From: Mustelus asterias
Lineage: Eukaryota
NCBI RefSeq assembly: GCF_964213995.1
Contig: NC_135804.1
Coordinates: 68,634,001 to 68,698,000, forward strand
Length of the DNA: 64,000 bases
Reading direction: 5' to 3'
In this document: one piece after another, positions 1 to 64,000 of the stretch
Layout of the letters: each line of letters opens with the position of its first letter
How positions within the stretch are numbered: position 1 is the first letter of the stretch
Position numbers and translations under genes: made by a program
The notes under the pieces: generated by a model
Databases searched by the model: none
Told to the model about the DNA's origin: nothing
The model's input: only the letters and a program-made list of their open reading frames with translations

Positions 1-836
1 GCCCTCCAGTTTTAGGCTCCCCTAACTTTGGGAAAAGATATTGACTATCTAGCTGATCTGTGCCCCTCATTATTTTATAGACCTCTATAAGATCACCCCT
101 CAGCCTCCTATGCTCCAGAGAAAAAAGTCCCAGTCTATCCAGTCTCTCCTTATAATTCAATCCATCAAGTCTTGGTAGCATCCTAGTAAATCTTTTCTGC
201 ACTCTTTCTAGTATAATAATATCCTTTCTATAATAGGGTGACCAGAATTGCACACAGTATTCCAAGTGTGGCCTCACCAATGTCTTGTACAACTTTAACA
301 AGACATTCCAACTCCTGTATTCAATGTTCTGACTGATGAAACCAAGCTTGTCGAATGCCTTCTTCACCATTCTGTCCACCACGTTCAAGGAGCTATGAAC
401 ATGTACCCTTAGATCTCTTTGTTCTGTAACTCTCCCCAACGCCCTACCATTAACTGAGTAAGTCCTGCCCTGGTTTAATCTACCAAAATGCATCACCTCG
501 CATTTGTCTAAATTAAACTCCATCTGCCATTCGTCAGCCCACTGGCCCAATTTATCAAGATCCCGTTGCAATTGGAGATAATTTTCTTCACCTTCCACTA
601 TACCACCCATCTTAGTGTTATCTGCAAATTTACCAACCATGCCTCCTATATTCTCATCCAAATCATTAATATAAATGACAAGTAACAGTGAACCCAGCAC
701 TGATCCCTGAGGCACACCACTGGTCGCAGGCCTCCAGTTTGAAAAACAACTCTCTACAACCACCCTCTGGCTTCTGGCAAGAAGCCAATTTTGTATCCAT
801 TTCGATACCTCACCCTGAATCGCGTGAGATTTAACC
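1..836 (-). mobile_element. CR1-clade LINE fragment (RT C-terminal region)
   Basis: Reverse strand reads CR1 ORF2 motifs (KWIQNW..., [24 protein letters not shown]); homologous to the CR1 at 26.8-28.0 kb. Confidence 0.9.
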
Positions 837-1646
837 ATCATCGGCAAGATGATGCATGCCGTAACCAGATAAAACCAAAATTATATACCGGTGGGAAAGA
901 GAAATAATGAGGAATGTTGTTACGCACATCCAGCAGAATAATGAGATACATCTTGATGGTATTGGATGTAACATTTAACTGATTCGTGCTGAAGTTAAAC
1001 GTAAAACTGCACGAATACCCTAATTGTAAATGGACAATTTGCAGACATCAAGACATCAAGAGGCGTTCCACCCGAGGAATCAAACTTGTTTTCTCTTTCA
1101 GATGCCGATCATACTACAGTTTATTTCTCCTTAATTGAAATGTTTCCCATATGGTTAACACCATTTATTTGACCTTTGTTGATGACATACAGTGTAGTCG
1201 AGGGAGATAACAATTAAACTATACTGCAGAGAAAGGAGGTAGAATGGTCCTTCTTTCGAGTTCTCCAGATAACGATAAAGTGAAAATTTTGTTCCTTCTG
1301 TTAAGACACAGGCCAGAAAGTTCAAGGTGTTTTATAAAGTTAGCCAGTCCCTAAGTTTCACATTTGATTTTGGCATGCATGAGCATAAGCTGTTTCACTC
1401 CAGACATGATTCAAGACTAGGAAGCTTTTATCAAATGAAGTTCATTTCAGAACAAAGTTAAAATATATCAAAAAGATCAGCAGGCCCTAGGGGGCGGGGC
1501 CTGATGTGGCGGGGCCGAGAGGCGATCGGTGGGGGTTGGGGCTCCCGCTGCCACTCTGCACAGACATCCATGTGGGAAGTAGGGAGTACAGTAAGAAGTC
1601 TCACAACACCAGGTTAAAGTCCAACAGGTTTATTTGGTAGCAAATA

Positions 1647-1683
1647 TCATAAGCTTTCGGAGCACTGCTCCTTCGTCAGATGG
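1647..1683 (-). ncRNA. Minimal hammerhead ribozyme, mirror copy in the left arm
   Basis: Reverse complement reads CCAU-CUGACGA-AGGAGCAGUGCUCC-GAAA-GCUU-AUGA. Confidence 0.8.
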
Positions 1684-2081
1684 AGTGGAAATCTGCTCTC
1701 AAACAGTGCAAACAGACAGAATCAAGTTGCAGAATACTGATTAGAATGCGAATCCTACAGCCAGCCAGGTCTTAAATGTACAGACAATGTGGGTGGAGGG
1801 AACATTAAACACAGGTTAAAGATATGTGTATTGTCTCCAGACAGAACAGCTAGTGAAAGTCTGCAAGTCCAGGAGGCAAGCTGTGGGGGCTACTGATAAT
1901 GTGACATAAATCCAACATCCCGGTTTAGGCCATCCTCATGTGTGCGGAACTTGGCTATCAGTTTCTGCTCAGCGACTCTGCGCTGTCGTGTGTTGTGAAG
2001 TAGGTTGTAGGATTTGCATTCTAATCAGTATTCTGCAACTTGATTCTGTCTGTTTGCACTGTTTGAGAGCAGATTTCCACT

Positions 2082-2118
2082 CCATCTGACGAAGGAGCAG
2101 TGCTCCGAAAGCTTATGG
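2082..2118 (+). ncRNA. Minimal type I hammerhead ribozyme (PLE pLTR)
   Basis: CCAU-CUGACGA-A-GGAGC(AGU)GCUCC-GAAA-GC-UU-AUGG: full catalytic core, helix II, palindromic AGCU helix III, helix I CCAU/AUGG. Confidence 0.85.
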
Positions 2119-2224
2119 TATTTGCTACCAAATAAACCTGTTGGACTTTAACCTGGTGTTGTGAGACTTCTTACTGTGTTCACCCCAGTCCAACGCCGGC
2201 ACCTCCACATCAGGAAGTAGGGAG

Positions 2225-4470
2225 GCCAGGACTGGGGACTGTCGGTGGGATGGGGGGAGGGGGGGAGGAGTGGTGGCCTGCCATGGTGATGGTGGGGGGG
2301 CATAAATTTGAGGCCACTGCGCATGCACTGATCTCAATGCTGACAGATCGGCGCATGCGCAGTCGCGCAGCACGTTGATTTCAAGCTCCCCAGCGGAGAT
2401 CGGTCCGCCCCTGAAATTTAATAATACTCATGCTGGTGGCCTCTGCAGTGCACAGAGTGTGACCACCCTTGGAGGTCCCTTTGCCCATCTCCTCCAAGGA
2501 CTCATCTGAGCTGTCTGGACCAGGAGGGCAGGAACTCCAGTACGGGCCTGGAGTCCACAAGGCCCTGGGGCACCCAGATGGTACCCTGCAACACAGGACA
2601 CAAGGTTAAGTGCAGGGGAGGGAGAGGAATTCGGATGCCAAACACGTGATTCACATTTCTCCATTGAACATAGAACAAAGCACCAAGAAAATTATATCAG
2701 AAAAACAGGCCCTTTGGGCCCTCCAAGCCTGTGGCGACCAGGCTGCCCATCTGATTTGTGACCCCTACCCTTCTGGGGACCATATGCCTCTATTCCCATC
2801 CCATTCACATAGCTGTCAAGATGCCCCTTAAAGGTCACTATGCATCCGTAATTTTCTCCAGCAGCAAGACCCAGGCACCCACCACCTCCTCTGTGCAAAT
2901 AAACATGCCTCGCACATCTCCTTTAAGCCTTTCCCCTCGCACCTGAAACTCGTGCCCCCGAGACGTTGCCTCAAAGTGAGTGGAGGAATGACAGGTGCTC
3001 ACATCTTGATGGCAGACCAACCATGCTGTCACTGATAGCCCACATCCCCCCTTCTCTTGAGAGCTCCAGTGCTGCTCCTCAAAGGGGGTGACGACCCAGA
3101 GGTCTGGCTCACCATCCCCTGTCTCCGCCCTCTCACAGGTGTTATGGTCGCTCTCCTACTGTAGAGACAGAAAGAGCCATGGAAGAAATGGTGCCGTGAT
3201 TACTGCAGAGTATCAGGTGGTGGCCTTAGTGGGCAAGTGCAGTGGGGCTCTTGGAGCGGATACGAAGGAGCTGTTTGGGGATCAGGAGCTGAAAGCATGC
3301 AGGATGCTGGGGATAGCAGGATCTGGGGGGGGGGGGGGGGGCGGGAGGCGGTCGTACGCAGACTTTGTGCAGGAATGCCTGCCTGTTTCTCCATTCTTGA
3401 GTCATTGATGTGGCATCTCCACATCAATGACTGGGGACAGGGGAGAGAGAGGCAGGTGTCACACAGCCATCGGAGTCCAGAGGAGATGTGGGCCTTGTGT
3501 GGGAAGGTTCGGGGTGGGAGTGAGGGGGATCACTCTGCCTGATATCTGTACGGTGGAGGGTGGATCTCTCTGACTGAGATCAGTTGGGGGGGGGCGGGGG
3601 GGAAAGCGGGGGAGGGGAGTCGGCTGCCACTCTGCCTGAGATAAGTGGGGGAGAAGAGGGCCCGCTGCCACTCTGCCTGAGATCAGTGGGGGGAAGGGGA
3701 GTTCGCTGCCACTCTACCTGAGATTAGTGGAGGGGAAGGGGGAAGCGCCCATAATCAATCTGTGTGGTGGGGGGATAGGGGGACAATTGATTCCCCATCC
3801 TGGCCCAGCGTGATCTCTGGCACCACCTCCAGCAGTGACAATCCACCCCTGCAGGCAGACCCCCACCCGGCAGATGCCCCAGTCCGCCCTGATCGCTTGC
3901 CTCCCTCCAGCCCTTACCAGATCCCAATACAGAGTGGCAGCAGGGTCTCCCACCCCCATTGCTTGACCCTAGGCCCTGTCCCATTGGCATTGCCCCATGC
4001 CCAGTGCGGCCAGTGCAAAGGTGCCCCCTGGGCATGGGCATTTTGCCCCTTGGATAGTATCAGGGTGCACAGGCTGGCACTGCCAGGATGACCATGCCCA
4101 GAGGCTCCATTCCCCCCCCCCCCCCCCCCCACCCACTGAGAGCTATAGTAATCCCCACTGGAATGAATCACTCTGGTGGAGTGGGCGGTGCGAGCGGGCC
4201 CAGAAAATTCAGCCCCTGGGCCGGCTGATAGTATTTAAATAGTATACAAAATAATACTTAAATGCTAATCTCGCCTCCCAGCTGATTTCCAGGGCTGCGC
4301 AGTCGCCACCGGAAATCCGGGCCTGGGAGATGCAAGCGCGGCGCGAATTTTCGTGGGAATCCTGCAAATTGGCCGACACGCGATTCTCCCTGCCCACTGC
4401 GCTAAAGAATTAATACAGCAGGACTCGAGAATCACCCACTTCGAATTTTTTTTTGGAGAATTGCCCCCAT
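2225..4470. repeat. GC-rich degenerate interspersed repeat region (possibly non-autonomous DNA-transposon derived), includes a short CR1 3'-tail remnant ~2665-2950
   Basis: Abrupt GC-rich, G/C-tract-rich composition and GGAGAATTGCCCC-type end near 4455-4468; family not identifiable by eye. Confidence 0.3.
3530..3730 (+). repeat. Minisatellite-like ~40-bp repeat (GCCACTCTGCCTGAGATCAGTGGGGG)
   Basis: 4-5 imperfect copies separated by G-rich spacers. Confidence 0.6.
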
Positions 4471-5004
4471 GGATCATCAACTGCCTGAAAATTCCCCTCC
4501 AAGCCACAAACGTATGAATATTTACTTATGAATATGTTCCACTGTTTTTCAATTTAATTATACAAGTCATGAAGAAAGAAAATCATCTGTCTATGTATGT
4601 CACCCATGTTAAATTCAGACCTTGCCAGGTAGAGCTTCCCTTAATTTACCTGAAAATGTCTCTCCTTAAATCACTGAACACAAAAGTGACATTCCCATTT
4701 CCTCTACCCACCATTTTGTTGTTTGAGCGTGTTTACCAATTCTATGTACTATCATGGTGTGATCTGACAATTGCTATGAGCTTCGTCCAAGAACATATTG
4801 TGGAGAACGTTTATACGAAGTAGAATGAACACGTGCTCAGGTTAGGCTCTGTTAGATTCAATCTGAATATAACGCCAAATGAACCATGTCTGAATGTCCC
4901 GAGGTGTTAAAATTGTGTCATAAATGTTTGCAGGACTTTACGGCCTCACTCAGGAGAGATCGGAAATTCCCAGGGGCGTTCCGATTCCGTGGAGTGTGGC
5001 TTTG

Positions 5005-5105
5005 GAGCTTTGGAAAAGGGTCATCTGGACTCGAAACGTCAGCTCTTTTCTCTCTATACAGATGCTGCCAGACCTGCTGAGATTTTCCAGCATTTTCTCT
5101 TTTAG
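5005..5105 (+). mobile_element. PLE family B pLTR fragment with degenerate hammerhead
   Basis: GAGCU-UUGGAAA-A-GGGUC(AUCUG)GACUC-GAAA-CG-UC-AGCUC at 5005-5045; downstream sequence matches the arms at 61780-62007. Confidence 0.7.
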
Positions 5106-5660
5106 AGTCTGGCTTAGATTCGTTCCGAAGCAATGAGACAATAAAACACAGAGACAAACAAATAAGCAAGGATTAGAAAAGGGAAAATATCCCGTTTAAT
5201 CAACTACATTCACTTAGTTGGAAGGAATGATGGAAAGTGTATAAAAGATCAATGGATTGAATGCAGTACGCGTGCAGTTTTCGAACGTTTGCGAAAACTC
5301 TTCAAATAGTGCCATGGCGGTTTCATCTGCCTGAGATGAAAGGAAGCGTCTTGTTTTAACGTTTACCTTAAAAAAACGACACCTCTGACACTGAAGCACT
5401 GAGAGGTTAGACTGGTTCAAGGGTTGAAGGCTCTGGAATGGGAAATACGCTGCCATTTTCTGCACTCGGGGTGAGAGTGATTAATCCTGGAAATCGTGAT
5501 ATATAATGGTTCGAACAGCAGCACAGGAGAGGAAGGTTATACATAGACGAAACAATATAATAGCGTTATTTATAGAAGAACAATGACAGAAAATGAGTAT
5601 TGATTTTTAACAGAATCTTGAATAGACTAGAGTGTCTTACGATGATCTGGTGACCATATT

Positions 5661-5979
5661 ACACAGTAAGAAATCTCACAACACCAGGTTAAAGTCCAAC
5701 AGGTTTATTTGGTAGCGCAAGCCACTAGCTTTCGGAGCACTGCCCCTTCATCAGGTGAGTGAGAGTTCTGTTCACAAACAGGGCATATAAAGACACAAGC
5801 TCAATTTACAAAGCAATGGTTGGCCCTCTTTGTGAACAGAACTCCCACCCACCTGATGAAAGGGCAGCGCTCCGAAAGCTAGTGGCTTTTGTTACCAAAT
5901 AAACCTGTTGGACTTTAACCTGGCGCTATGAGACTTCGTACTGTGCTTACCCTAATCTAACGCCGGCATCTCCACATCA
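5661..5979. mobile_element. PLE family A inverted-pLTR insertion
   Basis: Inverted arms homologous to 1587-2212; 10-bp TSD TGACCATATT at 5651-5660 and 5980-5989. Confidence 0.85.
5849..5885 (+). ncRNA. Minimal hammerhead ribozyme
   Basis: CCAC-CUGAUGA-AAGGGCAGCGCUCC-GAAA-GC-UA-GUGG; a mirror copy lies on the minus strand at 5722-5757. Confidence 0.78.
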
Positions 5980-6794
5980 TGACCATATTGCAAACAGTGT
6001 AGCAAACCAATGAAGAAACATGCAGCAAAGGTTCACATGGATATTGTCAGAATTGAGAACATGCGTAAGGCAGGAAATATTGTGCCCACTGCAGGGACTT
6101 AGTGCTGCAAAACTGTAGATCAAGAAGAGGCACGATGGCAGTGTTTGAAAAGATGTAGGGCCTGAAAGGACGAGTATGTAAAAATCGAGTGTGGACGAGT
6201 CCAGCAATGGCGACGTTACTCTAAAGCAGCCATTACTGAATAAATTAAATCAATAATTATACGACAGCCATTAACACATCACCGATTTAGAAGGTTCGTC
6301 GGACAAAAGGTGCTGAAAATGCGAATTTCTGCGTCTGGATTGCCCGAAGAAGAGAGCAGTAATCTATTGAAATGAATGTCTTATGCATTCTTGAGGGACT
6401 ATATTTGGAGATGGCAGAGGACAGGGATATAAAATTCGAGTGACAAAGGAATCACGTGGTTCACAAACAGGGAATGGTAATGATTCAGAATACGCCGCAT
6501 GCTAGGGTGGCGATCAATGATTTCAAAAGGAAATTGAATGCCACCTTGAGAGAAATAACCATGTAGGTACAGGAAGCAGGGAGGAGCAATGATATAATTG
6601 AACAGATTAGCATTAAGAGCGAGGAGGTGTTGGCGGTTTGAGTGGCTTAAAAGTGGAAAAAGTAACCAGAAGACAGGTATCCTCGACTGCTGTTTGAGGT
6701 AAGTGTCACGGGCAGGATGGGGCGGGGTGGGGGGGGGGCGGGGTGGGTCAATTTAAACTAACTCTCTACTCGTCCGTAAACAGAAAGGTGTTTC

Positions 6795-6918
6795 CTTCAA
6801 CACTATTCTGCACTCTCTCGTTTCCTTCTTTATGAACGGTATGCTTTGTCTGTATAGCGCGCAAGAAACAATACTTTTCACTGTATGTTAAAACATGTGA
6901 CAATAAATCAAATCAAAT
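6795..6918 (+). mobile_element. 3' tail of Rex-Babar-like LINE
   Basis: Reverse-complement match to 45458-45585; ends AATAAA(TCAAA)n. Confidence 0.65.
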
Positions 6919-7106
6919 TTATTATGCTTTCACCCTTTCCAATTAGTGTGTATATGTCATAATCTTAAATTTTGAAATGTTCCAATCCTCCATTAATAAT
7001 TGCACAGCAAATTCGAGGTAAGGTGAAAGGGTGCAGAAGAGATTCACCAGGATATTGCCTGGGCTGGAGTGCTTTAGCTATGAAGAAAGGCTGGCTGGGC
7101 TGTGAT

Positions 7107-8390
7107 AAAAGCAAACTACTGTTGATGCTGGAATCAGACCTGCTGGAAAATCTTAGCAGTTCTGACAGCAATGTCGAGAGAGAATAGAGCCAACGTCTTG
7201 AGTATAAATGACCCTTCGTCAGACCCAAAGACTAAGAAAATACAACGAGATTCATATTGTGGGGGTGGGGCGGGGTTGGTGGTGGGTGGGGGATGTGATT
7301 GATAGGAATGGCAAAGGGAATGTAAATGCCGATGATGAGGGCTATGAATGAGGTTAACAGCGTCCATTAAGATATCGCAATGTGTTGACAGCAGAACAAA
7401 AGTACAGAGTGTAGAAATGTAGTTGATGGGCCGAGTCGGGTGCGGTGGGGAGGGGGGTAAAACAAAATGGAAAGCAAGATATTAGAAGTGCAAAAATAAA
7501 TATATAAAGCAATAAAAATGGATTTATAAAATGAGGAGAAATAAAATAAATGGAAATGGGGTGAAGCCATAGGAGAGATTCATGCTGTGAAGTCCAAAGA
7601 TGTGCGGGTTAGGTTGATTGGCCAGGTTAAAAATTGCCCCTTAGAGTCCTGAGATGCGTAGGTTAGAGGGATTAGCAGGTAAATATGTGGGGGTAGGGCC
7701 TGGGTGGGATTGTGGTCGGTGCACACTCGATGGGCCGAATGGACTCCTTCTGCACTGTAGGGTTTCTATGAAGTTGCTGAACTCAATGTTCAGTCCAGAA
7801 GGCTGTAAAGTACCCATTCGGAAGATGCAGTGCTGTTCCTCCCGTTTGCATTGGGCTTCACTGGAATATTGCAAAATGCCAATGATTAACATGCAGATAG
7901 GAGAGCAGGGTGATGTGTTCAAATGGCAGGTGACAGGAAGGTCTGGGTGCTGCTTGCAGATGGACTGAAGGTGTTCTGCAAAGCGGCCACCCAGTCTGTG
8001 TTTGCAATCTCCAATGTAAAACAGACTGCATTGGGAGTAGTGAATGCAAAAGACCAGATTAAAGGAGGTGCAGGGGAAGTGCTGCTTCACCTGAAAAGAA
8101 TACTTGCGCCTTAGAATGGGAAGAGGTGATGGGGCACCTGCTATAATTGCATAGGAAGGTGTTGTTTGCAATGGGTGTAGTATTGGGCATGATGGAGTAG
8201 TGGACAGCTCAGAAGGAGACAGGTTAGCGTGGGTGAAAGGGACAGAAAAACTGAGATGGCTAATGCCACGGAGACAATTATTGATGAAAAAATCAAGACG
8301 AGGTAAGAGGCTGAAGGGAGGGGTCCAGGTGAATGGAGAATGCTGGAGGCATGTGAAAGGATTTGCTGAATTGGTGAGGACTCCTGCCCA
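7107..8390 (-). mobile_element. PLE family B, 3' part with GIY-YIG endonuclease and terminal pLTR
   Basis: ORF 7641-8414 core FPCTSFNLVFCIHYSQCSLFYIGDCKHRLGGRFAEHL...EQHCIFRMGTLQPSGLNIEFSNF is a PLE-type GIY-YIG with Cys/His motif. pLTR at 7107-7225 has a decayed hammerhead (CUGACGA-AGGGUC...). Confidence 0.85.
7590..7770 (+). mobile_element. HE1-type SINE, 3' half, nested in the PLE
   Basis: Near-identical to the 3' half of the full copies at 38348-38687 and 61391-61691. Confidence 0.85.
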
Positions 8391-8400
8391 AAAAAATGAT

Positions 8401-8572
8401 GTAAGAAGTCTCACAACACCAGGTTAAAGTCCAACAGGTTTATTCGGTAGCAAAAGCCACTAGCAATCGGAGCGCTGCCTATTCGTCAGGTGAGTGGGAG
8501 TTCTATTCACAAACAGGGCATATAAAGACACAAACTCAATTTACAAAATAATGGTTGGAATCTCGCATTCCA
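8401..8572 (-). mobile_element. PLE family A pLTR fragment, decayed hammerhead (GAAA->GAUU)
   Basis: GTAAGAAGTCTCACAACACCAGGTTAAAGTCCAACAGG start; matches the left arm of 5661-5979. Confidence 0.8.
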
Positions 8573-8577
8573 ATACT

Positions 8578-8878
8578 TTGCAGAAGGAGGCCATTTGGCC
8601 CATCGAGTCTGCACTGACCACAATCCCAATCAGGTCCTATCCCCATAACTCCCTCCATTTACCCTAGCTAGTCCCCCTGACGCTAAGGGGCAATTTGGCA
8701 TGGCCACCTAACCTGCACATCTTTGGACTGTGGGAGGGAAACGGAGCACCCAGAGAAAACGCACGCAGACATGGGAAGAATGTGCAAACTCCACACAGAC
8801 AGTGACCTAAGCCAGGAATCGAACCCAGGCCGATGGTGTGGTGAGGCAACAGTGCTAACCACTGTGCCTCTGTGCTGC
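8578..8878 (-). mobile_element. HE1-type SINE
   Basis: tRNA-like head with A/B boxes (TGGTTAGCAC / GGTTCGATTCC) and conserved TGTGTGGAGTTTGCACATTCT core on the minus strand. Confidence 0.88.
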
Positions 8879-8879
8879 C

Positions 8880-10025
8880 CAGGTGAGGTGAGAATGGCAG
8901 CCCTTGACATCAAGGCTGCATTCGACCAAGTGTGGCCTTAAGGAGCCCTAGGCAAACTGGAATCAATGAGAATCAGAGGGCAAACACTCCGCTGGTTGGA
9001 ATCATATCTGGTACATAGGGATATGTTTGTGGTTGTGGAAGGTCAGTCACCTCAGCTCCATGATATCTATGCAGGAGTCACTCAGGGACGAAGCCCAACA
9101 ATCTTCAGCTGCTTCAACAACATCGGTCATAATGTCAGATCTGGGGATGTTCATCGATGATTGCACAATGTTCAGCACCATTCACAACTCCTCAGATACT
9201 AAAGTAGTCCATGTTCAAATACAACAAGAGCTGGACAATATCCAAGCTTGGGCTAACAAGTGGTAGGTAATATTCACGCCACGCAAATGCCAGGCAATCA
9301 CCATCACCAACAAGAGACAGTCTAACCACTATCCTTTGACATTCAATTTTGGTACCATCACCGAATCCCGCACTGTCAACATCCTCGGGGTTAACTTTGA
9401 CCAGAAACTCAACTGGACTCTCCACATAAACACAGTAGCTATAAGAGCAGGTCAGAGGCTAGGAATACTGTAGCTAGTAACTCACCCCCTGACTCGCCAA
9501 AGCCGATCCACCATCTACAAGGCACAAGTCAGAGGTGTGATGGAATACTCCCCACTTGCCTGGATGGGTGCAGCTCCAACAACACTCAAGAAGCTTGACA
9601 CCATTCAGGACAAAGCAGCCCACTTGATTGGCACCACATCTACAAACATTCAATCCCTTCACCACTGATGCTCAGTCACAGCAGTCCGTACTATCTACAA
9701 GATGCATTGCAGCAATTCACCAAAGGTCCTTAAACAGCACCTTCCAAACCCACGACGTCTCCCATCTAGAAGGACAAGGGCAGCAGGAACATCTAAACAC
9801 CATCACCTGCAAGCTCCCCTCCAAGTCACTCACCGACCTGACTCGGAAAAATATCATCATTCCTTCGCAGTCGCTGTGTCAAAATCCTGGAATTCCCTCC
9901 CTAACGACATTGTGGGTCAACCCACAGCACGTGGACTGCAGTGATTCAAGAAGGCAGCTTACCACCACCTTCTCAAGGGCAACTAGGGATGGGCAATAAA
10001 TGCTGGCCAGCCAGCGACTCCCATG
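8880..10025 (+). mobile_element. Non-LTR retrotransposon (CR1/L2-group) RT fragment with 3' tail
   Basis: GEVRMAALDIKAAFDQVW, LRWLESYL, MFIDDCT, LDNIQAWANKW motifs; tail GGGCAATAAATGCTGGCC...(GAAT)n. Confidence 0.85.
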
Positions 10026-10074
10026 TCCCACGAATGAATAATAAAATGATGTATTTCGTGACCTTCTGACGGCC

Positions 10075-10445
10075 AAAAGCCAAAGCGTTTTACAAACAAT
10101 TAAGTATTTTGTACTCTCGTAATGAAGGATTAGCTACAGCCATTTCCCTGTGATCATGACCGAGAATTGCTTAATGCATGATGTTTATTGGAGAGTCAGT
10201 ATAGGTCAGAACACCGGTGATATCTCCCCTGCTCTTCTTGCAAACAATGTTAGAAGATCTTGATATTCACTGGACACGGCTAAAAAGAATTCCAATTGAC
10301 GTCTCCTTTAAAATAGGGCACCTTCGGACAATGCGGGCTCGGTACTGGAGCGTCAGCCGAAATTTCTGTGCTCAAATCCCAGAGTGAGGCTGGAGTTCAG
10401 AACCTTCCAGCTCGAAGGTTCTGAACTCCGTGCTACTCACTGAGA
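10075..10445 (-). mobile_element. Decayed Deu-domain SINE (SacSINE1/AmnSINE1-like)
   Basis: Minus strand has AAGAAGAGCAGGGGAGATATCACCGGTGTTCTG, homologous to 31930-32345. Confidence 0.6.
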
Positions 10446-13400
10446 CAACACTGACAACCACTTCTAACAGAAGTTCTACAGAGAATACCAAACGAAGGCA
10501 AAGGTTATATCTGGGCCTTATATTTACATCGAGAGTATAACATGAGCTTATGAACGTGATGATATGTTGGGATAGACGTTTGAAGGAGAAGGGACCCGAG
10601 GAGGGAGATGAGGTATGCAATGGCATATGAAGGGTGGTGGCAGAATATCAGGGAACTAGAGGTAAACAACTCAAAGCTGCTGCCACTTTAGGCACTTACA
10701 TGTACAGAGAGGAAATTCTACTCACACAAACATTCCAGAGGAAATTCGGGTCGCAACTGATGTAATGGGCAGACCACATAGGCGTCTTTGTCTTTGGGAC
10801 ATTAGTGACCCACTCAACAATGATTATCACTTTTTCAGTCATATATAAACAAAAAAAAAGAACATAATAGTTAATTCAGAAATGGTAAACTTAACAAAGA
10901 GACGGGGGAAGGACTTGATGCGTGCGCAAACCCCATAAATTCATTGCAAAAATGGAAAAACGAACTAATTATTTATACTACAGTTTGTATGTCCTCAAGT
11001 TTGTTCAAAAGATTCGGAAAAATTTAACGTGATTACAGTCATTGCAGTCACGTCGGTAATGAAAGTGCGACAAAGGGAGGGTTAATGTAAATGAATGTGG
11101 CTTCTTATGGAAAATGTGGAAATAGATTTATACTGCTAACACGGAGGTGAAATGTTATTACCCCGCCGGAAACTTGAGAGGGACATGAGTGAAATGCCGG
11201 CTGTTATCTGATTTGACTTTGATGGCTCAACCGCCAGTGCTATTAAACCGGTTTTAGTCGATCAACCATTCGGAACGTACGGTATTTGATGGTAATTGGG
11301 CCATTATCGGTAGCTTGCATTTCGTACAGGGGTCGTAGAATTTATTTGTATTGCACGTGCGTGGAAGTGGCAATTACAATCGGAAGAAATATGCAATTGC
11401 CTCATTTTTGGACATTGATAGGCGTCCTTTTGGAGCCTTCTCACTTTGGTATTTTGATGAAGCACCGCAGAGCTCAAAGAAAGCTTCCACCAATGAAGAC
11501 AATGCGAAGATGAAGCCGGCATGAAATCCGTTTGTGTTCCTCTGCAGTCGGGTGCCTTGACAGCCTTTTTGCCCAGGTCATGGAATGCACTCACATGCAA
11601 CAACTTGGACTCCTTCATCCAAGGAGCACCGCCTATAACATAGCCGTATGCTTGCTATGAATAAATCGTATTGTGAAATAAGGACTGTATGAAAGGAGAA
11701 ATCGTAAATATACACTGGTTTGGCAGACAGATTGGAATATATGTTGAGAAAATGAGATGAGAAACTCATCTTAACAATAGATTTTATATCAATATTAAAT
11801 GAAAATGTATCTTTGATGGAAGCAAAACACGTAGTTTACTAAGTAGTCTGAACCTGAAGAATAAGAAAGTCGAATATTGAAGTGCAATATAGGAAACAAC
11901 AAAATGATTGCATTAATGATTCTGGTTGGCTTGGAGACATTTTAACTCACTGAAAACATAGCCACTCACACAAAGGTGCAACCGGGACTAACATTTTGAT
12001 AAAAGTTGATATTGTGTTGGGAAAGTATGAGTATCCAATCGTTGATTGCTGAAATTTGTCCAATCGTGTCACCTCGTCGCGCAGTGCTTATTACGTACAA
12101 GGATCACAATCACCGTCGAGTTGACCTTCGAAGCACGTCACGTGAATTTTGCTAAGGGGTTTTGAACAAGTATTTTAAGAGAAAGAAACAGCGATCTTTA
12201 AAATAAGTGCACATTATCTGTATCTAATGAGTTGCAATTCTGTTAATTTAATGAAAAGATAATGTGTGGGTGTGCTAAGTCTGAATCAATATAAAATTTA
12301 ACATTGGCAATCAACACGGGGCACAATGGCCTAGGCAAGGTGCTCTTTCGGAGAGTCGGTGCTGACTCGATGAGCATCCTGCACTGTACGGATCCCGTGG
12401 ATTCGATGTCATATATACGGCGGATTCCGAGATTGACCATCTTCGATTTGAGCTTATTCAGGAGATCATATTGAAGGATACAACAGGTATTACTAATAAA
12501 AGAAATATCGGACAAATATCTTAGGAGACACGACGGGTCCTCCTGAAAGTCAGACGCTTGGTCGGGAAATTCAACCATTTGAGCGAATTAGTCCAGCTCC
12601 TCGACACAGATTTCTGAGTAAACTCAAAAGGAAATCAATAAAAAAAACAGTAAAACGGGAATTGTTTGATGTTTCGAAAGCAGTCACTAATAAAAACCGA
12701 ATAAAATAACGTGTGAAATTAGGGAATAACTGAAAGTAACAAGGTCGAATGGATGATCTGTTAAAGCTACTGAAGGTTAGCAGAGGTAAACTATGAGTAT
12801 GATGAAAACTGGAGATATTTGAAGCTAAAACATTCCGGTTAAAGGAGAAAAAAATGTTCAGGAGAACAATGATGAGTTGAAATTTACACAACAGACCGTT
12901 CTGCGCAAATGCGAAGAAAGATCAGACATGTATTCTGAATGCAATAACAGAGCTCGAAATAAATAATGCCCCCCATGGTGGCATTATTCCGTAACAGGAG
13001 GGGCGAACAAGAGTAATAAGCAGGGGGTTTTTCACATTTGAACGGAAGTAGATTAAATGGTAAGCAACAGAGATTGATAGCCGGACTGAGAGAAAAATAT
13101 AGCATTTGACAGAAAAATAAAGGGAAATCTCACTTTTATATTGCTACGTGCTATATGATTTCTGTTATTTTGTAGTGTGTTGTCTCCGTAAATCTGTGTA
13201 ATAACATTCTGCTGGAGCATTGGCTGGCTGCAACTCTTTTTATTCTGAAGCGTAGATCATTTGACTACTCCACCCCGGGCCTTGTCCTCCCGGCGCGCTC
13301 TGCTTCTGGACCTGACTTTCACAGATCATGCCACTCATAGCCACTCTCTCGCACTCTCTGAGGAGGATGCAGTGAGTGCATTTCGTGAATTTACATCTCA

Positions 13401-13660
13401 GAGCGTTGGCATTAACCCGCAACCTACTGTTCGATATTTCACTAAGATGATAATTTCAACGTATCTGCTCATCATGAAATGGTGATAAACAGGGATAAGA
13501 AATGGGAGCGCTGCTTCCCGATGTGCATCATTATAAAATGCAACAAGAGAAGGGGAATTCACCAGCGCTAATGAGGCGGTTGTCCCAGCTGACTGACAGT
13601 CAAAGAGACCTGCCCACGGCGTAGAAAGAAGATGACGCTCCGGTTACAGCCGAAGAAGTT

Positions 13661-14910
13661 ACATAGAAACATAAAAACTAGAAGCAGGAGTAGGCCATTT
13701 GGCCTTCGAGCCTGCTCCGCCATTCATCTTGATCATGGCTGATCAGAGAATTAAATATCCTGATCCCCCTTCCACCCATGTCCCTTGATCACTTTCACCC
13801 CAAGAGCTATATCTAATTTCTTCTTAAAATCAGACAACGTTTTGGCCTCAACCGCGTTCGGCCTTTGGGTGAAGAAATTTCTCCTCACCTCAGTTCTAAA
13901 AGTTTTATCCCTTATCCTCAAACTATGACCCCTAAGTCTGGACTCACTCACCATTGGGATCATTCTTACTGAATCTACCCTGTCTAACCCAGTTAGAATT
14001 TTATAAGTTTATATGAAATCCCCTCTCACTCTTCTAAACTCCTATGAAGATAATCCTAATCGATTTAGTCTGTCCTCATATAACAGACCCACCATCCCAG
14101 AAATCAGCCTGGTAAATCTTTGCTGTACTCCCTCAATAGCAAGGACATCTTTCATCAGATAAGGACACCATAACTGCACACGACCAACACCCTATACAAT
14201 TGCAGCAAAACATCCCTATCCCTTGCTATGAAGGCCAACATACCATTTGCCTTCTCTACTGCCTGCTGTACCTGTGTACTTATTTTCAGCAACTCATGCA
14301 TGAGGACTCCATGGTCTGGTTGAGTATCCACCTCTCTCAATTTACACTCATTCAAGTAATAAACTGTCTTCCTATTATTGCTACCAAAGTGGATAAATTC
14401 ACATTTATCCACATTATACTGGATCTGCCATGCAGACGCCCACACACTCAGCCTGTCCAAATCACGCTAAAGCATCTCTGCATCCTCCTCACAACTCACC
14501 CTCCGATCCAACTTTGTATCATCTGTAAATTTGGAGATAACACATTCAATTCCATCTTATAAATCATTAATATATAATGTGAACAGTTGGGGTGCTGGCA
14601 CGGGTCCCTGTGGAACCCCAGTAGTCACTGACTGTCAGAAAAATACCCATTTATGCCAACTCTTTGCTTCCTATCTGCTAACCAGCTTTCTAGCCATCTC
14701 AAGACATTACCCACAATCCCATGTGCTTTAACTTTATATCGTAGTCTGTTATGTGAGACATTGTTGAAAGCCTTCAGAAATTCTAAATAAACCACATCCA
14801 CTTGTTCTCCTCAGTCAACTCTGCCAGTTTCATCCTTTAAAAATTCCCATAGATTCGTCAAGCATGATTTCCCTTTTGTAAATTCACGCTGACTTTGTCT
14901 GATTATACTA
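13661..14910 (-). mobile_element. CR1 LINE, 5'-truncated, decayed
   Basis: DRLSVWASAWQIQYNVDKCEFIHFG and RGHSLRIR...RRNFFTQR motifs; 3' tail at ~13661-13745. Confidence 0.9.
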
Positions 14911-15099
14911 CTCCACAGGAAATGCAGTACTTTTGAAATGTTGTAATGTATGAGATAACTTCTCCACGGTAATTCCCCCAGTCAATAAAATAAATTGTCT
15001 AAAAATGGCTTCCCCCTGTCAGTTTCATACGAAGATTCATTGATAAAGTGTTTCAGTGAACTTGGTTAAGCGAGCCATATAAAGCTAACAATATTATAA

Positions 15100-15340
15100 T
15101 GTAATATGTTACACGAGGTCTCATCAAGGGTTAAATGCAACGGTCTGTGATGCCATTGAAGGAAGTGACATACACTCACATGATCTCGGACTCGAGGAGA
15201 GAAAGCATGGTCAGAAGTTCGGGTAGGATGTTCATACTAGTGTAAATATTTTACATATATTTGTTGTGTTGTGCAGCCAACAATCTTTGTGCATTTATTG
15301 AAACGACTCCAACCCAACAACGCAATAATAAATGATGACA
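15100..15340 (+). repeat. Putative 5' LTR of the Gypsy remnant
   Basis: Shares TCTGTGATG-CA-GAAGGAAGTGACATACAC, GTCAGAAG and TGCAGCCAACA-TCTTTG blocks in the same order as 20891-21132. Confidence 0.65.
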
Positions 15341-16220
15341 GTGGCTTAAAACATCGTGGCACTGGAGAGTTTCGAGGCAGCCGTTATCTTCAATCAAGCT
15401 TAGGCATGACAAAAGTGGTACAGCAGATTCGCTCAATTTTTCGGGTTTTGCAGTGAAACCAGACTGTGAGTAGGGAAGTATATTTTCGTGCACCATGCGT
15501 GTCTGTGCGGATGACGTCCTAGTTATGCTGGAAATGGATAAGGGTAAAGCCACTTTTACCAATGTTATTGGTGCATTAGAGATATATTTCAATCTCCTCA
15601 AGAACGCCATCGTGGAACACGCACATTGCAATAAACGTGCCGAGAGACAAGGGGAAAACAATAACACATCGAATAGTTATTAACTGATTAGCAGAAGGCA
15701 ATACAATCCATAATCCAGAAAAGGAGTTAATCCATGACTAAATAGATTTTGGAGTCGTGAACGGTACATTGTCAATTAATTTGCGGTCCCAAGATGAATT
15801 GATGCTTGCTGGCGAAGGCAAATCAATGAAACAAGCTGAGATCAAAAGGTTAAAGCAACTGTTAGTCAGGGGAGAGAGAAAACTAGATTCCCATTGTGAC
15901 AGACACATTTGAATCCTGCAGAAGCAAAAAGGGAGCAATTAAAGGTGGCATCCCAGACTCGCTGTTGCTTGTCAGAAAGGCATAAGAGGATTGTCCCGTT
16001 GAAGACGTACAATGCCATTGGTGGATAAAAATGGGCCAATTTCACACAGGATGTCACAGAAAAGAAAATGTGCAGAACACTGAAAAAAAGTTTTAACAGA
16101 AACAGAGTTAACCATCCATGCAAAAAGGTGCATGAACATGGAGGAACAGAGCTGAAGATTTTGGAGAACTTAAAAGCACAGAACAAAAGTAATTACTAGA
16201 GTACTGTTTGTAAATTAAAT

Positions 16221-16344
16221 GATGTGGCAATGCCGGCGTTGGACTGAGGTAAATACAGTAAGGAGTCTAACAACACCAGGTTAAAGTCCAACCGGTTTAT
16301 TTGGTAGCAAACGCCACTAGCTTTCGGAGCGCTGCTCCTTACTG
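16221..16344 (-). mobile_element. PLE family A short insertion
   Basis: 12-bp TSD TGTAAATTAAAT at 16209-16220 and 16345-16356; truncated at the 5' edge of hammerhead helix II. Confidence 0.85.
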
Positions 16345-18395
16345 TGTAAATTAAATACCAGAGTTGTTCATTGTTAACCATAAAATTGTGCATTCTAATG
16401 AATGAATAAGTAAAGAATTGTAAAGGTCAATCAGAAGACTTCAGAGCAGAATATATGAAATAGTTTATAATATTGGGCAAACCAAGAACAGACTATGGTA
16501 TAACACTATGCTCGAAGTAGAACAAAGTTCCTTTTACACCGTCAGAAATGTTCCAAACCCAAAACATCCAAAGGCAAAGAAATGGATTGAATAAATGGTA
16601 AGATATTTCACCCATAAATGGAATTGGTGCTCAGGAGTGGCATCGGTTCGAAAGTCAAATGGGACCGGAAGAATATGACCCCACATAACTCAATTAAATG
16701 GAGAAAGAAAAATCCAAGGAATAAGTAGATGGCAGTTTAGCTAAATTAGAGAAGAGCTCATTATTCGCTAATTTAGACATGAACAGTGGATTCTGGCAAA
16801 TAGTAGAGGAATCCAAGCTTCTCACAACATTAATAGTTTCATTGGCAAGATTCGATTTTAACATGTTACCTTTGGAATAACATCAGCACCACACACCTTT
16901 CAATGAACAATGTCAATGCTTTTCAAGGGCTTACGCAGAGTTGTTTGTCAAATGGAAGCTATTTTGATACATGGGTCTACTCACTTGCATAAAAGTGAGA
17001 GCAATGCTATAAAACTACAAGAGGCAGGACTGACATTCAACAGTAAATGCACGTTTTCACAACCAACAATCAGGTTTCTTGATCTCACCGTCTGTGCATC
17101 TGAAATAAAGGTTGATGTACTGAAGACCAGAGTCATAAAAACATTTCCAGCTCCAAAGAACATCATGGAATTACAAAGGTTCATGGGAATGTTGAATCAA
17201 GTAGCAAACTTTCAACAAAATAAAGCAAGAGTTCAACGAGCCATTATGCCAATGGTTGTGAAAAGACACTGAATGGTGTTGGAAAGTTGCACATCAAAAT
17301 CATTCAAAAAATCACGGATATATTTATATCATCAGATATAATAGCACATTATGATGTGGAGTAACATGCAATTATCGCAGTGGATAGATCCTCTACAGGG
17401 TTGGACAGAATCCTTTTTCAGGTACAAATAGAAAACGCAGACCATCATAATCATTAACATGTACCGAGAAGAGATACACAGTAATCTGAAAGAAAGCAAA
17501 CACATTACAAGTTTGCTGTCCATGTCTTCGGACTTCAGCTCACAATATAAACAGCCCATAAGCCTACTGAATTCGAAAGAGCTTGTAGTTATGCCTTCAG
17601 CAGATCAACAATTTAAATTAAGATTGATGAGGTTTGACAAGCATGCAGTATAAGTTGAAGGGAAAGAACAGAACACAGCATTACATGCATTGAAAAAGAG
17701 AATCCAGATGGGTATGATAATTATGGAAGAAGTCAAGGAGTTTGCGATAATGATAGTCCATGTATTAATGACATCTACATGAAGATTGAGTGAAATCAGA
17801 GAGGCTCACTAATCAGGCACGAAATGTAAGCAAATCGAAGGAGTTTGTATTAAACGATAGCCATCATATCTACCACAGATTTCTCTCCTGAGGTCGTTTT
17901 TTGAAGCAGCGAGCACACCTGATGGTGATCGATGAGTTCATGGTATATGATGACAGAATTGTAATCCCAATAGTAGACTTGAGGTTCAGAGCCAGAGCAT
18001 TCGGATACGGATAGGGTATTCGGATAGGCAGCCAGGTCTCTCAAACTCATTAGAAGAAATTATATGCTAAACTTCCACCCCCAGATGGGAATCAAAATAA
18101 CCACTGATATTATCTTCTATTCCCACATGACCAACGGAATGTCTAAAGAGATGGTGCCGCAGTATGAATATCACTGGTCTAGTAATCGAGAAACCCATCG
18201 TAATGCAGATTCTGAAGAAAAATCTGGAACTTAAACTTCTAATTCTAACTAAAACCATTGTTGTAAATAAAACATTTGGTTCACAAAGTCCTTTAGGAAA
18301 ATAAATCTATTATTTTTCCCTGGTCTGGGCTACATGTGACTCGGCCCATCAATGTGGTTAACACATAAATGTACTCTGACTTGGCCTTACAATGG

Positions 18396-18576
18396 TGGTC
18401 ATGATGTGGAGATGCCGGCGTTGGACTGGGGTAAACACAGTAAGGAGTCTAAGAACACCAGGTTAAAGTCCAACAGGTTTATTTGGTAGCAAACGCCATC
18501 CAACAGTTTGCTACCAGTGGCGTTTGCTACCAAATAAACCAGTTGGACTTTAACCTGGTGTTGTTAGACTCCTTAC
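18396..18576. mobile_element. PLE family A palindromic mini-insertion
   Basis: Inverted arms; CCTTACAATGG duplicated at 18385-18395 and 18571-18581; inserted in an older SINE-like repeat (~18255-18625). Confidence 0.85.
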
Positions 18577-18625
18577 AATGGCCTTACAAGCCATTCAGTT
18601 CAAGGGGAAATTAGGGTTGGGCAAT

Positions 18626-18945
18626 AGAATCAAAGAATCCCATCAGTGCAGAAGGAGGCCATTTGGCCCATCCAGTCTGCACTAACAGCAATCCTACCCA
18701 GCCCCTATCCCCGTAACCCCACATATTTACCCTGCTAACCTACACATGGTGGGATGCCAAGGGGCAATTTAGTATGGCCAAGCAGCCTAACCTGCACATC
18801 TTGGACTGTGGAAGGAAACTGGAGCACTGGAGGACACCCACGCAGACACGGGGAGAATGTGCAATCTCCACACAGATAGTCACCGGAGGCCAGAATTGAA
18901 CCCGGTCTCTGACGCAATGAGGTAGCAGTGCTAACCGTGTCACCT
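18626..18945 (-). mobile_element. HE1-type SINE
   Basis: HE1 core and tail on the minus strand. Confidence 0.85.
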
Positions 18946-19235
18946 CTAAACAAATACAGGCCTGGACAGTGACACCCACATCCCAGAAATGAATATTTTA
19001 TATGTATTGCAGTGGAGAGGGAAATGTTTCATAAATGTGGATTGATGTCACCCATAAAACGCAGAGATTATGCCATTGAAAGAAATTTTCACCATCTATG
19101 AGGTTTCTGATATTACATCAGTCCACAATCTGAAAACACAGAATTTCAAGAGTTTGCAAAATCCCTTTGGATTTCTTTGCACAAACTCGCCAGGATTCCC
19201 ATGGGTTACTGGAGAAACAGAGAAATGTGTCATGG

Positions 19236-19400
19236 AATCATAGAATCCCTACAGTGCAGAAGGACGCCATTCGGCCCATCGAGTCTGCACCGACCAGAAT
19301 CCCACCGGGGCCTATTCCCGCAAGCCCTCATAATTACCGGCTAATCCTCCTGACACTATGGTTAATTTAGCATGGCCAATCAACCTAACTCGCACATCTT
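19236..19400 (-). mobile_element. HE1-type SINE 3' fragment
   Basis: ATAGAATCCCTACAGTGCAGAAGGA-GCCATTCGGCCCATCGAGTC tail. Confidence 0.8.
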
Positions 19401-19839
19401 TATCCAAAATGTAAAGTCATTACTGCATAGAAAACAGATTTTCAACTCGGCTCTTGGGTTATCTGTTCTCAGCCCTTCAGAGTGGATTGGTTCCACGGGG
19501 GTTCCTCATGGAATCCAATGGAAGGTGGTTTTGGGCATATATTTCTGCCGTTCCACATACATGGATGCCACAGGTCAACGATGCAGATTTACAGAAAGAA
19601 CATGTTAGAGAAGAAACTTACCAAAGTAACCCAGAGAAGCCGTTTGTATCAGCGATAAATCAAAATTTGGAGCTCACCCGAGAACTTAAAGTGTCCAGCA
19701 GGAATTAGGCACAGTAAAAAAAACAAAATATCTTTGATCCCAGTAAAACAATTGTGAGAAAATCAGCGTTCAAAGAGGTCCGAATTCATTAAAAATGAAA
19801 GAAGACACCGAAGCAGGAACAAAAGGTGGTGAGACGACC

Positions 19840-20730
19840 CAAAGATTGCTGGAGTTGCGGATAGCGATGAACATTCTCAGAGAATACAGCAGGATATAGA
19901 TAGGCTGGAAAATTGGGCGGAGAAATGGCAGATGGAATTTAATCCAGATATATGCGAAGTGATGCATTTTGGTAGATCTAATGCAGGGGGGAGCTACACA
20001 ATAAATGGCAGAACCATCAGGAGTATAGACACACAGAGGGATCTGGGTGTGCAAGTGCACAGATCCTTAAAGGTGGCAGCACAGGTGGAAAAGGTAATGA
20101 AGAAGGCATATGGCATGTTTGCCTTTATTGGACGGGGCATAGAGTATAAAAGTTGGCATATGATGTTGCAGTTATATAGAACGTTGGTTGGGTCACATTT
20201 GGAAAACTGCGTCCAGTTCTGGTCGCCACACTACCAGAAGGACGTGGAGGCTTTGGAAAGAGTGCAGAAAAGATTTACCAGGGTGTTGCCTGGTATGGAG
20301 GGTATTAGTTATGAGAGATTGAGTAAACTCGGGTTGTTCTCCCTGGAAAGACAGAGGATGAGGGGCGACCTAATAGAGGTGTAGAAAATTATGAAGGGCA
20401 TAGATAGGGTGAACAGTTGGAAGCTTTTTCCCAGGTCAGAAATGACAAACACAAGGGGTCACAAGTTCAAGGTAAGGGGAGTAAGGTTCAATATGCAGGG
20501 GACGTATTTTACACAGAGGGTGGTGGTGGCCTGGAATTCACTACCAAGCAAGGTGGTTGAGGCATACACGCTAGGATCATTTAAGACTTATCTAGATAGC
20601 CACATGAACAGACTGGGAATAGAGGGATACAAACGGATGGTCTAATTAGGAACACATGATCGGTGCAGGCTTGGAGGGCCGAAGGGCCTGTTCCTGAGCT
20701 TTATTGTTCTTTGTTCTTTGTTTGTTCTTG
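19840..20730 (+). mobile_element. CR1 LINE 3' fragment
   Basis: ORFs 19932-20384 and 20391-20645 (QRDLGVQVHRSLK, CVQFWSPHY, RGDLIEV, WNSLP); (TTGTTCT)n tail. Confidence 0.92.
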
Positions 20731-20890
20731 AGACAAAGTAAAACAACGTTTACTTAATAAGGCAAAAATACAATATGTTTTCCATGAGACTACAAAACAC
20801 TGAAATGCTCCGAATGGTTGGGGAACTGAAGCTTTGGGTTTCTAGAAACATCATGGAGCCTTGAAGTTTGAACAGAGACTTGGTGGCAGA

Positions 20891-21132
20891 TGTAATGGGG
20901 ATGTTGGGCTAAATTCTATCAAGGAGTAACTGTAACAGTCTGTGATGTCATGGAAGGAAGTGACATACACGCGATCTGGGTCTTGAGAAAGGGAAGTATT
21001 GTCAGAAGCTAAGGTTAAAGTGTTCTTATAACAGTAAATATGCTAAAATAAAGTTAGAGTGTTTTGCAGCCAACAGTCTTTGAAAAAATATTAAAATTTC
21101 TCCAACCGAGCAACATAATAATGTACTAACAA
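20891..21132 (+). repeat. Putative 3' LTR of the Gypsy remnant
   Basis: Starts TGTAATG after a purine-rich stretch; direct repeat of 15100-15340. Confidence 0.65.
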
Positions 21133-21154
21133 TGGTGTTGGCGGAGTGACTGGC

Positions 21155-21332
21155 AGTCCACAGATATGCGGGTCATATGGTTTGGCCAAGCTAAATTGCC
21201 CCTTAGTGTCAGGGGGACCAACAGGGTAAATACATGGAGTTGTGGGGATGGGGCCTGGGTGGGATTGCGGTCGGTGTAGACTCGATGGGCCGAATAGCAT
21301 CTTTCTGCACTGTAGGATTCTATGATTCTATG
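21155..21332 (+). mobile_element. HE1-type SINE 3' half
   Basis: CAGTCCACAGATATGCGGG...CTGCACTGTAGGATTCTATGATTCTATG. Confidence 0.8.
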
Positions 21333-21694
21333 AATACAGCCATACTGTCGTTCTGGCAGAGGCCAGCAGGTACCGCTCACATGTAGTCTATTCCAATTTT
21401 ATACTCTATCAAGCTGTGATACATGTTGAAATGGGAAGCCTCCCTTCTCCGAGTCTTCGCATTACAGCCTGGTGCATGGCCAGCGCACCTCGTATTTCAT
21501 TGGGTATGCTTGTGTCCAATAGCGTGGGATATATTTTGCCATTTTTTTTCTGTAAGCGTGGTTTCACTCTCGCTTTTGAATGATATCAGTTTTATGAGCT
21601 GTCGCTTGCATTGGTCATTTCCAGAGAAGCTGCACCTGCAGGAAAACTGGACTTTTTATGCTAAAATGACAGAGTTGTTCGCATTTTCATCCAC

Positions 21695-22027
21695 AGAACC
21701 ATAGAATCCCGAGAGTGCAGAAGGAGGCCATTCGGCCCATTGATTTTGCACCGATTCTCCGACAGAGTATCCCACCCAGGCCCTATCCCCGTAGCTCCTC
21801 ATATTTACCCCACTAATGTCCTTAACTTGTACATCTTGGGACACTAAGGGGCGATTTAGCATGGCCAATCAACTCAACCCGCATATCTTTGGCCAATTGA
21901 TGCAAACCAGAGCACCAGGAGGAAACCCACGTGGAAAAAGTGCAAACTCCACACAGTCACCCAAGGCTGGAATTAAAACCCAGTCCTTGGGGCAGTGAGG
22001 CAACAATGCTAACTACCGTGCCACCCA
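21695..22027 (-). mobile_element. HE1-type SINE
   Basis: HE1 head, core and tail on the minus strand, diverged. Confidence 0.8.
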
Positions 22028-23613
22028 TTGGCACTGAAGGGAGGGACAAACGATATACATCAGAGTGTGAATAATAGCAGAGAGAGGAACGGATGATGAA
22101 AGTGGTCTCAGATTATCATGCAGAGTGTGAAATACAAGTAAGAAAGGACAAGGGTAGAAATTGTTAAGAAAACATGTGCGGCACCTCCGCCAGAGCGTCC
22201 ATTTCAACACTATAATGATTTTGCCCCTGCCTCTGTTACGTACCGGGAACACAATGTGCTGGCGGACTCGGCACCATCAGTCACAGCCTCCCGCAATGTG
22301 CTCTTCACAACCTTCTGCAGAAGAGAGGGAATATGTTCGTGACAACTTTCGTAAGTGTTGTGTCCATGTTCTTTTCAAAGTTGATTAATTTTTATGCTGT
22401 CCGTTAGATGCGTTAGAATGCGTTAGAAGGAAGTACAGTTTGTAATAGTGCTGAGAACGTGAGGGCTAGTTTGGACAGCAGGAAAAGGCAGTGGGATGAA
22501 GTCCACTGCAGAGACTGGAGGGCAGTGAAGGGTACGGTGCAATATGGGGAGCCAGGTTGGAGGTGATGGAGGTGTGAACAGAGAGAAATAGAGCAGTATT
22601 CTTATTTTAGCCACTCTGTTGTTTAAACGCTCATCCAAGTCATAGTCGCTTCCAGGTCTGGCTATTTTAACATATTCCTGACCAGCTTCCCAGTCATCCA
22701 AAACTATCCTATGTTTCAGATCGCACCAAGTCCCCTTCACCAATCATGCCTGCACTCAGCAGCCTCCACTGGCTCCGGTTAAAATAGGCAACATCGCCAA
22801 GACATTTGTGTTATCCATGTTTTCAAATCCTCCTTCGCCCCATTTTTCATAACGTCCCCTCGGCCCACAACCTGCACTCTTTTCTCTGTATCATTCCTCG
22901 TTTAATTTTTTCAATACTGGCAGCCGTGCCTTCAGCTGCCGTGTTCACAATCGTTCGAAGGCGCTACCTAAATATTTCCACCCCTCCATCACAGACTCGT
23001 TTTTTAAGACCTTTCTTGCAGTCTAACATTCAGATGGAACTTTTGGTCATCTCTGTGTGATCTTATGCGATTCATTGTCAAGGTTTTGGGTTATAATAGT
23101 CCAGTGAAGCACTTTGGAGCGTTTTATGGCTTTAACAGCGCTACATAGATGCAAACGATTGTCACTGGTCGTGGTGGAGGCTGTAGTATTGAGAACTCTG
23201 TTGAGGTCTTTGAACAATTTGTGGCATTGCAGCCAGTCTGACGATCTAAGCTTCTAGCAGTAACCTCCACTATAACCTCTTCCCAGTGACAGAGGACGGG
23301 GAAGAATATATCTCGGTTGCGCATCATTTGGATCAGGTGCCCGTAAAGCGCACCAGACAATCTGCGGATCCAACGAGCTGGCCCAGGAGCCATGTCTTTA
23401 TCCAGAAATCTTTCATTTTGTTGCGGACACATTGAAATAACTCCACGGAGGCAAAAGTCCCGTCACCAAGCTTCTTTTTTAACCAACTATAATATATAGA
23501 GAGCGCGAGCACTCCGGGTAGCTTTCTGCGACGGCAGGCTGAGAGACTGTCACACCTGCTTTAAATAGAGAGCTTGAGGCTCCCTGATTGAGCCATCAAT
23601 TAGGACTCATCAA

Positions 23614-24252
23614 ATAAACAAAATCAACTTAACTTAGGGACAACTCAAAAAGGGCAGTTCCCTGAAAGGAAGGGAACTCCTGAACCAAAAAATAAAGTGG
23701 GAAGGAAACTTAAAACATTAAATTAAAATTAAATTAAAGGGGTAGGACTCATCAAGTATTTCTTTTAGTGTTCCAACCAAATACACGAACTCAAATTAAC
23801 TTAGGGACAAATTAAAAGGGGCAGCTCCCTAAAAGAAGAGGGAACAGTCCGAACCAAAAAGCAAAGTAGAAAGGAAACTTAAAACATCAAACTAAAATGT
23901 GATTATCCGGTCGATAATAAAATGTCGGCGACAGCACAAGTCAGGTATCGTTTTTCATACCACCCAAATAAACGACACAGCACAAGTCAGGTATCTCTTT
24001 CCAGGTACCAACTTAATAAACAAACTCAAATTAACTGACGGACAAATTAAAAGGGGCAGCTCCCCAAAAGGAATTGGAACAGCCCGAACCAAAACTAAAT
24101 CACAAAGGAAACTTAAAACATCAAATCATAATGTGGTTATCAGGGTTGATAATGCACCCCAGCCCCTGCGGTACCCAGCGGGCGTGGAAGGCGTCAACTG
24201 CGCCCGTGGACACCTCGTGCTCCCTCTCCAGGGACACCTGGCCGCGAATATA
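23614..24252 (-). mobile_element. Cluster of 3-4 5'-truncated Tx1/L1-type 3' ends
   Basis: Each piece matches the 3' UTR (and 23.9/24.13-24.25 kb also the ORF2 end) of the 47.7-58.6 kb array unit; TSD-like repeats between pieces. Confidence 0.8.
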
Positions 24253-26884
24253 ACAGCGCAAGTCAGGTAGTTCATACTCTAGCAAGCAATGTCATTAGCC
24301 ATCATCATCACACACATGCAGCTCCCAATTAGGAAGAGCTAGTTATGTTTAATAATGTCAGTGGAACCATATTTGATCCCCTCTGCAAATAGATGTCCGT
24401 CAATCGAATGGCTGGCCATCCGGGAAAGGAACCTTTGTGCCTTCGACTTGAGTGGCGACAAGGAGCTCACACAAAACTAAAGCCTATATTGATAGTGATA
24501 AAGCCACTCTACTGGCTGGAATCACAACAAACATCAAACAAAATAATTGCGATTATTGGAGGATAATCATCGACAGTCTGGGTCATCTCAGGGGAGTATA
24601 TTTCCACGATGAGTGAGATCTGAAGTGGGGCTGAAAGTTGCAGAATGTTTAATTCCAACTTCGATTCCTCATCAGTAAGACCTGCAGGCCGAGGCGCATC
24701 AGTAACACAAGTGCCACCCGTGACCCCTTCTAACCGAGGAGAGGATGTGAACCTAAACATGATATTCAGTGGCATTGCCATCGCCGAATGTCTCATTGTA
24801 CATATGACGGACAGATTAGGCTATGGGTCTCCGGTGGCCAATATCCGCATTGCTACAGCTGCAAGAGCACTCAACAACTTCAACAATACCCATAAAATAA
24901 CATTCCCTTTGATGAGTAACCCATCCATTAGCTTTAACATTCACACCGTTCACTGCCTGCGTACTCTGACGACAGTGGCACAAAACTGATGATCCTATTA
25001 GTTATCCATTTTTAGAAGATTCTGGTTCCACTGTTGTCCAGGCCACGTTACATTAGATATTTTTTCGATGAGGAGGAGGGTGTGTGTTGGCAATGACAAG
25101 CCATCTGTCGACAGACTGTTTGGGACAGGCAAATGCAAGTTGATAAATCGCCATGGCAACTTCAATCACAACTTCATGTTCCAGGGTACAGATGCTCGAG
25201 GAAAGATGGAACAGGAGGTAAGAGAGGAAGGGGGTTGCACTTTTGCTGAGGGAAAGCATCACGGCCATACTGAGAGGGGATATATCCGAGGGTTCGGCCA
25301 TTGAGTCTATATGGTTAGAACTGAGAAATAAGAAGGGGGAAATCACTTTGATAGGGTTGTACTATAGGCCCCCAAATTGTCAGTGGGAAAATGAGGAGCA
25401 AATATGTAAGGAGATTACAGATAGCTCCAAGAAAAATAGGGTGGTAATAGTTGGAGATTTTAATTTTCCCAACATTGACTGGGACAGCCATAGTATTAGA
25501 GGGTTGGATAGAGAGAAATGTGTTGAGTGTATTCAGGTGGAATTTCTCATTCAGTATGTGGATGGCCCGACTAGAAAGGGGGCAAAACCTGACCTCCTCT
25601 TGGGAGATAAGGAAGGGCAGGTGACAGAAGTGTTAGTGAGGGATCACTTTGGGACCAGTTACCATAATTCTATTAGTTTTAACATAGCTATGGAGAATGA
25701 TAGGTCTGTCCCAAAAGTTAATATTCTAAATTGGGGCAAGGCCAATTTTGATGGTATCAGGCAGGAACTTTCAAAAGTTAATTGGGGGAGTCTGTGGGAA
25801 GGAAAAGGGACGACCAGGGTTCTCCCTCTGGACACTTTTGTATCTCTCCCTTCTCACCTTAGACCTATGCCCTCTAGTTTTAGACTCCCCTACCTTTCCT
25901 CTTAGAGTGAAGGGCAAGGCTGGCAGAAGTCGGGAACCCTGGATGACTCGGGATATTGAGGCCCTGGTCAAGAAGAAGAAAGAGGCACATGACGTGTATA
26001 GGCAGCTGGGATCAAGTGAATCTCTTGAAGAGAATTGGGGGTGTAGGAGTAGAGTTAAGAAAGAAATCATGAGGGCAAAAAGGGGACGCAAAATTGTTTT
26101 GGCAGATAAAGCAAAGGAGAATCCAAAGAGCTTCTACAAATACATAAAGGGCAAAAGAGTAACAAGGGAGAGAGGATGGCCTCTTAAGGATCAAGGTAAT
26201 CTATGTGCGGGTCCACAAGAGATGGGTGAGATCCTCAATGAATATTTTTCATCTGTATTTACTGTTGAGAAAAGCATGGATGTTGGGAAACTTGGAAAAT
26301 AAATATTGATGTCTTGAAGAGTGTACCTATTACAGAGAAGGAGGTGCTGGAAGTCTTAAAGCGCATCAAGGTAGATAAATCTGCGGGACCTGATGAGGTA
26401 TATCCCAGGACATTGTGGGAGGCTAGGGAGGAAATTGCGGGTCCCCTACCCGAGATATTGGAATTATCGATAGTCACGGGTGAGGTGCCTGAAGATTGGA
26501 GAGTGGCAAATGTTGTGCCTTTGTTTAAAAAGGGCTGGAGGAAAAAGTCTGGGAACTACAGGCCAGCGAGCCTCACATCTGTGGTGGGTAAATTGTTGGA
26601 AGATATTTTGAGAGACAGGATCTACAGGCATTTAGAGATGCAAAGACTGATTCGGGACAGTCAGCATGGCTTTGTGAGTGGAAAATCATGTCTCACAAAT
26701 GTAATTGAGTTTTTTGAAGGGGTAACCAAGAAGGTAGATGAGGGCAGTGCAGTCGATGTTGTCTACATGGTCTTTAGCAAGGCCTTTGACAAGATACCGC
26801 ATGGTAGGTTGTTGCATAAAGTTAAATCTCACGGGATCCAGGGTGAGGTACCTAAATGGATACAAAATTGGCTTCTTGACAGAA

Positions 26885-27135
26885 CACAGTAAGAAGTTTC
26901 ACAACACCAGGTTAAAGTCCAACAGGTTTATTTGGTAGCAAATGCCACTGCCTTCCAGAACAGGCTGTCCCTTCATCAGGTGGAGTGGAGAAATGCATTT
27001 CTCCACTCCACCTGACAAAGGGACAGCCTGTTCCGAAAGCTAGTGGCATTTGCTACCAAATAAACCTGTTGGACTTTAACCTGGTGTTGTTAATCTTCAT
27101 ACTGTGTTTACCCCAGTCCAACGCCGGCATCTCCA
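26885..27135. mobile_element. PLE family A near-perfect palindrome inserted in CR1
   Basis: 13-bp TSD CTTCTTGACAGAA at 26872-26884 and 27136-27148; centre AAATGCATTT at 26991-27000; hammerhead copies with helix II GGGACA/UGUUCC, each with a core mutation. Confidence 0.9.
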
Positions 27136-27610
27136 CTTCTTGACAGAAGCCAGAGGGTGGTTGTAGAGAGTTGTTTTTCAAACTGGAGGCCTGCGACCAG
27201 TGGTGTGCCTCAGGGATCAGTGCTGGGCCCACTGTTACTTGTCATTTATATTAATGATTTGGATGAGAATATAGGGGGCATGGTTAATAAGTTTGCAGGT
27301 GACACCAAGATTGGTGGCATGGTGGACAGTGAGGAAGGTTATTGCCAATTGCAGTGGGATCTTGATCAATTGGGCCAATGGGCTGACGAATGGCAGATGG
27401 AGTTTAATTTAGACAAATGCGAGGTAATGCATTTTGGTAGATTGAACCAGGGTAGGACTTACTCAGTTAATTTTACGGCGTTGGGGAGAGTTACAGAACA
27501 AAGAGATCTAGGGGTACATGTTCATAGCTCCTTGAAAGTGGAGTCACAGGTGGACAGAATGGTGAAGAAGGCATTCGACATGCTTGGTTTCATTGGTCAG
27601 AACATTGAAT

Positions 27611-27694
27611 TGTGAATTGTGTCCCAGAACATTGTGTGGCTTTTGCTACCAAATAAACCTGTTGGACTTTAACCTGGTGTTGTTAAACTTCTTA
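27611..27694 (+). mobile_element. PLE family A mini-insertion in CR1
   Basis: 13-bp TSD CAGAACATTGAAT at 27598-27610 and 27695-27707. Confidence 0.85.
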
Positions 27695-28142
27695 CAGAAC
27701 ATTGAATACAGGAGTTGGGACGTCTTGTTAAAGTTGTACAAGACAATGGTAAGGCCATACTTGGAATACTGTGTGCAATTCTGGTCACCCTATTATAGAA
27801 AGGATATTATTAAACTAGAAAGAGTGCCGTGAAGATTTACTAGAATGCGACCGGAACTTGATGGATTGAGTTATAAGGAGAGGCTGAATAGACTGGGACT
27901 TTTTCTTTGGAGCGTAGGAGGCTGAGGGATGACGTAATCGAGGTCTATAAAATAATGAGGGCATAGACAAGGTAGATAGTCAATATCTTTTCCGAAAGGT
28001 AGGGGAGTCTATAACTAGAGGGCATAGGCTTAAGGTGAGAGGGGAGAGATACAAAAGTGTCCAGAGGGACAATTGTTTCACACAGAGGGTGATGAGTGTC
28101 TGGAACAAGCTGCCAGAGGTAGTAGTAGAGGCGGGTACAATT

Positions 28143-29492
28143 AAGACCATAAGCCATAAGACATAGGAGCGGAAGTAAGGCCATTCGGCCCATCGAGTCC
28201 ACTCCACCATTCAATCATGGTTGATTTCAACTCCATTTACCCGCTCTCTCCCCATAGCCCTTAATTCCTCGAGAAATCAAGAATTTATCAATTTCTGTCT
28301 TGAAGACGCTCAACGTCTCGGCCTCCACAGCCCTCTGTGGCAATGAATTCCACAGACCCACCACTCTCTGGCTGAAGAAATTTCTCCTCATCTCTGTTCT
28401 AAAGTGACTCCCTTTTATTCTAAGGCTGTGCCCCCGCGTCCTAGTCTCCCCTGTTAATGGAAACAACTTCCCTACGTCCATCCTATCTAAGCCGTTCATT
28501 ATCTTGTAAGTTTCTATCAGATCTCCCCTCAACCTCCTAAACTCCAATGAATATAATCCCACGATCCTCAGACGTTCATCGTATGTCAGGCCTACCATTC
28601 CTGGGATCATCCGTGTGAATCTCCGCTGGACCCGCTCCAGTGCCAGTGTGTCCTTCCTGAGGTGTGGGGCCCAAAATTGCTCACAGTACTCCAAATGGGG
28701 CCTAACCAGTGCTTTATAAAGCCTCAGAAGTACATCCCTGCTTTTGTATTCCAAGCCTCTTGAGATAAATGACAACATTACATTTGCTTTCCTAATTACG
28801 GACTCAACCTGCAAGTTTACCTTTAGAGAATCCTGGACTAGGACTCCCAAGTCCCTTTGCACTTTAGCATTATGAATTTTGTCACCGTTTAGAAAATAGT
28901 CCATGCCTCTATTCTTTTTTCCAAAGTGTACGACCTCGCACTTGCCCACGTTGAATTTCATCAGCCACTTCTTGGACCACTCTCCTAAACTGTCTAAATC
29001 TTTCTGCAGCCTCCCCACCTCCTCAATACTACCTGCCCCTCCACCTATCTTTGTATCATCGGCAAACTTGGCCAGAATGCTCCCAGTCCCGTCATCTAGA
29101 TCGTTAATATATAAAGAGAACAGCTGTGGCCCCAACACTGAACCCTGCGGGACACCACTTGTCACCGGTTGCCATTCTGAGAAAGAACCTTTTATCCCAA
29201 CTCTCTGCCTTCTGTCTGACAGCCAATCGTCAATCCATGTTAGTACCTTGCCTCGAATACCATGGGCCCTTATTTTACTCAGCAGTCTCCCGTGAGGCAC
29301 CTTGTCAAAGGCCTTTTGGAAGTCAAGATAGATAACATCCATTGGCTCTCCTTGGTCTAACCTATTTGTTATCTCTTCAAAGAACTCTAACAGGTTTGTC
29401 AGGCACGACCTCCCCTTACTAAATCCATGCTGACTTGTCTTAATCCGACCCTGCACTTCCAAGAATTTAGAAATCTCATCCTTAACGATGGA
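28143..29492 (-). mobile_element. Young 5'-truncated CR1 LINE nested antisense in CR1; uninterrupted 411-codon RT frame
   Basis: ORF 28227-29462 with [32 protein letters not shown] and the CR1 C-terminus; intact 3' tail. Confidence 0.95.
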
Positions 29493-30747
29493 TTTTATCT
29501 TTTAAAAAGCATCTAGATATTTACATGGGTACGATGGGTATAGAGGGATATGGGCCAAAGGCAGGCAATTGGGATTAGTTTAGGGGTTTTTAAATAAAAG
29601 GGCGGCATGGACAAGTTGGGCCGAAGGGCCTGTTTCCATGCTGTAAGCCTCTATGACTCTAACTCACATTGAACAATATGGCCGTTTGCATATTATCATA
29701 TGCAGTCTGTATAATGAAACTTTGAGGCTGGAGAAATACATTTCTTAAGCGAAAGTGTCACGGCAACCAATGTGTTAAAAATGAACCCTCCCGAACCTCG
29801 GGTAAGGAAGCGAAATCATAGCCGAGTGCTGAAAACTGATCGGGCGGAGCGGGGCGAGGGCGGGGTGCCTGGAAATGTCATGGAGAATGCTCAGCAAATG
29901 CAATCTTCTCGGATTTCAGTTATTTCTTGGAAGGAGGATGGGTTTCGGACTGATCCTGTTTTTATTTTCTCTATTACGGTGTTTGGATGCAATACTCATC
30001 CTTCTGCTCAAGTTAGCATGGGAATCCAACGTCCATATAGACAGATTGAAGGCCGGGTGCCCATAATAAATCAGCACCTTAGTGGCCGTTCTTATCGAAG
30101 CAAAACGTGCTTTAAAGGTTTCTTCCACCTCGATCCCTGCTGCAGCTGTCGAGCACAGCACCCGACGCATTAAGGCAGGCACAAATAATCGGTTGAAATG
30201 AACGACTTCATCATATATTTTCCGTCATTTCCTTTCTTCAGCCAGCAGGGCTGCAGAACTTCGTGGCTTCTCCCCAAGCCCCATCCGGTCCAACACCATC
30301 TACCACCACCGCCCCCCCCCCTCCTCCCGCCCCCCGTCGCTGCCCACCGTCATCAGCGACACACACATACATCATTTTCTTGATATGCCCTCCTTGCCGC
30401 GTTTTATCCTAATAGATCAGAGCAAATGCTGGACAATTAATCAATTTTTACCTTGGTAGATTGAAGACTTTGCATCCTCCAGCTCCTCACAAACAAGCAG
30501 TCATTTCATGGACTGTCGCTCTGCTTGATCAAATTGTTCAGAATTTTGGCCAGTGTGGCAATTCCGTGCATTACTGTTCTCGGAATCATTTTCACAGGTG
30601 CCCGGTCTCACAATACTTTGTTTTCTCATTGAATCGCGGAGTTATGTGGCTTTGTATTGTATCATTGTTCTTGACAGATATTACCTGACCCCCCCCCCCC
30701 CCCCCCCACTCCTGCAATATGATGTCATTTTTATATTTTTCCCATAG

Positions 30748-31047
30748 GAACTTCAGTCAGAGTCACTCAGCTCCCCGAGAGAGTGAACACAAACACCGGT
30801 ACGAACATTTCCTTTCATTGCTCGCTTCCCTTCTTTCAAGATGGCCCACGTGTGAATGTAAACTGGTGGAAAAAGAGTGATAATCAATATCTAAGATCAG
30901 GGCAAAATTACAGAATAATAACTGGATTCAGCGACTTCCTTCGTATAATGAATGTGAGTGTGCAGGACACAGGAGTATACTATTGCATTGTCACGCATCA
31001 AGGCAAAACAGCTGGAAATGGAATAGGATCTAATTTAACAGTATGGG
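30748..31047 (+). CDS. Gene 1 exon: Ig V-set domain, germline-joined VJ type (NKp30/antigen-receptor-like)
   Basis: Pyrimidine tract + AG at 30746-47, phase 1; TSVRVTQLP...ISFHC...VNWWK...LRIMNVSVQDTGVYYC...GNGIGSNLTVW; phase-1 donor G|GTACGT. Confidence 0.9.
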
Positions 31048-31929
31048 GTACGTATAAGAAAAATGCGAGTGAGACCCAACTGACTGCAATATTTCACACT
31101 TCTAAGTGTTCCCACATGTGCTTTGATAGATTTTAATTGTAAATTAAATCCCACGATTAATGCAAAATAGATGAATAGATTCAAATTTGTGTTGAAGGCA
31201 TATTACAATAATTCGGTAATATTGGTCTGCTTTACCTGTTTAGAACTTAGTTGTTTATATTAAAATGCGCCCTAAATTTGGAGGCAGCAAACAATTGAAG
31301 TTAAAAATGCAGTGTTAGCTAATAAGGTGCATGTTTGAACAGTAGTATACACATGTGCCGATTTGCAGATAGATCGTATCTTATTTGGCATTTTAATTTA
31401 GTCGCATTGGTTACAGCTGATTAGAATTCAAAACCTCCCTATTTATGATATCATGGTCCATAGGAAATCGCCTATGACTAATTTTTAAATGTAGCACTCT
31501 TGAGCTACAGCCTCATATTTTCTTATAATTTTGGCCGCCAATAAATAAGATCATCCGGGATCTTGGTGCTGAAGTCTCACCTATTTGCTAAATATTTTCT
31601 AATCAATTTTTAGATTCAGATGTGAAAATCGCCTTCAGCGGAACAGCAAAATAGGCCAACAGCCCAAATTGTATCTAATTGCTTCCCGAGTAGAATAAAA
31701 GATTGAGCGAGATTTTAAATGGGTACGAACTCGCTTACATCCGCGTGTTTTTTTTTATTTTAGCCCGACGATAACAGTTTAAATTTCAAGCGAAATACTA
31801 CCGACACAGGTGAGAATGACCTTTAGGATATAATTAGAGATAATGCAACCTAACTCTCTGTCCTCCCACGACCCCACCAGCAATGGATTGGAACACAAAG
31901 TTTAGCTGGTAATCTGGATTAATGGTATT

Positions 31930-32345
31930 AACTATCACTGAGTTGGTATTACGCTCTCCTTTGTGAGGCACAAGGACCTTGGTTCAAAGCCCAGTCCAGG
32001 AGTTGAGTATAAATATCAAGGCTGACCCTCCAGTGGAATACTCCACGAATCCTGCACTGCCGGGGGTGCATTTCTTCGGATGAATTATTAAGCCTAGTCT
32101 CACTTTGCCGCTAGGGTGGATGTGAAAGATCCCGTATTTTGAAGAAGAGCAGGGGAGTTATCCCGGTGTCCAGGCCAATATTTCTCCTTCAATCAACATC
32201 GTAACAAACATGATCTGATTGTTGTTTTTTGCTGTTGCTGTTTTTGGAAGCTTCTGTTCACAAATTGGCTGCTAAATTTTCATCATTACAACAGTGACTA
32301 CATTTCCAACGTTCTGTTTGGTTGTAAAGCGCTCTGAGACGTCCG
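31930..32345 (+). mobile_element. Deu-domain SINE (SacSINE1/AmnSINE1-like) in the V-C1 intron
   Basis: tRNA-like head (GGTTCAAAGCCC) then GTGGATGTGAAAGATCCC...GAAGAAGAGCAGGGGAGTTATCCCGGTGTCCAGGCCAATATTT, recalled as the Deu-domain motif. Confidence 0.7.
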
Positions 32346-32386
32346 CAGTGTGAAACTACCAATCTTTCAATTCTTTATTGTTCTAG

Positions 32387-32698
32387 TTCCGTCAACAACA
32401 CTGAAAATTAACTCTCAGCAACTTGAAACGGATCCAGCTGCAACTCTTATTGTTCTGTGCACCACATCTCCTTTTCCCCCGAAGAATATTAGCTTCATTT
32501 GGTATAAGGATGGCGCTATAACTAAAATAGGGATAAATACCATCATTAAACCCAGCACCAATGGACTATATGAAGCTTCAAACCGGTTGCAAGAGACGCA
32601 ACCTGTCCGATCCCTAACTGTTTACACCTGCCTGGTCTTTCACAGTACACTCCAAATTCCAGCCATAACCACTCACATTGTCACCTACCCAAACACAG
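32387..32698 (+). CDS. Gene 1 exon: Ig C1-set domain
   Basis: TTCTAG acceptor, phase 1; LIVLCTTSPFPPKNISFIWYKDG...NGLYEASNRL...YTCLVFHSTL; donor G|GTAAG. Confidence 0.9.
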
Positions 32699-33184
32699 GT
32701 AAGATTGCAGGTCTCGGTTATTGCAGATTGAAGCGTTTCTGTGGCTCTCCCGGGTCAGTAAAATCTACTTTCTGATGTATTGTCCTATTTCCACACTTGT
32801 CAGCACATTTTAAATCCGCGAAAGTTAAGTTAATCGGTTTTAATCAAGTTTAATTCCATTTCAAAAGCTTCACGATTGCTGTTTCATCGTGCGTCTCTCC
32901 CAGGAATTCTGGAGTCACGGAGCAGGTGTGCAGCTGAGTCCTTGGGAAATAATTCCCGATTGATTCGTGGAGACAAAAACGCCCTTACCTGAATCCCACA
33001 ATCTGGGCTCAAAATCTGATGCAAATTGCCAAGTTACCAGTTAGACACTTTACAATATTAAATACTTCACATTGACATTTTCAATCGCAATCTCGTTACA
33101 AACAGCAAAGAAGATTAAATTGAGGTCTGAGAAAATATATTTTTCCATATAGCTGCACCGCCGTGAATAAAACGTTGAAGTAGC

Positions 33185-33410
33185 AAAGAGCCCAATATTT
33201 ACATAGCAACAGGTCCGTGCAGAAGGAAACAGAGTTGACATTTCGAGCCCAATATGACATTTCTTCAAATAATTCTAGTTTTCTTGAGTTCTCAAGTCAT
33301 ATTAGACTCGGAACGTTAGCATAGATGTTGCCAGATCCGCTGAGTATTTCCAGCACTTCCTGTTTTTATTAAATTCAGAATTCCAGACGCTACAACATTT
33401 TGCTTTTATC
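33185..33410. mobile_element. Old PLE family B-like inverted pLTR remnant in the C1-TM intron
   Basis: TTTCGAGCCCAATATGAC ... GTCATATTAGACTCGGAACG inverted pair, then GATGTTGCCAGATCCGCTGAGTATTTCCAGCA similar to family B. Confidence 0.55.
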
Positions 33411-33483
33411 CCATTACTTACTCACATTGGGTTTTAAAAAGGCATATGACTCATATTTTACATGTGTTTCATTAATATCTCAG

Positions 33484-33710
33484 TTCATGAAAGGCTCTTA
33501 CTGATTTCCAGATGTGCATGGGGTGGATTGGTCTTTCTAGTGGTGACTCTTGTCATTTGGAAACGATGTCAGTTCCAAAGAGATAATAAATGTTTTCTTT
33601 CGTTTAAAAATAGCGCGAAAGACAGGGTGGGGGGAGACTCTGTGGAACTCCAACGTAGACCATTGAGGCCGGCTGATCGTTTTCAATGCTGTAAATTCCA
33701 TGTAACCTAG
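33484..33710 (+). CDS. Gene 1 exon: transmembrane (Arg-containing) and short cytoplasmic tail
   Basis: CTCAG acceptor, phase 1 compatible with the C1 exon; HERLLLISRCAWGGLVFLVVTLVIW followed by KR stop-transfer; 3' limit (TAG at 33708-33710) uncertain. Confidence 0.75.
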
Positions 33711-33744
33711 AATCAGTATTGTTCAAATTACAAATAGTAATTAC

Positions 33745-36730
33745 AGCCAGATTAGGCAGGATTTGGTGGCTGTTGATTGGGAGAGTCTGTTCGAGAGTAA
33801 ATCCACATCTGGCATGTGGGAGTCTTTTAAGGAACAGTTGATAGGACTGCAGGACAGGCATGTGCCTGTAAAGAGGAAGGATAGGAAAGGTAGGATTCGG
33901 GAGCCTTGGATAACCAGTGAAACTGTGGGTCTAATCAAAAAGAAAAAAGAGGCATACATGAGGTCCAGGCAGCTAAAAACAGATGGAGCACTGGAAGAAT
34001 ACAGAGAAAGTAGAAAAGAACTCAAACAGGGAGTTAGAAGGGCAAAAAGGGGTCACAAAATGTCCTTGGCAGAGAAGATTAAGGAGAATCCTAAGGCATT
34101 TTATACATACGTTAGGAACAAGAGGGTTGTTAGGGAAAGAATTGGACCTCTCAGGGACAAAGGAGGGGAATAATGCTTAGAACCAAACGAAGTAGGAGAG
34201 ATCCTAAACGAATACTTTGCATCAGTATTCACAAAGCAGAAGGACATGTTGACTGGTAGTGTCTCAGAGAGATGTGTTGACCCGTTAGAAAAAATCTCAA
34301 TTACAGCAGAGGAAGTGTTAGGTTTTTTAGGAAACATCAAGACAGACAAATCCCCAGGGCCAGATGGCATCTATCCTAGGCTCCTCAGGGAGGCAAGAGA
34401 TGAAATTGCTGGGCCTCTAACAGAAATCTTTGTCTCTTCACTGGACACAGGTGAGGTCCCAGAGGATTGGAGGATAGCAAATGTGGTCCCATTATTTAAG
34501 AAGGGTAGCAAGGATAACCCGGGTAATTATGGGCCAGTGAATTTGATGTCCGTGGGAGGGAAATTGTTGGAGAAAATTCTTAGAGATAGGATATATGCAC
34601 ATTTAGAACGGAATAATCTCATTAGCGATAGACAGCATAGTTTTGTATGGGGGAGGTCATGCCTCACAAATTTGGTTGAGTTTTTTGAGGAGGTGACAAA
34701 AACAATTGACGAGGGAAGGGCCGTGGATGTCGTCTATATGGAATTAAGTAAAGCGTTTGACAAGGTCCCTCATGGCAGGCTGGTGCAAAACGTTAAATCT
34801 CACGGGATAAAAGGTGAGCTAGCTAGATGGGTGGAGAACTTGCTTAGCCATAGAAGACAGAGGGTAACGGTAGAGGGGTCTTTTTCTGGATGGAGGTCTG
34901 TGACTAGTGGTGTTCCGCAGAGCTCTGTACTGGGACCTCTACTGTTTGTGATATATATAAATGATTTGGAGGCAGATGTAGCTGATGTGACCAATAAGTT
35001 TGCGGATGACACAAAGATTGCTAGAGTTGCAGATAGTGATGAACATTGTCAGAGAATACAGCAGGATATAGATAGGCTGGAACATTGGGCAGAGAAATGG
35101 CAGATGGAATTTAATCCAGATAAGTGTGAAGTGATGCATTTCGGAGATCTAATGTAAGGGGGAGCGATACAATAAATGGCAGAACCATCAGGAGTATAGA
35201 CACACAGAGGGACCTGGGTGTACAAGTCCACAGATCCTTAAAGTAGCAGCACAGGTGGAGAGGGTGGTCAAGAAGGCATATGGCATGCTTGCCTTTATTG
35301 GACGGGGCATAGAATATAAAAGTTGGCATATGATGTTGCAGCTGTATAGAACATAGAACATTACAGCGCAGTACAGGCCCTTTGGCCCTCGATGTTGCGC
35401 CGACCAGAGAAACCAATCTAAAGCCCCTCTAATCTACACTATTCCAATATCATCCATATGTTTATCCAATAACCATTTCAATGCTCTTAATGTTGACGAG
35501 TCCACTACTGCTGCAGGCAGGGCATTCCACGCCCTTACTACTCTCTGAGTAAAGAACCTACCTCTAACATCTGTCCTATATCTCTCACCCCTCAATTTAA
35601 AGCTATGTCCCCTCGTGCTAGCCATCACCATCCAAGGAAAAAGGCTTTCACTATCCACCCGATCTAATCCTCTGATCATCTTGTATGCCTCTATTAAGTC
35701 ACCTCTTAACCTTCTTCTCTCGAACGAAAACAACCTCAAGCCCCTCAGCCTTTCCTCATACGATTTTCCCACCATACCAGGCAACATCCTGGTAAATATC
35801 CTCTGCACCCTTTCCAACACTTCCACATCTTTCCTATAATACGGCGACCAGAACTGTACATAATACTCCAAGTGCGGCCGCACCAGAGTTTTGTACAGTT
35901 GCAGCATGACCTCCTGGCTCCGAAACTCAATCCCTCTACAAATAAAAGCTAACACACCATACGCCTTCTCAACAACCCTATCAACCTGGGTGCCAACTTT
36001 CAGGGATCTATGCACATGGACACCCAGATCCCTCTGTTCATCCACACTACCAAGTATCTTACCATTAGCCCAGTACTCTGCATTCCTGTTACTCCTTCCA
36101 AAGTGAATCACCTCACACTTTTCTGCATTAAACTCCATTTGCCACCTCTCAGCCCAGCTCTGCAGCTTATCTATGTCCCTCGTGTAGAACGTTTGTTAGG
36201 CCACATTTGGAATACTGCGTCCAGTTCTGGTCACCACACTACCAGAAGGAGGCTTTGGAGAGAGTACAGAAAAGGTTTACCAGGATGTTGCCTGGTATGG
36301 AGGGTCTTAGCTATGAGGAAAGATTGGGTAAACTGGGGTTGTTCTCCCTGGAAAGATGGAGGATGAGGGGCGACCTAATAGAGGTGTATAAAATTATGAA
36401 GGGCATAGATAGGGTGAACAGTGGGTAGCTTTTTCTCAGGTCGGAGGTGACGAACACAAGGAGTCACGGGTTCAAGGTGAGGGGGGGCAAGGTTCAACAC
36501 AGATGTCAGGGGGACGTGTTTTACACAGAGAGTGGTGGGGGCCTGGAATGCACTCCCAAGCAAGATGATTGAGGCGGACACACTGGGATCGTTTAAGACT
36601 TATCTAGATGGCCACATGAACAGACTGGGAATAGAGGGATGCAAACGAATGGTCTCGTTGGGCACATGAGCGGCGCAGGCTTGGAGGGCCGGAGGGCCTG
36701 TTCCTGTGCTGTATTGTTCTTTGTTCTTAG
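33745..36730 (+). mobile_element. CR1 LINE (ORF2 tether + RT), split by a nested antisense CR1
   Basis: ORFs 33763-34173, 34246-35157 and 36207-36428 with canonical CR1 motifs; tail matches 20640-20730. Confidence 0.93.
35348..36180 (-). mobile_element. Nested 5'-truncated CR1
   Basis: ORF 35434-36138 (234 aa CR1 C-terminus); TAGAAC present at both junctions. Confidence 0.93.
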
Positions 36731-38347
36731 TTAGAAATACATTTTAATGCAAAATTGACCCATTGGCCGTGTGGTATTTATTCCCTCACCAGCAATGTCC
36801 TGGTTCGATGTGCCTACCTTATCCATTTATCTTTCCTTCTTAAATATTGACATGATTCAGTTACTGATATTGGTTAGTGTTTTCCACATTATCACATATC
36901 TAATTAAAATCGTTTTTCCTGCTCCTTTACACTTAATCCGATCTATCTGTTCTAAACCATTCAATCAATGGGAACAATATGGAGTAATTTCAGCTTTTAA
37001 ACATCGTGAAAAATTTACAATGTTTGCTCAGTCTTAGAGCTCCATTTTCCATATATTTAGAAACCAAAACCGGACGTGGTGTAGAATTGGCAGCCATTCC
37101 GTTTCACGCTATCGCCACAATTTACAGTATTGACACTGTCCCATCCTTCCTTATATTAAACACAAAAAAAACTACCTCACACTCTGACGAAAATAGCACG
37201 ATTTTCAGGAGCTGGTGTAGAGGCGAGTTTATTAAGTTAATCGGACGGTTGTGATGCGTTATTCCGTCAGAAAGCAGTAATCGGTTTGTATTCAACTCAA
37301 CTCAGACATCTGCCAGCCCACTTAATGTTCGCAGAGAGCAATATGACCATGCGGGAGGGAACCAGGGTGGGAGGAGACGCTGCGGAACTCCAACATAGAC
37401 CATTGAGGCCGGTTGGTCGTTTTCAATGCTGTAAATTCCATGCAAACTCGAATCGGTATTGTCATTATTGCAGTATTGGATTCGGCTGTTTGCCTATCGC
37501 AGATAAACTGAGAATATCTGGCTAACATATGATAATGAGCATAATTTTAAACTTTAGGCTAAATCTACCAGCCTTGTCCTGTAATTGTCCATGAATTAAA
37601 TGCTCCCATGTAAATTATTAAACGCCTTTTATTTGCGAAGCCATAGCTCTGCATGTACAGTAGATTTACACCATTGCTTACACATGTCGAGAGCGAATCG
37701 ATTTATTTCGTGCAAAGATCTTATTCCGATGGTTTTGCCTTCGCTGAACTGTCCAGAAGATCCCCCCAACTTATTTTCCTTACAGCTGTTCCCAAATTTA
37801 TTTTCCACATACATCCTTTGCTTCTTGGTAAAGACCAGAGTAATAAGCGCTCTACAGAATCTGAATCATTTCAAATTTTACACGCGCTATGATATATTCA
37901 GCACAGATTGAAAAGATTCGGCATCTTAAACCACCTTCCACCTCGCCTTTCTCTTACGGATTTAGGGTCAACCTTGGTATTTTACTTCTTTCCCTCTTGC
38001 ACTATTCTTCTTTTCTCAGTTTTAATGTGGAAAATAAATCCAGTATTCTAAATGTGATTCCCAAATTCAGTTTTACGTTTACACATGACTTCTGGTATTC
38101 GAGGATTTAGGTACGAGAAATCTACTAGCTGTTCAAGAGACTGGACATTACATAATTGTTACACCACTCTTTCGGTTAGCAACAAAAGTTCGCATTTATT
38201 TGTGTTAAAATTTTAAGCGATCTAATCGCTTTGAAAATCTAGTTAACGTTGACTGGTCTGGTAGTATTGGCACGTGCTTATCACTACATTTCAGTGTATT
38301 TGAAGGAGGTAATGCGATTGGGATGCAGAGCTTTTCAATTAATTTTA

Positions 38348-38687
38348 TAGAATCATAGAAAGATCATAGAAACCCTACAGTGCAGAAGGAGGCCATTCGG
38401 CCCATCGAGTCTGCACCGACCACAATCCCACCCAGGCCCTACCCCCACATATTTACCCGCTAATCCCTCTAACCTACGCATCTCAGGATTCTAAGGGGCA
38501 ATTTTTAACCAGGCCAATCAACCTAACCTTTGGACTGTGGGAGGAAACCGGAGCACCCGGAGGAAACCCACGCAGACACGAGGAGAATGTGCAAACTCCA
38601 CACAGACAGTGACCCGAGCCAGGAATCGAACCCGGGACCCTGGAGCTGTGAAGCAGCAGTGCTAACCACTGCGCTACCGTGCCGCCC
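38348..38687 (-). mobile_element. Full-length HE1-type SINE
   Basis: Minus strand starts GGGCGGCACGGTAGCGCAGTGGTTAGCACTGCTGCTTCACAGC, B box GGTTCGATTCC, CR1-like tail. Confidence 0.93.
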
Positions 38688-39062
38688 TTTTTATTTCCGT
38701 TAACTGGCCTGAAAATCCGGCGGTTTTCCTGTTGGCTGAATATCTGACCGGGTTTATCAGCTCAATTGAGCGAATAAGAACATAAGAACATAGTAGCATA
38801 AGTAAATTCCTATTCTGTGTTCCTGTCCCTGCAGAGACACGCAGATGCCAAATCGCCTTCTGATGTAGCAGCAATGACCAGTTCCCGAAAGAACTCCAGC
38901 GATTAACATTAAAAGAAAGGGCCATTCCCATCGTGAATGGGAATAAGGAGACTGAGATCGCGCACCGTAAACGAAACACCATTGTGTTCAACGACTATAA
39001 TAAATTTCGTTTTAATAATGGACCAGTTTTCATGATGTATTTCCGATTTGCAGAGCCAGTTT

Positions 39063-39270
39063 TAGAATCCATAGAATCCCTACAGTGCAAAAGGAGTCCT
39101 TTCGGATCGTCGAGTCTACACCGATTCTCCGAAAGAGGATCTTACCCAAGCCCACCCACGTCCCCTCTCGTCCGCCTCCGTCCCCCACGCCTCCCCCACC
39201 CACCCCAACCCACGCCACAACCCTGTTAGCACATTGACCATAGCTAATTAACCTCACCTACACATCTTTG
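39063..39270 (-). mobile_element. HE1-type SINE 3' fragment
   Basis: ATAGAATCCCTACAGTGCA... tail, diverged. Confidence 0.7.
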
Positions 39271-40867
39271 CACAGGTTTTATTAGGTTGGGTATCCAGGA
39301 CTCCTACATGTTACTGCAGTTCCAGGCCTTTTCACTGTTATGTATTAGTAATTCCCTTAGCAGAATGTATATCTCAATATTACCTGCTCTTAACACAAGT
39401 CTCACATGTTGCACAGTTCACCTATATTGTGGCCGTTTATAACGTAAGTCAAAACTATTGCAGTTTGTGTATTCCAATCATTCCTACATATTTGTTATAT
39501 CGCAAAGAAATTATTAGTTAATGTTCAAAAGTCTTGTAGCATTGCACCTGAATCTCCTGGTTTAATAATGAGCTAAAATGCACTGGTGCGGAGAGATAGT
39601 CTGACTATTCTTTCCACTCTAAAAATGACAAGAATAAATCTAGTCGAACGCGGGGAGAATTGGGCGTGTTTTTATCACTTAACATATTTCGCTTTTTGAA
39701 GATTTTCCACATGAGTTCCACTGATTACCGCAATGGAGTATCACGATGTTCCTTCCTAATTGTTGCAGAGATCAAAATACCTTGGTCTGCAATTGTTAAA
39801 TAAAGATAGCCGTTAAATTATTATGCCAATGCTGAGGGATGAATGGTTTACATCGACTAGTTTTAATAATGCAATGATGTATACATCTCAATAACCTGAT
39901 TGCCAAACGGGGTTTGTTACCATCTTCCGATTCCCTCAATTGGAATGTTCATTACGTCAACCGCGCAATTAAATATTTCCGAAACTACGGATTAAAAACA
40001 CAAGCTCCAGTTGTCATCGTTTTACTATTCATCTCCATATTTTTAAAATTGGCGCTACCCTCCTCTCCGGCCATTTCTTTCACTATTGGATGCCGGTGTC
40101 TGCGGACAATAGTCCAAACTCATTTGTCAGAGAAGAACATTCCAGCGCATTCGCTCATTGTTAGCCATTAGATTCCCCTCGCTACGCTCTGCCGAGCGGA
40201 CGTACAGCCCACAAAGAGGAAAGAACACTGATAACTACTGTGCAAATATGGTTACACCCGCATTAAACTCATTAGTGTATCATTCCTAATTTATTTTGTG
40301 TTTAGCTCCAAATTCAACTCCTTAAAATTTTAGACATTTGGTTCCCAAGGCTTTAGATGACTGAGTCCTGTAGTTCGCAGTGGCTCAGCTGTAACGAATC
40401 TCGTTATGAGTTGAGCCAGTGGGCGACAGAAACCGCAAGAGAAATGTTATCCCTTTAATTGGTCTTCGAACAATGCGAACAGGAGGAGACAACTCCTTGA
40501 GTCACAAGGAATAGACCACTCGACCCCTGGAGCTTGCTCAATCATTCAATACTGAAATCATTTGTAGAGTGCTCTGCCTGGAATTGTGATGGAGGCAGAT
40601 TCTATGGTGGCTTTCAAAAGATTATTATTGGATAATAAGCTGAAAAAGAAAATCCATTGCAGGGAAAAGACATGAGAGTGGCACTTTTTGTAAAGCGCTT
40701 TTCACGCGTCTTACAACCAATGAAGTACTTTTTGTTGTTCTAAGTGAATAACTCCTGAAAAAAGCCGGCATAGACATGACGGGCAGACCAGCCGCCTTCT
40801 GTGCTCCAAACATTGTATCATTCTAAATATTATTTCAGCAGAAATAGGCTGGGGGCGAGCGAAAAGG

Positions 40868-41195
40868 CGATGGATTGTTGGTGATGTGACTGGGTAATAA
40901 TAGAGGGCCAACCTAATGATCTGGGTACACGGGTTCAAATCCCACCACGGATAGAATTAAAATTCAAGGAATAAATCTGGATTTAAACAACTAATCACAG
41001 TAACAGTAACCATGAATCGATGGTCCTAAAAACCCGTCGGATTCACTAATGTGAATGAAATCTACCGTTCTTAACTGCTCTGACTTACATGTGACTCTAG
41101 ACTCACGGCAATGTGGTGGATACTTGTCCTCTGGTATGGTGTCGAAATGGGTCGGGCAACTATGCAGCGACGCCCACATCCCACGAAAGAATACA
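40868..41195 (+). mobile_element. tRNA-derived SINE (non-HE1) with tail resembling the LINE at 8880-10025
   Basis: B box GGTTCAAATCCC; tail GGGCAA...CAGCGACGCCCACATCCCACGAAAGAAT. Confidence 0.6.
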
Positions 41196-42536
41196 TTTTA
41201 AAAATTAAGATGTTAAACATAGTTCAGCATTCTTTATTTTGTTTCAGAGTATGTGCCTTACGTTTAAAAGCACTAAAATAGCGACAGTTGATTCAAGTGT
41301 TTCTGATCTTCTAGGCAGAAATCTTCTAATATTAAACAATATACTGCCTTATATTTATTTATAGATTTCATTTAAATCTTGTAGGTCCTGAGATCCCCCT
41401 TACATTTGGATTTCTGCATCTCTGGGGGACTAGTCTCATCATTAGGGAACGAGTTTGCTTAAATAAAAATAAATGTCCGTATTTATTACCTGAACGGGAG
41501 GAAAACAAAATCAAAAAGGGAGCCAAGACTTTCAGTTACATATACAAAAATATAGCTGATTGTGAATGAACAGTTCAAAGTCCAGGGTCCAAAATGAATT
41601 GAACAATTTACCCACGGATTTATAATGTTAAAGTCACCAAGACTGTTTAATTTTGAAAATTAGCGCAAATAATTTTTCAATTATGATTTTGGTGACTGCA
41701 GCGGCAGCGGTGAATTAGGATTATTCAACTGTTGGAAAAATGGAAAGGAACTTTCCAACGCTCCGACCCACGGGCGGAGTTGGTCACTGAGCAGTACCTG
41801 CCATTTTCGGTCCTATCAAGGAACTGAACCCAGAGTTATGGGAAGTGGCTCCACCATTTTCGAGTCGAACTCCTGCTGCGTGTAACGTCCGGCAGGTAGT
41901 TGGACAGTTCGCCCCTATTGTCAAACATAGGTTGGACACAAAGCAAATCCTTAAAATGGGATATCAAGATCATCCTCCACCTTGCACTGTACCTATACCA
42001 AAGTGTTTTCCCCCTCAAACAATGAACTGTTTCAAAGTTTTGATCTTCGAAACAATAAAAAAGATTTATTCATCGCTGAACGTCAATATCCAACCGAATA
42101 CGTTTCAAATGTATATTTATATGATATCGTAGATATTTAACATAATAATTAGACCTATTGCATTTTATTGCAATTATACATTAACAATACAGAGACAGCG
42201 ACATTGCACAATACCGCACGTGCAAACGTGAGGTTTAGGTTTCTCAACACCCGTGTGGTAGATCAGATGTAGCCGAATTACAGGACACCTGGGGATTGTG
42301 AAACAAAATGTTACCATTAGATTTGTGAAATGTAAAATAAAGCCTCCTTTCACCTGTTCCACACAGCAGGCAGTATGTTGCGACATCTTTCCATCACTCT
42401 GTGCCCATAAATTAAATCTAACCAAAGTAATTAGCTAATTGGCTCCGTGCAACGTGACTTCATGTCGAAAAACGACAGATGGAAAAATAAAATTCAGAGT
42501 TTTTTTTAATTGTAAACAGAAAACAGGTTTCAATAA

Positions 42537-44957
42537 ATAGAACAGAGAACATAGAACAGTACAGCACAGAACAGGGTCATGGGCCCACGATGTTGTGCCG
42601 AGCTTTATCTGAAACCAAGATTAAGCTATCCCACTCCCTATCATCCTGGTGTGCTCCATGTGCCTATCCAATAACGGCTTAAATGTTCCTAAAGTGTCTG
42701 ACTCCACTATCACTGCAGGCAGTCCATTCCACACCCCAACCACTCTCTGCGTAAAGAACCTGCCTCTGATATCCTTCCTATATCTCCCACCATGAACCCT
42801 ATAGTTATGCCCCCTCGTAATAGCTCCATCCACCCGAGGAAATAGTCGCTGAACGTTCACTCTATCTATCCCCTTCATCATTTTATAAACCTCTATTAAG
42901 TCTCCCCTCAGCCTCCTCCGCTCCAGAGAGAACAGCCCAAGCTCCCTCAACCTTTCCTCATAAGACCTACCCTCCAAACCAGGCAGCATCCTGGGAAATC
43001 TCCTCTGCACTCTTTCCAGCGCTTCTACATCTTCTTATAGTGAGGTGACCAGAACTGCACACAATATTCCAAATGTGGTCGCACCAAGGTCCTGTACAGT
43101 TGCAGCATAACCCCACTGCTCTTAAGCTCCAACCCCCTGTTAATAAAAGCTAACACACTATAGGCCTTCTTCACAGCTCTATCCACTTGAGTGGCAACCT
43201 TTAGAGATCTGTGGATATGGACCCCAAGATCTCTCTGTTGCTTCACAGTCTTCAGAACCCTACCTTTGACCCTGTAATCCACATTTAAATTAGTCCTACC
43301 AAAATGAATCACCTCACATTTATCAGGGTTAAACTCCATTTGCCATTTTCAGCCCAGCTTTGCATCCTATCTATGTCTCTTTGCAGTCTACAACAGCCCT
43401 CCACCTCATCCACTACTCAACCAATCTTGGTGTCATCAGCAAACTTACTGATCCACCCTTCAGCCCCCTCCTCTAAGTCATCAATAAACATCACAAAGAG
43501 CAGAGGACCAAGCACTGATCCCTGTGGCACTCCGATAGCAACCTGCCTCCAATCCGAAAATTTCCCATCCACCACCACCCTCTGTCTTCGATCCGATAGC
43601 CAGTTACCTATCCAATTGGCCAACGTTCCCTCTATCCCACACCTCCTTACTTTCATAATAAGCCGACCATGGGAGACCTTATCAAATGCCTTACTAAAAT
43701 CCATGTATATGACATCAACTGCCCTACCTTCATCAACACACTCAGTTACCTCCTCAAAAAATTCTATCAAATTTGTGAGGCACGACTTGCCCTTCACGAA
43801 TCCGTGCTGACTATCCCGGATTAATCCGCATCTTTCCAAATGGTCGTAAATCCCATCCCTAAGGACCTTTTCCATCAATTTACCAACCACTGAAGTAAGA
43901 CTAACCGGTCTATAATTACCAGGGTCATTTCTATTCCCTTTCTTAAACAGAGGAACAACATTTGCCACTCTCCAGTCCTCTGGCACCATCTCCGTGGACA
44001 GTGAGGACCCAAAGATCAAAGTCAAAGGCTCTGCAATCTCATCCCTTGCCTCCCAGAGAATCCGAGGATATATTTCATCAGGCCCAGGGGACTTATCGAC
44101 CTTCAGTTTATTCAAATTTGCCAGTACATCCTCCCGCCGAACATCTATTTCCTCCAGCCTATTAGCCTGTAACACCTTCTCTTCCTCAAAAACATGACCG
44201 CTCTCCTTGGTGAACACTGAAGAAAAGTATTCATTCATCACCTCGCCTATCTCTACTGACTCCATACACAAGTTCCCACTACTGTCCTTGACCAGCCCTA
44301 CCTCACCCTGGTCATTCTTTTATTCCTCACATAAGAGTAAAAAGCCTTGGGGTTTTCCTTGATCCGACCCACCAAGGACTTCTCATGTCCCCTCCTAGCT
44401 CTCCTAAGCCCCTTTTTCAGCTCATTCCTTGCTAACTTGTAACCCTCAATCGAGCCATCTGAACCTTGTTTCCTCATTTCTACATAAGCTTCCCTCTTCC
44501 TTTTCACAAGACATTCCACCTCTTTCGTGAACCATGGTTCCCTCACTCGGCCATTTCCTCCCTGCCTGACAGGGACATACCTATCAAGGACACCCAGTAT
44601 GTGTTCCTTGAAAAAGTTCCACTTTTCATTAGTGCCTTTCCCTGACAGTTTCTGTTCCCATCTTATGCCCCCTAATTCTTGCCAAATCGCATCATAATTA
44701 CCTCTCCCCCAATTGTAAACCTTGCCCTGCCGTACGGCCCTATCCCTCTCCATTGCAATAACAAAACACACCAAATTGTGGTCACTATCTCCAAAGTGCT
44801 CTCCCACAACCAAATCTAACACTTGGCCCGGTTCATTTCCCAGTACCAAATCCAATGTGGCCTCACCTCTTGTCGGCCTAGCCACATATTGTGTCAGGAA
44901 ACCCTCCTGCACACACTGCACAAAAACTGCCCCATCCGAACTATTTGACCTACAAAC
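42537..44957 (-). mobile_element. CR1 LINE (end of endonuclease through RT and tail)
   Basis: ORFs 44298-(44957), 43417-44271, 43025-43339 and 42621-43010 with canonical motifs. Confidence 0.95.
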
Positions 44958-45457
44958 GTAGGTGAAATAATGGAAAAAAAATGAAAAAAACAATGAAACT
45001 GTGAGGTTCAATAGGATTAAAATTTTACTGTTTCGCAAAATCCCTTTTGTGGAAGTGGATTTTCTGTCCTTTACATGGTTTATATCTGATACCAATCGAC
45101 TTTTGACTAAGGTTAAACATAGGGTCAAGCGTAAGTTCAGGTGTAATACGCATTTCATAAGCTCGGATCTAGTATGTCTATTTTTGTGGGGACCATGAAT
45201 TGGATACAATCTGAATTCATATTATTATTCGGAGCTAGCAAGGCGATAGATTAAGAGCTTGCCCAATCCAGTCTGTGCATTGGCTTTAAAATTCTGAGAA
45301 AGGAATAACATTTTTAAAATGGCCCCAAACCTGTTGGCCATCTGTCACTTATAGGAAGACTGGAGGGTTGGCAGGATGACATGGAGACCTTATATTAAAC
45401 TTTTGCCCTCAGAGAATATTGAGGACCTCAAAAGGTACGACAAAAGTTGGAAAATAG

Positions 45458-46510
45458 TGATTTGATTTGATTTATTATTGTCACATGTATTAGTATACTG
45501 TGAGAAGTATTGTTTCTTGCGCGCTATACAAAGCATACCGTTATAGAGAAGGAAACGAGAAAGTGCAGAATGTAGTGTGACAATCATTACTAGGGTGAAG
45601 AGAAGATCAACTTAAGGTAAGGTAGTCAAAGAATCTACAGTGCAGAAGGAGACCATTTGGCCCATCGAGCCTGCACTGACAACAATCCCATCTAGGTCTT
45701 GTCCCGTAACCCCACATATTCACCCCCGTAATCCCTCTGACATTAAGGGGCCATTTATCGTGGCCAATCAACCTACATCTTTGGACTGTAGGAGGAACCC
45801 GGAGCACCCGGAGGAAACCCACGCAGACACGGAGAGAATGAGCAAACTCCGCACAGTCACCTGAGGCTGGAATTGAACTCAGGTCCCTGGCACTGTGAGG
45901 CAGCAGTGCTAACCACTTTGCCACCATACAGAGATACGTCCATTCAAAAGTCTGATGGCAGCAGGGAAGAAGCTGTTATTGAGTCGGTTGGTACGTGACC
46001 TCAGACTTTTGTATCTTTTTCCCAATGGAAGGAGTTGGAAGAGAGAATGATCGGGATGCATGGGGTCCTTAATTATGCTGGCTGCTTTGCCGAGGCAGCG
46101 GGAAGTGTGGACAGAGTTAATGGATGGGAGGCTGGTCTGCATGATGGATTCGGCTACGTTCACAACCTTTTGTAGTTTCTTGCCGTCTTGGGCAGAGATG
46201 GAGCCATACCAAGCTGTGATACAACCAGAAAGAATGCTTTCTATGGTGCATCTGTAAAAGTTGGTGAGAGTCCTGGCTGACATGCTAAATTTCCTTAGTC
46301 TTCTGAGAAAGTAGAGGTGTTGGTGGGGCTTTCTTAACTACAGTACCAGCATGGGGGGACCAAGACAGATTGTTGGTGATCTGGACACGCAAAAGCTTGA
46401 AGCTCTCGGCCATTTCTACTTCATCCCCATTGATGTGGACAGGGGCATGTTCCTGACGATCTCCTTTATTTTGTTAACATTGAGGGAGAGAGTATTGTCG
46501 CTGCACCAGT
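45458..46510 (-). mobile_element. Rex-Babar-like LINE 3' fragment
   Basis: ORF 45909-46283 LTNFYRCTIESILSGCITAWYG...RLNNSFFPAAIRLLN; (TCAAA)n tail at 45458-45473. Confidence 0.82.
45628..45925 (-). mobile_element. HE1-type SINE nested in the Rex-like LINE
   Basis: HE1 head, core and tail. Confidence 0.87.
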
Positions 46511-47737
46511 TATTTCACGAGATTATTGTTAGCAGTAAACAAAAGAACATAGATAATATTCCCTTATTTCGAGTTAATTGGACTGGTTCCGCCAATTGTA
46601 CAACTAATGTGCTGGCGCGAAATTTCGATCGGGAGCCTATGGGCCCAATGCTAACGTTCATCGACTCCGACACGATTTTCCGGGTTTGCTCCCATTGCTG
46701 TGCGCAGAAAATGAGAACAGGAACTGCTCTGGTATCGAGTTAGAGAAAATTGCAACACAGACGCAAATGTATTCGCCCCGAAATCTCTGTTGCCGATGCT
46801 TTGGAAAGGATATCCAATTGCTCCCACCGATTGTCTTTAAAACATCTCCTTTTCGAAAATATGAAAAACATTATTTAATCGGCACAATTGGTATCGTTAT
46901 ATCTGTTGGGGAAAAATAATTTTCCTGCCCTTCAAACAGAACGCACTTGCAAATACTTCCAATTATCCTGCACTGTGTAATGACAGTGGTGCCACATGAC
47001 CACACCAAGATAACAACGATCATAATTAACTGATTGGATACACGAAGTAATTAAAAATGTAGATACACGTTGAAGTGCTATCGGGAAGTATTTTACTCAG
47101 CAGCTGGAATTTCTCTTCAAGATTGCAACAATGAGTAAAAGGAATACGCTTCTTGAAAATATCATGAGGAGATTGGGGACTAGGTTGTTAGCAATGCTTT
47201 CGGAATCATCTGACTTTCGTGACTTCTCTACACAAACGATAATATAAGTTCTTTCACCAAATAATTTCAAATAACATAGCTTAATATGTGGCTCTGTGTG
47301 CTGGACAATAAGGATCTCTGTATATCCCTGTGGATCAAAGATCATAACTCAAAAGTTCGTTGCTGAAGTCCCCAAGTTCCTTGCCCTCCAGTTGTGAAAT
47401 TTGTACAGCTTTTCATTGAATCTCGAGTGTGTATGCAGACGTTTCATGAACTTATGGTTCGGCAATAAATTGGGATGCATGGAAAGGAAAAATTAAATGA
47501 CTTGATGGATCTTACGAACCATGAGGACAATTGAAGCTCGAAATGGTGCAAGCGGAAATGTCCATTTAAAATGTACTCATTACAGACTCAATGAAGGAGA
47601 AATATTTTTGACCGCTGTTGGATAACGGTTAACGAGCGCTTGCTTAGCTGTTCGGTTGCATTGTTGAATACGAATTAATCGGACCTTTCATAAAAACTGT
47701 TCAGCGGTTAGTGATGCAGTGAAAACTGTTGGCCCAA

Positions 47738-50700
47738 ATTTGGCGAGGTTGCCCTCTTTTTAGGTCAAACCAAATAAACAAACTCAAATTAAGTCAGAAC
47801 AAAGTAAAAGGGTCAGCTCCCCAAAAAGGAGGGGGAACAGCCCGAACAGAAATCAAAGTACAAAGGAAACTTAAAAACATCAAATTAAAATGTGATTATT
47901 AGTGTCGATAACGCACCCCAACATCTGCGGTGCCCGGCGGGCACGGGAGGCATCAACCGCACCCGTGGACACCACATGCTCCTTCTCCAGGGACACCTGG
48001 TCGCGGACGTAGCCGCGGTAGAGGGGAAGACAGACAGGATGGACGGCCCCCTCGATCGCCCGCTGCCTGGACCGGTAAATGGCGCGTTTCGCCAGGCCCA
48101 GGAGCAGGTTCACGAGTAGGTCGCCATCCCAACCCTCCCCTCTCTGCACCGGGTGTCCATAGATCAGGAGCGTGGGACTGAAGTGCAGACAAAACATCAA
48201 TAAAAGGTTCTTCAGGAAAACATAAAGGGAGTGCAGCCTAAGCCATAAAACAGAGGCATGGTCCACGGACTCCACAAGGCCGCAGAAAGGGCAGTCTTCG
48301 GAGCCCGTGAACCAGTGAATTCTACGGTTGTGCGGAACTGCTGCATGCATCAACCTCCAACCCAGGTCCCCGACGTAATTGGGGGAGATCCCTTCGTAGA
48401 GGGACCTCCAGCGGGGATTTGGCGAGGTTGCCCTCTTTATAGGTCAAACCGAATAAACAAACTCAGGTTAAGTCAGGACAAAGTAAAAGGGGCAGCTCCC
48501 CAAAAAGGAGGGGGAACAGCCTGAAGAGAAATCAAAGTACAAAGGAAACTTAAAAACATCAAATTAAAATGTGATTATTAGGGTCAATAATGCACCCAAA
48601 CCCCTGCGGTGCCCAGCGGGCGCGGAAAGCATCAACCGCGCCCGTGGACACCGCATGCTCCCTCTCCAGGGACACCTGGCCGTGAACGTAGCCGCGGTAG
48701 AGGGGCAGACAGTCAGGATGGATGGCCCACTCGATCGCCCGCTGCCTGGACCGGTAAATGGCGCATTTCGCCAGTCCCAGGAGCAGGTTCATGAAGAGGT
48801 CGCCATCCCGACACTCCCCTCTCTGCACCGGGTGTCTGTAGATCAGGAGCGTGGGACTGAAGTGCAAACAAAACATCAATAAAAGGTTCTTCAGGAAAAC
48901 ATAAAGGGAGTGCAGCCTAAGACACACAACATAGACATGGTCCACGGACTCCACAAGGCCGCAGAAAGGGCAGTCTTCGGAGCCCGTGAACCAGTGAATC
49001 CTACTGTTGTGCGGAACTGCTGCATGCATCACCCTCCACCCCAGGTCCCCGACGTAATTGGGAGAGATCCCTTCGGAGAGGGACATCCAGCGGGGATTTG
49101 GTGAGGTTGCCCTCTTTTTAGGTCAAACCAAATAAACAACCTCAGGTTAGGTCAGGACAAAGTAAAAGGGTCAGCTCCCCAAAAAGGAGGGGGAACAGCC
49201 CGAACAGAAATCAAAGTACAAAGGAAACTTAAAAACATCAAATTAAAATGTGATTATTAGGGTCAATAATGCACCACAACCCCTGCGGTGCCCAGCGGGT
49301 GCGGAAACGTAAACCGCGTCCGTGGACACCGCATGCTCCCTCTCCAGGGACACCTGGCCGCGAACGTAGCCGCGGGAGAGGGGCAAGCAGTCAGGATGGA
49401 CGGCCCCCTCGATCGCCCGCAGCCTGGACCGGTAAATGGCGCGTGTCGCCAGGCCGAGGAGCAGGCTCACGAGGAGGTCGCCATCCCGCCCTCCCCTCTC
49501 CGCATCGGGTGTCTGTATATCAGGAACGTGGGACTGAAATGCAGACAAATCATCAATAAAAGGTTCTTCAGGAAAACATAAAGGGAGTGCAGCCGAAGAC
49601 ACACAACATAGACATGGTCCATGGAGTCTACAAGGCCACAGAAAGGGCAGTCTTCGGAGCCCGTGAACCAGTGAATCCACGGTTGTGCGGAATGGCTGCA
49701 TACATCACCCTCCACCCCAGGTCCCCGACGTAATTGTGGGAGATCCCCCCATAGAGGGACCTCCAGCGGGGATTTGGCGAGGTTGCCCTCTTTTTAGGTC
49801 AAACCAAATAAACAAACTCAGATTAAATCAGGACAAAGTAAAAGGGGCAGTCCTCAAAAAGGAGGGGGAACAGCCCAAACAGAAATCAAAGTACAATGGA
49901 AACTTAAAAACATCAAATTAAAATGTGATTATTCGGGTCAATAATACACCCCAACCACTGCGGTGCCCAGCGGGCGTGGAAGGCGTCAACCCTGCCCGTG
50001 TACACGGCATGCTCCCTCTCCAGGGACACCTGGCCGCGAACGTAGCCGTGGTAGAGGGGCAGGCAGTCAGGATGGACGGCCCCCTCGATCGCCCGCTGCC
50101 TGGACTGGAAAATGGCGCATTTCGCCAGGCCCAGGAGCAGGTTCACGAGGAGGTCGCCATCCCGAAACTGCCCTCTCCGCAACGGGTGTCAGTAGATCAG
50201 GAGCGTGGGACTGAAGTGCAGACAAAACATCAATCAAAGGTTCTTCAGGAAAATATGAACGGAGTGCAGCCTAAGCCATAAAACATAGACATGGTCCACG
50301 GACTCCACATGGCCGCAGAAAGGGCAGTCTTCGGAGCCCGTGAACCAGTGAATCCTACGGTTGTGCGGAACTGCTGCATGCATCACCCTCCACCCCAGGT
50401 CCCCGACGTAATTGGGGGAGATCCCTCCGTAGAGAGACCTCCAGCGGGGATTTGGCAAGGTTGCCCTCTTTTTAGGTCAAACCAAATAAACAAACTCAAA
50501 TTAAATCAGGACAAAGTAAAAGGGGCAGCTCCCAAAAAAGGAGGGGGAACAGCCCGAACAGAAATCAAAGTACAAAGGAAACTTAAAAACAGCAAATTAA
50601 AATGTGATTATTAGGGTCAATAATGCACCCCAACCCCTGCGGTGCCCAGCGGGCGCAGAAGGCGTCAACCGCACCCGTGGACACCGCATGCTCCCTCTCC

Positions 50701-53700
50701 AGGGACACCTGGCCGTGAACGTAGCCACGGGAGAGGGTCAGGCAGTCAGGATGGACGGCCTCCTCGATCGCCCGCTGCCTGGACCGGTAAATGGCGCGTT
50801 TCGCCAGGCCCAGGAGCAGGTTCACGAGGAGGTCGCCATCCCGACCCTCCCCTCTCCTCACCGGGTGTCCGTAGATCAGGAGCGTGGGACTGAAGTGCAG
50901 ACAAAACATCAATAAAATGTTCTTTAGGAAAACATAAAGGGAGTGCAGCCTAAGACACACAACATAGACATGGTCCACGGACTCCACAAGGCTGCAGAAA
51001 GGGCAGACTTCGGAGCCCGTGAACCAGTGGATTCTACGGTTGTGCGGAACTGCTGCATGCATCAACCTCCACCCCAGGACCCCAACGTAATTGGGGGAGA
51101 TCCCTTCGTAGAGGGACCGCCAGTGGGGATTTGGCGAGGTTGCCCTCTTTATAGGTCAAACCAAATAAACAAACTCAGGTTAAGTCAGGACAAAGTAAAA
51201 GGGGCAGCTCCCCAAAAAGGAGGGGGAACAGCCCGAACAGAAATCAAAGTACAAAGGAAACTTAAAAACATCAAATTAAAATGTGATTATTAGGGTCAAT
51301 AATGCACCCAAACCCCTGCGGTGCCCAGCGGGCGCGGAAAGCATCAACCGCGCACGTGGACACCGCATGCTCCCTCTCCAGGGACACCTGGCCGCGAACG
51401 TAGCCGCGGTAGAGGGGCAAGCAGTCAGGATGGATGGCCCGCTCGATCGCCCGCTGCCTGGACCGGTAAATGGCACGTTTCGCCAGTCCCAGGAGCAGGT
51501 TCACGAGGAGGTCGCCATCCCGCCCTCCCCTCTCCGCATCGGGTGTCCGTATATCAGGAACGTGGGACTGAAATGCAGACAAATCATCAATAAAAGGTTC
51601 TTCAGGAAAACATAAAGGGAGTGCAGCCTAAGACACACAACATAGACATGGTACATGGAGTCTACAAGGCCACAGAAAGGGCAGTCTTCGGAGCCCGTGA
51701 ACCAGTGAATCCTACGGTTGTGCAGAACGGCTGCATACATCACCCTCCACCCCAGGTCCCCGACGTAATTGTGGGAGATCCCCCCATAGAGGGACCTCCA
51801 GCGGGGATTTGGTGAGGTTGCCCTCTTTTTAGGTCAAACCAAATAAACAAACTCAGATTAAATCAGGACAAAGTAAAAGGGGCAGCTCCTCAAAAAGGAG
51901 GGGGAACAGCCCAAACAGAAATCAAAGTACAAAGGAAACTTAAAAACATCAAGTTAAAATGTGATTATTCGGGTCAATAATGCACCCCAACCAGTGCGGT
52001 GCCCAGCGGGCGCGGAAGGCGTCAACCCTGCCCGTGTACACGGCATGCTCCATCTCCAGGGACACCTGGCCGCGAACGTAGCCGTGGTAGAGGGGCAGGC
52101 AGTAAGGATGGACGGCCCCCTCGATCGCCCGCTGCCTGGACCGGTAAATGGCGCATTTCGCCAGGCCCAGGAGCAGGTTCACGAGGAGGTCGCCATCCCG
52201 AAACTCCCCTCTCCGCAGCGGGTGTCCGTAGATCAGGAGCGTGGGACTGAAGTGCAGACAAAACATCAATAAAAGGTTATTCAGGAAAATATGAAGGGAG
52301 TGCAGCCTAAGCCATAAAACATAGACATGGTCCACGGACTCCACATGGCCGCACAAAGGGCAGTCTTCGGAGCCCGTGAACCAGTGAATCCTACGGTTGT
52401 GCGGAACTGCTGCATGCATCACCCTCCACCCCAGGTCCCCGACGTAATTGGGGGAGATCCCTCCGTAGAGAGACCTCCAGCGGGGATTTGGCAAGGTTGC
52501 CCTCTTTTTAGGTCAAACCAAATAAACAAACTCAAATTAAATCAGGACAAAGTAAAAGGGGCAGCTCCCAAAAAAGGAGGGGGAACAGCCCGAACAGAAA
52601 TCAAAGTACAAAGGAAACTTAAAAACATCAAATTAAAATGTGATTATTAGGGTCAATAATGCACCCCAACCCCTGCGGTGCCCAGCGGGTGCGGAAGGCA
52701 TCATCCGCGCCCGTGGACACCGCATGCTCCCTCTCCAGGGACACCTGGCTTCGAACGTAGCCGCGGTAGAGGGGCAGACAGGCAGGATGGACGGCCCCCT
52801 CGATCGCCCGCTGCCTGGACCAGTAAATGGCACGTTTTGCCAGTCCCAGGAGCAGGTTCACGAGGAGGTCGTCATCCTGTCCCTCCCCTCTCCGCACCGG
52901 GTGTCCGTAGATCAGGAGCGTGGGACTGAAGTGCAGACAAAACATCAATAAAAGGTTCTTCAGGAAAACATAAAGGGAGTGCAGCCTAAGACACACAACA
53001 TAGACATGGTCCACGGACTCCACAAGGCCACAGAAAGGGCAGTCTTCGGAGCCCGTGAACCAGTGAATCCTACGGTTGTGCGGAACTGCTGCATGCATCA
53101 CCCTCCACACTATGTCCCCGACGTAATTGGGGGCGATCCCTCCATAGAGGAACCTCCAGCGGAGATTTGGCGAGGTTGCCCTCTTTTTAGGTCAAACCAA
53201 ATAAACAAACTCAGATTAAATCAGGACAAAGTAAAAGGGGCAGCTCCCAAAAAGGGAGGGGGAACAGACCGAACAGAAATCAAAGTACAAAGGAAACTTA
53301 AAAACAGCAAATTAAAATGTGATTATTAGGGTCAATAATGCACCCCAACCCCTGCGGTGCCCAGCGGGCGCGGAAGGCGTCAACCGCACCTGTGGACGCC
53401 GCATGCTCCCTCTCCAGGGACACCTGGCCGCGAACGTAGCCGCGGGAGAGGGGCAGACAGTCAAGATGGCCGGCCCCCTCGATCGCCCGCTGCCGGGACC
53501 GGTAAATGGCGCATTTTGCCAGGCCCAGGAGCAGGTTCACGAGGAGGTCGTCATCCCGTCCCTCCCCTCTCCGCACCGGGTGTCCGTAGATCAGGAGCGT
53601 GGGACTGAAGTGCAGACAAAAGATCAATAAAAGGTTCTTCAGGAAAACATAAAGTGAGTGCAGACTAAGGCACACAGCATAGACATGGTCCACGGACTCC

Positions 53701-56700
53701 ACAAAGCCGCAGAAAGGGCAGTCTTCGGAGCCCGTGAACCAGTGAATTCTACGGTTGTGCGGAACTGCTGCATGCATCACCCTCCACCCCAGGTCCCCGA
53801 CGTAATTGGGGGATATCCCTTTCTAGAGGGACCTCCAGCGGGGATTTGGCGAGGTTGCCCTTTTTTAAGGTCAAACCAAATAAACAAACTCAGGTTAAGT
53901 CAGGACAAAGTGAAAGGGGCAGCTCCCCAAAAAGGAGGGGGAACAGCCAGAACAGAGATCAAAGTACAAAGGAAACTTAAAAACATTAAATTCAAATGTG
54001 ATTATTCGGGTCAATAAGGCACCACAAACCCCTACGGTGCCCAGCGGGCGCGGAAAGCGTCAACCGCGCCCGTGGACACCGCATGCTCCCTCTCCAGGGA
54101 CCCCTGGCCGTGAATGTAGCCGCGGGAGAGGGGCAGGCAGTCAGGATGGACGGCCCGCTCGATCGCCCGCTGCCTGGACCGGTAAATGGCGCATTTCGCC
54201 AGGCCCAGGAGCAGGTTCACGACGAGGTCGCCATCCCGACCCTCCCCTCTCCGCACCGGGTGTCCGGAGATCAGGAGCGTGGGACTGAAGTGCAGACAAA
54301 AGATCAATAAAAGGTTCTTCAGGAAAACTTAAAGGGAGTGCAGCCTAAGACACACAACATAGACATGGTCCACGGACTCCACAAAGCCGCAGAAAGGGCA
54401 GTCTTCGGAGCCCGTGAACCAGTGAATCCTACGGTTCTGCGGAACTGCTGCATGCATCAACCTCCACCCCAGGTCCCCGACGTAATTGGGGGAGATCCCT
54501 CCGTAGAGAGACCTCCAGCGGGGATTTGGCGAGGTTGCCCTCTTTTTAGGTCAAACCAAATAAACAAACTCAAATTAAATCAGGCCAAAGTAAAAGGGGC
54601 AGCTCCCCAAAAAGGAGGGGGAACAGCCCGAACAGAAATCAAAGTACAAAGGAAACTTAAAAACATCAAATTAAAATGTGATTATTAGGGCCAATAATGC
54701 ACCCCAACCCCTGCGGTGCCCAGCGGGCACGGAAGGCATCAACCCCGCCCGTGGACACGGCATGCTCCCTCTCCAGGGACACCTGGCCGCGAACGTAGCC
54801 GCGGTAGAGGGGCAGACAGTCAGGATGGCCGGCCCGCTCAACCGCCCACTGCTTGGACCGGTAAATGGCGCGTTTCGCCAGACCCAGGGGCAGGTTCACA
54901 AGGAGGTCGCCATCCCGACCCTCCCCTGTCCGCACCGGGTGTCCATAGATCAGGAGCGTGGGACTGAAATGCAGACAAAACATCAATAAAAGTTTCTTCA
55001 GGAAAACATAAAGGGAGTGCAGCCTAAGACACACAACATAGACATGTTCCACGGACTCGAGAAGGCCACAGACAGGGAAGTCTTCGGAGCCCGTGAACCA
55101 GTGAATCCTATGGTTGCGCGGAACTGCTGCATACATCACCCTCCACCCCAGGTCCCCGATGTAGAGGGACCTCCAGCGGGGATTTGGCGATGTTGCCCTC
55201 TTTTTAGGTCAAACCAAATAAACAAACTCAGATTAAGTCAGGACAAAGTAAAAGGGGCAGCTCCCCAAAAAGGAGGGGTAACAGCTCGAACAGAAATCAA
55301 AGTGCAAAGGAAACTTAAAAACATCAAATTAAAATGTGATTATTAGGGTCAATAATGCACCCCAACCCGTGCGGTGCCAAGCGGGCGCGCAAGGCGTCAA
55401 CCGCGCCCGTGGACACCGCATGCTCCCTCTCCAGGGACACCTGGCCGACAACGTAGCCGCGGTAGAGGGGAAGACAGTCAGGATGGATGGCCCGCTCGAC
55501 CGCCCGCTGCCTGGACCGGTAAATGGCGCGTTTTGCCATGCCCAGGAGCAGGTTCACGAGGAGGTCGCCATCCCGACCCACCCCTCTCCGCACCGGGTGT
55601 CCGGAGATCAGGAGCGTGGGACATGAAGTGCAGACAAAACATCAATAAAAGGTTCTTCAGGAAAACATAAAGGGAGTGCAGCCTAAGACACACAAAATAG
55701 ACATGGTCCACGGACTCCACAAGGCCGCAGAAAGGGCAGTCTTCAGAGCCCGTGAACCAGTGAATCCTACGGTTGTGCGGAATTGCTGCATACATCACCC
55801 TGCACCCCAGGCCCCCGACGTAATAGGGGGAGATGCCCCCGTAGATGGACCTCCAGCGGGGACTTGGCGAGGTTGCCCTCTTTTTAGGTCAAACCAAATA
55901 AACAAACTCAGATTAGATCAGGACAAAGTAAAAGGGGCAGCTCCCCAAAAAGGAGGGGGGACAGCCCGAACAGAAATCAAAGTACAAAGGAAACTTAGAA
56001 ATATCAAATTAAAATGTGATTATTAGGGTCAATAATGCACCCCAACCCCTGCGGTGCCCAGCGGGCGCGGAAGGCATCAACCACGCCCGTGGACACCGCA
56101 TGCTCCCTCTCCAGGGACATCTGGCCGTGACCGTAGCCGCGGTTGAGGGGAAGACAGTCAGGATGGACGGCCCCCTCGATCGCCCGCTGCCTGGACCGGT
56201 AAATGGCGCATCTCGGCAGGCCCAGGAGCAGGTTCACGAGGAGGTCGCCATCCCGACCCTCCCCTCTCCGCACCGGGTGTCCGTAGATCAGGAGCGTGGG
56301 ACTGAAGTGCAGACAAAACATCAATAAAAGGTTCTTCAGGAAAACATAAAGGGAGTGCAGCCTACGACACACAACATAGACATGGTCCACGGACTCCACA
56401 AGTCCGCAGAAAGGGCAGTCTTCGGAGCCCGTGAACCAGTGAATCCTACGGTTGTGCGGAACTGCTGCATGCATCACCCTCCACCCCAGGTCCCCGACGT
56501 AATTGGGGGAGATCCCTCCGTAGAGGGACATCCAGCGGGGTTTTGGCGAGGTTGCCCTCTTTTTAGGTCAAACCAAATAAACAAACTCAGATTAAATCAG
56601 GATAAAGTAAAAGGGTCAGCTCCCCAAAAAGGAGGGGGAACAGCCCGAACAGAAATCAAAGTACAAAGGAAACTTAAAAACATCAAATTAAAATGTGATT

Positions 56701-58591
56701 ATTAGGGTCAATAATGCTCCCCTACCCCTGCGGTGCCCAGCGGGCGCGGAAGGCGTCAACCACGCCCGTGGACACCGCATGCTCCCTCTCCAGGGACATC
56801 TGGCCGCGACCGTAGCCGCGGTTGAGGGGAAGACAGTCAGGATGGACGGCCCCCTCGATCGCCCGCTGCCTGGACCGGTAAATGGCGCATCTCGGCAGGC
56901 CCAGGAGCAGGTTCACGAGGAGGTCGCCATCCCGACCCTCCCCTCTCCGCACCGGGTGTCCGTAGATCAGGAGCGTGGGACTGAAGTGCAGACAAAACAT
57001 CAATAAAAGGTTCTTTAGGAAAACATAAAGGGAGTGCAGCCTACGACACACAACATAGACATGGTCCACGGACTCCACAAGTCCGCAGAAAGGACAGTCT
57101 TCGGAGCCCGTGAACCTGTGAATCCTACGGTTGTGCGGAACTGCTGCATGCATCACCCTCCACCGCAGGTCCCCGACGTAATTGGGGGAGATCCCTCCGT
57201 AGAGGGCCATCCAGCGGGGTTTTGGCGAGGTTGCCCTCTTTTCAGGTCAAACCAAATAAACAAACTCAGATAAAATCAGGATAAAGTAAAAGGGTCAGCT
57301 CCCCAAAAAGGAGGGGGGACAGCCCGAACAGAAATCAAAGTGCAAAGGAAACTTAAAAACATCAAATTAAAATGTGATTATTAGGGTCAATAATGCACCC
57401 CTACCCCTGCGGTGCCCAGCGGGCGCAGAAGGCATCAACCGCGCCCGTGGACACCGCATGCTTCCTCTCCAGGGACACCTGGCCGCGAACGTAGCCGCGG
57501 TAGAGGGTCAGACAGTCAGGATGGATGGCCCCCTCGATCGCCCGCTGCCTGGACCGGTAAATGGCGCGTTTCGCCAGGCCCAGGAGCAGGTTCACGAGGA
57601 GGTCGCCATCCCGACCCTTCCCTCTCCGCACGGGTGTCCGTAGATCAGGAGCGTGGGACTGAAGTGCAGACAAAACATCAATAAAAGGTTCTTCAGGAAA
57701 ACATAAAGGGAGTGCAGCCTAAGACACACAACATAGACATGGTCCACGGACTCCACAAGGCCGCAGAAAGGGCTGTCTTCGGAGCCCGTGAACCAGTGAA
57801 TCCTACGGTTGTGCGGAACTGCTGCATGCATCACCCTCCACCCCAGCTCCCCGACGTAATTTGGGGAGATCTCTCCGTAGAGGGACCTCCAGCGGGGATT
57901 TGGCAAAGTTGCCCTCTTTTTAGGTCAAACCAAATAAACAAACTCAGATAAAATCAGGACAAAGTAAAAGGGGCAGCTCCCCAAAAAGGAGGGGGAATAG
58001 CCCGAACAGAAATCAAAGTACAAAGGAAACTTAAAAACATCAAATTAAAATGTGATTATTAGGGTCAATAATGCGCCCCAACCCCTGCGGTGCCCAGCGG
58101 GCGCGGAAGGCGTCAACCGCGCCCGTGGACACCGCATGCTCCCTCTCCAGGGACACCTGGCCGCGAACGTAGCCGCGGTAGAGGGGAAGAAAGTCAGGAT
58201 GAACGGCCCCCTCGATCTCCCGCTGCCTGGACCGGTATATGGCGCATTTCGCCAGGCCCAGGAGCAGGTTCACGAGGAGGTCGCCATCCCGACCCTCCCC
58301 TCTCCGCACCGGGTGTCCGGAGATCAGGAGCGTGGGACTGAAGTGCAGACAAAACATCAATAAAAGGTTCTTCAGGAAAACATAAAGGGAGTGCAGCCTC
58401 AGCCACACAACATAAACATGTTCCACGGACTCCACAAGGCCCCAGAAAGGGCAGTCTTCGGAGCCCGTGAACCATTGAATCCTCCGGTTGTGCGGAACTG
58501 CTGCATGCATCACCCTCCACCCCAGGTCCCCGACGTAATTGGGGGAGATCCCTCCGTCGAGGGACCTCCAGCGGGGATTTGGCGAGGTTGC
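47738..58591 (-). repeat. Tandem array: 16 x ~679-bp units, each the 3' end of a Tx1/L1-clade retrotransposon (zinc-knuckle ORF2 C-terminus + 3' UTR) plus a 15-bp spacer
   Basis: Frame ends (..NNHILI*) recur at 47880, 48559, ~49238, 49913, ~50592, 51271, 51949, 52628, ~53307, ~53986, 54666, 55324, 56004, ~56683, ~57362 and 58040. Protein PRWRSLY..DLGWRVMHAAVP..CPFCG..ESVDH...C.RL matches the Tx1-type zf-RVT region. Confidence 0.93.
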
Positions 58592-59240
58592 AACAAGGTC
58601 AACAGCTGAGTCGTTCTGACTGAATCCAAACTGAGTGTCAATGAGCAGGTTATTGCGAAGCAAGTGCGACTTGATAACACTGTTGATGTCCCCTTTCATC
58701 ACTTTGTTGATGATCAAGAACAGGCTAATGGGCTGGTAATTGGCTGGGTTAGATTTGTCCTTTTTTTCTGTACAGGACATATTTGGGTAATTTTCCATGC
58801 TATCGGGTGAATGTCAGTGTTGTGTCTTTACAGGAACAGCTTGGCTCGGGGCGCGGCAAGTTCTGGAGAACAAGTCCTCGGTACTATTGACGGAATATTG
58901 TCAGGGTCCAAAGCTTTTGCAGTATCCAGTGCCTTCGGTCGTTTCTTGATTTCAGATTAACTGGATAACACACAGCACTTCTGACTGAAGATTCGTGCAA
59001 ATACCTCAGCCTTAACACAGCGCTGATGTGCTGAGCTCCTCCATTATTGAGGATCGTGAAATTTGTGGAGCTTCCACCTCCAGTGAGTTGTTTAATTGGC
59101 CACCAACTTTCATGGCTGGATGTGGCAGGACTGCAGAGTTTAGATCGGACCAGTGGGTTGTGGAATTGCTCAGCTCTATTATTCCTTACGCTATTTGCCA
59201 CGCAGCTCGACTTGCGTTGTAGTTTCACCAAGTTGGAACC
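58592..59240 (-). mobile_element. Decayed CR1/L2-group LINE, apparent host of the array
   Basis: KKDKSNPANYQPISL...LIDTQFGFSQNDSAVDL; same type as the LINE at 8880-10025. Confidence 0.8.
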
Positions 59241-59506
59241 CCACTGCGGAGCTGCCTGTTTTTTGTGTGGCGGAAGTACCTTCAAGAGCGCAGATGTGTT
59301 AGGTTTAGTTGGACAAATAAACAGCAATCAGATTCCGGATAGATTGGAAACAGTGGGTGGAACTTCCGCCCTAAGATCACCCTGAACCAAACCTGGAAAT
59401 CCATTGACCGGTTGTTTCACCACCCCAGACCTTTCATAAAGCCTTTAGAAATTTTCACCAGCAATATTTTACAGCCCAGATACTAATAGTTGGGAGAGGG
59501 AATGTG

Positions 59507-59669
59507 GTAAGAAGTTTAACAACACCAGGTTAAAGTCCAACAGGTTTATTTGGTAGCAAAAGTGTGGCTTTTGCTACCAAATAAACCTGTTGGACTTTAA
59601 CCTGGTGTTGTTAAACTTCTTACTGTGTTTACCCCAGTCCAACGCCGGCATCTCCACATCATGACTACC
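59507..59669. mobile_element. PLE family A palindromic mini-insertion
   Basis: 12-bp TSD AGAGGGAATGTG at 59495-59506 and 59670-59681; ~55-bp perfect inverted arms. Confidence 0.9.
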
Positions 59670-60307
59670 AGAGGGAATGTGAACAGACGTGATCGGAACA
59701 GAATCATTTGGAGCAGATTTATCTTAACATACCATCTTACTCATCGTTTTTCTGTCCCCTGAGTGGCAATGGGACCCCCTCCCCGCTGCCCACCAACCCC
59801 GACCATTCCTTTCTTTCTCTCTCCTATTCTTCTGCCTCACTGACTAATCAATGACTCTCTTCAATGTGCGAGCCAGTGACGTCCATGGGGATAAAGGCCA
59901 ATCAGTGGGGTTTCGCTTTAATATAAAATGACTGTCCTGCTGAAAAGGTTCCATCGCATTAAGGTTTACATGGTTTATCGGACAACAAATTTAAACACAC
60001 GACACAGCACCTCGCCACATTGCAACTCAGATTGGATAATCTACAAACGAATATTTCCAAACGATCAGAGCCGCGGTCCACCGTCCGATCAACAGCCATT
60101 TCACAATGTTTGTGAGTCAGTGCACATGGGCATTGCGGATTATTTACGAAGGTATTGCACATTCCAGTTGGGTCTGGGTCTATTGTTCATTTTGTTTCTT
60201 CGAACCAGTCTTATTGCGTCCTGCCTGCCTGTGACTGTGTCTCTCGACTTGTCTGCGGTTAAAGTAATTTATTTATATGTAATAACTACATTTTTAATAT
60301 TTTATAG

Positions 60308-60613
60308 TTCCTTCCACCTCAGTGTCGCAATCACCTGAAAGCATCATTCTAATGGCAGGTTCAGACATTACATTCCACTGTACAGCGAACTCCGTCTACA
60401 ATTACTCAGATGTTTATTGGTGGAAACTTGGCGACGAAACCTTATTACAACCGAATTCTGATGGCAGAAAGCGATTCTTTCCTTTTGAAAACGGAGCGAC
60501 TTCCTTCCAGATCCTGAATGTCCGTGTCCCCGACTCCGGATCCTATTACTGCGGAGTGCGAGACACAGGCAACAGGGTCCTGAATGGAACCGAATCCAAA
60601 CTTGCTGTGCACC
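60308..60613 (+). CDS. Gene 2 exon: Ig V-set domain, germline-joined VJ type
   Basis: TTTATAG acceptor, phase 1; SVSQSPE...ITFHC...VYWWK...FQILNVRVPDSGSYYC...NGTESKLAVH; donor C|GTAAGC. Confidence 0.9.
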
Positions 60614-60847
60614 GTAAGCGACTTTGGAGTGAGATGCGACTTCTGCAATTTCAGGAAGACCAATTCCAAAATAACAAAGCGAGGTGAGCGGGCAGCTCAT
60701 GAGGCATATTTTCAAATATTGTTAATAGTGAACGTCGTGTTCGTTTACATGTGAACATTTACACGTCAGGTTTAGCTGAAGTGCTTTAATAATATTGAAT
60801 GGCGTGGAAACTAACATAAATTTATTTGATCATTGGGTCATTTTTTT

Positions 60848-60980
60848 TATTCATGGGACATGGTCGTCGTTGGCTGGCCAACATTTATTGCCCATCCCTA
60901 GTTGCCCCTGAGAAGGTGATGGTGAACTACCTTCATGAATCGCTGCAGTCTACGTGCTGTGGGTTGATCCACAATGCCGT
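60848..60980 (-). mobile_element. 3' tail of the 8880-10025 LINE family
   Basis: Reverse complement of 9900-10020. Confidence 0.75.
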
Positions 60981-61390
60981 TTGACCCAATACCCATTGTA
61001 TTGCTTTATTTAAGATAACGAGAGTGATATTTAAATTCAGATTTCTTGTTATATCACGGTTATCACCCATTAAGATGTGGGTTATTATTCACGAATATAA
61101 ATAATAAATACTTCTGGGCTTCACGATCGAAAAGGGATCTGAAGCCGAAGTGCAGGCTGTAGTAGTAACATATAATGCTAAGTGACTGTCCACAAAGATG
61201 GACAACACATGAGTTTGTACAACCTATGGCATGGCTATACCTTGCATACTGCGTACAATGAAATCACCGACCTTCAGTCAGGCTACACAATTACTGTCGG
61301 CGGCGGAACAACTGGAAACTAACCGAACTGGAGCATCCTTCAGACATTTGGGGAACCGGCCTTATTTGCTTTGCAGCAGGGAAACGAAAA

Positions 61391-61691
61391 GCGGCACGGG
61401 AGCACAGTGGTTAGCACTGCTGCTTCACAGCTCTAGGGTCCCGGGTTCGATTCCCGGCTCGGGTCACTGTCTGTGTGGAGTTTGCACATTCTCCTCGTGT
61501 CTGCGTGGGTTTCCTCCGGGTGCTCCGGTTTCCTCCCATAGTCCAAAGATGTGCGGTTTAGGTTGATTGGCCAGGTTAAAAATTGCTCCTGGGATGCGTA
61601 GGTTAGCGGGTGAACATGTGGGGTGGGATTGTGGTCGGTGCAGACTCGATGGGCTGAATGGCCTCCTTCTGCACTGTAGGGATTCTATTCT
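61391..61691 (+). mobile_element. HE1-type SINE, near full length
   Basis: GCGGCACGG..CAGTGGTTAGCACTGCTGC..GGTTCGATTCCCGG..TGTGTGGAGTTTGCACATTCTC. Confidence 0.93.
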
Positions 61692-61779
61692 AAAGCACAT
61701 TGTAGATTTTATTTCTTCAGGTTATGAATAGAGTACATAATCCGAGAAAGATGGGCACAAAAACGACAAATAATAGTTA

Positions 61780-62007
61780 AAAGCAAATTACTGCGGCTGC
61801 TGGAATCTGAAACCAGAAGAGAAAATGCTGGAAAATCTCAGCCGGTCTGGCAGCATCTGTGAGGAGAGAAAAAAGCTGACGTTTCGAATCCAGATGACCC
61901 TTTGTCAAAGTTGATTAAGGGTCATCTGGACTCGAAATGTCAGCACTTTTCTCCCCTTGCAGATGCTGCCAGACCTGCTGAGATTTTCCAGCATTTTCTC
62001 TTTTTGG
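61780..62007. mobile_element. PLE family B palindromic insertion in gene 2 intron
   Basis: Inverted arms centred ~61910; TSD CAAATAAT(A/G)GTTA at 61767-61779 and 62008-62020. Confidence 0.85.
61874..61912 (-). ncRNA. Hammerhead ribozyme variant with U3-A8 core
   Basis: Reverse complement reads AACU-UUGACAA-A-GGGUC(AUCUG)GAUUC-GAAA-CG-UC-AGCU. Confidence 0.65.
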
Positions 62008-63755
62008 CAAATAATGGTTAGTGGCTAACATTTCACTGAAACAGAGATACTGAAATAGAGAAAATGATGAAAGTGAGAAAAAGACTATTCAATGGAGGTA
62101 GATTATGTGGATAATAGTAATTAAATCGATATTTGACGGACTGAGTGATGGGGACGTACTCTATTTTGGGTATGTTTAGCTGAACTGCTGTATAATCTCC
62201 GATTCTAAATGTTACTTGCAATTATTTCTGCACTTGTGACAAGGAAAGCAATTCGCGCTAATTTCATTAGAAAGTAATGCACAGAAACAGGCCGTTCGTC
62301 CCATCATCCCACTGCCGGCTCTTAGTAACAGCTATCCGCCCACTTGTTATTTCCAAACGACTGCACACATTTTCCTTCTTAATTATATCCACCTCCATTT
62401 TGAAAGTTAGCTTTCCAACACCCAATTAGGCAGGGCATTCCAGATCATCATAATAAGCCGCCGAAATTATGATTACAACAAATGTAATGCATGTAAAGTA
62501 AATTAAGGTATTTGCTTCTCATAGGTTTTACACTTGCAGAGATTGAACTGGCTATGACGGGAAAGAATGACAGAGACGGTGGACTAAACCCAGAAACATG
62601 AGGTTAATTGTGGTTATCAATTATGTACAAAAAAATCTCCTCGTCCTGTTTTTCTCGCCAATTATTTTATTCCCCTTTTGACACCAAAATTTTTGCTTTC
62701 ATTAATTCGAGCAAAGCCTCTCAGCAGTTTGGGCAGCTCGAGAAAAGCTCTCAACAACCTGTTCTGTTACAAGGATAACAATGCCAGTTTATTTAGCCTC
62801 ACCCCAAAACCGAAGTCCATGAACCTTAGTATTATTCTGGAAAAATCCCTCTGAACCCCAATTAAACCTCACATTTTTCACAAAGCATGATGTCCGGAAT
62901 TGGAATAACAATCCAACTGATGACGAACCAGTATTCATAAAGGCTTGCAGTAATAATATAGTTTTTAAAACTCTAGGCCTACATTGAAAACACCTATGTA
63001 TTTTGCTACCGTCAGAATGCATGGTAGCCTAAACCTATAAATGATTTGCATGTTAAATCTGTTGGAATCATATCACTTTTAATTTAGCAAATTAAATGGG
63101 AAACTGTTGTGCAGCATTCATACACTAAATACTGGAAGGTGTGATTTGTCAGGATGGAAGAGGCTGCATTATTCAGCTATTTCCCCCATTCAGCTGCACG
63201 GATGAACAGCTTAAATCTCACTTCCTGCCATTCACTCGAATCATTCTTTTCGGCAAATTGGTCTTTCTTTTGGGCGAAAACATTTTTTTTCTATCCTGAC
63301 AATATTCTGGGATCAATCTATCGGCTACTTGGACGTTATTTTCTCCGCATTTATTACAGTTCTTCAAGTGAACGATCACCTGAATACATTTTGTCTATTT
63401 ATTTAACACTACCTAATAACACAACTGACTAATAACATCATGTATCCTGTGTAAATAGAGCTCCTGCGCAAAGAGTTAACGACCTGAATATCCTGCCTCA
63501 ATGAAATATTTTCTGTTGTCACTGCATATATGCTTTGCTGGATCAACCATTATTCTAGCGCGTAATTGGATAATTGAATTAGTATTGGAAAGTAACTAAA
63601 GATTGAATTGTAACATTGCAAATTCTAACAGTGATTTATTTTACTGACTACGACTCCGAGTGTCGTGATTAGATGCAGCCAGGAATACTGAACGTCAAAC
63701 GAGATTAAGGTATATAAATCCAAACAATCAATGCTTTCATTTCACTGTTCCACAG

Positions 63756-64000
63756 CTTCCCCAGAACCCATGAGACTGATCTCCAAAGTGTCCCGTCCCA
63801 ACTCATCTACGCTAACACTTGTGTGTGAAACGTCTGTGTTCTACTCAGAATCTCTCAGCTTCACTTGGTACAAAAACGACAGCAACATTGTGACTGGGAT
63901 CAGCACCATTCAAACAGTCAATTCGGAGGGAATGTATTTAGCTTCCAGCAGTTTGAAAACGGCAGATCCAGCCCATAACGGTATTGTATATGCCTGGATG
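63756..64000 (+). CDS. Gene 2 exon: Ig C1-set domain (runs off the window)
   Basis: TTCCACAG acceptor, phase 1; SPEPMRLISK...LTLVCETSVFYSESLSFTWYKND...EGMYLASSSL...VYAWM; paralogous to 32387-32698; absent from the ORF track. Confidence 0.85.

Follow-up and report, generated by a model that had tools for sequence, protein, structure and literature searches.

The truncated copies of a Penelope-like element that are dispersed through this genome were probably produced by cutting of both strands of a symmetric target and by reverse transcription from two fixed start sites on the RNA, with some of the templates cut by the hammerhead ribozyme of the element. The novel point is that copies start precisely at the predicted hammerhead cut site, and the approximately 1,800 copies that do so are likely a fossil trace of ribozyme cutting in the cell. 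We lean slightly towards a wider reading, in which the genome is a fossil map of transcript 5′ ends (capped at -37, uncapped at the cut), cleavage took place in the germline, and every inverted insertion was made by a dimer priming two sites on one RNA. If true, this would be direct genomic evidence for germline cleavage by minimal Penelope hammerheads, which would strip the cap at a point 99 nt ahead of the start codon; a cut this close below the cap could act as a simple switch on translation of the element. In animals, in vivo cutting by minimal Penelope hammerheads is at issue: they are weak in vitro (PMC4209133), and in the anole no RNA reads ended at the cut and cleavage was dispensable in vitro (Frangieh et al., 2024; PMC11167929). 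The origin of the inverted ends and one-sided tail of the class is likewise at issue (PMC8557442). The young family has more than 200,000 insertions and therefore enough junctions to address both questions from DNA alone; the junction data name exact bases. Earlier papers describe this class of element, the hammerhead motif and the arrangement of inverted pLTR, 30-40 bp tail and minimal hammerhead. A literature search lying largely outside subscription journals, Repbase and supplements found no published report of the family or of genomic truncations at a Penelope hammerhead cut site.

As judged from the sequence, the insertions are 5′-truncated copies of an autonomous Neptune-type Penelope-like element with an RT/GIY-YIG ORF. 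Natural ORFs of 892 aa were found in 3,021-bp units (RVT_1, E=1e-9), and all 13 arms in the window, which is the 64-kb stretch of DNA that was analysed, aligned to the 3′ end of this unit. The Penelope-like origin proposed in a first-pass annotation is thus borne out; the mini-element family proposed with it is not, and every copy is its own truncation of the 3-kb autonomous element. The RT and, at the C-terminus, a GIY-YIG endonuclease occupy a single ORF, in which the VVY..YIG and CCHH motifs were read by eye; a Pfam scan of the 892-aa ORF did not call the GIY-YIG domain, and a PDB sequence search with the same query gave 0 matches. The CX4CX2C linker in the ORF agrees with the definition of the Neptune linker, which is zinc-finger-like (CX2-5CxxC), precedes the endonuclease and is common to Nematis too (PMC8557442). 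Tandem or partial-tandem units stood 2,991-3,021 bp apart at loci L153-L157 in a pLTR-ORF-pLTR arrangement. The family shares with the EN+ elements Neptune and Nematis the single RT and C-terminal GIY-YIG ORF, this linker, partial tandems, the inverted pLTR, the tail, the target duplication and a TATA/Inr-like pLTR promoter (PMC8557442, PMC3846280). However, the copy number here is far higher (approximately 226,000 insertions by extrapolation), and the strict tail/no-tail pairing, the symmetric CTGG...CCAG target and the 12-14 bp duplication were not found described in the accessible parts of those two sources.

All eight insertions that the first-pass annotation had placed in the window were found there (Table 1). 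The duplications of 10-13 bp claimed for seven of them are exact, the copy at 8401 having yielded none when a target duplication was sought. Inverted arms, one of them approximately 35 nt longer, had been reported for most copies; head-to-head arms with a tail of approximately 36 nt on one arm are clear in five of the eight (1587, 5661, 18396, 26885 and 59507). In insertion 5, both arms begin at the predicted cut site or one base from it. The arm of insertion 7 starts at this site with 2-nt microhomology and is identical to a young full-length unit at 64/64 positions. In insertion 8, the stretch 59562-59660 exactly spans the 99 nt between the predicted cut and the ORF start codon (59661), with 99/99 identity to a natural full-length unit. 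Most of the open frames of at least 150 aa in the window are retroelement-like.

Table 1. Coordinates of the insertions and their features in the 64-kb window.
Feature	Position	Strand	Description
Insertion 1	1587..2212		Tail-less arm 1588-2000 (-) and tailed arm 2003-2212 (+), joined head-to-head; arms identical at 172/175; 12-bp target duplication at 1575-1586 and 2213-2224
Last 36 codons of the ORF (GIY-YIG endonuclease end)	1893..2000	-	Within insertion 1; translation is the C-terminus of the 892-aa ORF; Pfam search of this piece, no match
Minimal type I hammerhead	2082..2118	+	Insertion 1; core intact; predicted cut 2114/2115; distal helix I extension 2068-2074 with 2120-2126
Other hammerhead of insertion 1	1647..1683	-	Core intact; one G-to-A change in helix I
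Insertion 2	5661..5979		Tail-less arm (-) and tailed arm (+); 10-bp duplication at 5651 and 5980
Hammerheads of insertion 2	5722-5758, 5849-5885	-, +	Cores intact in both
Insertion 3	8401..8561	-	Solo tail-less arm; decayed core; adjoins a SINE-like repeat
Insertion 4	16221..16344	-	Tailed arm broken off within the hammerhead; inverted second arm of just ~10 nt; 12-bp duplication at 16209 and 16345
Insertion 5	18396..18576		Tailed arm (-) and tail-less arm (+), separated by filler; 11-bp duplication at 18385 and 18571
Insertion 6	26885..27140		Inverted pair; GGGACA/UGUUCC helix II; cores broken in both arms; 13-bp duplication at 26872 and 27136; host sequence is a CR1-like LINE
Insertion 7	27611..27695	+	Filler from target 27611-27631, then solo tail-less arm; 13-bp duplication at 27598 and 27695
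Insertion 8	59507..59669		Tail-less arm (-) and tailed arm (+); 12-bp duplication at 59495 and 59670

The pairing of arms was evaluated in a 1.27-Mb sample that was picked without regard to the element. It held 41 inverted pairs, of which 38 joined a tailed to a tail-less arm, 2 joined two tailed arms and 1 was unscorable; the inverted pLTRs claimed earlier are borne out, and the 30-40 bp tail stands at one end in 38 of the 40 scorable pairs. The tail-less ends lay mostly at -31 to -39. Duplications were 12-14 bp long in 52 of the 69 found (91 arms examined). The targets are two-fold symmetric (CTGG...CCAG-like), with CTG or TGG no more than 6 nt from the duplication on the left in 47/57 and on the right in 43/57, against a background of 15.5%. 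The arms of a pair come mostly from one source variant. Helix II and its loop were the same in both arms of 28/36 young pairs (expected 24%), the loop differed beyond CpG decay in 5/36, and a 60-bp insertion was found in both arms wherever both spanned its place. Recurrent breakpoints at -264 and -221 were rejected as truncations; they are source-lineage differences, the former being the 60-bp insertion.

In the proposed mechanism, a dimeric protein would nick the target strands 12-14 nt apart. One nick would prime at the start codon and give the tailed arm, the other would prime approximately 36 nt upstream and give the tail-less arm, and the two cDNA 3′ ends would anneal or be end-joined head-to-head. 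Both copies likely extend to the RNA 5′ end; most templates would be uncut, and a small share likely carry the hammerhead-cut end. In favour of such a common end, the breakpoints of the two arms lie no more than 12 nt apart in 27/49 clean junctions, with offsets of either sign, and loop-less joints fall at natural 6-bp palindromes. Because priming would be internal, a transcript begun at the pLTR promoter, 37 nt upstream of the cut, would leave a stub of 136 nt if uncut and of 99 nt if cut by the ribozyme. The dead genomic copies would mostly not be functional ribozymes.

Arm starts clustered at two places, namely the predicted cut site and a TATA/Inr site 37 nt upstream, with 1,791 starts exactly at the cut and 948 at -37 genome-wide. 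The cut-site window held 1,427 junctions versus 18 for the control. Starts were tallied by hand in the first 100 listed rows per search (contigs C1-C3), and arms from one junction do not count as independent starts. Among the 100 listed of the 1,427 cut-site junctions, 23 arms started at the first post-cut base and 2 one base upstream, and 51 starts fell at 0..+2 versus 9 at -3..-1 (p=2e-5). In the ATGG branch, whose site is 2 nt nearer the anchor, the 100 listed rows had 43 starts at 0 to -2 and 2 at -3 to -5; AT microhomology was present in 10/15 unambiguous site-0 rows, with -1 being ambiguous. The -37 site has the sequence CCC-A-CT, 29 nt below TATAAG. The base preceding it was G in 69/100 listed rows and in 31/49 without partner-derived joints, where approximately 30% was expected; at the cut site, it was G in 40/100 listed rows. 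Capped full-length L1 ends bear an extra G (PMC11702581), and the -37 start carries a cap-like G of this kind. These features support the pile-ups as RNA ends, and both look like RNA 5′ ends. In another junction search, the rows with upstream letters that did not derive from a nearby partner looked flat (approximately 15 at -5..-1 versus 11 at 0..+4). A modest excess was seen in 91 unfiltered young loci (approximately 12 arms at 0..+6 versus 5 at -7..-1), with a tailed arm exactly at 0 in one. The site-0 peak of that other search was discounted because its filter favours the site-0 class, and a BLAST-start pile-up at reference position 2434, 16 nt below the cut, was rejected as an alignment artefact of subfamily divergence.

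Stalling of the reverse transcriptase at the folded catalytic core, or at helix III of the dimer, could also pile up starts at the cut site, and we consider this unlikely. The partner arm crosses the cut in 3/20 junctions having an arm at 0, which one cut RNA cannot give, and an equally large second pile-up lies in the hammerhead 5′-edge window (1,599 junctions, control 216), no fewer than in the cut-site window. Both observations fit stalling, as do the poor in vitro cleavage by minimal hammerheads (PMC4209133) and the Xenopus dimers reported inactive in 8/9 (10.64898/2026.07.22.740005). However, the edge falls at the first base after H17 rather than at H17 or where helix I has its 3′ foot (23 versus 2 among the 100 listed), it shifts with the motif between branches, and the other pile-up has the cap-like features described above. 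Fold-back self-priming of one cDNA, or an antisense template (PMC3846280), followed by asymmetric central deletion, is to our minds a quite improbable source of the inverted arm. It accords with the source variants common to both arms and with breakpoints no more than 12 nt apart in 27/49 clean junctions. Long palindromes also tend to lose their centres, which counts in its favour. Nevertheless, the tail-less arm is the longer in 14/49 junctions and the tailed arm in 8/49, the near-symmetric offsets have both signs with 7 at zero, and the same motif occurs on both target flanks. Moreover, loop-less joints at natural 6-bp palindromes (17 among 50 listed) better suit two annealing ends.

It is very improbable that the copies form a non-autonomous mini-element or retrozyme family, with a palindromic spreading unit that supplies the host with many working ribozymes. 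The number of intact cores (110,902) and the 43/91 young tailed arms that start no more than 140 nt from the start codon would agree with such a family. However, no fixed internal structure recurs across the dispersed copies: the breakpoints span a continuous range from approximately 55 nt to over 3 kb, and the junctions vary from copy to copy. Tandem arrays of short units are absent from the window (periods up to 500), and in inverted copies a duplex is predicted to trap the motif. Non-LTR retrozymes share the type I hammerhead, a relationship to Penelope-like elements and very high motif counts, but they consist of short head-to-tail repeats that give circular RNAs, whereas the copies here are head-to-head truncation products with variable breakpoints (PMC7229834; 10.64898/2026.07.22.740005). 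Short head-to-tail repeats with at least two hammerheads were not found in the window; at the tandem loci, the same-strand cores are approximately 3 kb apart.

The scheme of two start sites and cutting of both strands preferred here has a close parallel in Poseidon PAc of Anolis, in which RT was shown to start at two sites and both strands to be extended (PMC11167929). Two internal start sites bounding the tail, nicking and extension of both strands, a predicted dimer and mainly uncut RNA as template are common to PAc and the proposed scheme. In PAc, the cut lies 26 nt inside the ORF, RT starts at +111-118 and targets are AT-rich, whereas here 99 nt separate the predicted cut from the start codon downstream, the starts are placed at approximately +1 and -36, and targets are of the CTGG...CCAG type (PMC11167929).

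The motif is a minimal type I hammerhead with the palindrome AGCU as helix III, as had been described. The core ascribed to the longer copies (CUGAYGA-A-helixII-GAAA-GC-UH) was complete, as CUGANGA-A-helixII-GAAA-GC-UH, in 4/13 window arms (1683-, 2082+, 5758- and 5849+). The core was present in 55/119 sample arms (45 with helices), and position 17 was U, A or C, never G, in 55/55 intact sample cores. AGCU was invariant in 38/38 aligned sequences, a set selected for an intact core, and its palindrome permits a dimer. In this alignment, 91% of cells were paired versus 24-50% in slid controls. Pair 22-52 was U-A in 22/38 and C-G in 16/38 sequences; the helix I covariation reported as CCAU/AUGG versus CCAC/GUGG is therefore real, in the form CCAU/AUGG versus YCAC/GUGG. 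For helix II, GGGACA/UGUUCC occurs with an intact core at locus L054, but the cores at ~27020 are broken (G8 to A in one arm, GAAA/UH altered in the other), and the changes among the 38 sequences, which exclude this variant and the young branch, are one-sided. The alignment has two well-populated two-sided pairs, and 0/500 shuffles reached the score; its sequences are, however, relatives, and each change may have happened once. The claimed covariation comes down to two or three subfamily-level events, not many independent ones. The distal helix I extension has one covarying pair. An Rfam scan matched no hammerhead family and gave just miRNA-like hairpins under threshold, the single-motif folding z-scores were weak (-1.2, +0.5, +0.2 and -1.8), and the lowest-energy fold of the young-branch motif was not a hammerhead. 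The minimal hammerheads of metazoan Penelope-like elements share the 4-bp helix I, the extra base after A9, G10.1-C11.1, the palindromic 15.2-16.2 without loop 3 and high variability, and occur mostly as single motifs, with 100-700 bp between some that lie on opposite strands (PMC4209133). The distal helix I extension and the genomic pile-up at the cut site distinguish the present family from them.

Genome-wide, the intact core gave the 110,902 matches and the reversed pattern 0; the core matches are not chance. The earlier figure of approximately one insertion per 8 kb is true of this window only, the sample having 78 insertions per 1.27 Mb, or one per 16 kb. The very large ribozyme repertoire deduced from it stands as a motif count, but an active repertoire is unsupported because prediction places the motif inside the long duplex of inverted copies. 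These copies had been expected to yield a sense ribozyme from either strand; however, the antisense arm is transcribed first and the motif is predicted within a duplex of approximately 175 bp, such that head-to-head transcripts likely carry a trapped rather than an active ribozyme. The matches compare with approximately 9,000 in Xenopus tropicalis and 4,000 in the coelacanth, for which the descriptors differ (PMC4209133). The density of approximately 30 per Mb is about 7 times that of the axolotl (approximately 4.5 per Mb, from 126,247 motifs in 28.2 Gb under different search rules; PMC7229834; 10.64898/2026.07.22.740005) and is the highest among the published figures compared.

One family occupied all eight places named by the first-pass annotation (window starts 1587, 5661, 8401, 16221, 18396, 26885, 27611 and 59507), as found by self-comparison of the window. 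Exact target duplications flanked seven of them, as claimed (10-13 bp), with none at 8401. An arm is one 5'-truncated copy of a Penelope-like element, with (tailed) or without (tail-less) a tail of ~36 nt. The inverted arms ascribed to most insertions were present as a head-to-head tailed and tail-less arm in five of the eight, whereas the second arm at 16221 was only ~10 nt and 8401 and 27611 had one arm each. All window arms aligned at the 3' end of a 3,021-bp unit, and 59562-59660 was identical at 99 of 99 positions to its segment from the predicted hammerhead cut to the AUG, indicating that the insertions are, on their sequence, truncation products of a Penelope-like unit. A mini-element family was rejected, because the window arms were pieces of the 3' end of this autonomous unit.

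The 1587 long arm terminated in 36 codons matching the C-terminus of an ORF from related loci. Protein searches of the shark's own genome returned 81,846 loose candidates with the endonuclease end as the query and 3,748 with an N-terminal piece, many of the latter lying in 912-codon open frames with 98-99% identity. Natural copies of the unit carried an 892-aa ORF with RT, a CX4CX2C linker and GIY-YIG motifs, and occurred in tandem or with an inverted pLTR at the flank. By the definition in the available text of PMC8557442, this parent is, from its motifs, a Neptune/Nematis-type Penelope-like element. The tail ended at the ORF start codon, and the predicted cut was 99 nt upstream of this codon. 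Tandem full-length units had broken frames and a period of 2,991 bp at one locus ~0.8 Mb from the window and a period of 3,021 bp elsewhere; same-strand hammerheads 3 kb apart in such units could form the dimer. In runs X1, X2, X3 and X15, contigs from other organisms covered the element (L157:1400-5500) in 29-30 of its 30 bins; therefore, the family is not limited to the M. asterias genome.

The full hammerhead core was kept in 4 of 13 window arms, and an Rfam scan of the window did not recognise a hammerhead motif. A structure alignment was built from 38 sequences of the two older branches (subfamilies), taken from 61 selected with the young branch and gapped variants left out. The hammerhead structure was 91% paired, compared with 24-50% in slid controls. 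The proposed helix I covariation was seen as a two-sided change of the proximal pair (U-A 22, C-G 16). Both sides also varied in a distal extension of helix I (U-A 24, A-U 9), absent from the earlier description. These changes represent few events among related sequences. Helix II covariation was borne out less well: the variant of the ~27020 copy was intact at locus L054, but the ~27020 cores were broken and the changes in the 38 sequences were one-sided. All 55 sampled cores had U, A or C at H17, and two G cases occurred among the other loci. In young-branch loci L213-L302, which were otherwise ~99% identical, helix II/loop II was hypervariable, with at least six recurring variants that all kept 5-6 pairs.

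The suggested density of one insertion per 8 kb held for the window itself but not for a 1.27-Mb sample made up of 127 pieces, each 10 kb long and placed at a round-number position. The sample contained 119 arms, namely 41 pairs and 37 unpaired arms, some of which may have partners below detectable length. These arms gave about 78 insertions, or one per 16 kb, and an extrapolated genome total of about 226,000. Insertion density in the window was about double that of the sample (p about 0.05). The intact-core pattern had 110,902 matches genome-wide (30 per Mb; 0 for the reversed control pattern). The available text of PMC7229834 gives 126,247 hammerhead motifs for the axolotl, with a genome of 28.21 Gb according to that of 10.64898/2026.07.22.740005; the comparison of densities is rough because the search descriptors differ. 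The match count agrees with a very large repertoire of motifs, whereas one of working ribozymes was unsupported, since the motif was predicted to be buried. In transcripts from either strand of the 1587 copy, it would sit inside a ~175-bp duplex, because the antisense arm is always first in a head-to-head pair.

Arm starts were tallied by hand among the matches listed (the first 100 rows of each search), with 0 as the first base after the predicted cut and negative values upstream. The cut-site search gave 1,427 junctions (control 18). Among the 100 listed, starts numbered 23 at 0, 15 at +1, 13 at +2 and 8 each at +3 and +4; the upstream counts from -1 to -8 were 2, 6, 1, 0, 1, 8, 3 and 1. The remaining rows were further away (5), in another branch (4) or duplicates (2). 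The -2 rows were mostly T-run filler, and four of the -6 rows were joined at the palindrome of helix III. The ATGG branch gave 595 junctions (control 4), and the matches listed had 43 rows at 0 to -2, an edge blurred by chance matches, 2 at -3 to -5, 14 at +1 and 10 chance rows. In the window, 18396, 27611 and 59507 (3 of 8) started at the predicted cut. The motif 5'-edge search gave 1,599 junctions (control 216), with 49 listed rows at -35 to -38 and a peak at -37; the upstream control window gave 738 (control 31), and half of its listed rows were natural palindromes. Under similar filters, searches for exact starts found 1,791 arms beginning at the cut and 948 beginning at -37, or roughly 3,200 and 1,700 after filter correction, 1-2% of all insertions. 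Position -37 was an A, initiator-like by the Inr consensus, 29 nt below TATAAG; the TATA at this place was missing in the ATGG branch. A G preceded -37 in 31 of 49 joints without a near-partner explanation (p about 1e-5 to 1e-6), and capped L1 ends are likewise preceded by an extra G, according to the available text of PMC11702581.

Both pile-ups were read as putative RNA 5' ends. Several results weigh against this reading, and a polymerase stalling on the folded core would give much the same picture at the cut site. Self-complementarity of the joined ends would fit the -6 and ATGG joints but not site 0 of the GTGTGG branch. The cut-site window was no richer in junctions than the motif 5'-edge window, and solo-like rows (upstream letters not derived from a nearby partner) looked flat across the cut in one junction search. 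Moreover, the excess in unfiltered young loci was only about 12 downstream of the cut versus 5 upstream, and the partner arm crossed the cut in 3 of 20 site-0 junctions. Short A- or T-run fillers between cut-site arms looked like copies of the neighbouring hairpin loop, as though the polymerase had slipped back at the RNA end.

A tailed arm was paired with a tail-less one in 38 of 40 scorable pairs of the 1.27-Mb sample. The young set comprised 91 tailed arms on contig C1, the first listed of 19,161 exact matches; duplications were found for 69 of the 91, with 12-14 bp in 52 of the 69. CTG/TGG occurred at both target flanks (47/57 and 43/57; background 15.5%). The variable helix II/loop was common to both arms in 28 of 36 young pairs versus 24% expected, and the unlike pairs differed by CpG decay alone (3) or in the loop (5). 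Of 49 clean junctions, 27 had breakpoints ≤12 nt apart, the offsets taking both signs, and natural 6-bp palindromes were hot spots of loop-less joints. For an anole element, the available text of PMC11167929 describes two RT starts bounding the tail, extension of both strands and a predicted dimer. By analogy, the junction and target data appear to fit this biochemistry better than a fold-back origin of the inverted arm. With such two-start copying, two cDNAs would be made per insertion, usually off one RNA, and would stop at the RNA end. A 60-bp in-frame insertion with a 17-bp duplication marked a young source lineage at the extreme ORF end (protein +20 aa); it was present in 10 of the 91 young tailed arms, with an identical helix II variant wherever visible.

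The available texts of PMC4209133, PMC3846280, PMC8557442 and PMC11167929 already describe the element class, the motif, the inverted arrangement and the tail. A literature search of main texts found no report of the cut-site footprint, pairing rule or target motif. The insertions are real, ordinary in kind and unusually informative by number.

Coordinates of other window repeats and of related element loci
Feature	Position	Strand	Details
Tandem LINE 3' ends (presumably L1/Tx1-like)	window 47738-58591	-	about 16 head-to-tail copies, 679-bp period, 92-93% alike
Pieces related to the 679-bp LINE repeat	window 23600-24258		
Palindromic MITE-like repeat	window 61817-62002		~186 bp; partial copies 5008-5103, 7106-7221
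SINE-like family	window 7591-7771, 8556-8880, 18624-18944, 19230-19407, 21154-21335, 21689-22025, 38353-38698, 39063-39153, 45626-45925, 61380-61692		~310 bp, ten pieces
LINE fragments (presumably CR1-like)	window 1-835, 19833-20722, 25222-29501, 33706-36732, 42546-44319		
G-rich minisatellite	window 3608-3742		41 bp, 3.3 copies
Tandem full-length units, 2,991-bp period	L153 (G000:C4:69470000-69479999)		
Tandem full-length units, 3,021-bp period	L154, L155		
60-bp insertion carriers	L263:3129-3188, L216, L222, L223, L233, L257, L262, L267, L275, L281, L290, L292, L297, L298		

Each 679-bp repeat copy had a ~187-codon frame with a C-x2-C...H...C knuckle. The MITE-like repeat was separate from the Penelope-like family. 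Insertions 6 (26885) and 7 (27611) split one of the presumed CR1-like fragments, and a stretch similar to the minisatellite adjoined insertion 1 (1587).

Follow-up and report, generated by a model that had tools for sequence, protein, structure and literature searches.

A minority of Penelope-like element arms in the Mustelus asterias genome begin at a predicted hammerhead cut site

Several short copies of a Penelope-like element (PLE) in one stretch of Mustelus asterias DNA begin close to the point at which the element's hammerhead ribozyme is predicted to cut its own RNA, which raises the question of whether this coincidence exceeds chance and, if so, what it records. The stretch, hereafter the window, comprises 64,000 bases of contig NC_135804.1 (68,634,001 to 68,698,000, forward strand); coordinates below refer to it, and positions with a sign are counted from the predicted cut, +1 being the first base 3' of it. 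Comparing the window with itself revealed 8 insertions that together carry 13 arms of a single repeat end. Read in the sense direction, the arm layout is a hammerhead core, the predicted cut, a conserved core containing AATAAA and a CTTAC end fixed ∼62 bases past the predicted cut, with an optional tail of ∼35-40 bases that continues into the start of an ORF. On their 3' side arms stop at one of two fixed points, either the CTTAC end or the end of the tail, close to where the ORF starts. Evenly spaced stretches of the genome (120 stretches, 1.2 Mb, 101 arms; the even sample) gave a density of 101-102 arms per 1.2 Mb, from which we extrapolate a genome total of ∼300,000-310,000 arms. The window also holds a tandem array at 47738-58591 (∼16 units of ∼679 bases, 92-93% identity, with related pieces at 23600-24258) and a separate family of short palindromic repeats (61778-62004, 5008-5103 and 7106-7221, with a 186-base inverted repeat at 61817-62002).

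The short arms are tied to copies encoding a reverse transcriptase (RT) by the longest window arm, which carries the last 36 ORF codons, the end of the endonuclease region, on the minus strand at 1893-2000. This 36-codon ORF end is identical in at least 150 places in the 3.68-Gb genome, and at two of them open frames of 875 and 832 amino acids, both ending in the window's peptide, match Pfam RVT_1 (E 4e-09 and 2.4e-10, respectively); the first ∼55 residues of the 875-residue frame derive from an inverted arm. A C-X4-C-X2-C linker precedes the endonuclease region (locus L349), and by eye the C-terminal region contains a VVY...YIG-type (GIY-YIG-like) motif, for which we found neither a Pfam GIY-YIG match at E 0.01 nor a solved relative. 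A pLTR with hammerhead, an inverted 5'-truncated copy and a 30-40 base tail at one end are all present. Judged by these features the window arms belong to an endonuclease-bearing (EN+) PLE, which the Cys linker would place as Neptune-like. Neptune-type EN+ PLEs as described by Craig et al. 2021 (PMC8557442) likewise combine an RT, a CX2-5CxxC linker and, at the C terminus, a GIY-YIG-like region (a putative one in the present element) with an inverted 5'-truncated copy and a one-sided tail. In the two-arm insertion at 1588-2215 the ORF end lies on the longer arm and both arms retain an intact ribozyme of the C type defined below. Among two-arm insertions elsewhere (loci L121-L150) the tail is usually on one arm only, most target duplications measure 12-14 bases, and bases at the arm ends are often shared with the target.

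Pooling the even sample with the window yielded 46 intact copies that have helices I and II alongside the CUGANGA / GAAA / UH core, a core that the search for these copies required. Helix I pairs are kept at positions 1-4 in 45, 46, 46 and 25 of the 46 copies, respectively. The first of these pairs is C-G in 31 of 46, U-A in 14 and broken in one, the change from C-G to U-A being a compensatory swap in copies that are related and do not count as independent events; in 43 of the 46 copies helix II is 4-7 pairs long. Rfam hammerhead models gave no match at the gathering score, nor at E 10 on positions 5600-6020, as would be expected of a motif without helix III. We treat the motif as a minimal type I hammerhead, predicted to self-cleave after H17. 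The sequence just past the cut defines four subfamilies, labelled A to D for this analysis: A (GTGTGGC), B (GTGGC), C (ATGG) and D (a short form, GTGAT or GTGCT). Subfamily A, which accounts for 18 of 54 intact copies in the even sample, reads GAAAGCTT/GTGTGGC and has 2 extra bases after the cut relative to B. U, the weakest NUH base at a hammerhead cut position, is the base found there in A, the subfamily with the sharpest peak of 5' ends (see below), which counts against a cleavage origin of that peak. Intact minimal hammerheads in the window include, both on the plus strand, a B copy at 5850-5884 (cut predicted between 5881 and 5882) and a C copy at 2082-2118 with helix I CCAT/ATGG (cut predicted between 2114 and 2115).

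Base by base, three insertions in the window have ends at or next to the cut (target duplications are given on the plus strand). The head-to-head B insertion has a left arm at 18393-18498 (minus strand), with the 3' tail and the first ORF codons, that starts at +2, and a right arm at 18517-18576 (plus strand) that starts with GTGG at +1 and ends at the CTTAC end with no tail. GCCAT at 18495-18499 closes the left arm, 18498 (+2) being the last matching base; the junction filler between the arms (18499-18516) can be seen directly in the sequence to be partly templated from the element's own core, and the A at 18516 may be either filler or position -1. An 11-base target duplication flanks the insertion (18382-18392, second copy 18579-18589). 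The second is a single A arm on the plus strand at 27634-27695, inside a LINE-like repeat, which begins with GTGTGGC at the cut. It is preceded (27599-27633) by the target duplication 27599-27609, whose second copy is 27696-27706, and then by filler whose last bases (27626-27633) partly re-copy the target; since the TT before 27634 fits the element and the re-copied target alike, we place this arm end between -2 and +1. The third, also of subfamily A, pairs a left arm (59507-59561, minus strand) starting at +7/+8 with a tailed right arm (59562-59669, plus strand) starting exactly at +1 (GTGTGGC); one shared base joins the two arms, and a 12-base target duplication encloses them (59495-59506 and 59670-59681). 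A single arm on the minus strand at 16221-16340 provides the counter-example, truncated at -23 inside helix II.

The sequence-only reading of the window had reported homology starting near the cut in these three insertions, and its coordinates for the GCCAT stop and the GTGG start at 18517 are right. The starts that it gave as 27636 and 59564 belong to A copies, in which the cut lies 2 bases further 5', so that these arms in fact begin at 27634 and 59562, at +1. It had called the insertions independent, and each indeed has its own target duplication; it had also set aside the copy at 16221-16344 as truncated elsewhere, in agreement with the end at -23. Its description of these as the shortest copies does not strictly hold, since the 59507 left arm begins only at +7/+8 and among other arms starts occur up to +13. 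In the window 8 of 13 arms retain sequence upstream of -2 and 4 of 13 end at -2 to +2, compared with 7 of 101 ending at -3 to +1 in the even sample, a difference that marks the window as a favourable case.

For counts across the whole genome we used exact patterns that demanded non-element bases just upstream of a chosen position, and corrected each count by dividing it by the chance that a random flank passes the pattern. This correction presumes random flanks, which partner arms are not, and the fixed parts of the patterns span 21-32 bases, so the ratios are approximate. In subfamily A, 1,092 arms start exactly at +1. A pattern covering -2 to +1 gave 2,031 matches, and by eye 61 of 100 among the matches listed have a non-element base at -1. 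An upstream control pooled over -3 to -7 gave 283 matches in A, and a control at +5, with A and B pooled, gave 307. After correction A has 2,704 events per position at +1 against controls of 186 (-3 to -7) and 358, an excess of ∼15-fold over -3 to -7. For B (variants with A or G after GTGGC) there were 248 against 111 matches, 56 of 100 among the matches listed being non-A at -1, and the corrected values are 406 per position at +1 against 47 (∼9-fold). For C there were 1,238 against 558 matches, with corrected values of 648 against 235 per position, only ∼3-fold, and the peak is blurred towards -1/-2; the B and C values at +1 use by-eye fractions from 100 matches listed. By eye, 3 of 30 loci among the B matches were not true ends, and 5 of 30 among the C matches were intact copies with small indels. 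The cut-site footprint thus exceeds chance. Mapping 5' breakpoints and looking for a peak at position 1.1 had been proposed by the sequence-only reading, and run genome-wide it returned one, at ∼2,700 against ∼190 per position in A and ∼400 against 47 in B.

Downstream of the cut the profile is less abrupt. By eye, 100 matches listed of 3,355 were distributed as 28 at +1, 6 at +2, 16 at +3 (B's +1 included), 7 at +4, 1 at +5 and 17 at +6, the remainder being mostly at +7/+8, and many of these are partners of +1 arms. The profile as a whole, which drops off a cliff upstream of a sharp +1 peak and has a downstream shoulder (+2 to +8), fits a hard template end plus trimming. We consider it quite probable that a minority of arms begin at the predicted cut because the RT copied self-cleaved RNA and ran off its new 5' end. 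A fraction of the RNAs would self-cleave before or during insertion, minimal hammerheads being described as needing a dimer (PMC4209133), and both cut DNA ends would serve as primers for cDNA at sites inside the RNA, the scheme published for an anole element whose RT starts at two internal sites while both DNA strands are cut and extended (PMC11167929). A cDNA that reached the cleaved end, a 5'-OH by hammerhead chemistry, would be a run-off product, to be joined to the opposite cDNA or to the flank through 0-3 shared bases or a short fold-back filler, and trimming of the partner would produce the shoulder at +2 to +8. Head-to-head arms lie inside one target duplication.

We inspected loci of the A pattern at +1 individually. 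None of 30 sampled loci was an intact copy, 26 had a long inverted arm and 3 more an inverted piece consisting of tail only. A direct repeat of 8-16 bases flanks 28 of the 30 on both sides, which identifies these loci as separate insertions. At several, both arms are at +1 with few filler bases between them, and the filler often copies the arm's own end, as expected of fold-back synthesis. As a look at paired cleavage of both arms, we counted by eye partner arms that extended past the cut, which occurred in 0 of 26 two-arm A +1 loci, in 5 among 30 loci of the -2 to +1 pattern and in 4 among 30 control loci, counts that the patterns themselves bias.

Such joins could in principle create the peak unaided, if microhomology between head-to-head cDNAs favoured joining at +1 whatever the RNA end. 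Partner-arm AAA or AAG precedes 47 of 100 +1 junctions among the matches listed (by eye), the TTTG context recurs in B, and joins of palindromic form are frequent at +6 (17 of 100 among the matches listed). The shared stretch is just 0-2 bases, however, and G occurs also at +3, +5, +6, -4 and -8. The other 53 of 100 junctions among the matches listed have no partner AAA or AAG, so that one-base microhomology does not account for the peak; with all such cases removed ∼580 matches remain, ∼8-fold over background. Starts at +1 also occur in single-arm insertions (27634 and loci L147, L334 and L340). We therefore give this explanation almost no weight.

RNA structure offers another route to a fixed end, in which folded RNA near +1 makes the RT stall or is cut by a structure-specific nuclease, and no self-cleavage takes place. 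A hairpin is predicted directly after the cut, and arms also end at structure borders elsewhere, namely at -10, the base of helix II (4 of 101 evenly sampled arms), and at -35 to -40, just 3' of a 9-pair hairpin. Against this, an RT moving 3' to 5' would be expected to run into both the downstream hairpin and helix I at +4 or beyond, rather than at +1, and the peak is one base sharp with a cliff upstream. The peak also tracks the cut despite the 2-base insertion in A, falling at GTGTGGC in A and at GTGGC in B. The core of the downstream hairpin is predicted to begin at +3 in A (equivalent pairing would put it at +1 in B), yet in A the ends peak at +1 and so track the cut, not the base of the hairpin. 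A stall or nuclease cut is thus in our view unlikely, and run-off from a self-cleaved end remains the preferred reading of the peak.

A second hotspot of arm ends lies further upstream. An A pattern covering -33 to -44 gave 1,885 matches genome-wide, and by eye 100 matches listed of these fell at -37 (23), -36 (14), -35 (20) and -39 (9), with no more than 3 at any position from -40 to -44; -35 to -37 thus holds 57 of 100 among the matches listed, and -37 corresponds to ∼1,270 corrected events, half the height of +1. The even sample also shows a -35 to -37 cluster in A, B and D. Target duplications were present at 18 of 20 hand-picked hotspot loci, where partners often end nearby. At locus L352 an arm starting at -37 is joined, with repeated fold-back filler, to a partner ending near the cut, and may represent two differently processed RNAs. 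The hotspot is unrelated to the cut, so end hotspots can arise without cleavage. It lies just 3' of the 9-pair hairpin, which ends at -41, and at the 5' edge of helix I. A TATA-like word begins 29 bases upstream of -37 in 31 of 44 intact copies; we take this motif to resemble the TATA consensus and the -37 base to lie in an initiator-like context. We put the chance that -37 is a transcription start at about even and regard an RT stall as a serious candidate of somewhat lower probability. No consistent extra G, as a cap signature, was found at -37 in the 4 single-arm loci among the 20 hand-picked. On the antisense strand, A at -37 to -29 matches the splice-donor consensus perfectly, a match that C does not retain. 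A splice junction as the source of the cluster was ruled out, since the upstream sequences differ. In Drosophila Penelope an internal TATA-less promoter lies upstream of the ribozyme (PMC2377424, PMC4209133).

It could equally be asked whether +1 is itself a transcription start, or the first base of a short master copy that was amplified. G stands just before +1 in 27 of 61 exact A junctions among the matches listed (by eye), as a copied cap would leave, but G is rare before the ends of C arms and can stem from the partner arm or from an added base. The upstream flanks are all different, the peak is seen in three subfamilies, and the TATA-like motif points to -37, not to +1. We find a start or master copy at +1 very unlikely, and return to the cleaved template for the question of how often it is used.

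The even sample alone, with one arm at +1 and 3 at -1, holds too few for a per-base peak. Of its 101 arms, 40 reach more than 100 bases upstream, and most pass through an intact ribozyme; D, the oldest-looking short subfamily, has at most one arm near the cut. We estimate that roughly 5-10% of arms have a cut-defined end. Because most arms run through the ribozyme, cleavage does not set the usual template end; it would be optional and incomplete, and is not required for insertion. That cut-ended arms are a minority agrees with uncut RNA being the main in vitro substrate in PMC11167929. Of the proposal that the reverse-transcribed RNA was the self-cleaved 3' product, the peak at the cut stands, with cleavage itself inferred from it; the wider claim that cleavage defines the template's 5' end in general does not, given 7 of 101 arms, the ∼3-fold excess in C and the -35 to -37 hotspot.

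The element type and the ribozyme type were already known, and R2 is a precedent for ribozyme-set junctions (PMC3774820); we found no report of such a footprint for Penelope-like elements in the open-licence literature. The metazoan PLE pLTR hammerheads of Cervera and De la Pena 2014 (PMC4209133), of which thousands of copies are described in fish and amphibians, share with those studied here the core, a short helix I, a long helix II, the missing helix III, an extra base before G10.1 and a palindromic 15.2-16.2. That paper describes the activity in vitro as low and notes that evidence from in vivo work is absent; the present analysis maps where genomic copies have their 5' ends, with no such mapping in the parts of it drawn on. 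Poseidon PAc of Anolis carolinensis (Frangieh et al. 2024, PMC11167929) is alike in that the tail is bounded by a pair of internal RT start sites, cutting and extension involve both DNA strands, and the hammerhead lies upstream of the start sites. Its ribozyme is described as protein-assisted, with cleavage dispensable in vitro and no RNA-seq reads beginning or ending at the cut in the data presented there. Unlike in the account of PAc, in the present element the cut is where genomic copies accumulate, the tail comes before the ORF start and the endonuclease is preceded by the Cys linker. In R2 elements with HDV-like ribozymes (Eickbush et al. 2013, PMC3774820) genomic 5' junctions similarly mirror the ribozyme cut, with variable microhomology at the joins; there the cut is described as the normal 5' end of the element, whereas here it is internal to the pLTR and is attributed to a hammerhead, and the arms that it marks are short, lack the ORF and form a minority.

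As regards cutting by minimal PLE hammerheads, activity is reported as weak in vitro (PMC4209133), cleavage in the single element reconstituted so far as dispensable and unseen in RNA-seq (PMC11167929), and the function of the hammerhead in EN+ PLEs as still unclear (PMC8557442). It is possible, though we offer this tentatively, that the short arms record both RNA 5' ends, the pLTR start at -37 and the ribozyme cut at +1, and that within a dimeric particle of the element's own protein and RNA the hammerhead clips off a 37-base capped leader, so that the RNA would cease to be a message and become a template or be degraded, in which case the genome would serve as a germ-line read-out of the ribozyme for each subfamily. 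Counting 5' ends per subfamily is a cheap assay in any genome with such elements. A base-exact peak over thousands of germ-line insertions is indirect evidence of cutting, and of an RT using cleaved RNA, and as read from the genome sequence the footprint is likely a fossil record of RNA self-cutting in the living germ line.

Follow-up and report, generated by a model that had tools for sequence, protein, structure and literature searches.

The gene described here, which lies in a 64,000-nucleotide stretch of Mustelus asterias DNA (the window), belongs to a cluster of about 55 related genes. We consider it likely that it forms the activating half of a receptor pair, and its sequence predicts signalling through FcRgamma/CD3zeta-type adaptors via a transmembrane (TM) arginine. 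The copy in the assembly is probably a null allele. The family to which it belongs is a cluster of about 55 non-rearranging receptor genes, each with a V domain, a C1 domain and a TM segment.

Gene structure and the C4 clusters

All exons in the interval 30748..33710 are present, on the forward strand. A leader exon (30543..30597; 18 codons plus 1 nt), with ATT where paralogues have ATG, is followed by a compact V exon that includes a J-like G strand (30748..31047), a C1-set exon (32387..32698) and a TM exon (33484..33710). The hydrophobic part of the TM exon spans 33495-33560, with the Arg codon at 33510-33512 and a weak or lost donor at 33592. AG acceptors are found at the V, C1 and TM exons, GT follows the V and C1 exons in phase 1, and the spliced frame is stop-free; the three phase-1-compatible exons of the original prediction are thus borne out with exact bounds. 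Read-through of the TM exon leads to a stop at 33708-33710, and the resulting tail contains no Tyr. A short terminal exon can be proposed tentatively at 38829..38906 on the same strand, based on weak likeness to the last exon of the horn shark protein P0020 (tblastn E 0.017); it has no ITIM, and there is an AATAAA at 38999. The first reading of the sequence overlooked the leader exon, the in-frame losses in the V exon, the missing TM donor and the family of about 55 genes. A six-codon upstream open reading frame (30508-30528) sits directly before the leader and is preserved in both close paralogues.

In Pfam searches the V domain scores 34.6 bits against V-set (cut-off 26) and 38.1 bits against I-set. 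The second domain scores 28.3 bits against C1-set (cut-off 21) and, at E<=1, does not match C2-set, in agreement with the earlier assignment of this domain to the C1 type. Across the family, V exons match V-set and I-set in 24 of 24 cases and second domains match C1-set in 23 of 23. The predicted V fold has a pLDDT of 87.8, and the spacing between its two cysteines (55) lies within the family range of 54-59. The earlier claim that no recombination signal sequence (RSS) lies near the V exon also holds, as no RSS-like site was found on either strand in 30700-31250, whereas the same scan gave an RSS for seven of seven rearranging V controls from the same genome. One of the 52 family V exons scanned has a weak match. 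A rearranging Ig or TCR gene is ruled out by the lack of an RSS at the window V with all seven controls positive. A germline-joined Ig light chain is ruled out as well, given that the gene has no F-G-x-G, full-length V or secreted C domain ending in Cys.

The window V exon matches 57 places among 110 scored candidates, 56 of them on contig C4 (at 54.7, 58.8-60.0 and 67.7-70.0 Mb), and the best 55 of 150 scored C1 matches are all on C4, adjoining V matches. Intact exons were recovered for 52 V, 50 C1 and 43 TM segments from the 10-20 kb fetched for most genes, a span that misses more distant TM exons. Four single 10-kb stretches beside the clusters (L094-L097) were also scanned for family exons.

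A second family gene starts on the forward strand near the end of the window (60307..64000), with its V exon at 60307-60615 and a C1 exon that begins at about 63749 and leaves the window. In this gene, which the window and L044 cover, the C1 domain has Trp in place of the second Cys, and the close relatives L046 and L047 have a TM Lys, not Arg. Many close gene twins about 1.35 Mb apart link C4 68.0-68.7 Mb with 69.3-70.0 Mb, and represent either a segmental duplication or an uncollapsed haplotype. A subfamily (L073 and L106; P0057, P0072, P0111 and P0171) has a WWIY TM and a Cys-rich tail with C-x-x-C, which we take to resemble loosely the Lck clasp of CD4/CD8. Elsewhere in the window (47800-58600), a 679-bp unit that resembles the 3' end of a non-LTR retrotransposon open reading frame is repeated in tandem sixteen times.

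Proposed activating and inhibitory members

The TM Arg occupies the sixth position in the best hydrophobic segment of 21-22 amino acids, which is the NKp30-like place originally proposed for it, and it is conserved in horn shark and stingray. The genome contains two zeta-family adaptor (TCR_zetazeta) exons with a TM Asp, on C17 and C275, which we assume to be CD3zeta-like and FcRgamma-like. According to the available text of PMC6514059, NKp30 and NKp46 pair through a TM Arg with the Asp of FcRgamma/CD3zeta adaptors.

The two closest paralogues (68.59 and 69.96 Mb) combine a neutral TM with an exon that carries ITIM and ITSM motifs (LTYAAL/TEYAEL) about 18 kb downstream. Identity of the window copy to these two genes is 91% in V and 85-86% in C1 vs 38-41% in the TM; at the DNA level the likeness ends shortly beyond C1. 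No ITIM exon was found in the window; the 12 matches among 21 candidates are all in the C4 clusters.

The division into two signalling types extends across the family. At a single TM column, 17 of the 43 genomic TM exons found are charged (15 Arg and 2 Lys). Among 109 database proteins with the family C1, 82 have a TM and 13 of these have the Arg, including horn shark P0020 (LLISRCAWGG), stingray P0014 and chimaera P0027. Multiple ITIM/ITSM motifs (at least two) are absent from all 13 Arg proteins but present in 31 of the 69 others (p 0.0013), and a looser count of at least one motif gives 4 of 13 vs 41 of 69 (p 0.07); these p values are optimistic, as the rows include isoforms and paralogues and are not independent. 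The median tail is 33 amino acids in Arg proteins and 78 in the others. P0044 (L050) combines a TM Arg with a long ITIM tail. Its twin L049 has Met at the TM column, with a long ITIM-type tail in both genes, and it is possible that the two represent a switch in progress.

Other close genes differ mainly past the ectodomain. The pair L052/L054 is 97% identical in V and 98% in C1 but 49% in the TM. On trees of 36 genes, the charged TM state requires 11 changes on the V+C1 tree vs 4 on the short TM tree, and charged and neutral TMs are found together in seven ectodomain clades. Given the 11 vs 4 state changes, we infer that activating and inhibitory genes exchange ectodomains. Mean pN/pS within close groups is 0.45 for V and 0.40 for C1, and by this measure there is no average positive selection across either domain. 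The family combines clustered paralogues, near-identical ectodomains and opposite signalling modules, the hallmark of paired receptors of the immunoglobulin superfamily.

In the mechanism that we propose, an ATG allele of the window gene would produce a receptor of about 297 amino acids or less, the Arg form would pair with the TM Asp of an adaptor and signal through its ITAMs, and the ITIM form would recruit SHP-type phosphatases. The two forms would share their ligands or bind closely similar ones. Ectodomain exons may pass from one type to the other by gene conversion or exon shuffling, an exchange that would be expected if pathogens exploit the inhibitory form. The original view of the gene as an activating receptor survives in part: the Arg and the lack of an ITIM agree with it, but the gene belongs to the activating-type half of a large paired ITIM/Arg family rather than being a lone receptor, and the assembled allele has no start codon.

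Start codon and allele status

The first codon of the leader is ATT, where the two closest paralogues have ATG in the same context. No upstream ATG that reaches the leader in frame was found, and an in-frame Met does not occur before residue 86. Compared with the paralogues, the V exon has two in-frame losses, one of 9 nt at the start of the exon and one of 12 nt near 30925, an N-glycan sequon has been lost, and the TM exon does not have the canonical G|GTA donor present in most family TM exons. Several of these lesions (the start, the two in-frame losses, the sequon and the weak TM donor) also fit a decaying gene.

Base 30545 is covered by public contigs of X4 and X1/X2, and X3 gives no cover. 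In run X4, a 61-nt contig centred on this base has no difference from the window and so reads ATT; other X4 pieces differ. Sequencing error as the source of the ATT is ruled out by this contig, although the assembly itself could have been made from X4. In X1/X2 (one sample), all three overlapping contigs over the base differ from the window (1, 1 and 5 differences), which fits ATG, the letter being deduced from the difference counts; these runs may come from a related species or include a twin locus. X1/X2 sequence identical to the window upstream continues into the contig that fits ATG. Given ATT in one sample and ATG implied in another, the simplest reading is that the assembled copy is probably a segregating start-loss null allele, and that another individual probably still carries the ATG start.

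Alternatively, the window copy could be a fixed pseudogene, a former activating member that is decaying in all individuals. The ATT start with the late Met, the two in-frame losses, the lost glycan site and the missing donor are consistent with this, as is one X1/X2 contig that matches the donor-less TM region of the window copy with 0 differences. The twin of the window gene at 70.02 Mb (L043) is itself broken, without a leader and most of C1. We regard fixation as unlikely, however, given that all exons are open in frame, the V domain is predicted to fold well with a cysteine spacing typical of the family, and the X1/X2 upstream sequence leads into a contig that fits ATG. In addition, pN/pS relative to the 68.59-Mb paralogue is about 0.25 for V and 0.36 for C1, which indicates past purifying selection on the gene. 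A segregating null thus remains our preferred reading of the window copy.

Relationships to other receptor families

The family V domain is compact. Its Cys-Cys spacing of 54-59 compares with 65-73 in Ig/TCR V domains and 61 in VNAR. The F/W-G-x-G J motif occurs in none of the 52 family V exons, and 41 of the 52 have an N-glycan sequon in its place, a site that would probably impede antibody-style V-V pairing and that the window copy has lost. Foldseek and VIA comparisons of the V domain gave a tie of VNAR, VL, SIRP V, TCR V and NCAM Ig1 (Z 12.8-13.5), so the structural matches name no family. A predicted model of the whole chain matched antibody light chains only, and a V-profile search of solved structures returned mostly multi-domain I-set proteins.

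In trees built without PRARP or Xenopus VJC1 rows, the family forms one clade (support 92/90 for V and 98/96 for C1), and the constant domains of Ig group separately (97/92). In the C1 tree the sister of the family is a coelacanth V-C1-ITIM protein (P0186; 91/71). A coelacanth V-C1-TM-ITIM protein (P0161/P0186) and a turtle multi-V protein (P0154) stand beside the family in the C1 and V trees, at moderate support. None of the candidate sister groups (SIRP, the NKp30-like gene, Ig/TCR and the coelacanth protein) is rejected by AU tests (p 0.12-0.54).

From the perspective of antigen receptor evolution, it is possible to consider the family as the surviving sister of the gene that was split by RAG, and thus kin of PRARP, VJC1 or UrIg. 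The single-exon V with GxG, the C1-set domain, the leader split from V and the phase-1 exons would all suit such an ancestry, and AU tests leave the family grouped with Ig/TCR V (p 0.22) or with IgL C (p 0.12) unrejected. UrIg2 is the top solved-structure match of the window C1, but its score adds up several domains. We think this ancestry very improbable: a sequon commonly stands where F/W-G-x-G is absent, the V is about 10 residues shorter, and the Ig constant-domain clade excludes the family. Linkage to an MHC paralogon was also checked. C4 has 0 of 10 PBC and 0 of 28 proteasome matches (counts that are lower bounds), and FTO is on C4 at 42.9 Mb; we take PBX and proteasome genes to mark MHC paralogons and FTO to mark 16q. 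The original suggestion that the family lies close to a pre-RAG ancestor is therefore not upheld, given the compact V without the J Phe/Trp, the lack of PBX and proteasome matches on C4, and trees that leave the sister group unresolved.

Another possibility is that SIRP is represented in cartilaginous fish by this family, as a branch comprising two-domain forms with Arg in place of the Lys of SIRP-beta. Many members carry SIRP-like database labels, SIRP-alpha is fourth in the profile search of solved structures, ITIM and ITSM tails occur in the family, and AU tests do not reject a grouping with SIRP (p 0.23 for V and 0.37 for C1). We nevertheless consider this rather unlikely. The typical member has one C1 rather than two; a single C1 per gene was present in the fetched stretches, and P0008, with a duplicated C1, is the exception. 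Cysteine spacing is 60-66 in the SIRP-like rows, longer than in the family V, and the two groups separate in both V and C1 trees. The SEP domain (NSFL1C-type), presumably a marker of the SIRP region, has four matches on C7 and C20 and none on C4, although this is one marker and a lower bound.

Outside C4, the only match to the window V is an NKp30-like gene on C8 (L144, 7.15 Mb; E 8e-4 to the window V). Its four best solved-structure matches are all NKp30, and no C1 was found within 8.7 kb downstream; NKp30 is absent from the best 60 matches listed for the window V. This part of C8 (7.14-7.29 Mb) holds L144 and a second single-exon VJ gene, L145. Downstream of L144 a single hydrophobic segment was found, and it contains no Arg. 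When checked for orthology to characterised genes, the window gene thus proved to be neither the NKp30 locus, given that the NKp30-like gene is on C8, nor a gene with the V-C1-C1 layout of SIRP.

Mammals and bony fish have well-known paired innate receptors, but for sharks none is named in the available text of a fish immunity review (PMC6795676). Our literature search found no description of a shark V-C1-TM family, although Ohta 2019 may cover it, and the C4 cluster is undescribed in the available portions of PMC12227049, PMC10751288, bioRxiv 10.1101/2021.06.11.448072, PMC2442602, PMC11599192, PMC6514059 and PMC6795676. The named database relatives come from sharks, rays, skates and a chimaera under mixed automatic labels. 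The expectation of an under-described family is supported for cartilaginous fish. A family of about 55 genes with relatives from chimaera to rays and sharks offers candidates for signalling modules, and for markers, of NK or myeloid cells in sharks, and shows large-scale use of C1 domains in germline receptors. By itself it says nothing on the origin of RAG-based rearrangement, and the window copy is a damaged allele. It is conceivable, although we lean somewhat against it, that shark NK or myeloid cells use the cluster as their main paired-receptor complex, a functional counterpart of KIR, LILR and NITR built on a compact VJ plus C1, with on/off ectodomain swaps and segregating activating nulls, and maybe an old jawed-vertebrate lineage with the coelacanth V-C1-ITIM relative.

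Among known systems, the closest are the cartilaginous-fish V-C1-TM models in RefSeq and UniRef (P0001-P0032 and others), which represent the same family, with V identity of 63-71% and the same TM and tail types, under labels such as SIRP-like, Ig lambda-like, NCR3LG1-like, CD276 homolog and tapasin-related. SIRP-alpha and SIRP-beta are similar in having VJ-like and C1 domains, and ITIM/ITSM and activating forms with near-identical ectodomains. The family differs from them in its single C1, its size of about 55 genes and its N-terminal TM Arg; activating SIRP binds DAP12 through a TM Lys. NKp30 shares the GNGTG-like G-strand motif and a TM Arg near the outer leaflet, but is a single domain, whereas the window gene has a C1 exon.

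UrIg and UrIg2 likewise have a single-exon VJ followed by C1; in the available text of PMC12227049 they have three and nine or more C1 domains, respectively, form disulphide-linked dimers and map to the MHC or an antigen-receptor complex. The family, with one C1 rather than three or more and with ITIM and Arg signalling types, is neither of these. The NITRs of ray-finned fish are also clustered VJ receptors, mostly with ITIMs and some with a TM Arg, that evolve by birth and death (PMC2442602 and bioRxiv 10.1101/2021.06.11.448072, available portions), and the latter source, in the same portion, reports no NITR homologues found in cartilaginous fish. The second domain of NITRs is described there as I-type; it contains six Cys and ends in a J-like stretch. 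In this family it is C1-set in all 23 cases, with two conserved Cys, which rules out NITR as the identity of the cluster.

What the first reader, a model, noticed from the sequence alone, without database searches (positions are those of the whole stretch)
47738..58591. 10.85-kb satellite born from one Tx1-type insertion plus its TSD, between the two receptor genes
Seen: the structure is S-(E-S)x16. S = ATTTGGCGAGGTTGC occurs at 47738-47752, between all units (with point variants) and at 58577-58591. E is a ~664-bp 3' fragment with the same truncation point in every unit. Dispersed relatives at 23.6-24.3 kb lack S and have other flanks, and S continues into the decayed host LINE on the right. 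Inference: S is the 15-bp TSD, and the unit was amplified by TSD-mediated unequal exchange or rolling-circle copying. This captures satellite genesis from a LINE and could drive copy-number variation in an immune cluster.
Basis: partly seen in the sequence, partly recalled or inferred. Interest (0 to 1): 0.7.

Follow-up and report, generated by a model that had tools for sequence, protein, structure and literature searches.

The report
Retrotransposon fragment grown into tandem array
Sixteen head-to-tail copies of one truncated jumping-gene fragment, each separated by the short host sequence duplicated when it landed, sit between two immune-receptor-like genes. The array was likely seeded by a second hit at the same target and expanded early, which makes it a clean natural record of how tandem repeats are born from retrotransposons.

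Summary
Observation confirmed. 47738-58591 is S-(E-S)x16, period 676-680 bp (one unit 658), units 7.0% apart. E is the 3' 664 bp of an abundant 7-kb Tx1 LINE (ORF2 48% identical to Xenopus Tx1). S is the target-site duplication: it is not family sequence, the E|S junction occurs only here, family TSDs are mostly 14-16 bp ending in TGC, and a contig from another organism shows the empty site with one S.

The array has no fixed private change, so amplification began soon after insertion; later unequal exchanges are recorded. The pattern recurs in this family: two same-truncation dimers in 86 loci and a pentamer. In both dimers and at the array's left edge, neighbouring copies carry different subfamily alleles, which plain TSD crossover or rolling-circle copying does not predict; a second insertion finished on the neighbouring copy is my preferred seed (about 0.5).

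A paralogue 1.35 Mb away lost a whole Ig V-C1 gene by recombination between an S-E unit and a downstream Tx1 copy. TE-derived arrays with TSD junctions are known (Drosophila R1, hobo). The scan earlier noted stacked Tx1 fragments in another genome (e1-9060910).

The parts
47738..58591 (-). Tandem array S-(E-S)x16; the element reads on the - strand
47738..47752 (.). Leftmost S: 15-bp TSD copy at the element's 3' end (first base ambiguous: 1-bp microhomology with the family)
47753..48416 (-). Unit 1 E, chimeric: left part of the G155/C160 subfamily, shares private T151 with the paralogue's short copy; right part array-type
48417..58576 (-). Units 2-16 (S+E, about 679 bp each): Tx1 ORF2 C-terminal ~165 codons plus 3' UTR, A155/T160 subfamily
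58577..58591 (.). Rightmost S: TSD copy at the 5' truncation, continuous with the host LINE fragment
58577..59400 (-). Decayed CR1-type LINE fragment that contains the target site (about 80% to dispersed copies; right boundary approximate)
47250..47737 (.). Near-unique left flank: one paralogue in the genome; joined directly to S in organism B's empty site
30747..31058 (+). Ig V-type exon with J-like end, gene A (left neighbour)
32380..32691 (+). Ig C1-set exon, gene A
60307..60618 (+). Ig V-type exon with J-like end, gene B (absent from the paralogous segment)
63803..64000 (+). Ig C1-like exon, gene B (runs to about 64045, past the window end; absent from the paralogue)
23600..24258 (-). Three diverged 3'-end fragments of a related Tx1 subfamily, without S; not part of the array

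Best explanation
The array is 16 copies of a 664-bp 5'-truncated Tx1 insertion plus its 15-bp target-site duplication, likely first doubled when a second Tx1 copy hit the regenerated target and was finished or repaired on the neighbouring copy, and likely expanded by unequal exchange soon after. Shown (about 0.95): E is Tx1, S is host target DNA present once in an empty site, all units share one 5' junction, there is no fixed private change, and later block duplications occurred. Inferred (about 0.5): S keeps the family's preferred target (..TTGC|), so a second element is primed there; its homology with the neighbour lets the broken or nascent end invade that copy, run through its 5' junction and S, and re-anneal on S. 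That gives S-E-S-E-S with one truncation point and one chimeric copy, and 679-bp homology then permits ordinary unequal exchange. The array is probably non-functional but recombinogenic.
For: Family sequence beyond E is ACCTCC.., not S, in 28 of 30 best dispersed copies (1 more has point variants, 1 is truncated 2 bases further on). The junction 20-mer with up to 1 mismatch has 15 genome hits, all in the array. The script found a TSD in 25 of 89 closed pieces, 14 of them 14-16 bp. Run X5 (organism B) contig 25 joins 47433-47737 directly to 58577-58688. No array-consensus allele is below 10% among 130 dispersed pieces; the consensus is 4 of 660 bases from copy L002, while units average 25.5 changes from it. 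Second templates: unit 1; dimers L091 and L104 have one junction but different subfamily alleles and share 0 and 3 rare alleles against 5+6 and 31+49 private ones. Plain double insertions with different truncations exist: L168 and probably the paralogue's 221-bp copy with a 16-bp repeat. Units 2-16 lack the main other-subfamily markers (146, 148, 155, 160, 185, 246), so random conversion from other subfamilies looks rare. Unequal exchange: u13/u14 share their right part and u14/u15 their left; u04/u07 and u03/u06 pair at offset 3.
Against: Only three loci are informative on second templates. The pentamer L167 (83-bp units) shows one haplotype and no shared substitution, which fits one-step reiteration just as well. 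The paralogue's short copy could be a local 238-bp duplication: both of its S copies carry the same G-to-A change that the window's left S lacks. It could also have landed on an already formed array, in which case it did not seed it. Star-likeness is only borderline against gradual histories (P=0.046 coalescent, 0.065 pure birth). The empty site rests on one contig at depth 4.9 in one run. No long read spans the array.
Confidence: 0.5

Rival explanations
1. Concatemer at birth: S+E was copied reiteratively in one event (rolling circle from an S-E circle, or repeated slippage of the second strand back onto S), giving about 10-12 identical units; later exchange and conversion added the rest.
For: Zero fixed private changes; no neighbour-distance gradient (6.9% at distance 1, 6.4-7.2% at distances 2-14); the pentamer has no shared substitution. 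Rolling-circle concatemers are a proposed route (PMC5932611 passages) and circular LINE products are reported for Zorro3 (PMC3956500 passages).
Against: Predicts identical copies at birth, yet both dimers and unit 1 differ by subfamily alleles. A circle would have to reintegrate exactly in register at S. The frequency-spectrum test is only borderline.
Confidence: 0.25
2. One reading: a single insertion S-E-S was doubled by an unequal crossover between the two 15-bp TSDs and then grew by unequal exchange.
For: Gives exactly S-(E-S)n in register; later unequal exchange is recorded.
Against: Such a crossover could happen at any time after insertion and should then leave fixed shared changes; there are none in the array and 0 and 3 in the dimers. 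It does not explain two-subfamily dimers. 8-15 bp is short for homologous recombination (established knowledge, recalled).
Confidence: 0.13
3. Retrotransposon-fed array: many units were added one at a time by separate reverse-transcription events primed at internal S copies, each finished on its neighbour.
For: At 8 of 17 non-CpG sites where the family has a common second allele, units 2-16 segregate that allele, against a background of 55/523 transitions and 86/1065 transversions (binomial P=1.5e-4, 7e-4 without site 41).
Against: Those sites may be hypermutable; several units share alleles by descent; units 2-16 show none of the main other-subfamily markers; the excess is not confined to the element's 3' end.
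Confidence: 0.1
4. Assembly artefact.
For: No long read was available; only short-read contigs could be laid.
Against: Units differ by 2.5-9.5% and each has 3-18 private changes. Unit-specific contigs match exactly in run X1 (49467-49580, depth 35.6, like the unique flank) and in a second sample X3 (57819-57933, across a variant S).
Confidence: 0.02

Closest known systems
Drosophila R1 and hobo tandem arrays from double insertion (McGurk and Barbash 2018, PMC5932611; passages read)
   Same: Head-to-tail TE copies separated by the TSD; dimers seed arrays that expand by unequal exchange; 5'-truncated non-LTR tandems occur.
   Different: In the passages read, independent insertions are recognised by distinct 5' truncations. 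Here 16 units (and 2, 2 and 5 at other loci) share one truncation, which plain double insertion cannot give; both array ends, an empty site and a paralogue survive; vertebrate host.
Tandem SINEU-3 insertions sandwiching a TSD, attributed to Tx1-Mar machinery, in crocodilians (PMC4494074; passages read)
   Same: Tx1 machinery with target preference; sequential insertion at one site leaving a TSD between copies.
   Different: Described as pairs of SINE copies, not an expanded array of a truncated LINE; the target is a Mariner element, not a short TGC-ending motif.
LINE-derived satellites: cetacean common satellite (L1 3' end) and chicken HinfI (CR1 3' UTR plus partial ORF2), as reviewed in PMC9659126 (passages read)
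   Same: Monomer derived from a LINE 3' end with partial ORF2.
   Different: Those are established satellites; the passages read give no founding TSD or empty site. This array is 10.85 kb and confined to one locus.
Xenopus laevis Tx1 ORF2 (UniRef YTX2)
   Same: 48% identity over 99% of the family's 1304-aa ORF2; APE endonuclease plus RT.
   Different: Xenopus Tx1 targets a DNA transposon (PMC4494074 passage); this family uses ..TGC| sites and, in a young subfamily, its own 5' region.

Membership tests
Tx1 clade non-LTR retrotransposon | ORF2 with APE endonuclease and RT, closest named full-length relative Tx1 | tested here: met
   Pfam Exo_endo_phos and RVT_1; 48% identity over 99% to Xenopus Tx1 ORF2
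Tx1 clade non-LTR retrotransposon | Two-ORF full-length element, 5'-truncated copies with intact 3' ends | tested here: met
   About 7-kb copies with an upstream ORF and a 1304-aa ORF2; truncations from 30 to 1778 bp among 89 closed pieces
Tx1 clade non-LTR retrotransposon | Placement inside Tx1 on an RT tree | not tested
   Assigned by similarity only; no tree with reference clades was built
Target-site duplication | Direct repeat at both ends that is not element sequence | tested here: met
Target-site duplication | Present once at the empty site | tested here: met
   X5 contig 25; one contig, one run
Target-site duplication | Length and sequence typical of the family | tested here: met
   14 of 25 detected TSDs are 14-16 bp; S ends in TTGC like most GC-selected sites
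TE tandem array by double insertion (McGurk-Barbash type) | TSD retained in every tandem junction | tested here: met
TE tandem array by double insertion (McGurk-Barbash type) | Two independent insertions shown by distinct 5' truncations | tested here: inconclusive
   Not met within the array (one truncation); met at L168 and possibly in the paralogue; a second template is indicated by unit 1 alleles
TE tandem array by double insertion (McGurk-Barbash type) | Expansion by unequal exchange | tested here: met
   Offset block sharing among units; shown for late events only
Rolling-circle concatemer | Units identical at birth, star-like afterwards | tested here: inconclusive
   No fixed private allele; spectrum test P=0.046 and 0.065; mixed family alleles
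Rolling-circle concatemer | Circular S-E intermediate | not testable with these tools
   Ancient event; contigs only
Satellite DNA (large, homogenised array) | Large array with concerted evolution (fixed array-specific variants) | tested here: not met
   10.85 kb, one locus, no fixed array-specific allele
Non-autonomous element with a fixed 5' end (SINE-like S+E unit) | Same unit dispersed at many loci | tested here: not met
   Junction only in the array; truncation points scattered

The most novel reading that the evidence does not exclude
This Tx1 family builds its own tandem arrays: every TSD regenerates the target, and a new reverse-transcription event primed there is completed on the neighbouring copy, so each hit adds a unit with the founder's exact 5' junction. 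The 2-, 2-, 5- and 16-copy loci would then be stages of a retrotransposon-fed route to tandem repeats that needs neither a circle nor a TSD crossover.
Probability: 0.15. Interest if true: 0.7.

Novelty: new variant of a known kind. Interest (0 to 1): 0.45.

Why it matters
How dispersed retrotransposons become tandem repeats is usually inferred from end products. Here one family supplies a graded series (empty site, singles, unequal double insertions, same-truncation dimers, a pentamer, a 16-mer) with TSDs intact, so the seeding step can be tested by a census in one genome. The paralogue also shows Tx1-to-Tx1 recombination removing a whole Ig V-C1 receptor-like gene, although any two Tx1 copies could have done that, so the array is not shown to be needed.

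Tried and rejected
Tandem Repeats Finder cannot see the period. One search found no full-length element in L106/L107; one search used a reference in the wrong orientation and was redone. S as family sequence and S+E as a dispersed unit were rejected. Continuation of the CR1 fragment into the left flank was no better than shuffles.

Close pairs: 7 were fetched; 1 same-truncation pentamer (L167), 1 unequal double insertion (L168), and 5 not of this kind (one single copy, two independent insertions, an inverted pair, two larger segmental repeats). The pair at C4:71.09-71.11 Mb is not a third paralogue. A genome-wide census of dimers was not achieved.

No RNA holder was listed, which says nothing on expression. 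Runs X6, X7, X8 and X10 gave no displayed joint at the site; one X10 contig stops at 47737 with 66 bases not shown, which is suggestive only. Contig depths over the array are swamped by dispersed copies and give no copy number. PDB searches did not name the receptor genes, nor did passages of PMC12227049. No earlier finding lay near this place.

Full report
OBSERVATION. The window is G000:C4:68634001-68698000 in a 3.68-Gb genome. The host looks like a cartilaginous fish (inference: the highest-identity partial ORF2 matches are shark and ray proteins, 64-70%). S occurs 17 times between 47738 and 58591 with 0-2 mismatches, spaced 676-680 bp apart except one 658-bp unit. Units are 2.5-9.5% apart (mean 7.0%) with no trend with distance. 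Each has 3-18 private changes, and unit-specific short-read contigs match exactly in two samples, so an assembly artefact is unlikely.

WHAT E IS. E reads on the - strand as the last ~165 codons of a LINE ORF2 plus the 3' UTR. The genome search gave 3541 candidates, of which 39 were scored. Full-length copies are about 7 kb with a 1304-aa ORF2 carrying APE endonuclease and RT domains, 48% identical over 99% of its length to Xenopus Tx1 ORF2. No RT tree was built.

WHAT S IS. In the 30 best dispersed copies the family continues past E's 5' end with its own sequence, sharing only the first base with S. A 20-mer across the E|S junction, allowing 1 mismatch, has 15 matches in the genome, all in the array. 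In 86 loci chosen by an exact 3'-end pattern (82 of the first 100 listed places of 571 matches, plus 4 others), a script found a TSD in 25 of 89 closed pieces; 14 were 14-16 bp, 3 short ones are probably chance, and most of the rest have none. The pattern fixed GC at the junction; the base before it was T almost throughout, and S ends in TTGC. S is in frame with the CR1-type fragment on its right, while the left flank shows no CR1 homology. Decisively, one 414-bp contig in run X5 (organism B) joins window 47433-47737 directly to 58577-58688, with 13 and 4 differences: the empty site with one S. This is a single contig at depth 4.9; precise loss of the insertion in B cannot be excluded but is less likely.

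HISTORY INSIDE THE ARRAY. No allele of the array consensus is below 10% among 130 dispersed pieces, and the consensus is 4 of 660 bases from copy L002, whereas units average 25.5 changes from it. Amplification therefore began within roughly the first tenth of the array's age (inference from 0 against 25.5). No rare allele is carried by more than 6 of 16 units. The share of non-CpG variants in 4 or more units is 0.061, against 0.355 and 0.187 in simulated coalescent and pure-birth histories, but this is borderline (P=0.046 and 0.065). Later unequal exchanges are plain: u13/u14 share their right part and u14/u15 their left, and u04/u07 and u03/u06 pair at offset 3.

THE PARALOGUE. The left flank has one paralogue, 1.35 Mb downstream, 95.7% identical over 9.3 kb. 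It reads flank, S', E(221 bp), A, S', E(558 bp), then other sequence. The 558-bp copy has S' on one side and, on the other, the TSD and flank of an independent Tx1 copy D that lies 3 kb beyond the window's end. It is therefore a recombinant between an S-E unit and D. The lost 9-19 kb includes the V and C1 exons of gene B, which tblastn finds beside the window but not in the 70 kb fetched around the paralogous site. The window state is ancestral because both insertions there keep matching TSDs. The 221-bp copy is bounded by a 16-bp repeat whose extra base is the last base of the left flank, as expected of a second insertion at the leftmost S. It shares a private T151 with unit 1 (1 of 89 dispersed pieces) and the G155/C160 subfamily alleles that units 2-16 lack. 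A local 238-bp duplication is an alternative, since both paralogue S copies share one change.

THE PATTERN RECURS. Two of the 86 loci are S-E-S-E-S dimers with one truncation point: L091 (about 330 bp, 8-9 bp repeat) and L104 (about 1165 bp, 10-11 bp repeat). Among 300 listed places of 487 matches, seven close pairs were fetched. L167 is S-(E-S)x5 with 83-bp E units and no shared substitution; L168 is a plain double insertion with 403- and 101-bp copies; five were of other kinds. In both dimers the two copies carry different subfamily alleles and share 0 and 3 rare alleles against 11 and 80 private ones. In L104 the difference is clearest in the 3' 600 bp, while both copies look old-type further 5'. 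Units 2-16 also segregate the family's common second allele at 8 of 17 non-CpG sites against a background near 0.1, although hypermutable sites could explain part of this.

MECHANISM. Shown: Tx1 origin, TSD, one founder junction, early amplification, later unequal exchange. Inferred: the first doubling. A duplicated target remains a target; a second element primed there has hundreds of bases of homology to its neighbour, and invasion of that neighbour, synthesis through its 5' junction and re-annealing on S gives a same-truncation dimer with one chimeric copy. This fits unit 1, L091 and L104, and I give it about 0.5. A concatemer at birth (0.25) fits the star-like pattern and the pentamer but not the two-template pairs. 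A TSD-only crossover (0.13) predicts shared changes that are absent. Stepwise feeding of the whole array by separate insertions (0.1) is not excluded.

COMPARISON AND NOVELTY. Passages of PMC5932611 describe TSD-containing TE dimers from double insertion and R1 and hobo arrays grown from them. Passages of PMC4494074 describe tandem SINEU-3 insertions sandwiching a TSD, attributed to Tx1 machinery. Passages of PMC9659126 list LINE-derived satellites, and passages of PMC3956500 mention circular LINE products. So the kind is known. Seven full-text searches (listings only, apart from the papers named here and PMC12227049) turned up no report of this array or of same-truncation, two-template LINE tandems. 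The library lacks most subscription journals and I read no supplements, so absence from print is not established. One earlier scan note (e1-9060910, another genome) records stacked Tx1 fragments; I did not check it.

VERDICT. Real and well supported as a TSD-bounded Tx1 tandem array; a new variant of a known kind. The array itself is probably inert. Its value is as part of a family-wide series in which the seeding step can be tested, plus a documented Tx1-mediated gene loss next door. Interest 0.45.

Noticed in passing
L112 (G000:C504) and L010, L023-L026, L028, L029: A young subfamily of this Tx1 has its 3' end joined to the 5' region of another copy of itself in at least 8 of the 30 best loci (three may be one duplicated locus); L112 holds a head-to-tail stack with about 7.1-kb period.
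   Followed up: partly
L167, G000:C8:28170905-28171412: Second TSD-bounded array of the same family: five 83-bp 3' fragments with a variable G-run and a 12-13-bp repeat.
   Followed up: yes
L091 (C3:4.52 Mb) and L104 (C4:69.41 Mb): Same-truncation dimers whose two copies carry different subfamily alleles; L091's 5' flank begins with a short inverted copy of its 3' flank.
   Followed up: yes
G000:C4:69990001-70045000: Segmental duplicate (about 92-98% in collinear blocks) of the window's region with several deletions; it also lacks gene A's C1 exon and has an extra Tx1 copy at about C4:70015204, where gene A's V-exon match breaks.
   Followed up: partly
about 7.4 kb and 4.0 kb left of the window start; window 30747-32691 and 60307-64000: Three genes with one V exon ending in a J-like motif followed by a C1-type exon, all on the + strand; the upstream one is 84% identical to gene B's V domain. 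Family not named.
   Followed up: partly
window 23600-24258: Three diverged Tx1-related 3' fragments in a row, with a repeated short flank (CAGCACAAGTCAGGTA-like) around the last one: possibly an older stack of insertions at one site.
   Followed up: no
L068, L121, L135: A second piece of an older related subfamily lies just 5' of the Tx1 copy; in L068 both pieces share the same 5' junction and flank.
   Followed up: no
window 28227-29501 (-): 424-aa open CR1-type RT frame, one of many CR1 fragments in the window.
   Followed up: no
window 16907-17272 (+): Short ORF resembling an LTR-retroelement pol fragment by eye (recalled likeness); no Pfam hit.
   Followed up: no
window 3608-3742: 41-bp minisatellite, 3.3 copies.
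   Followed up: no
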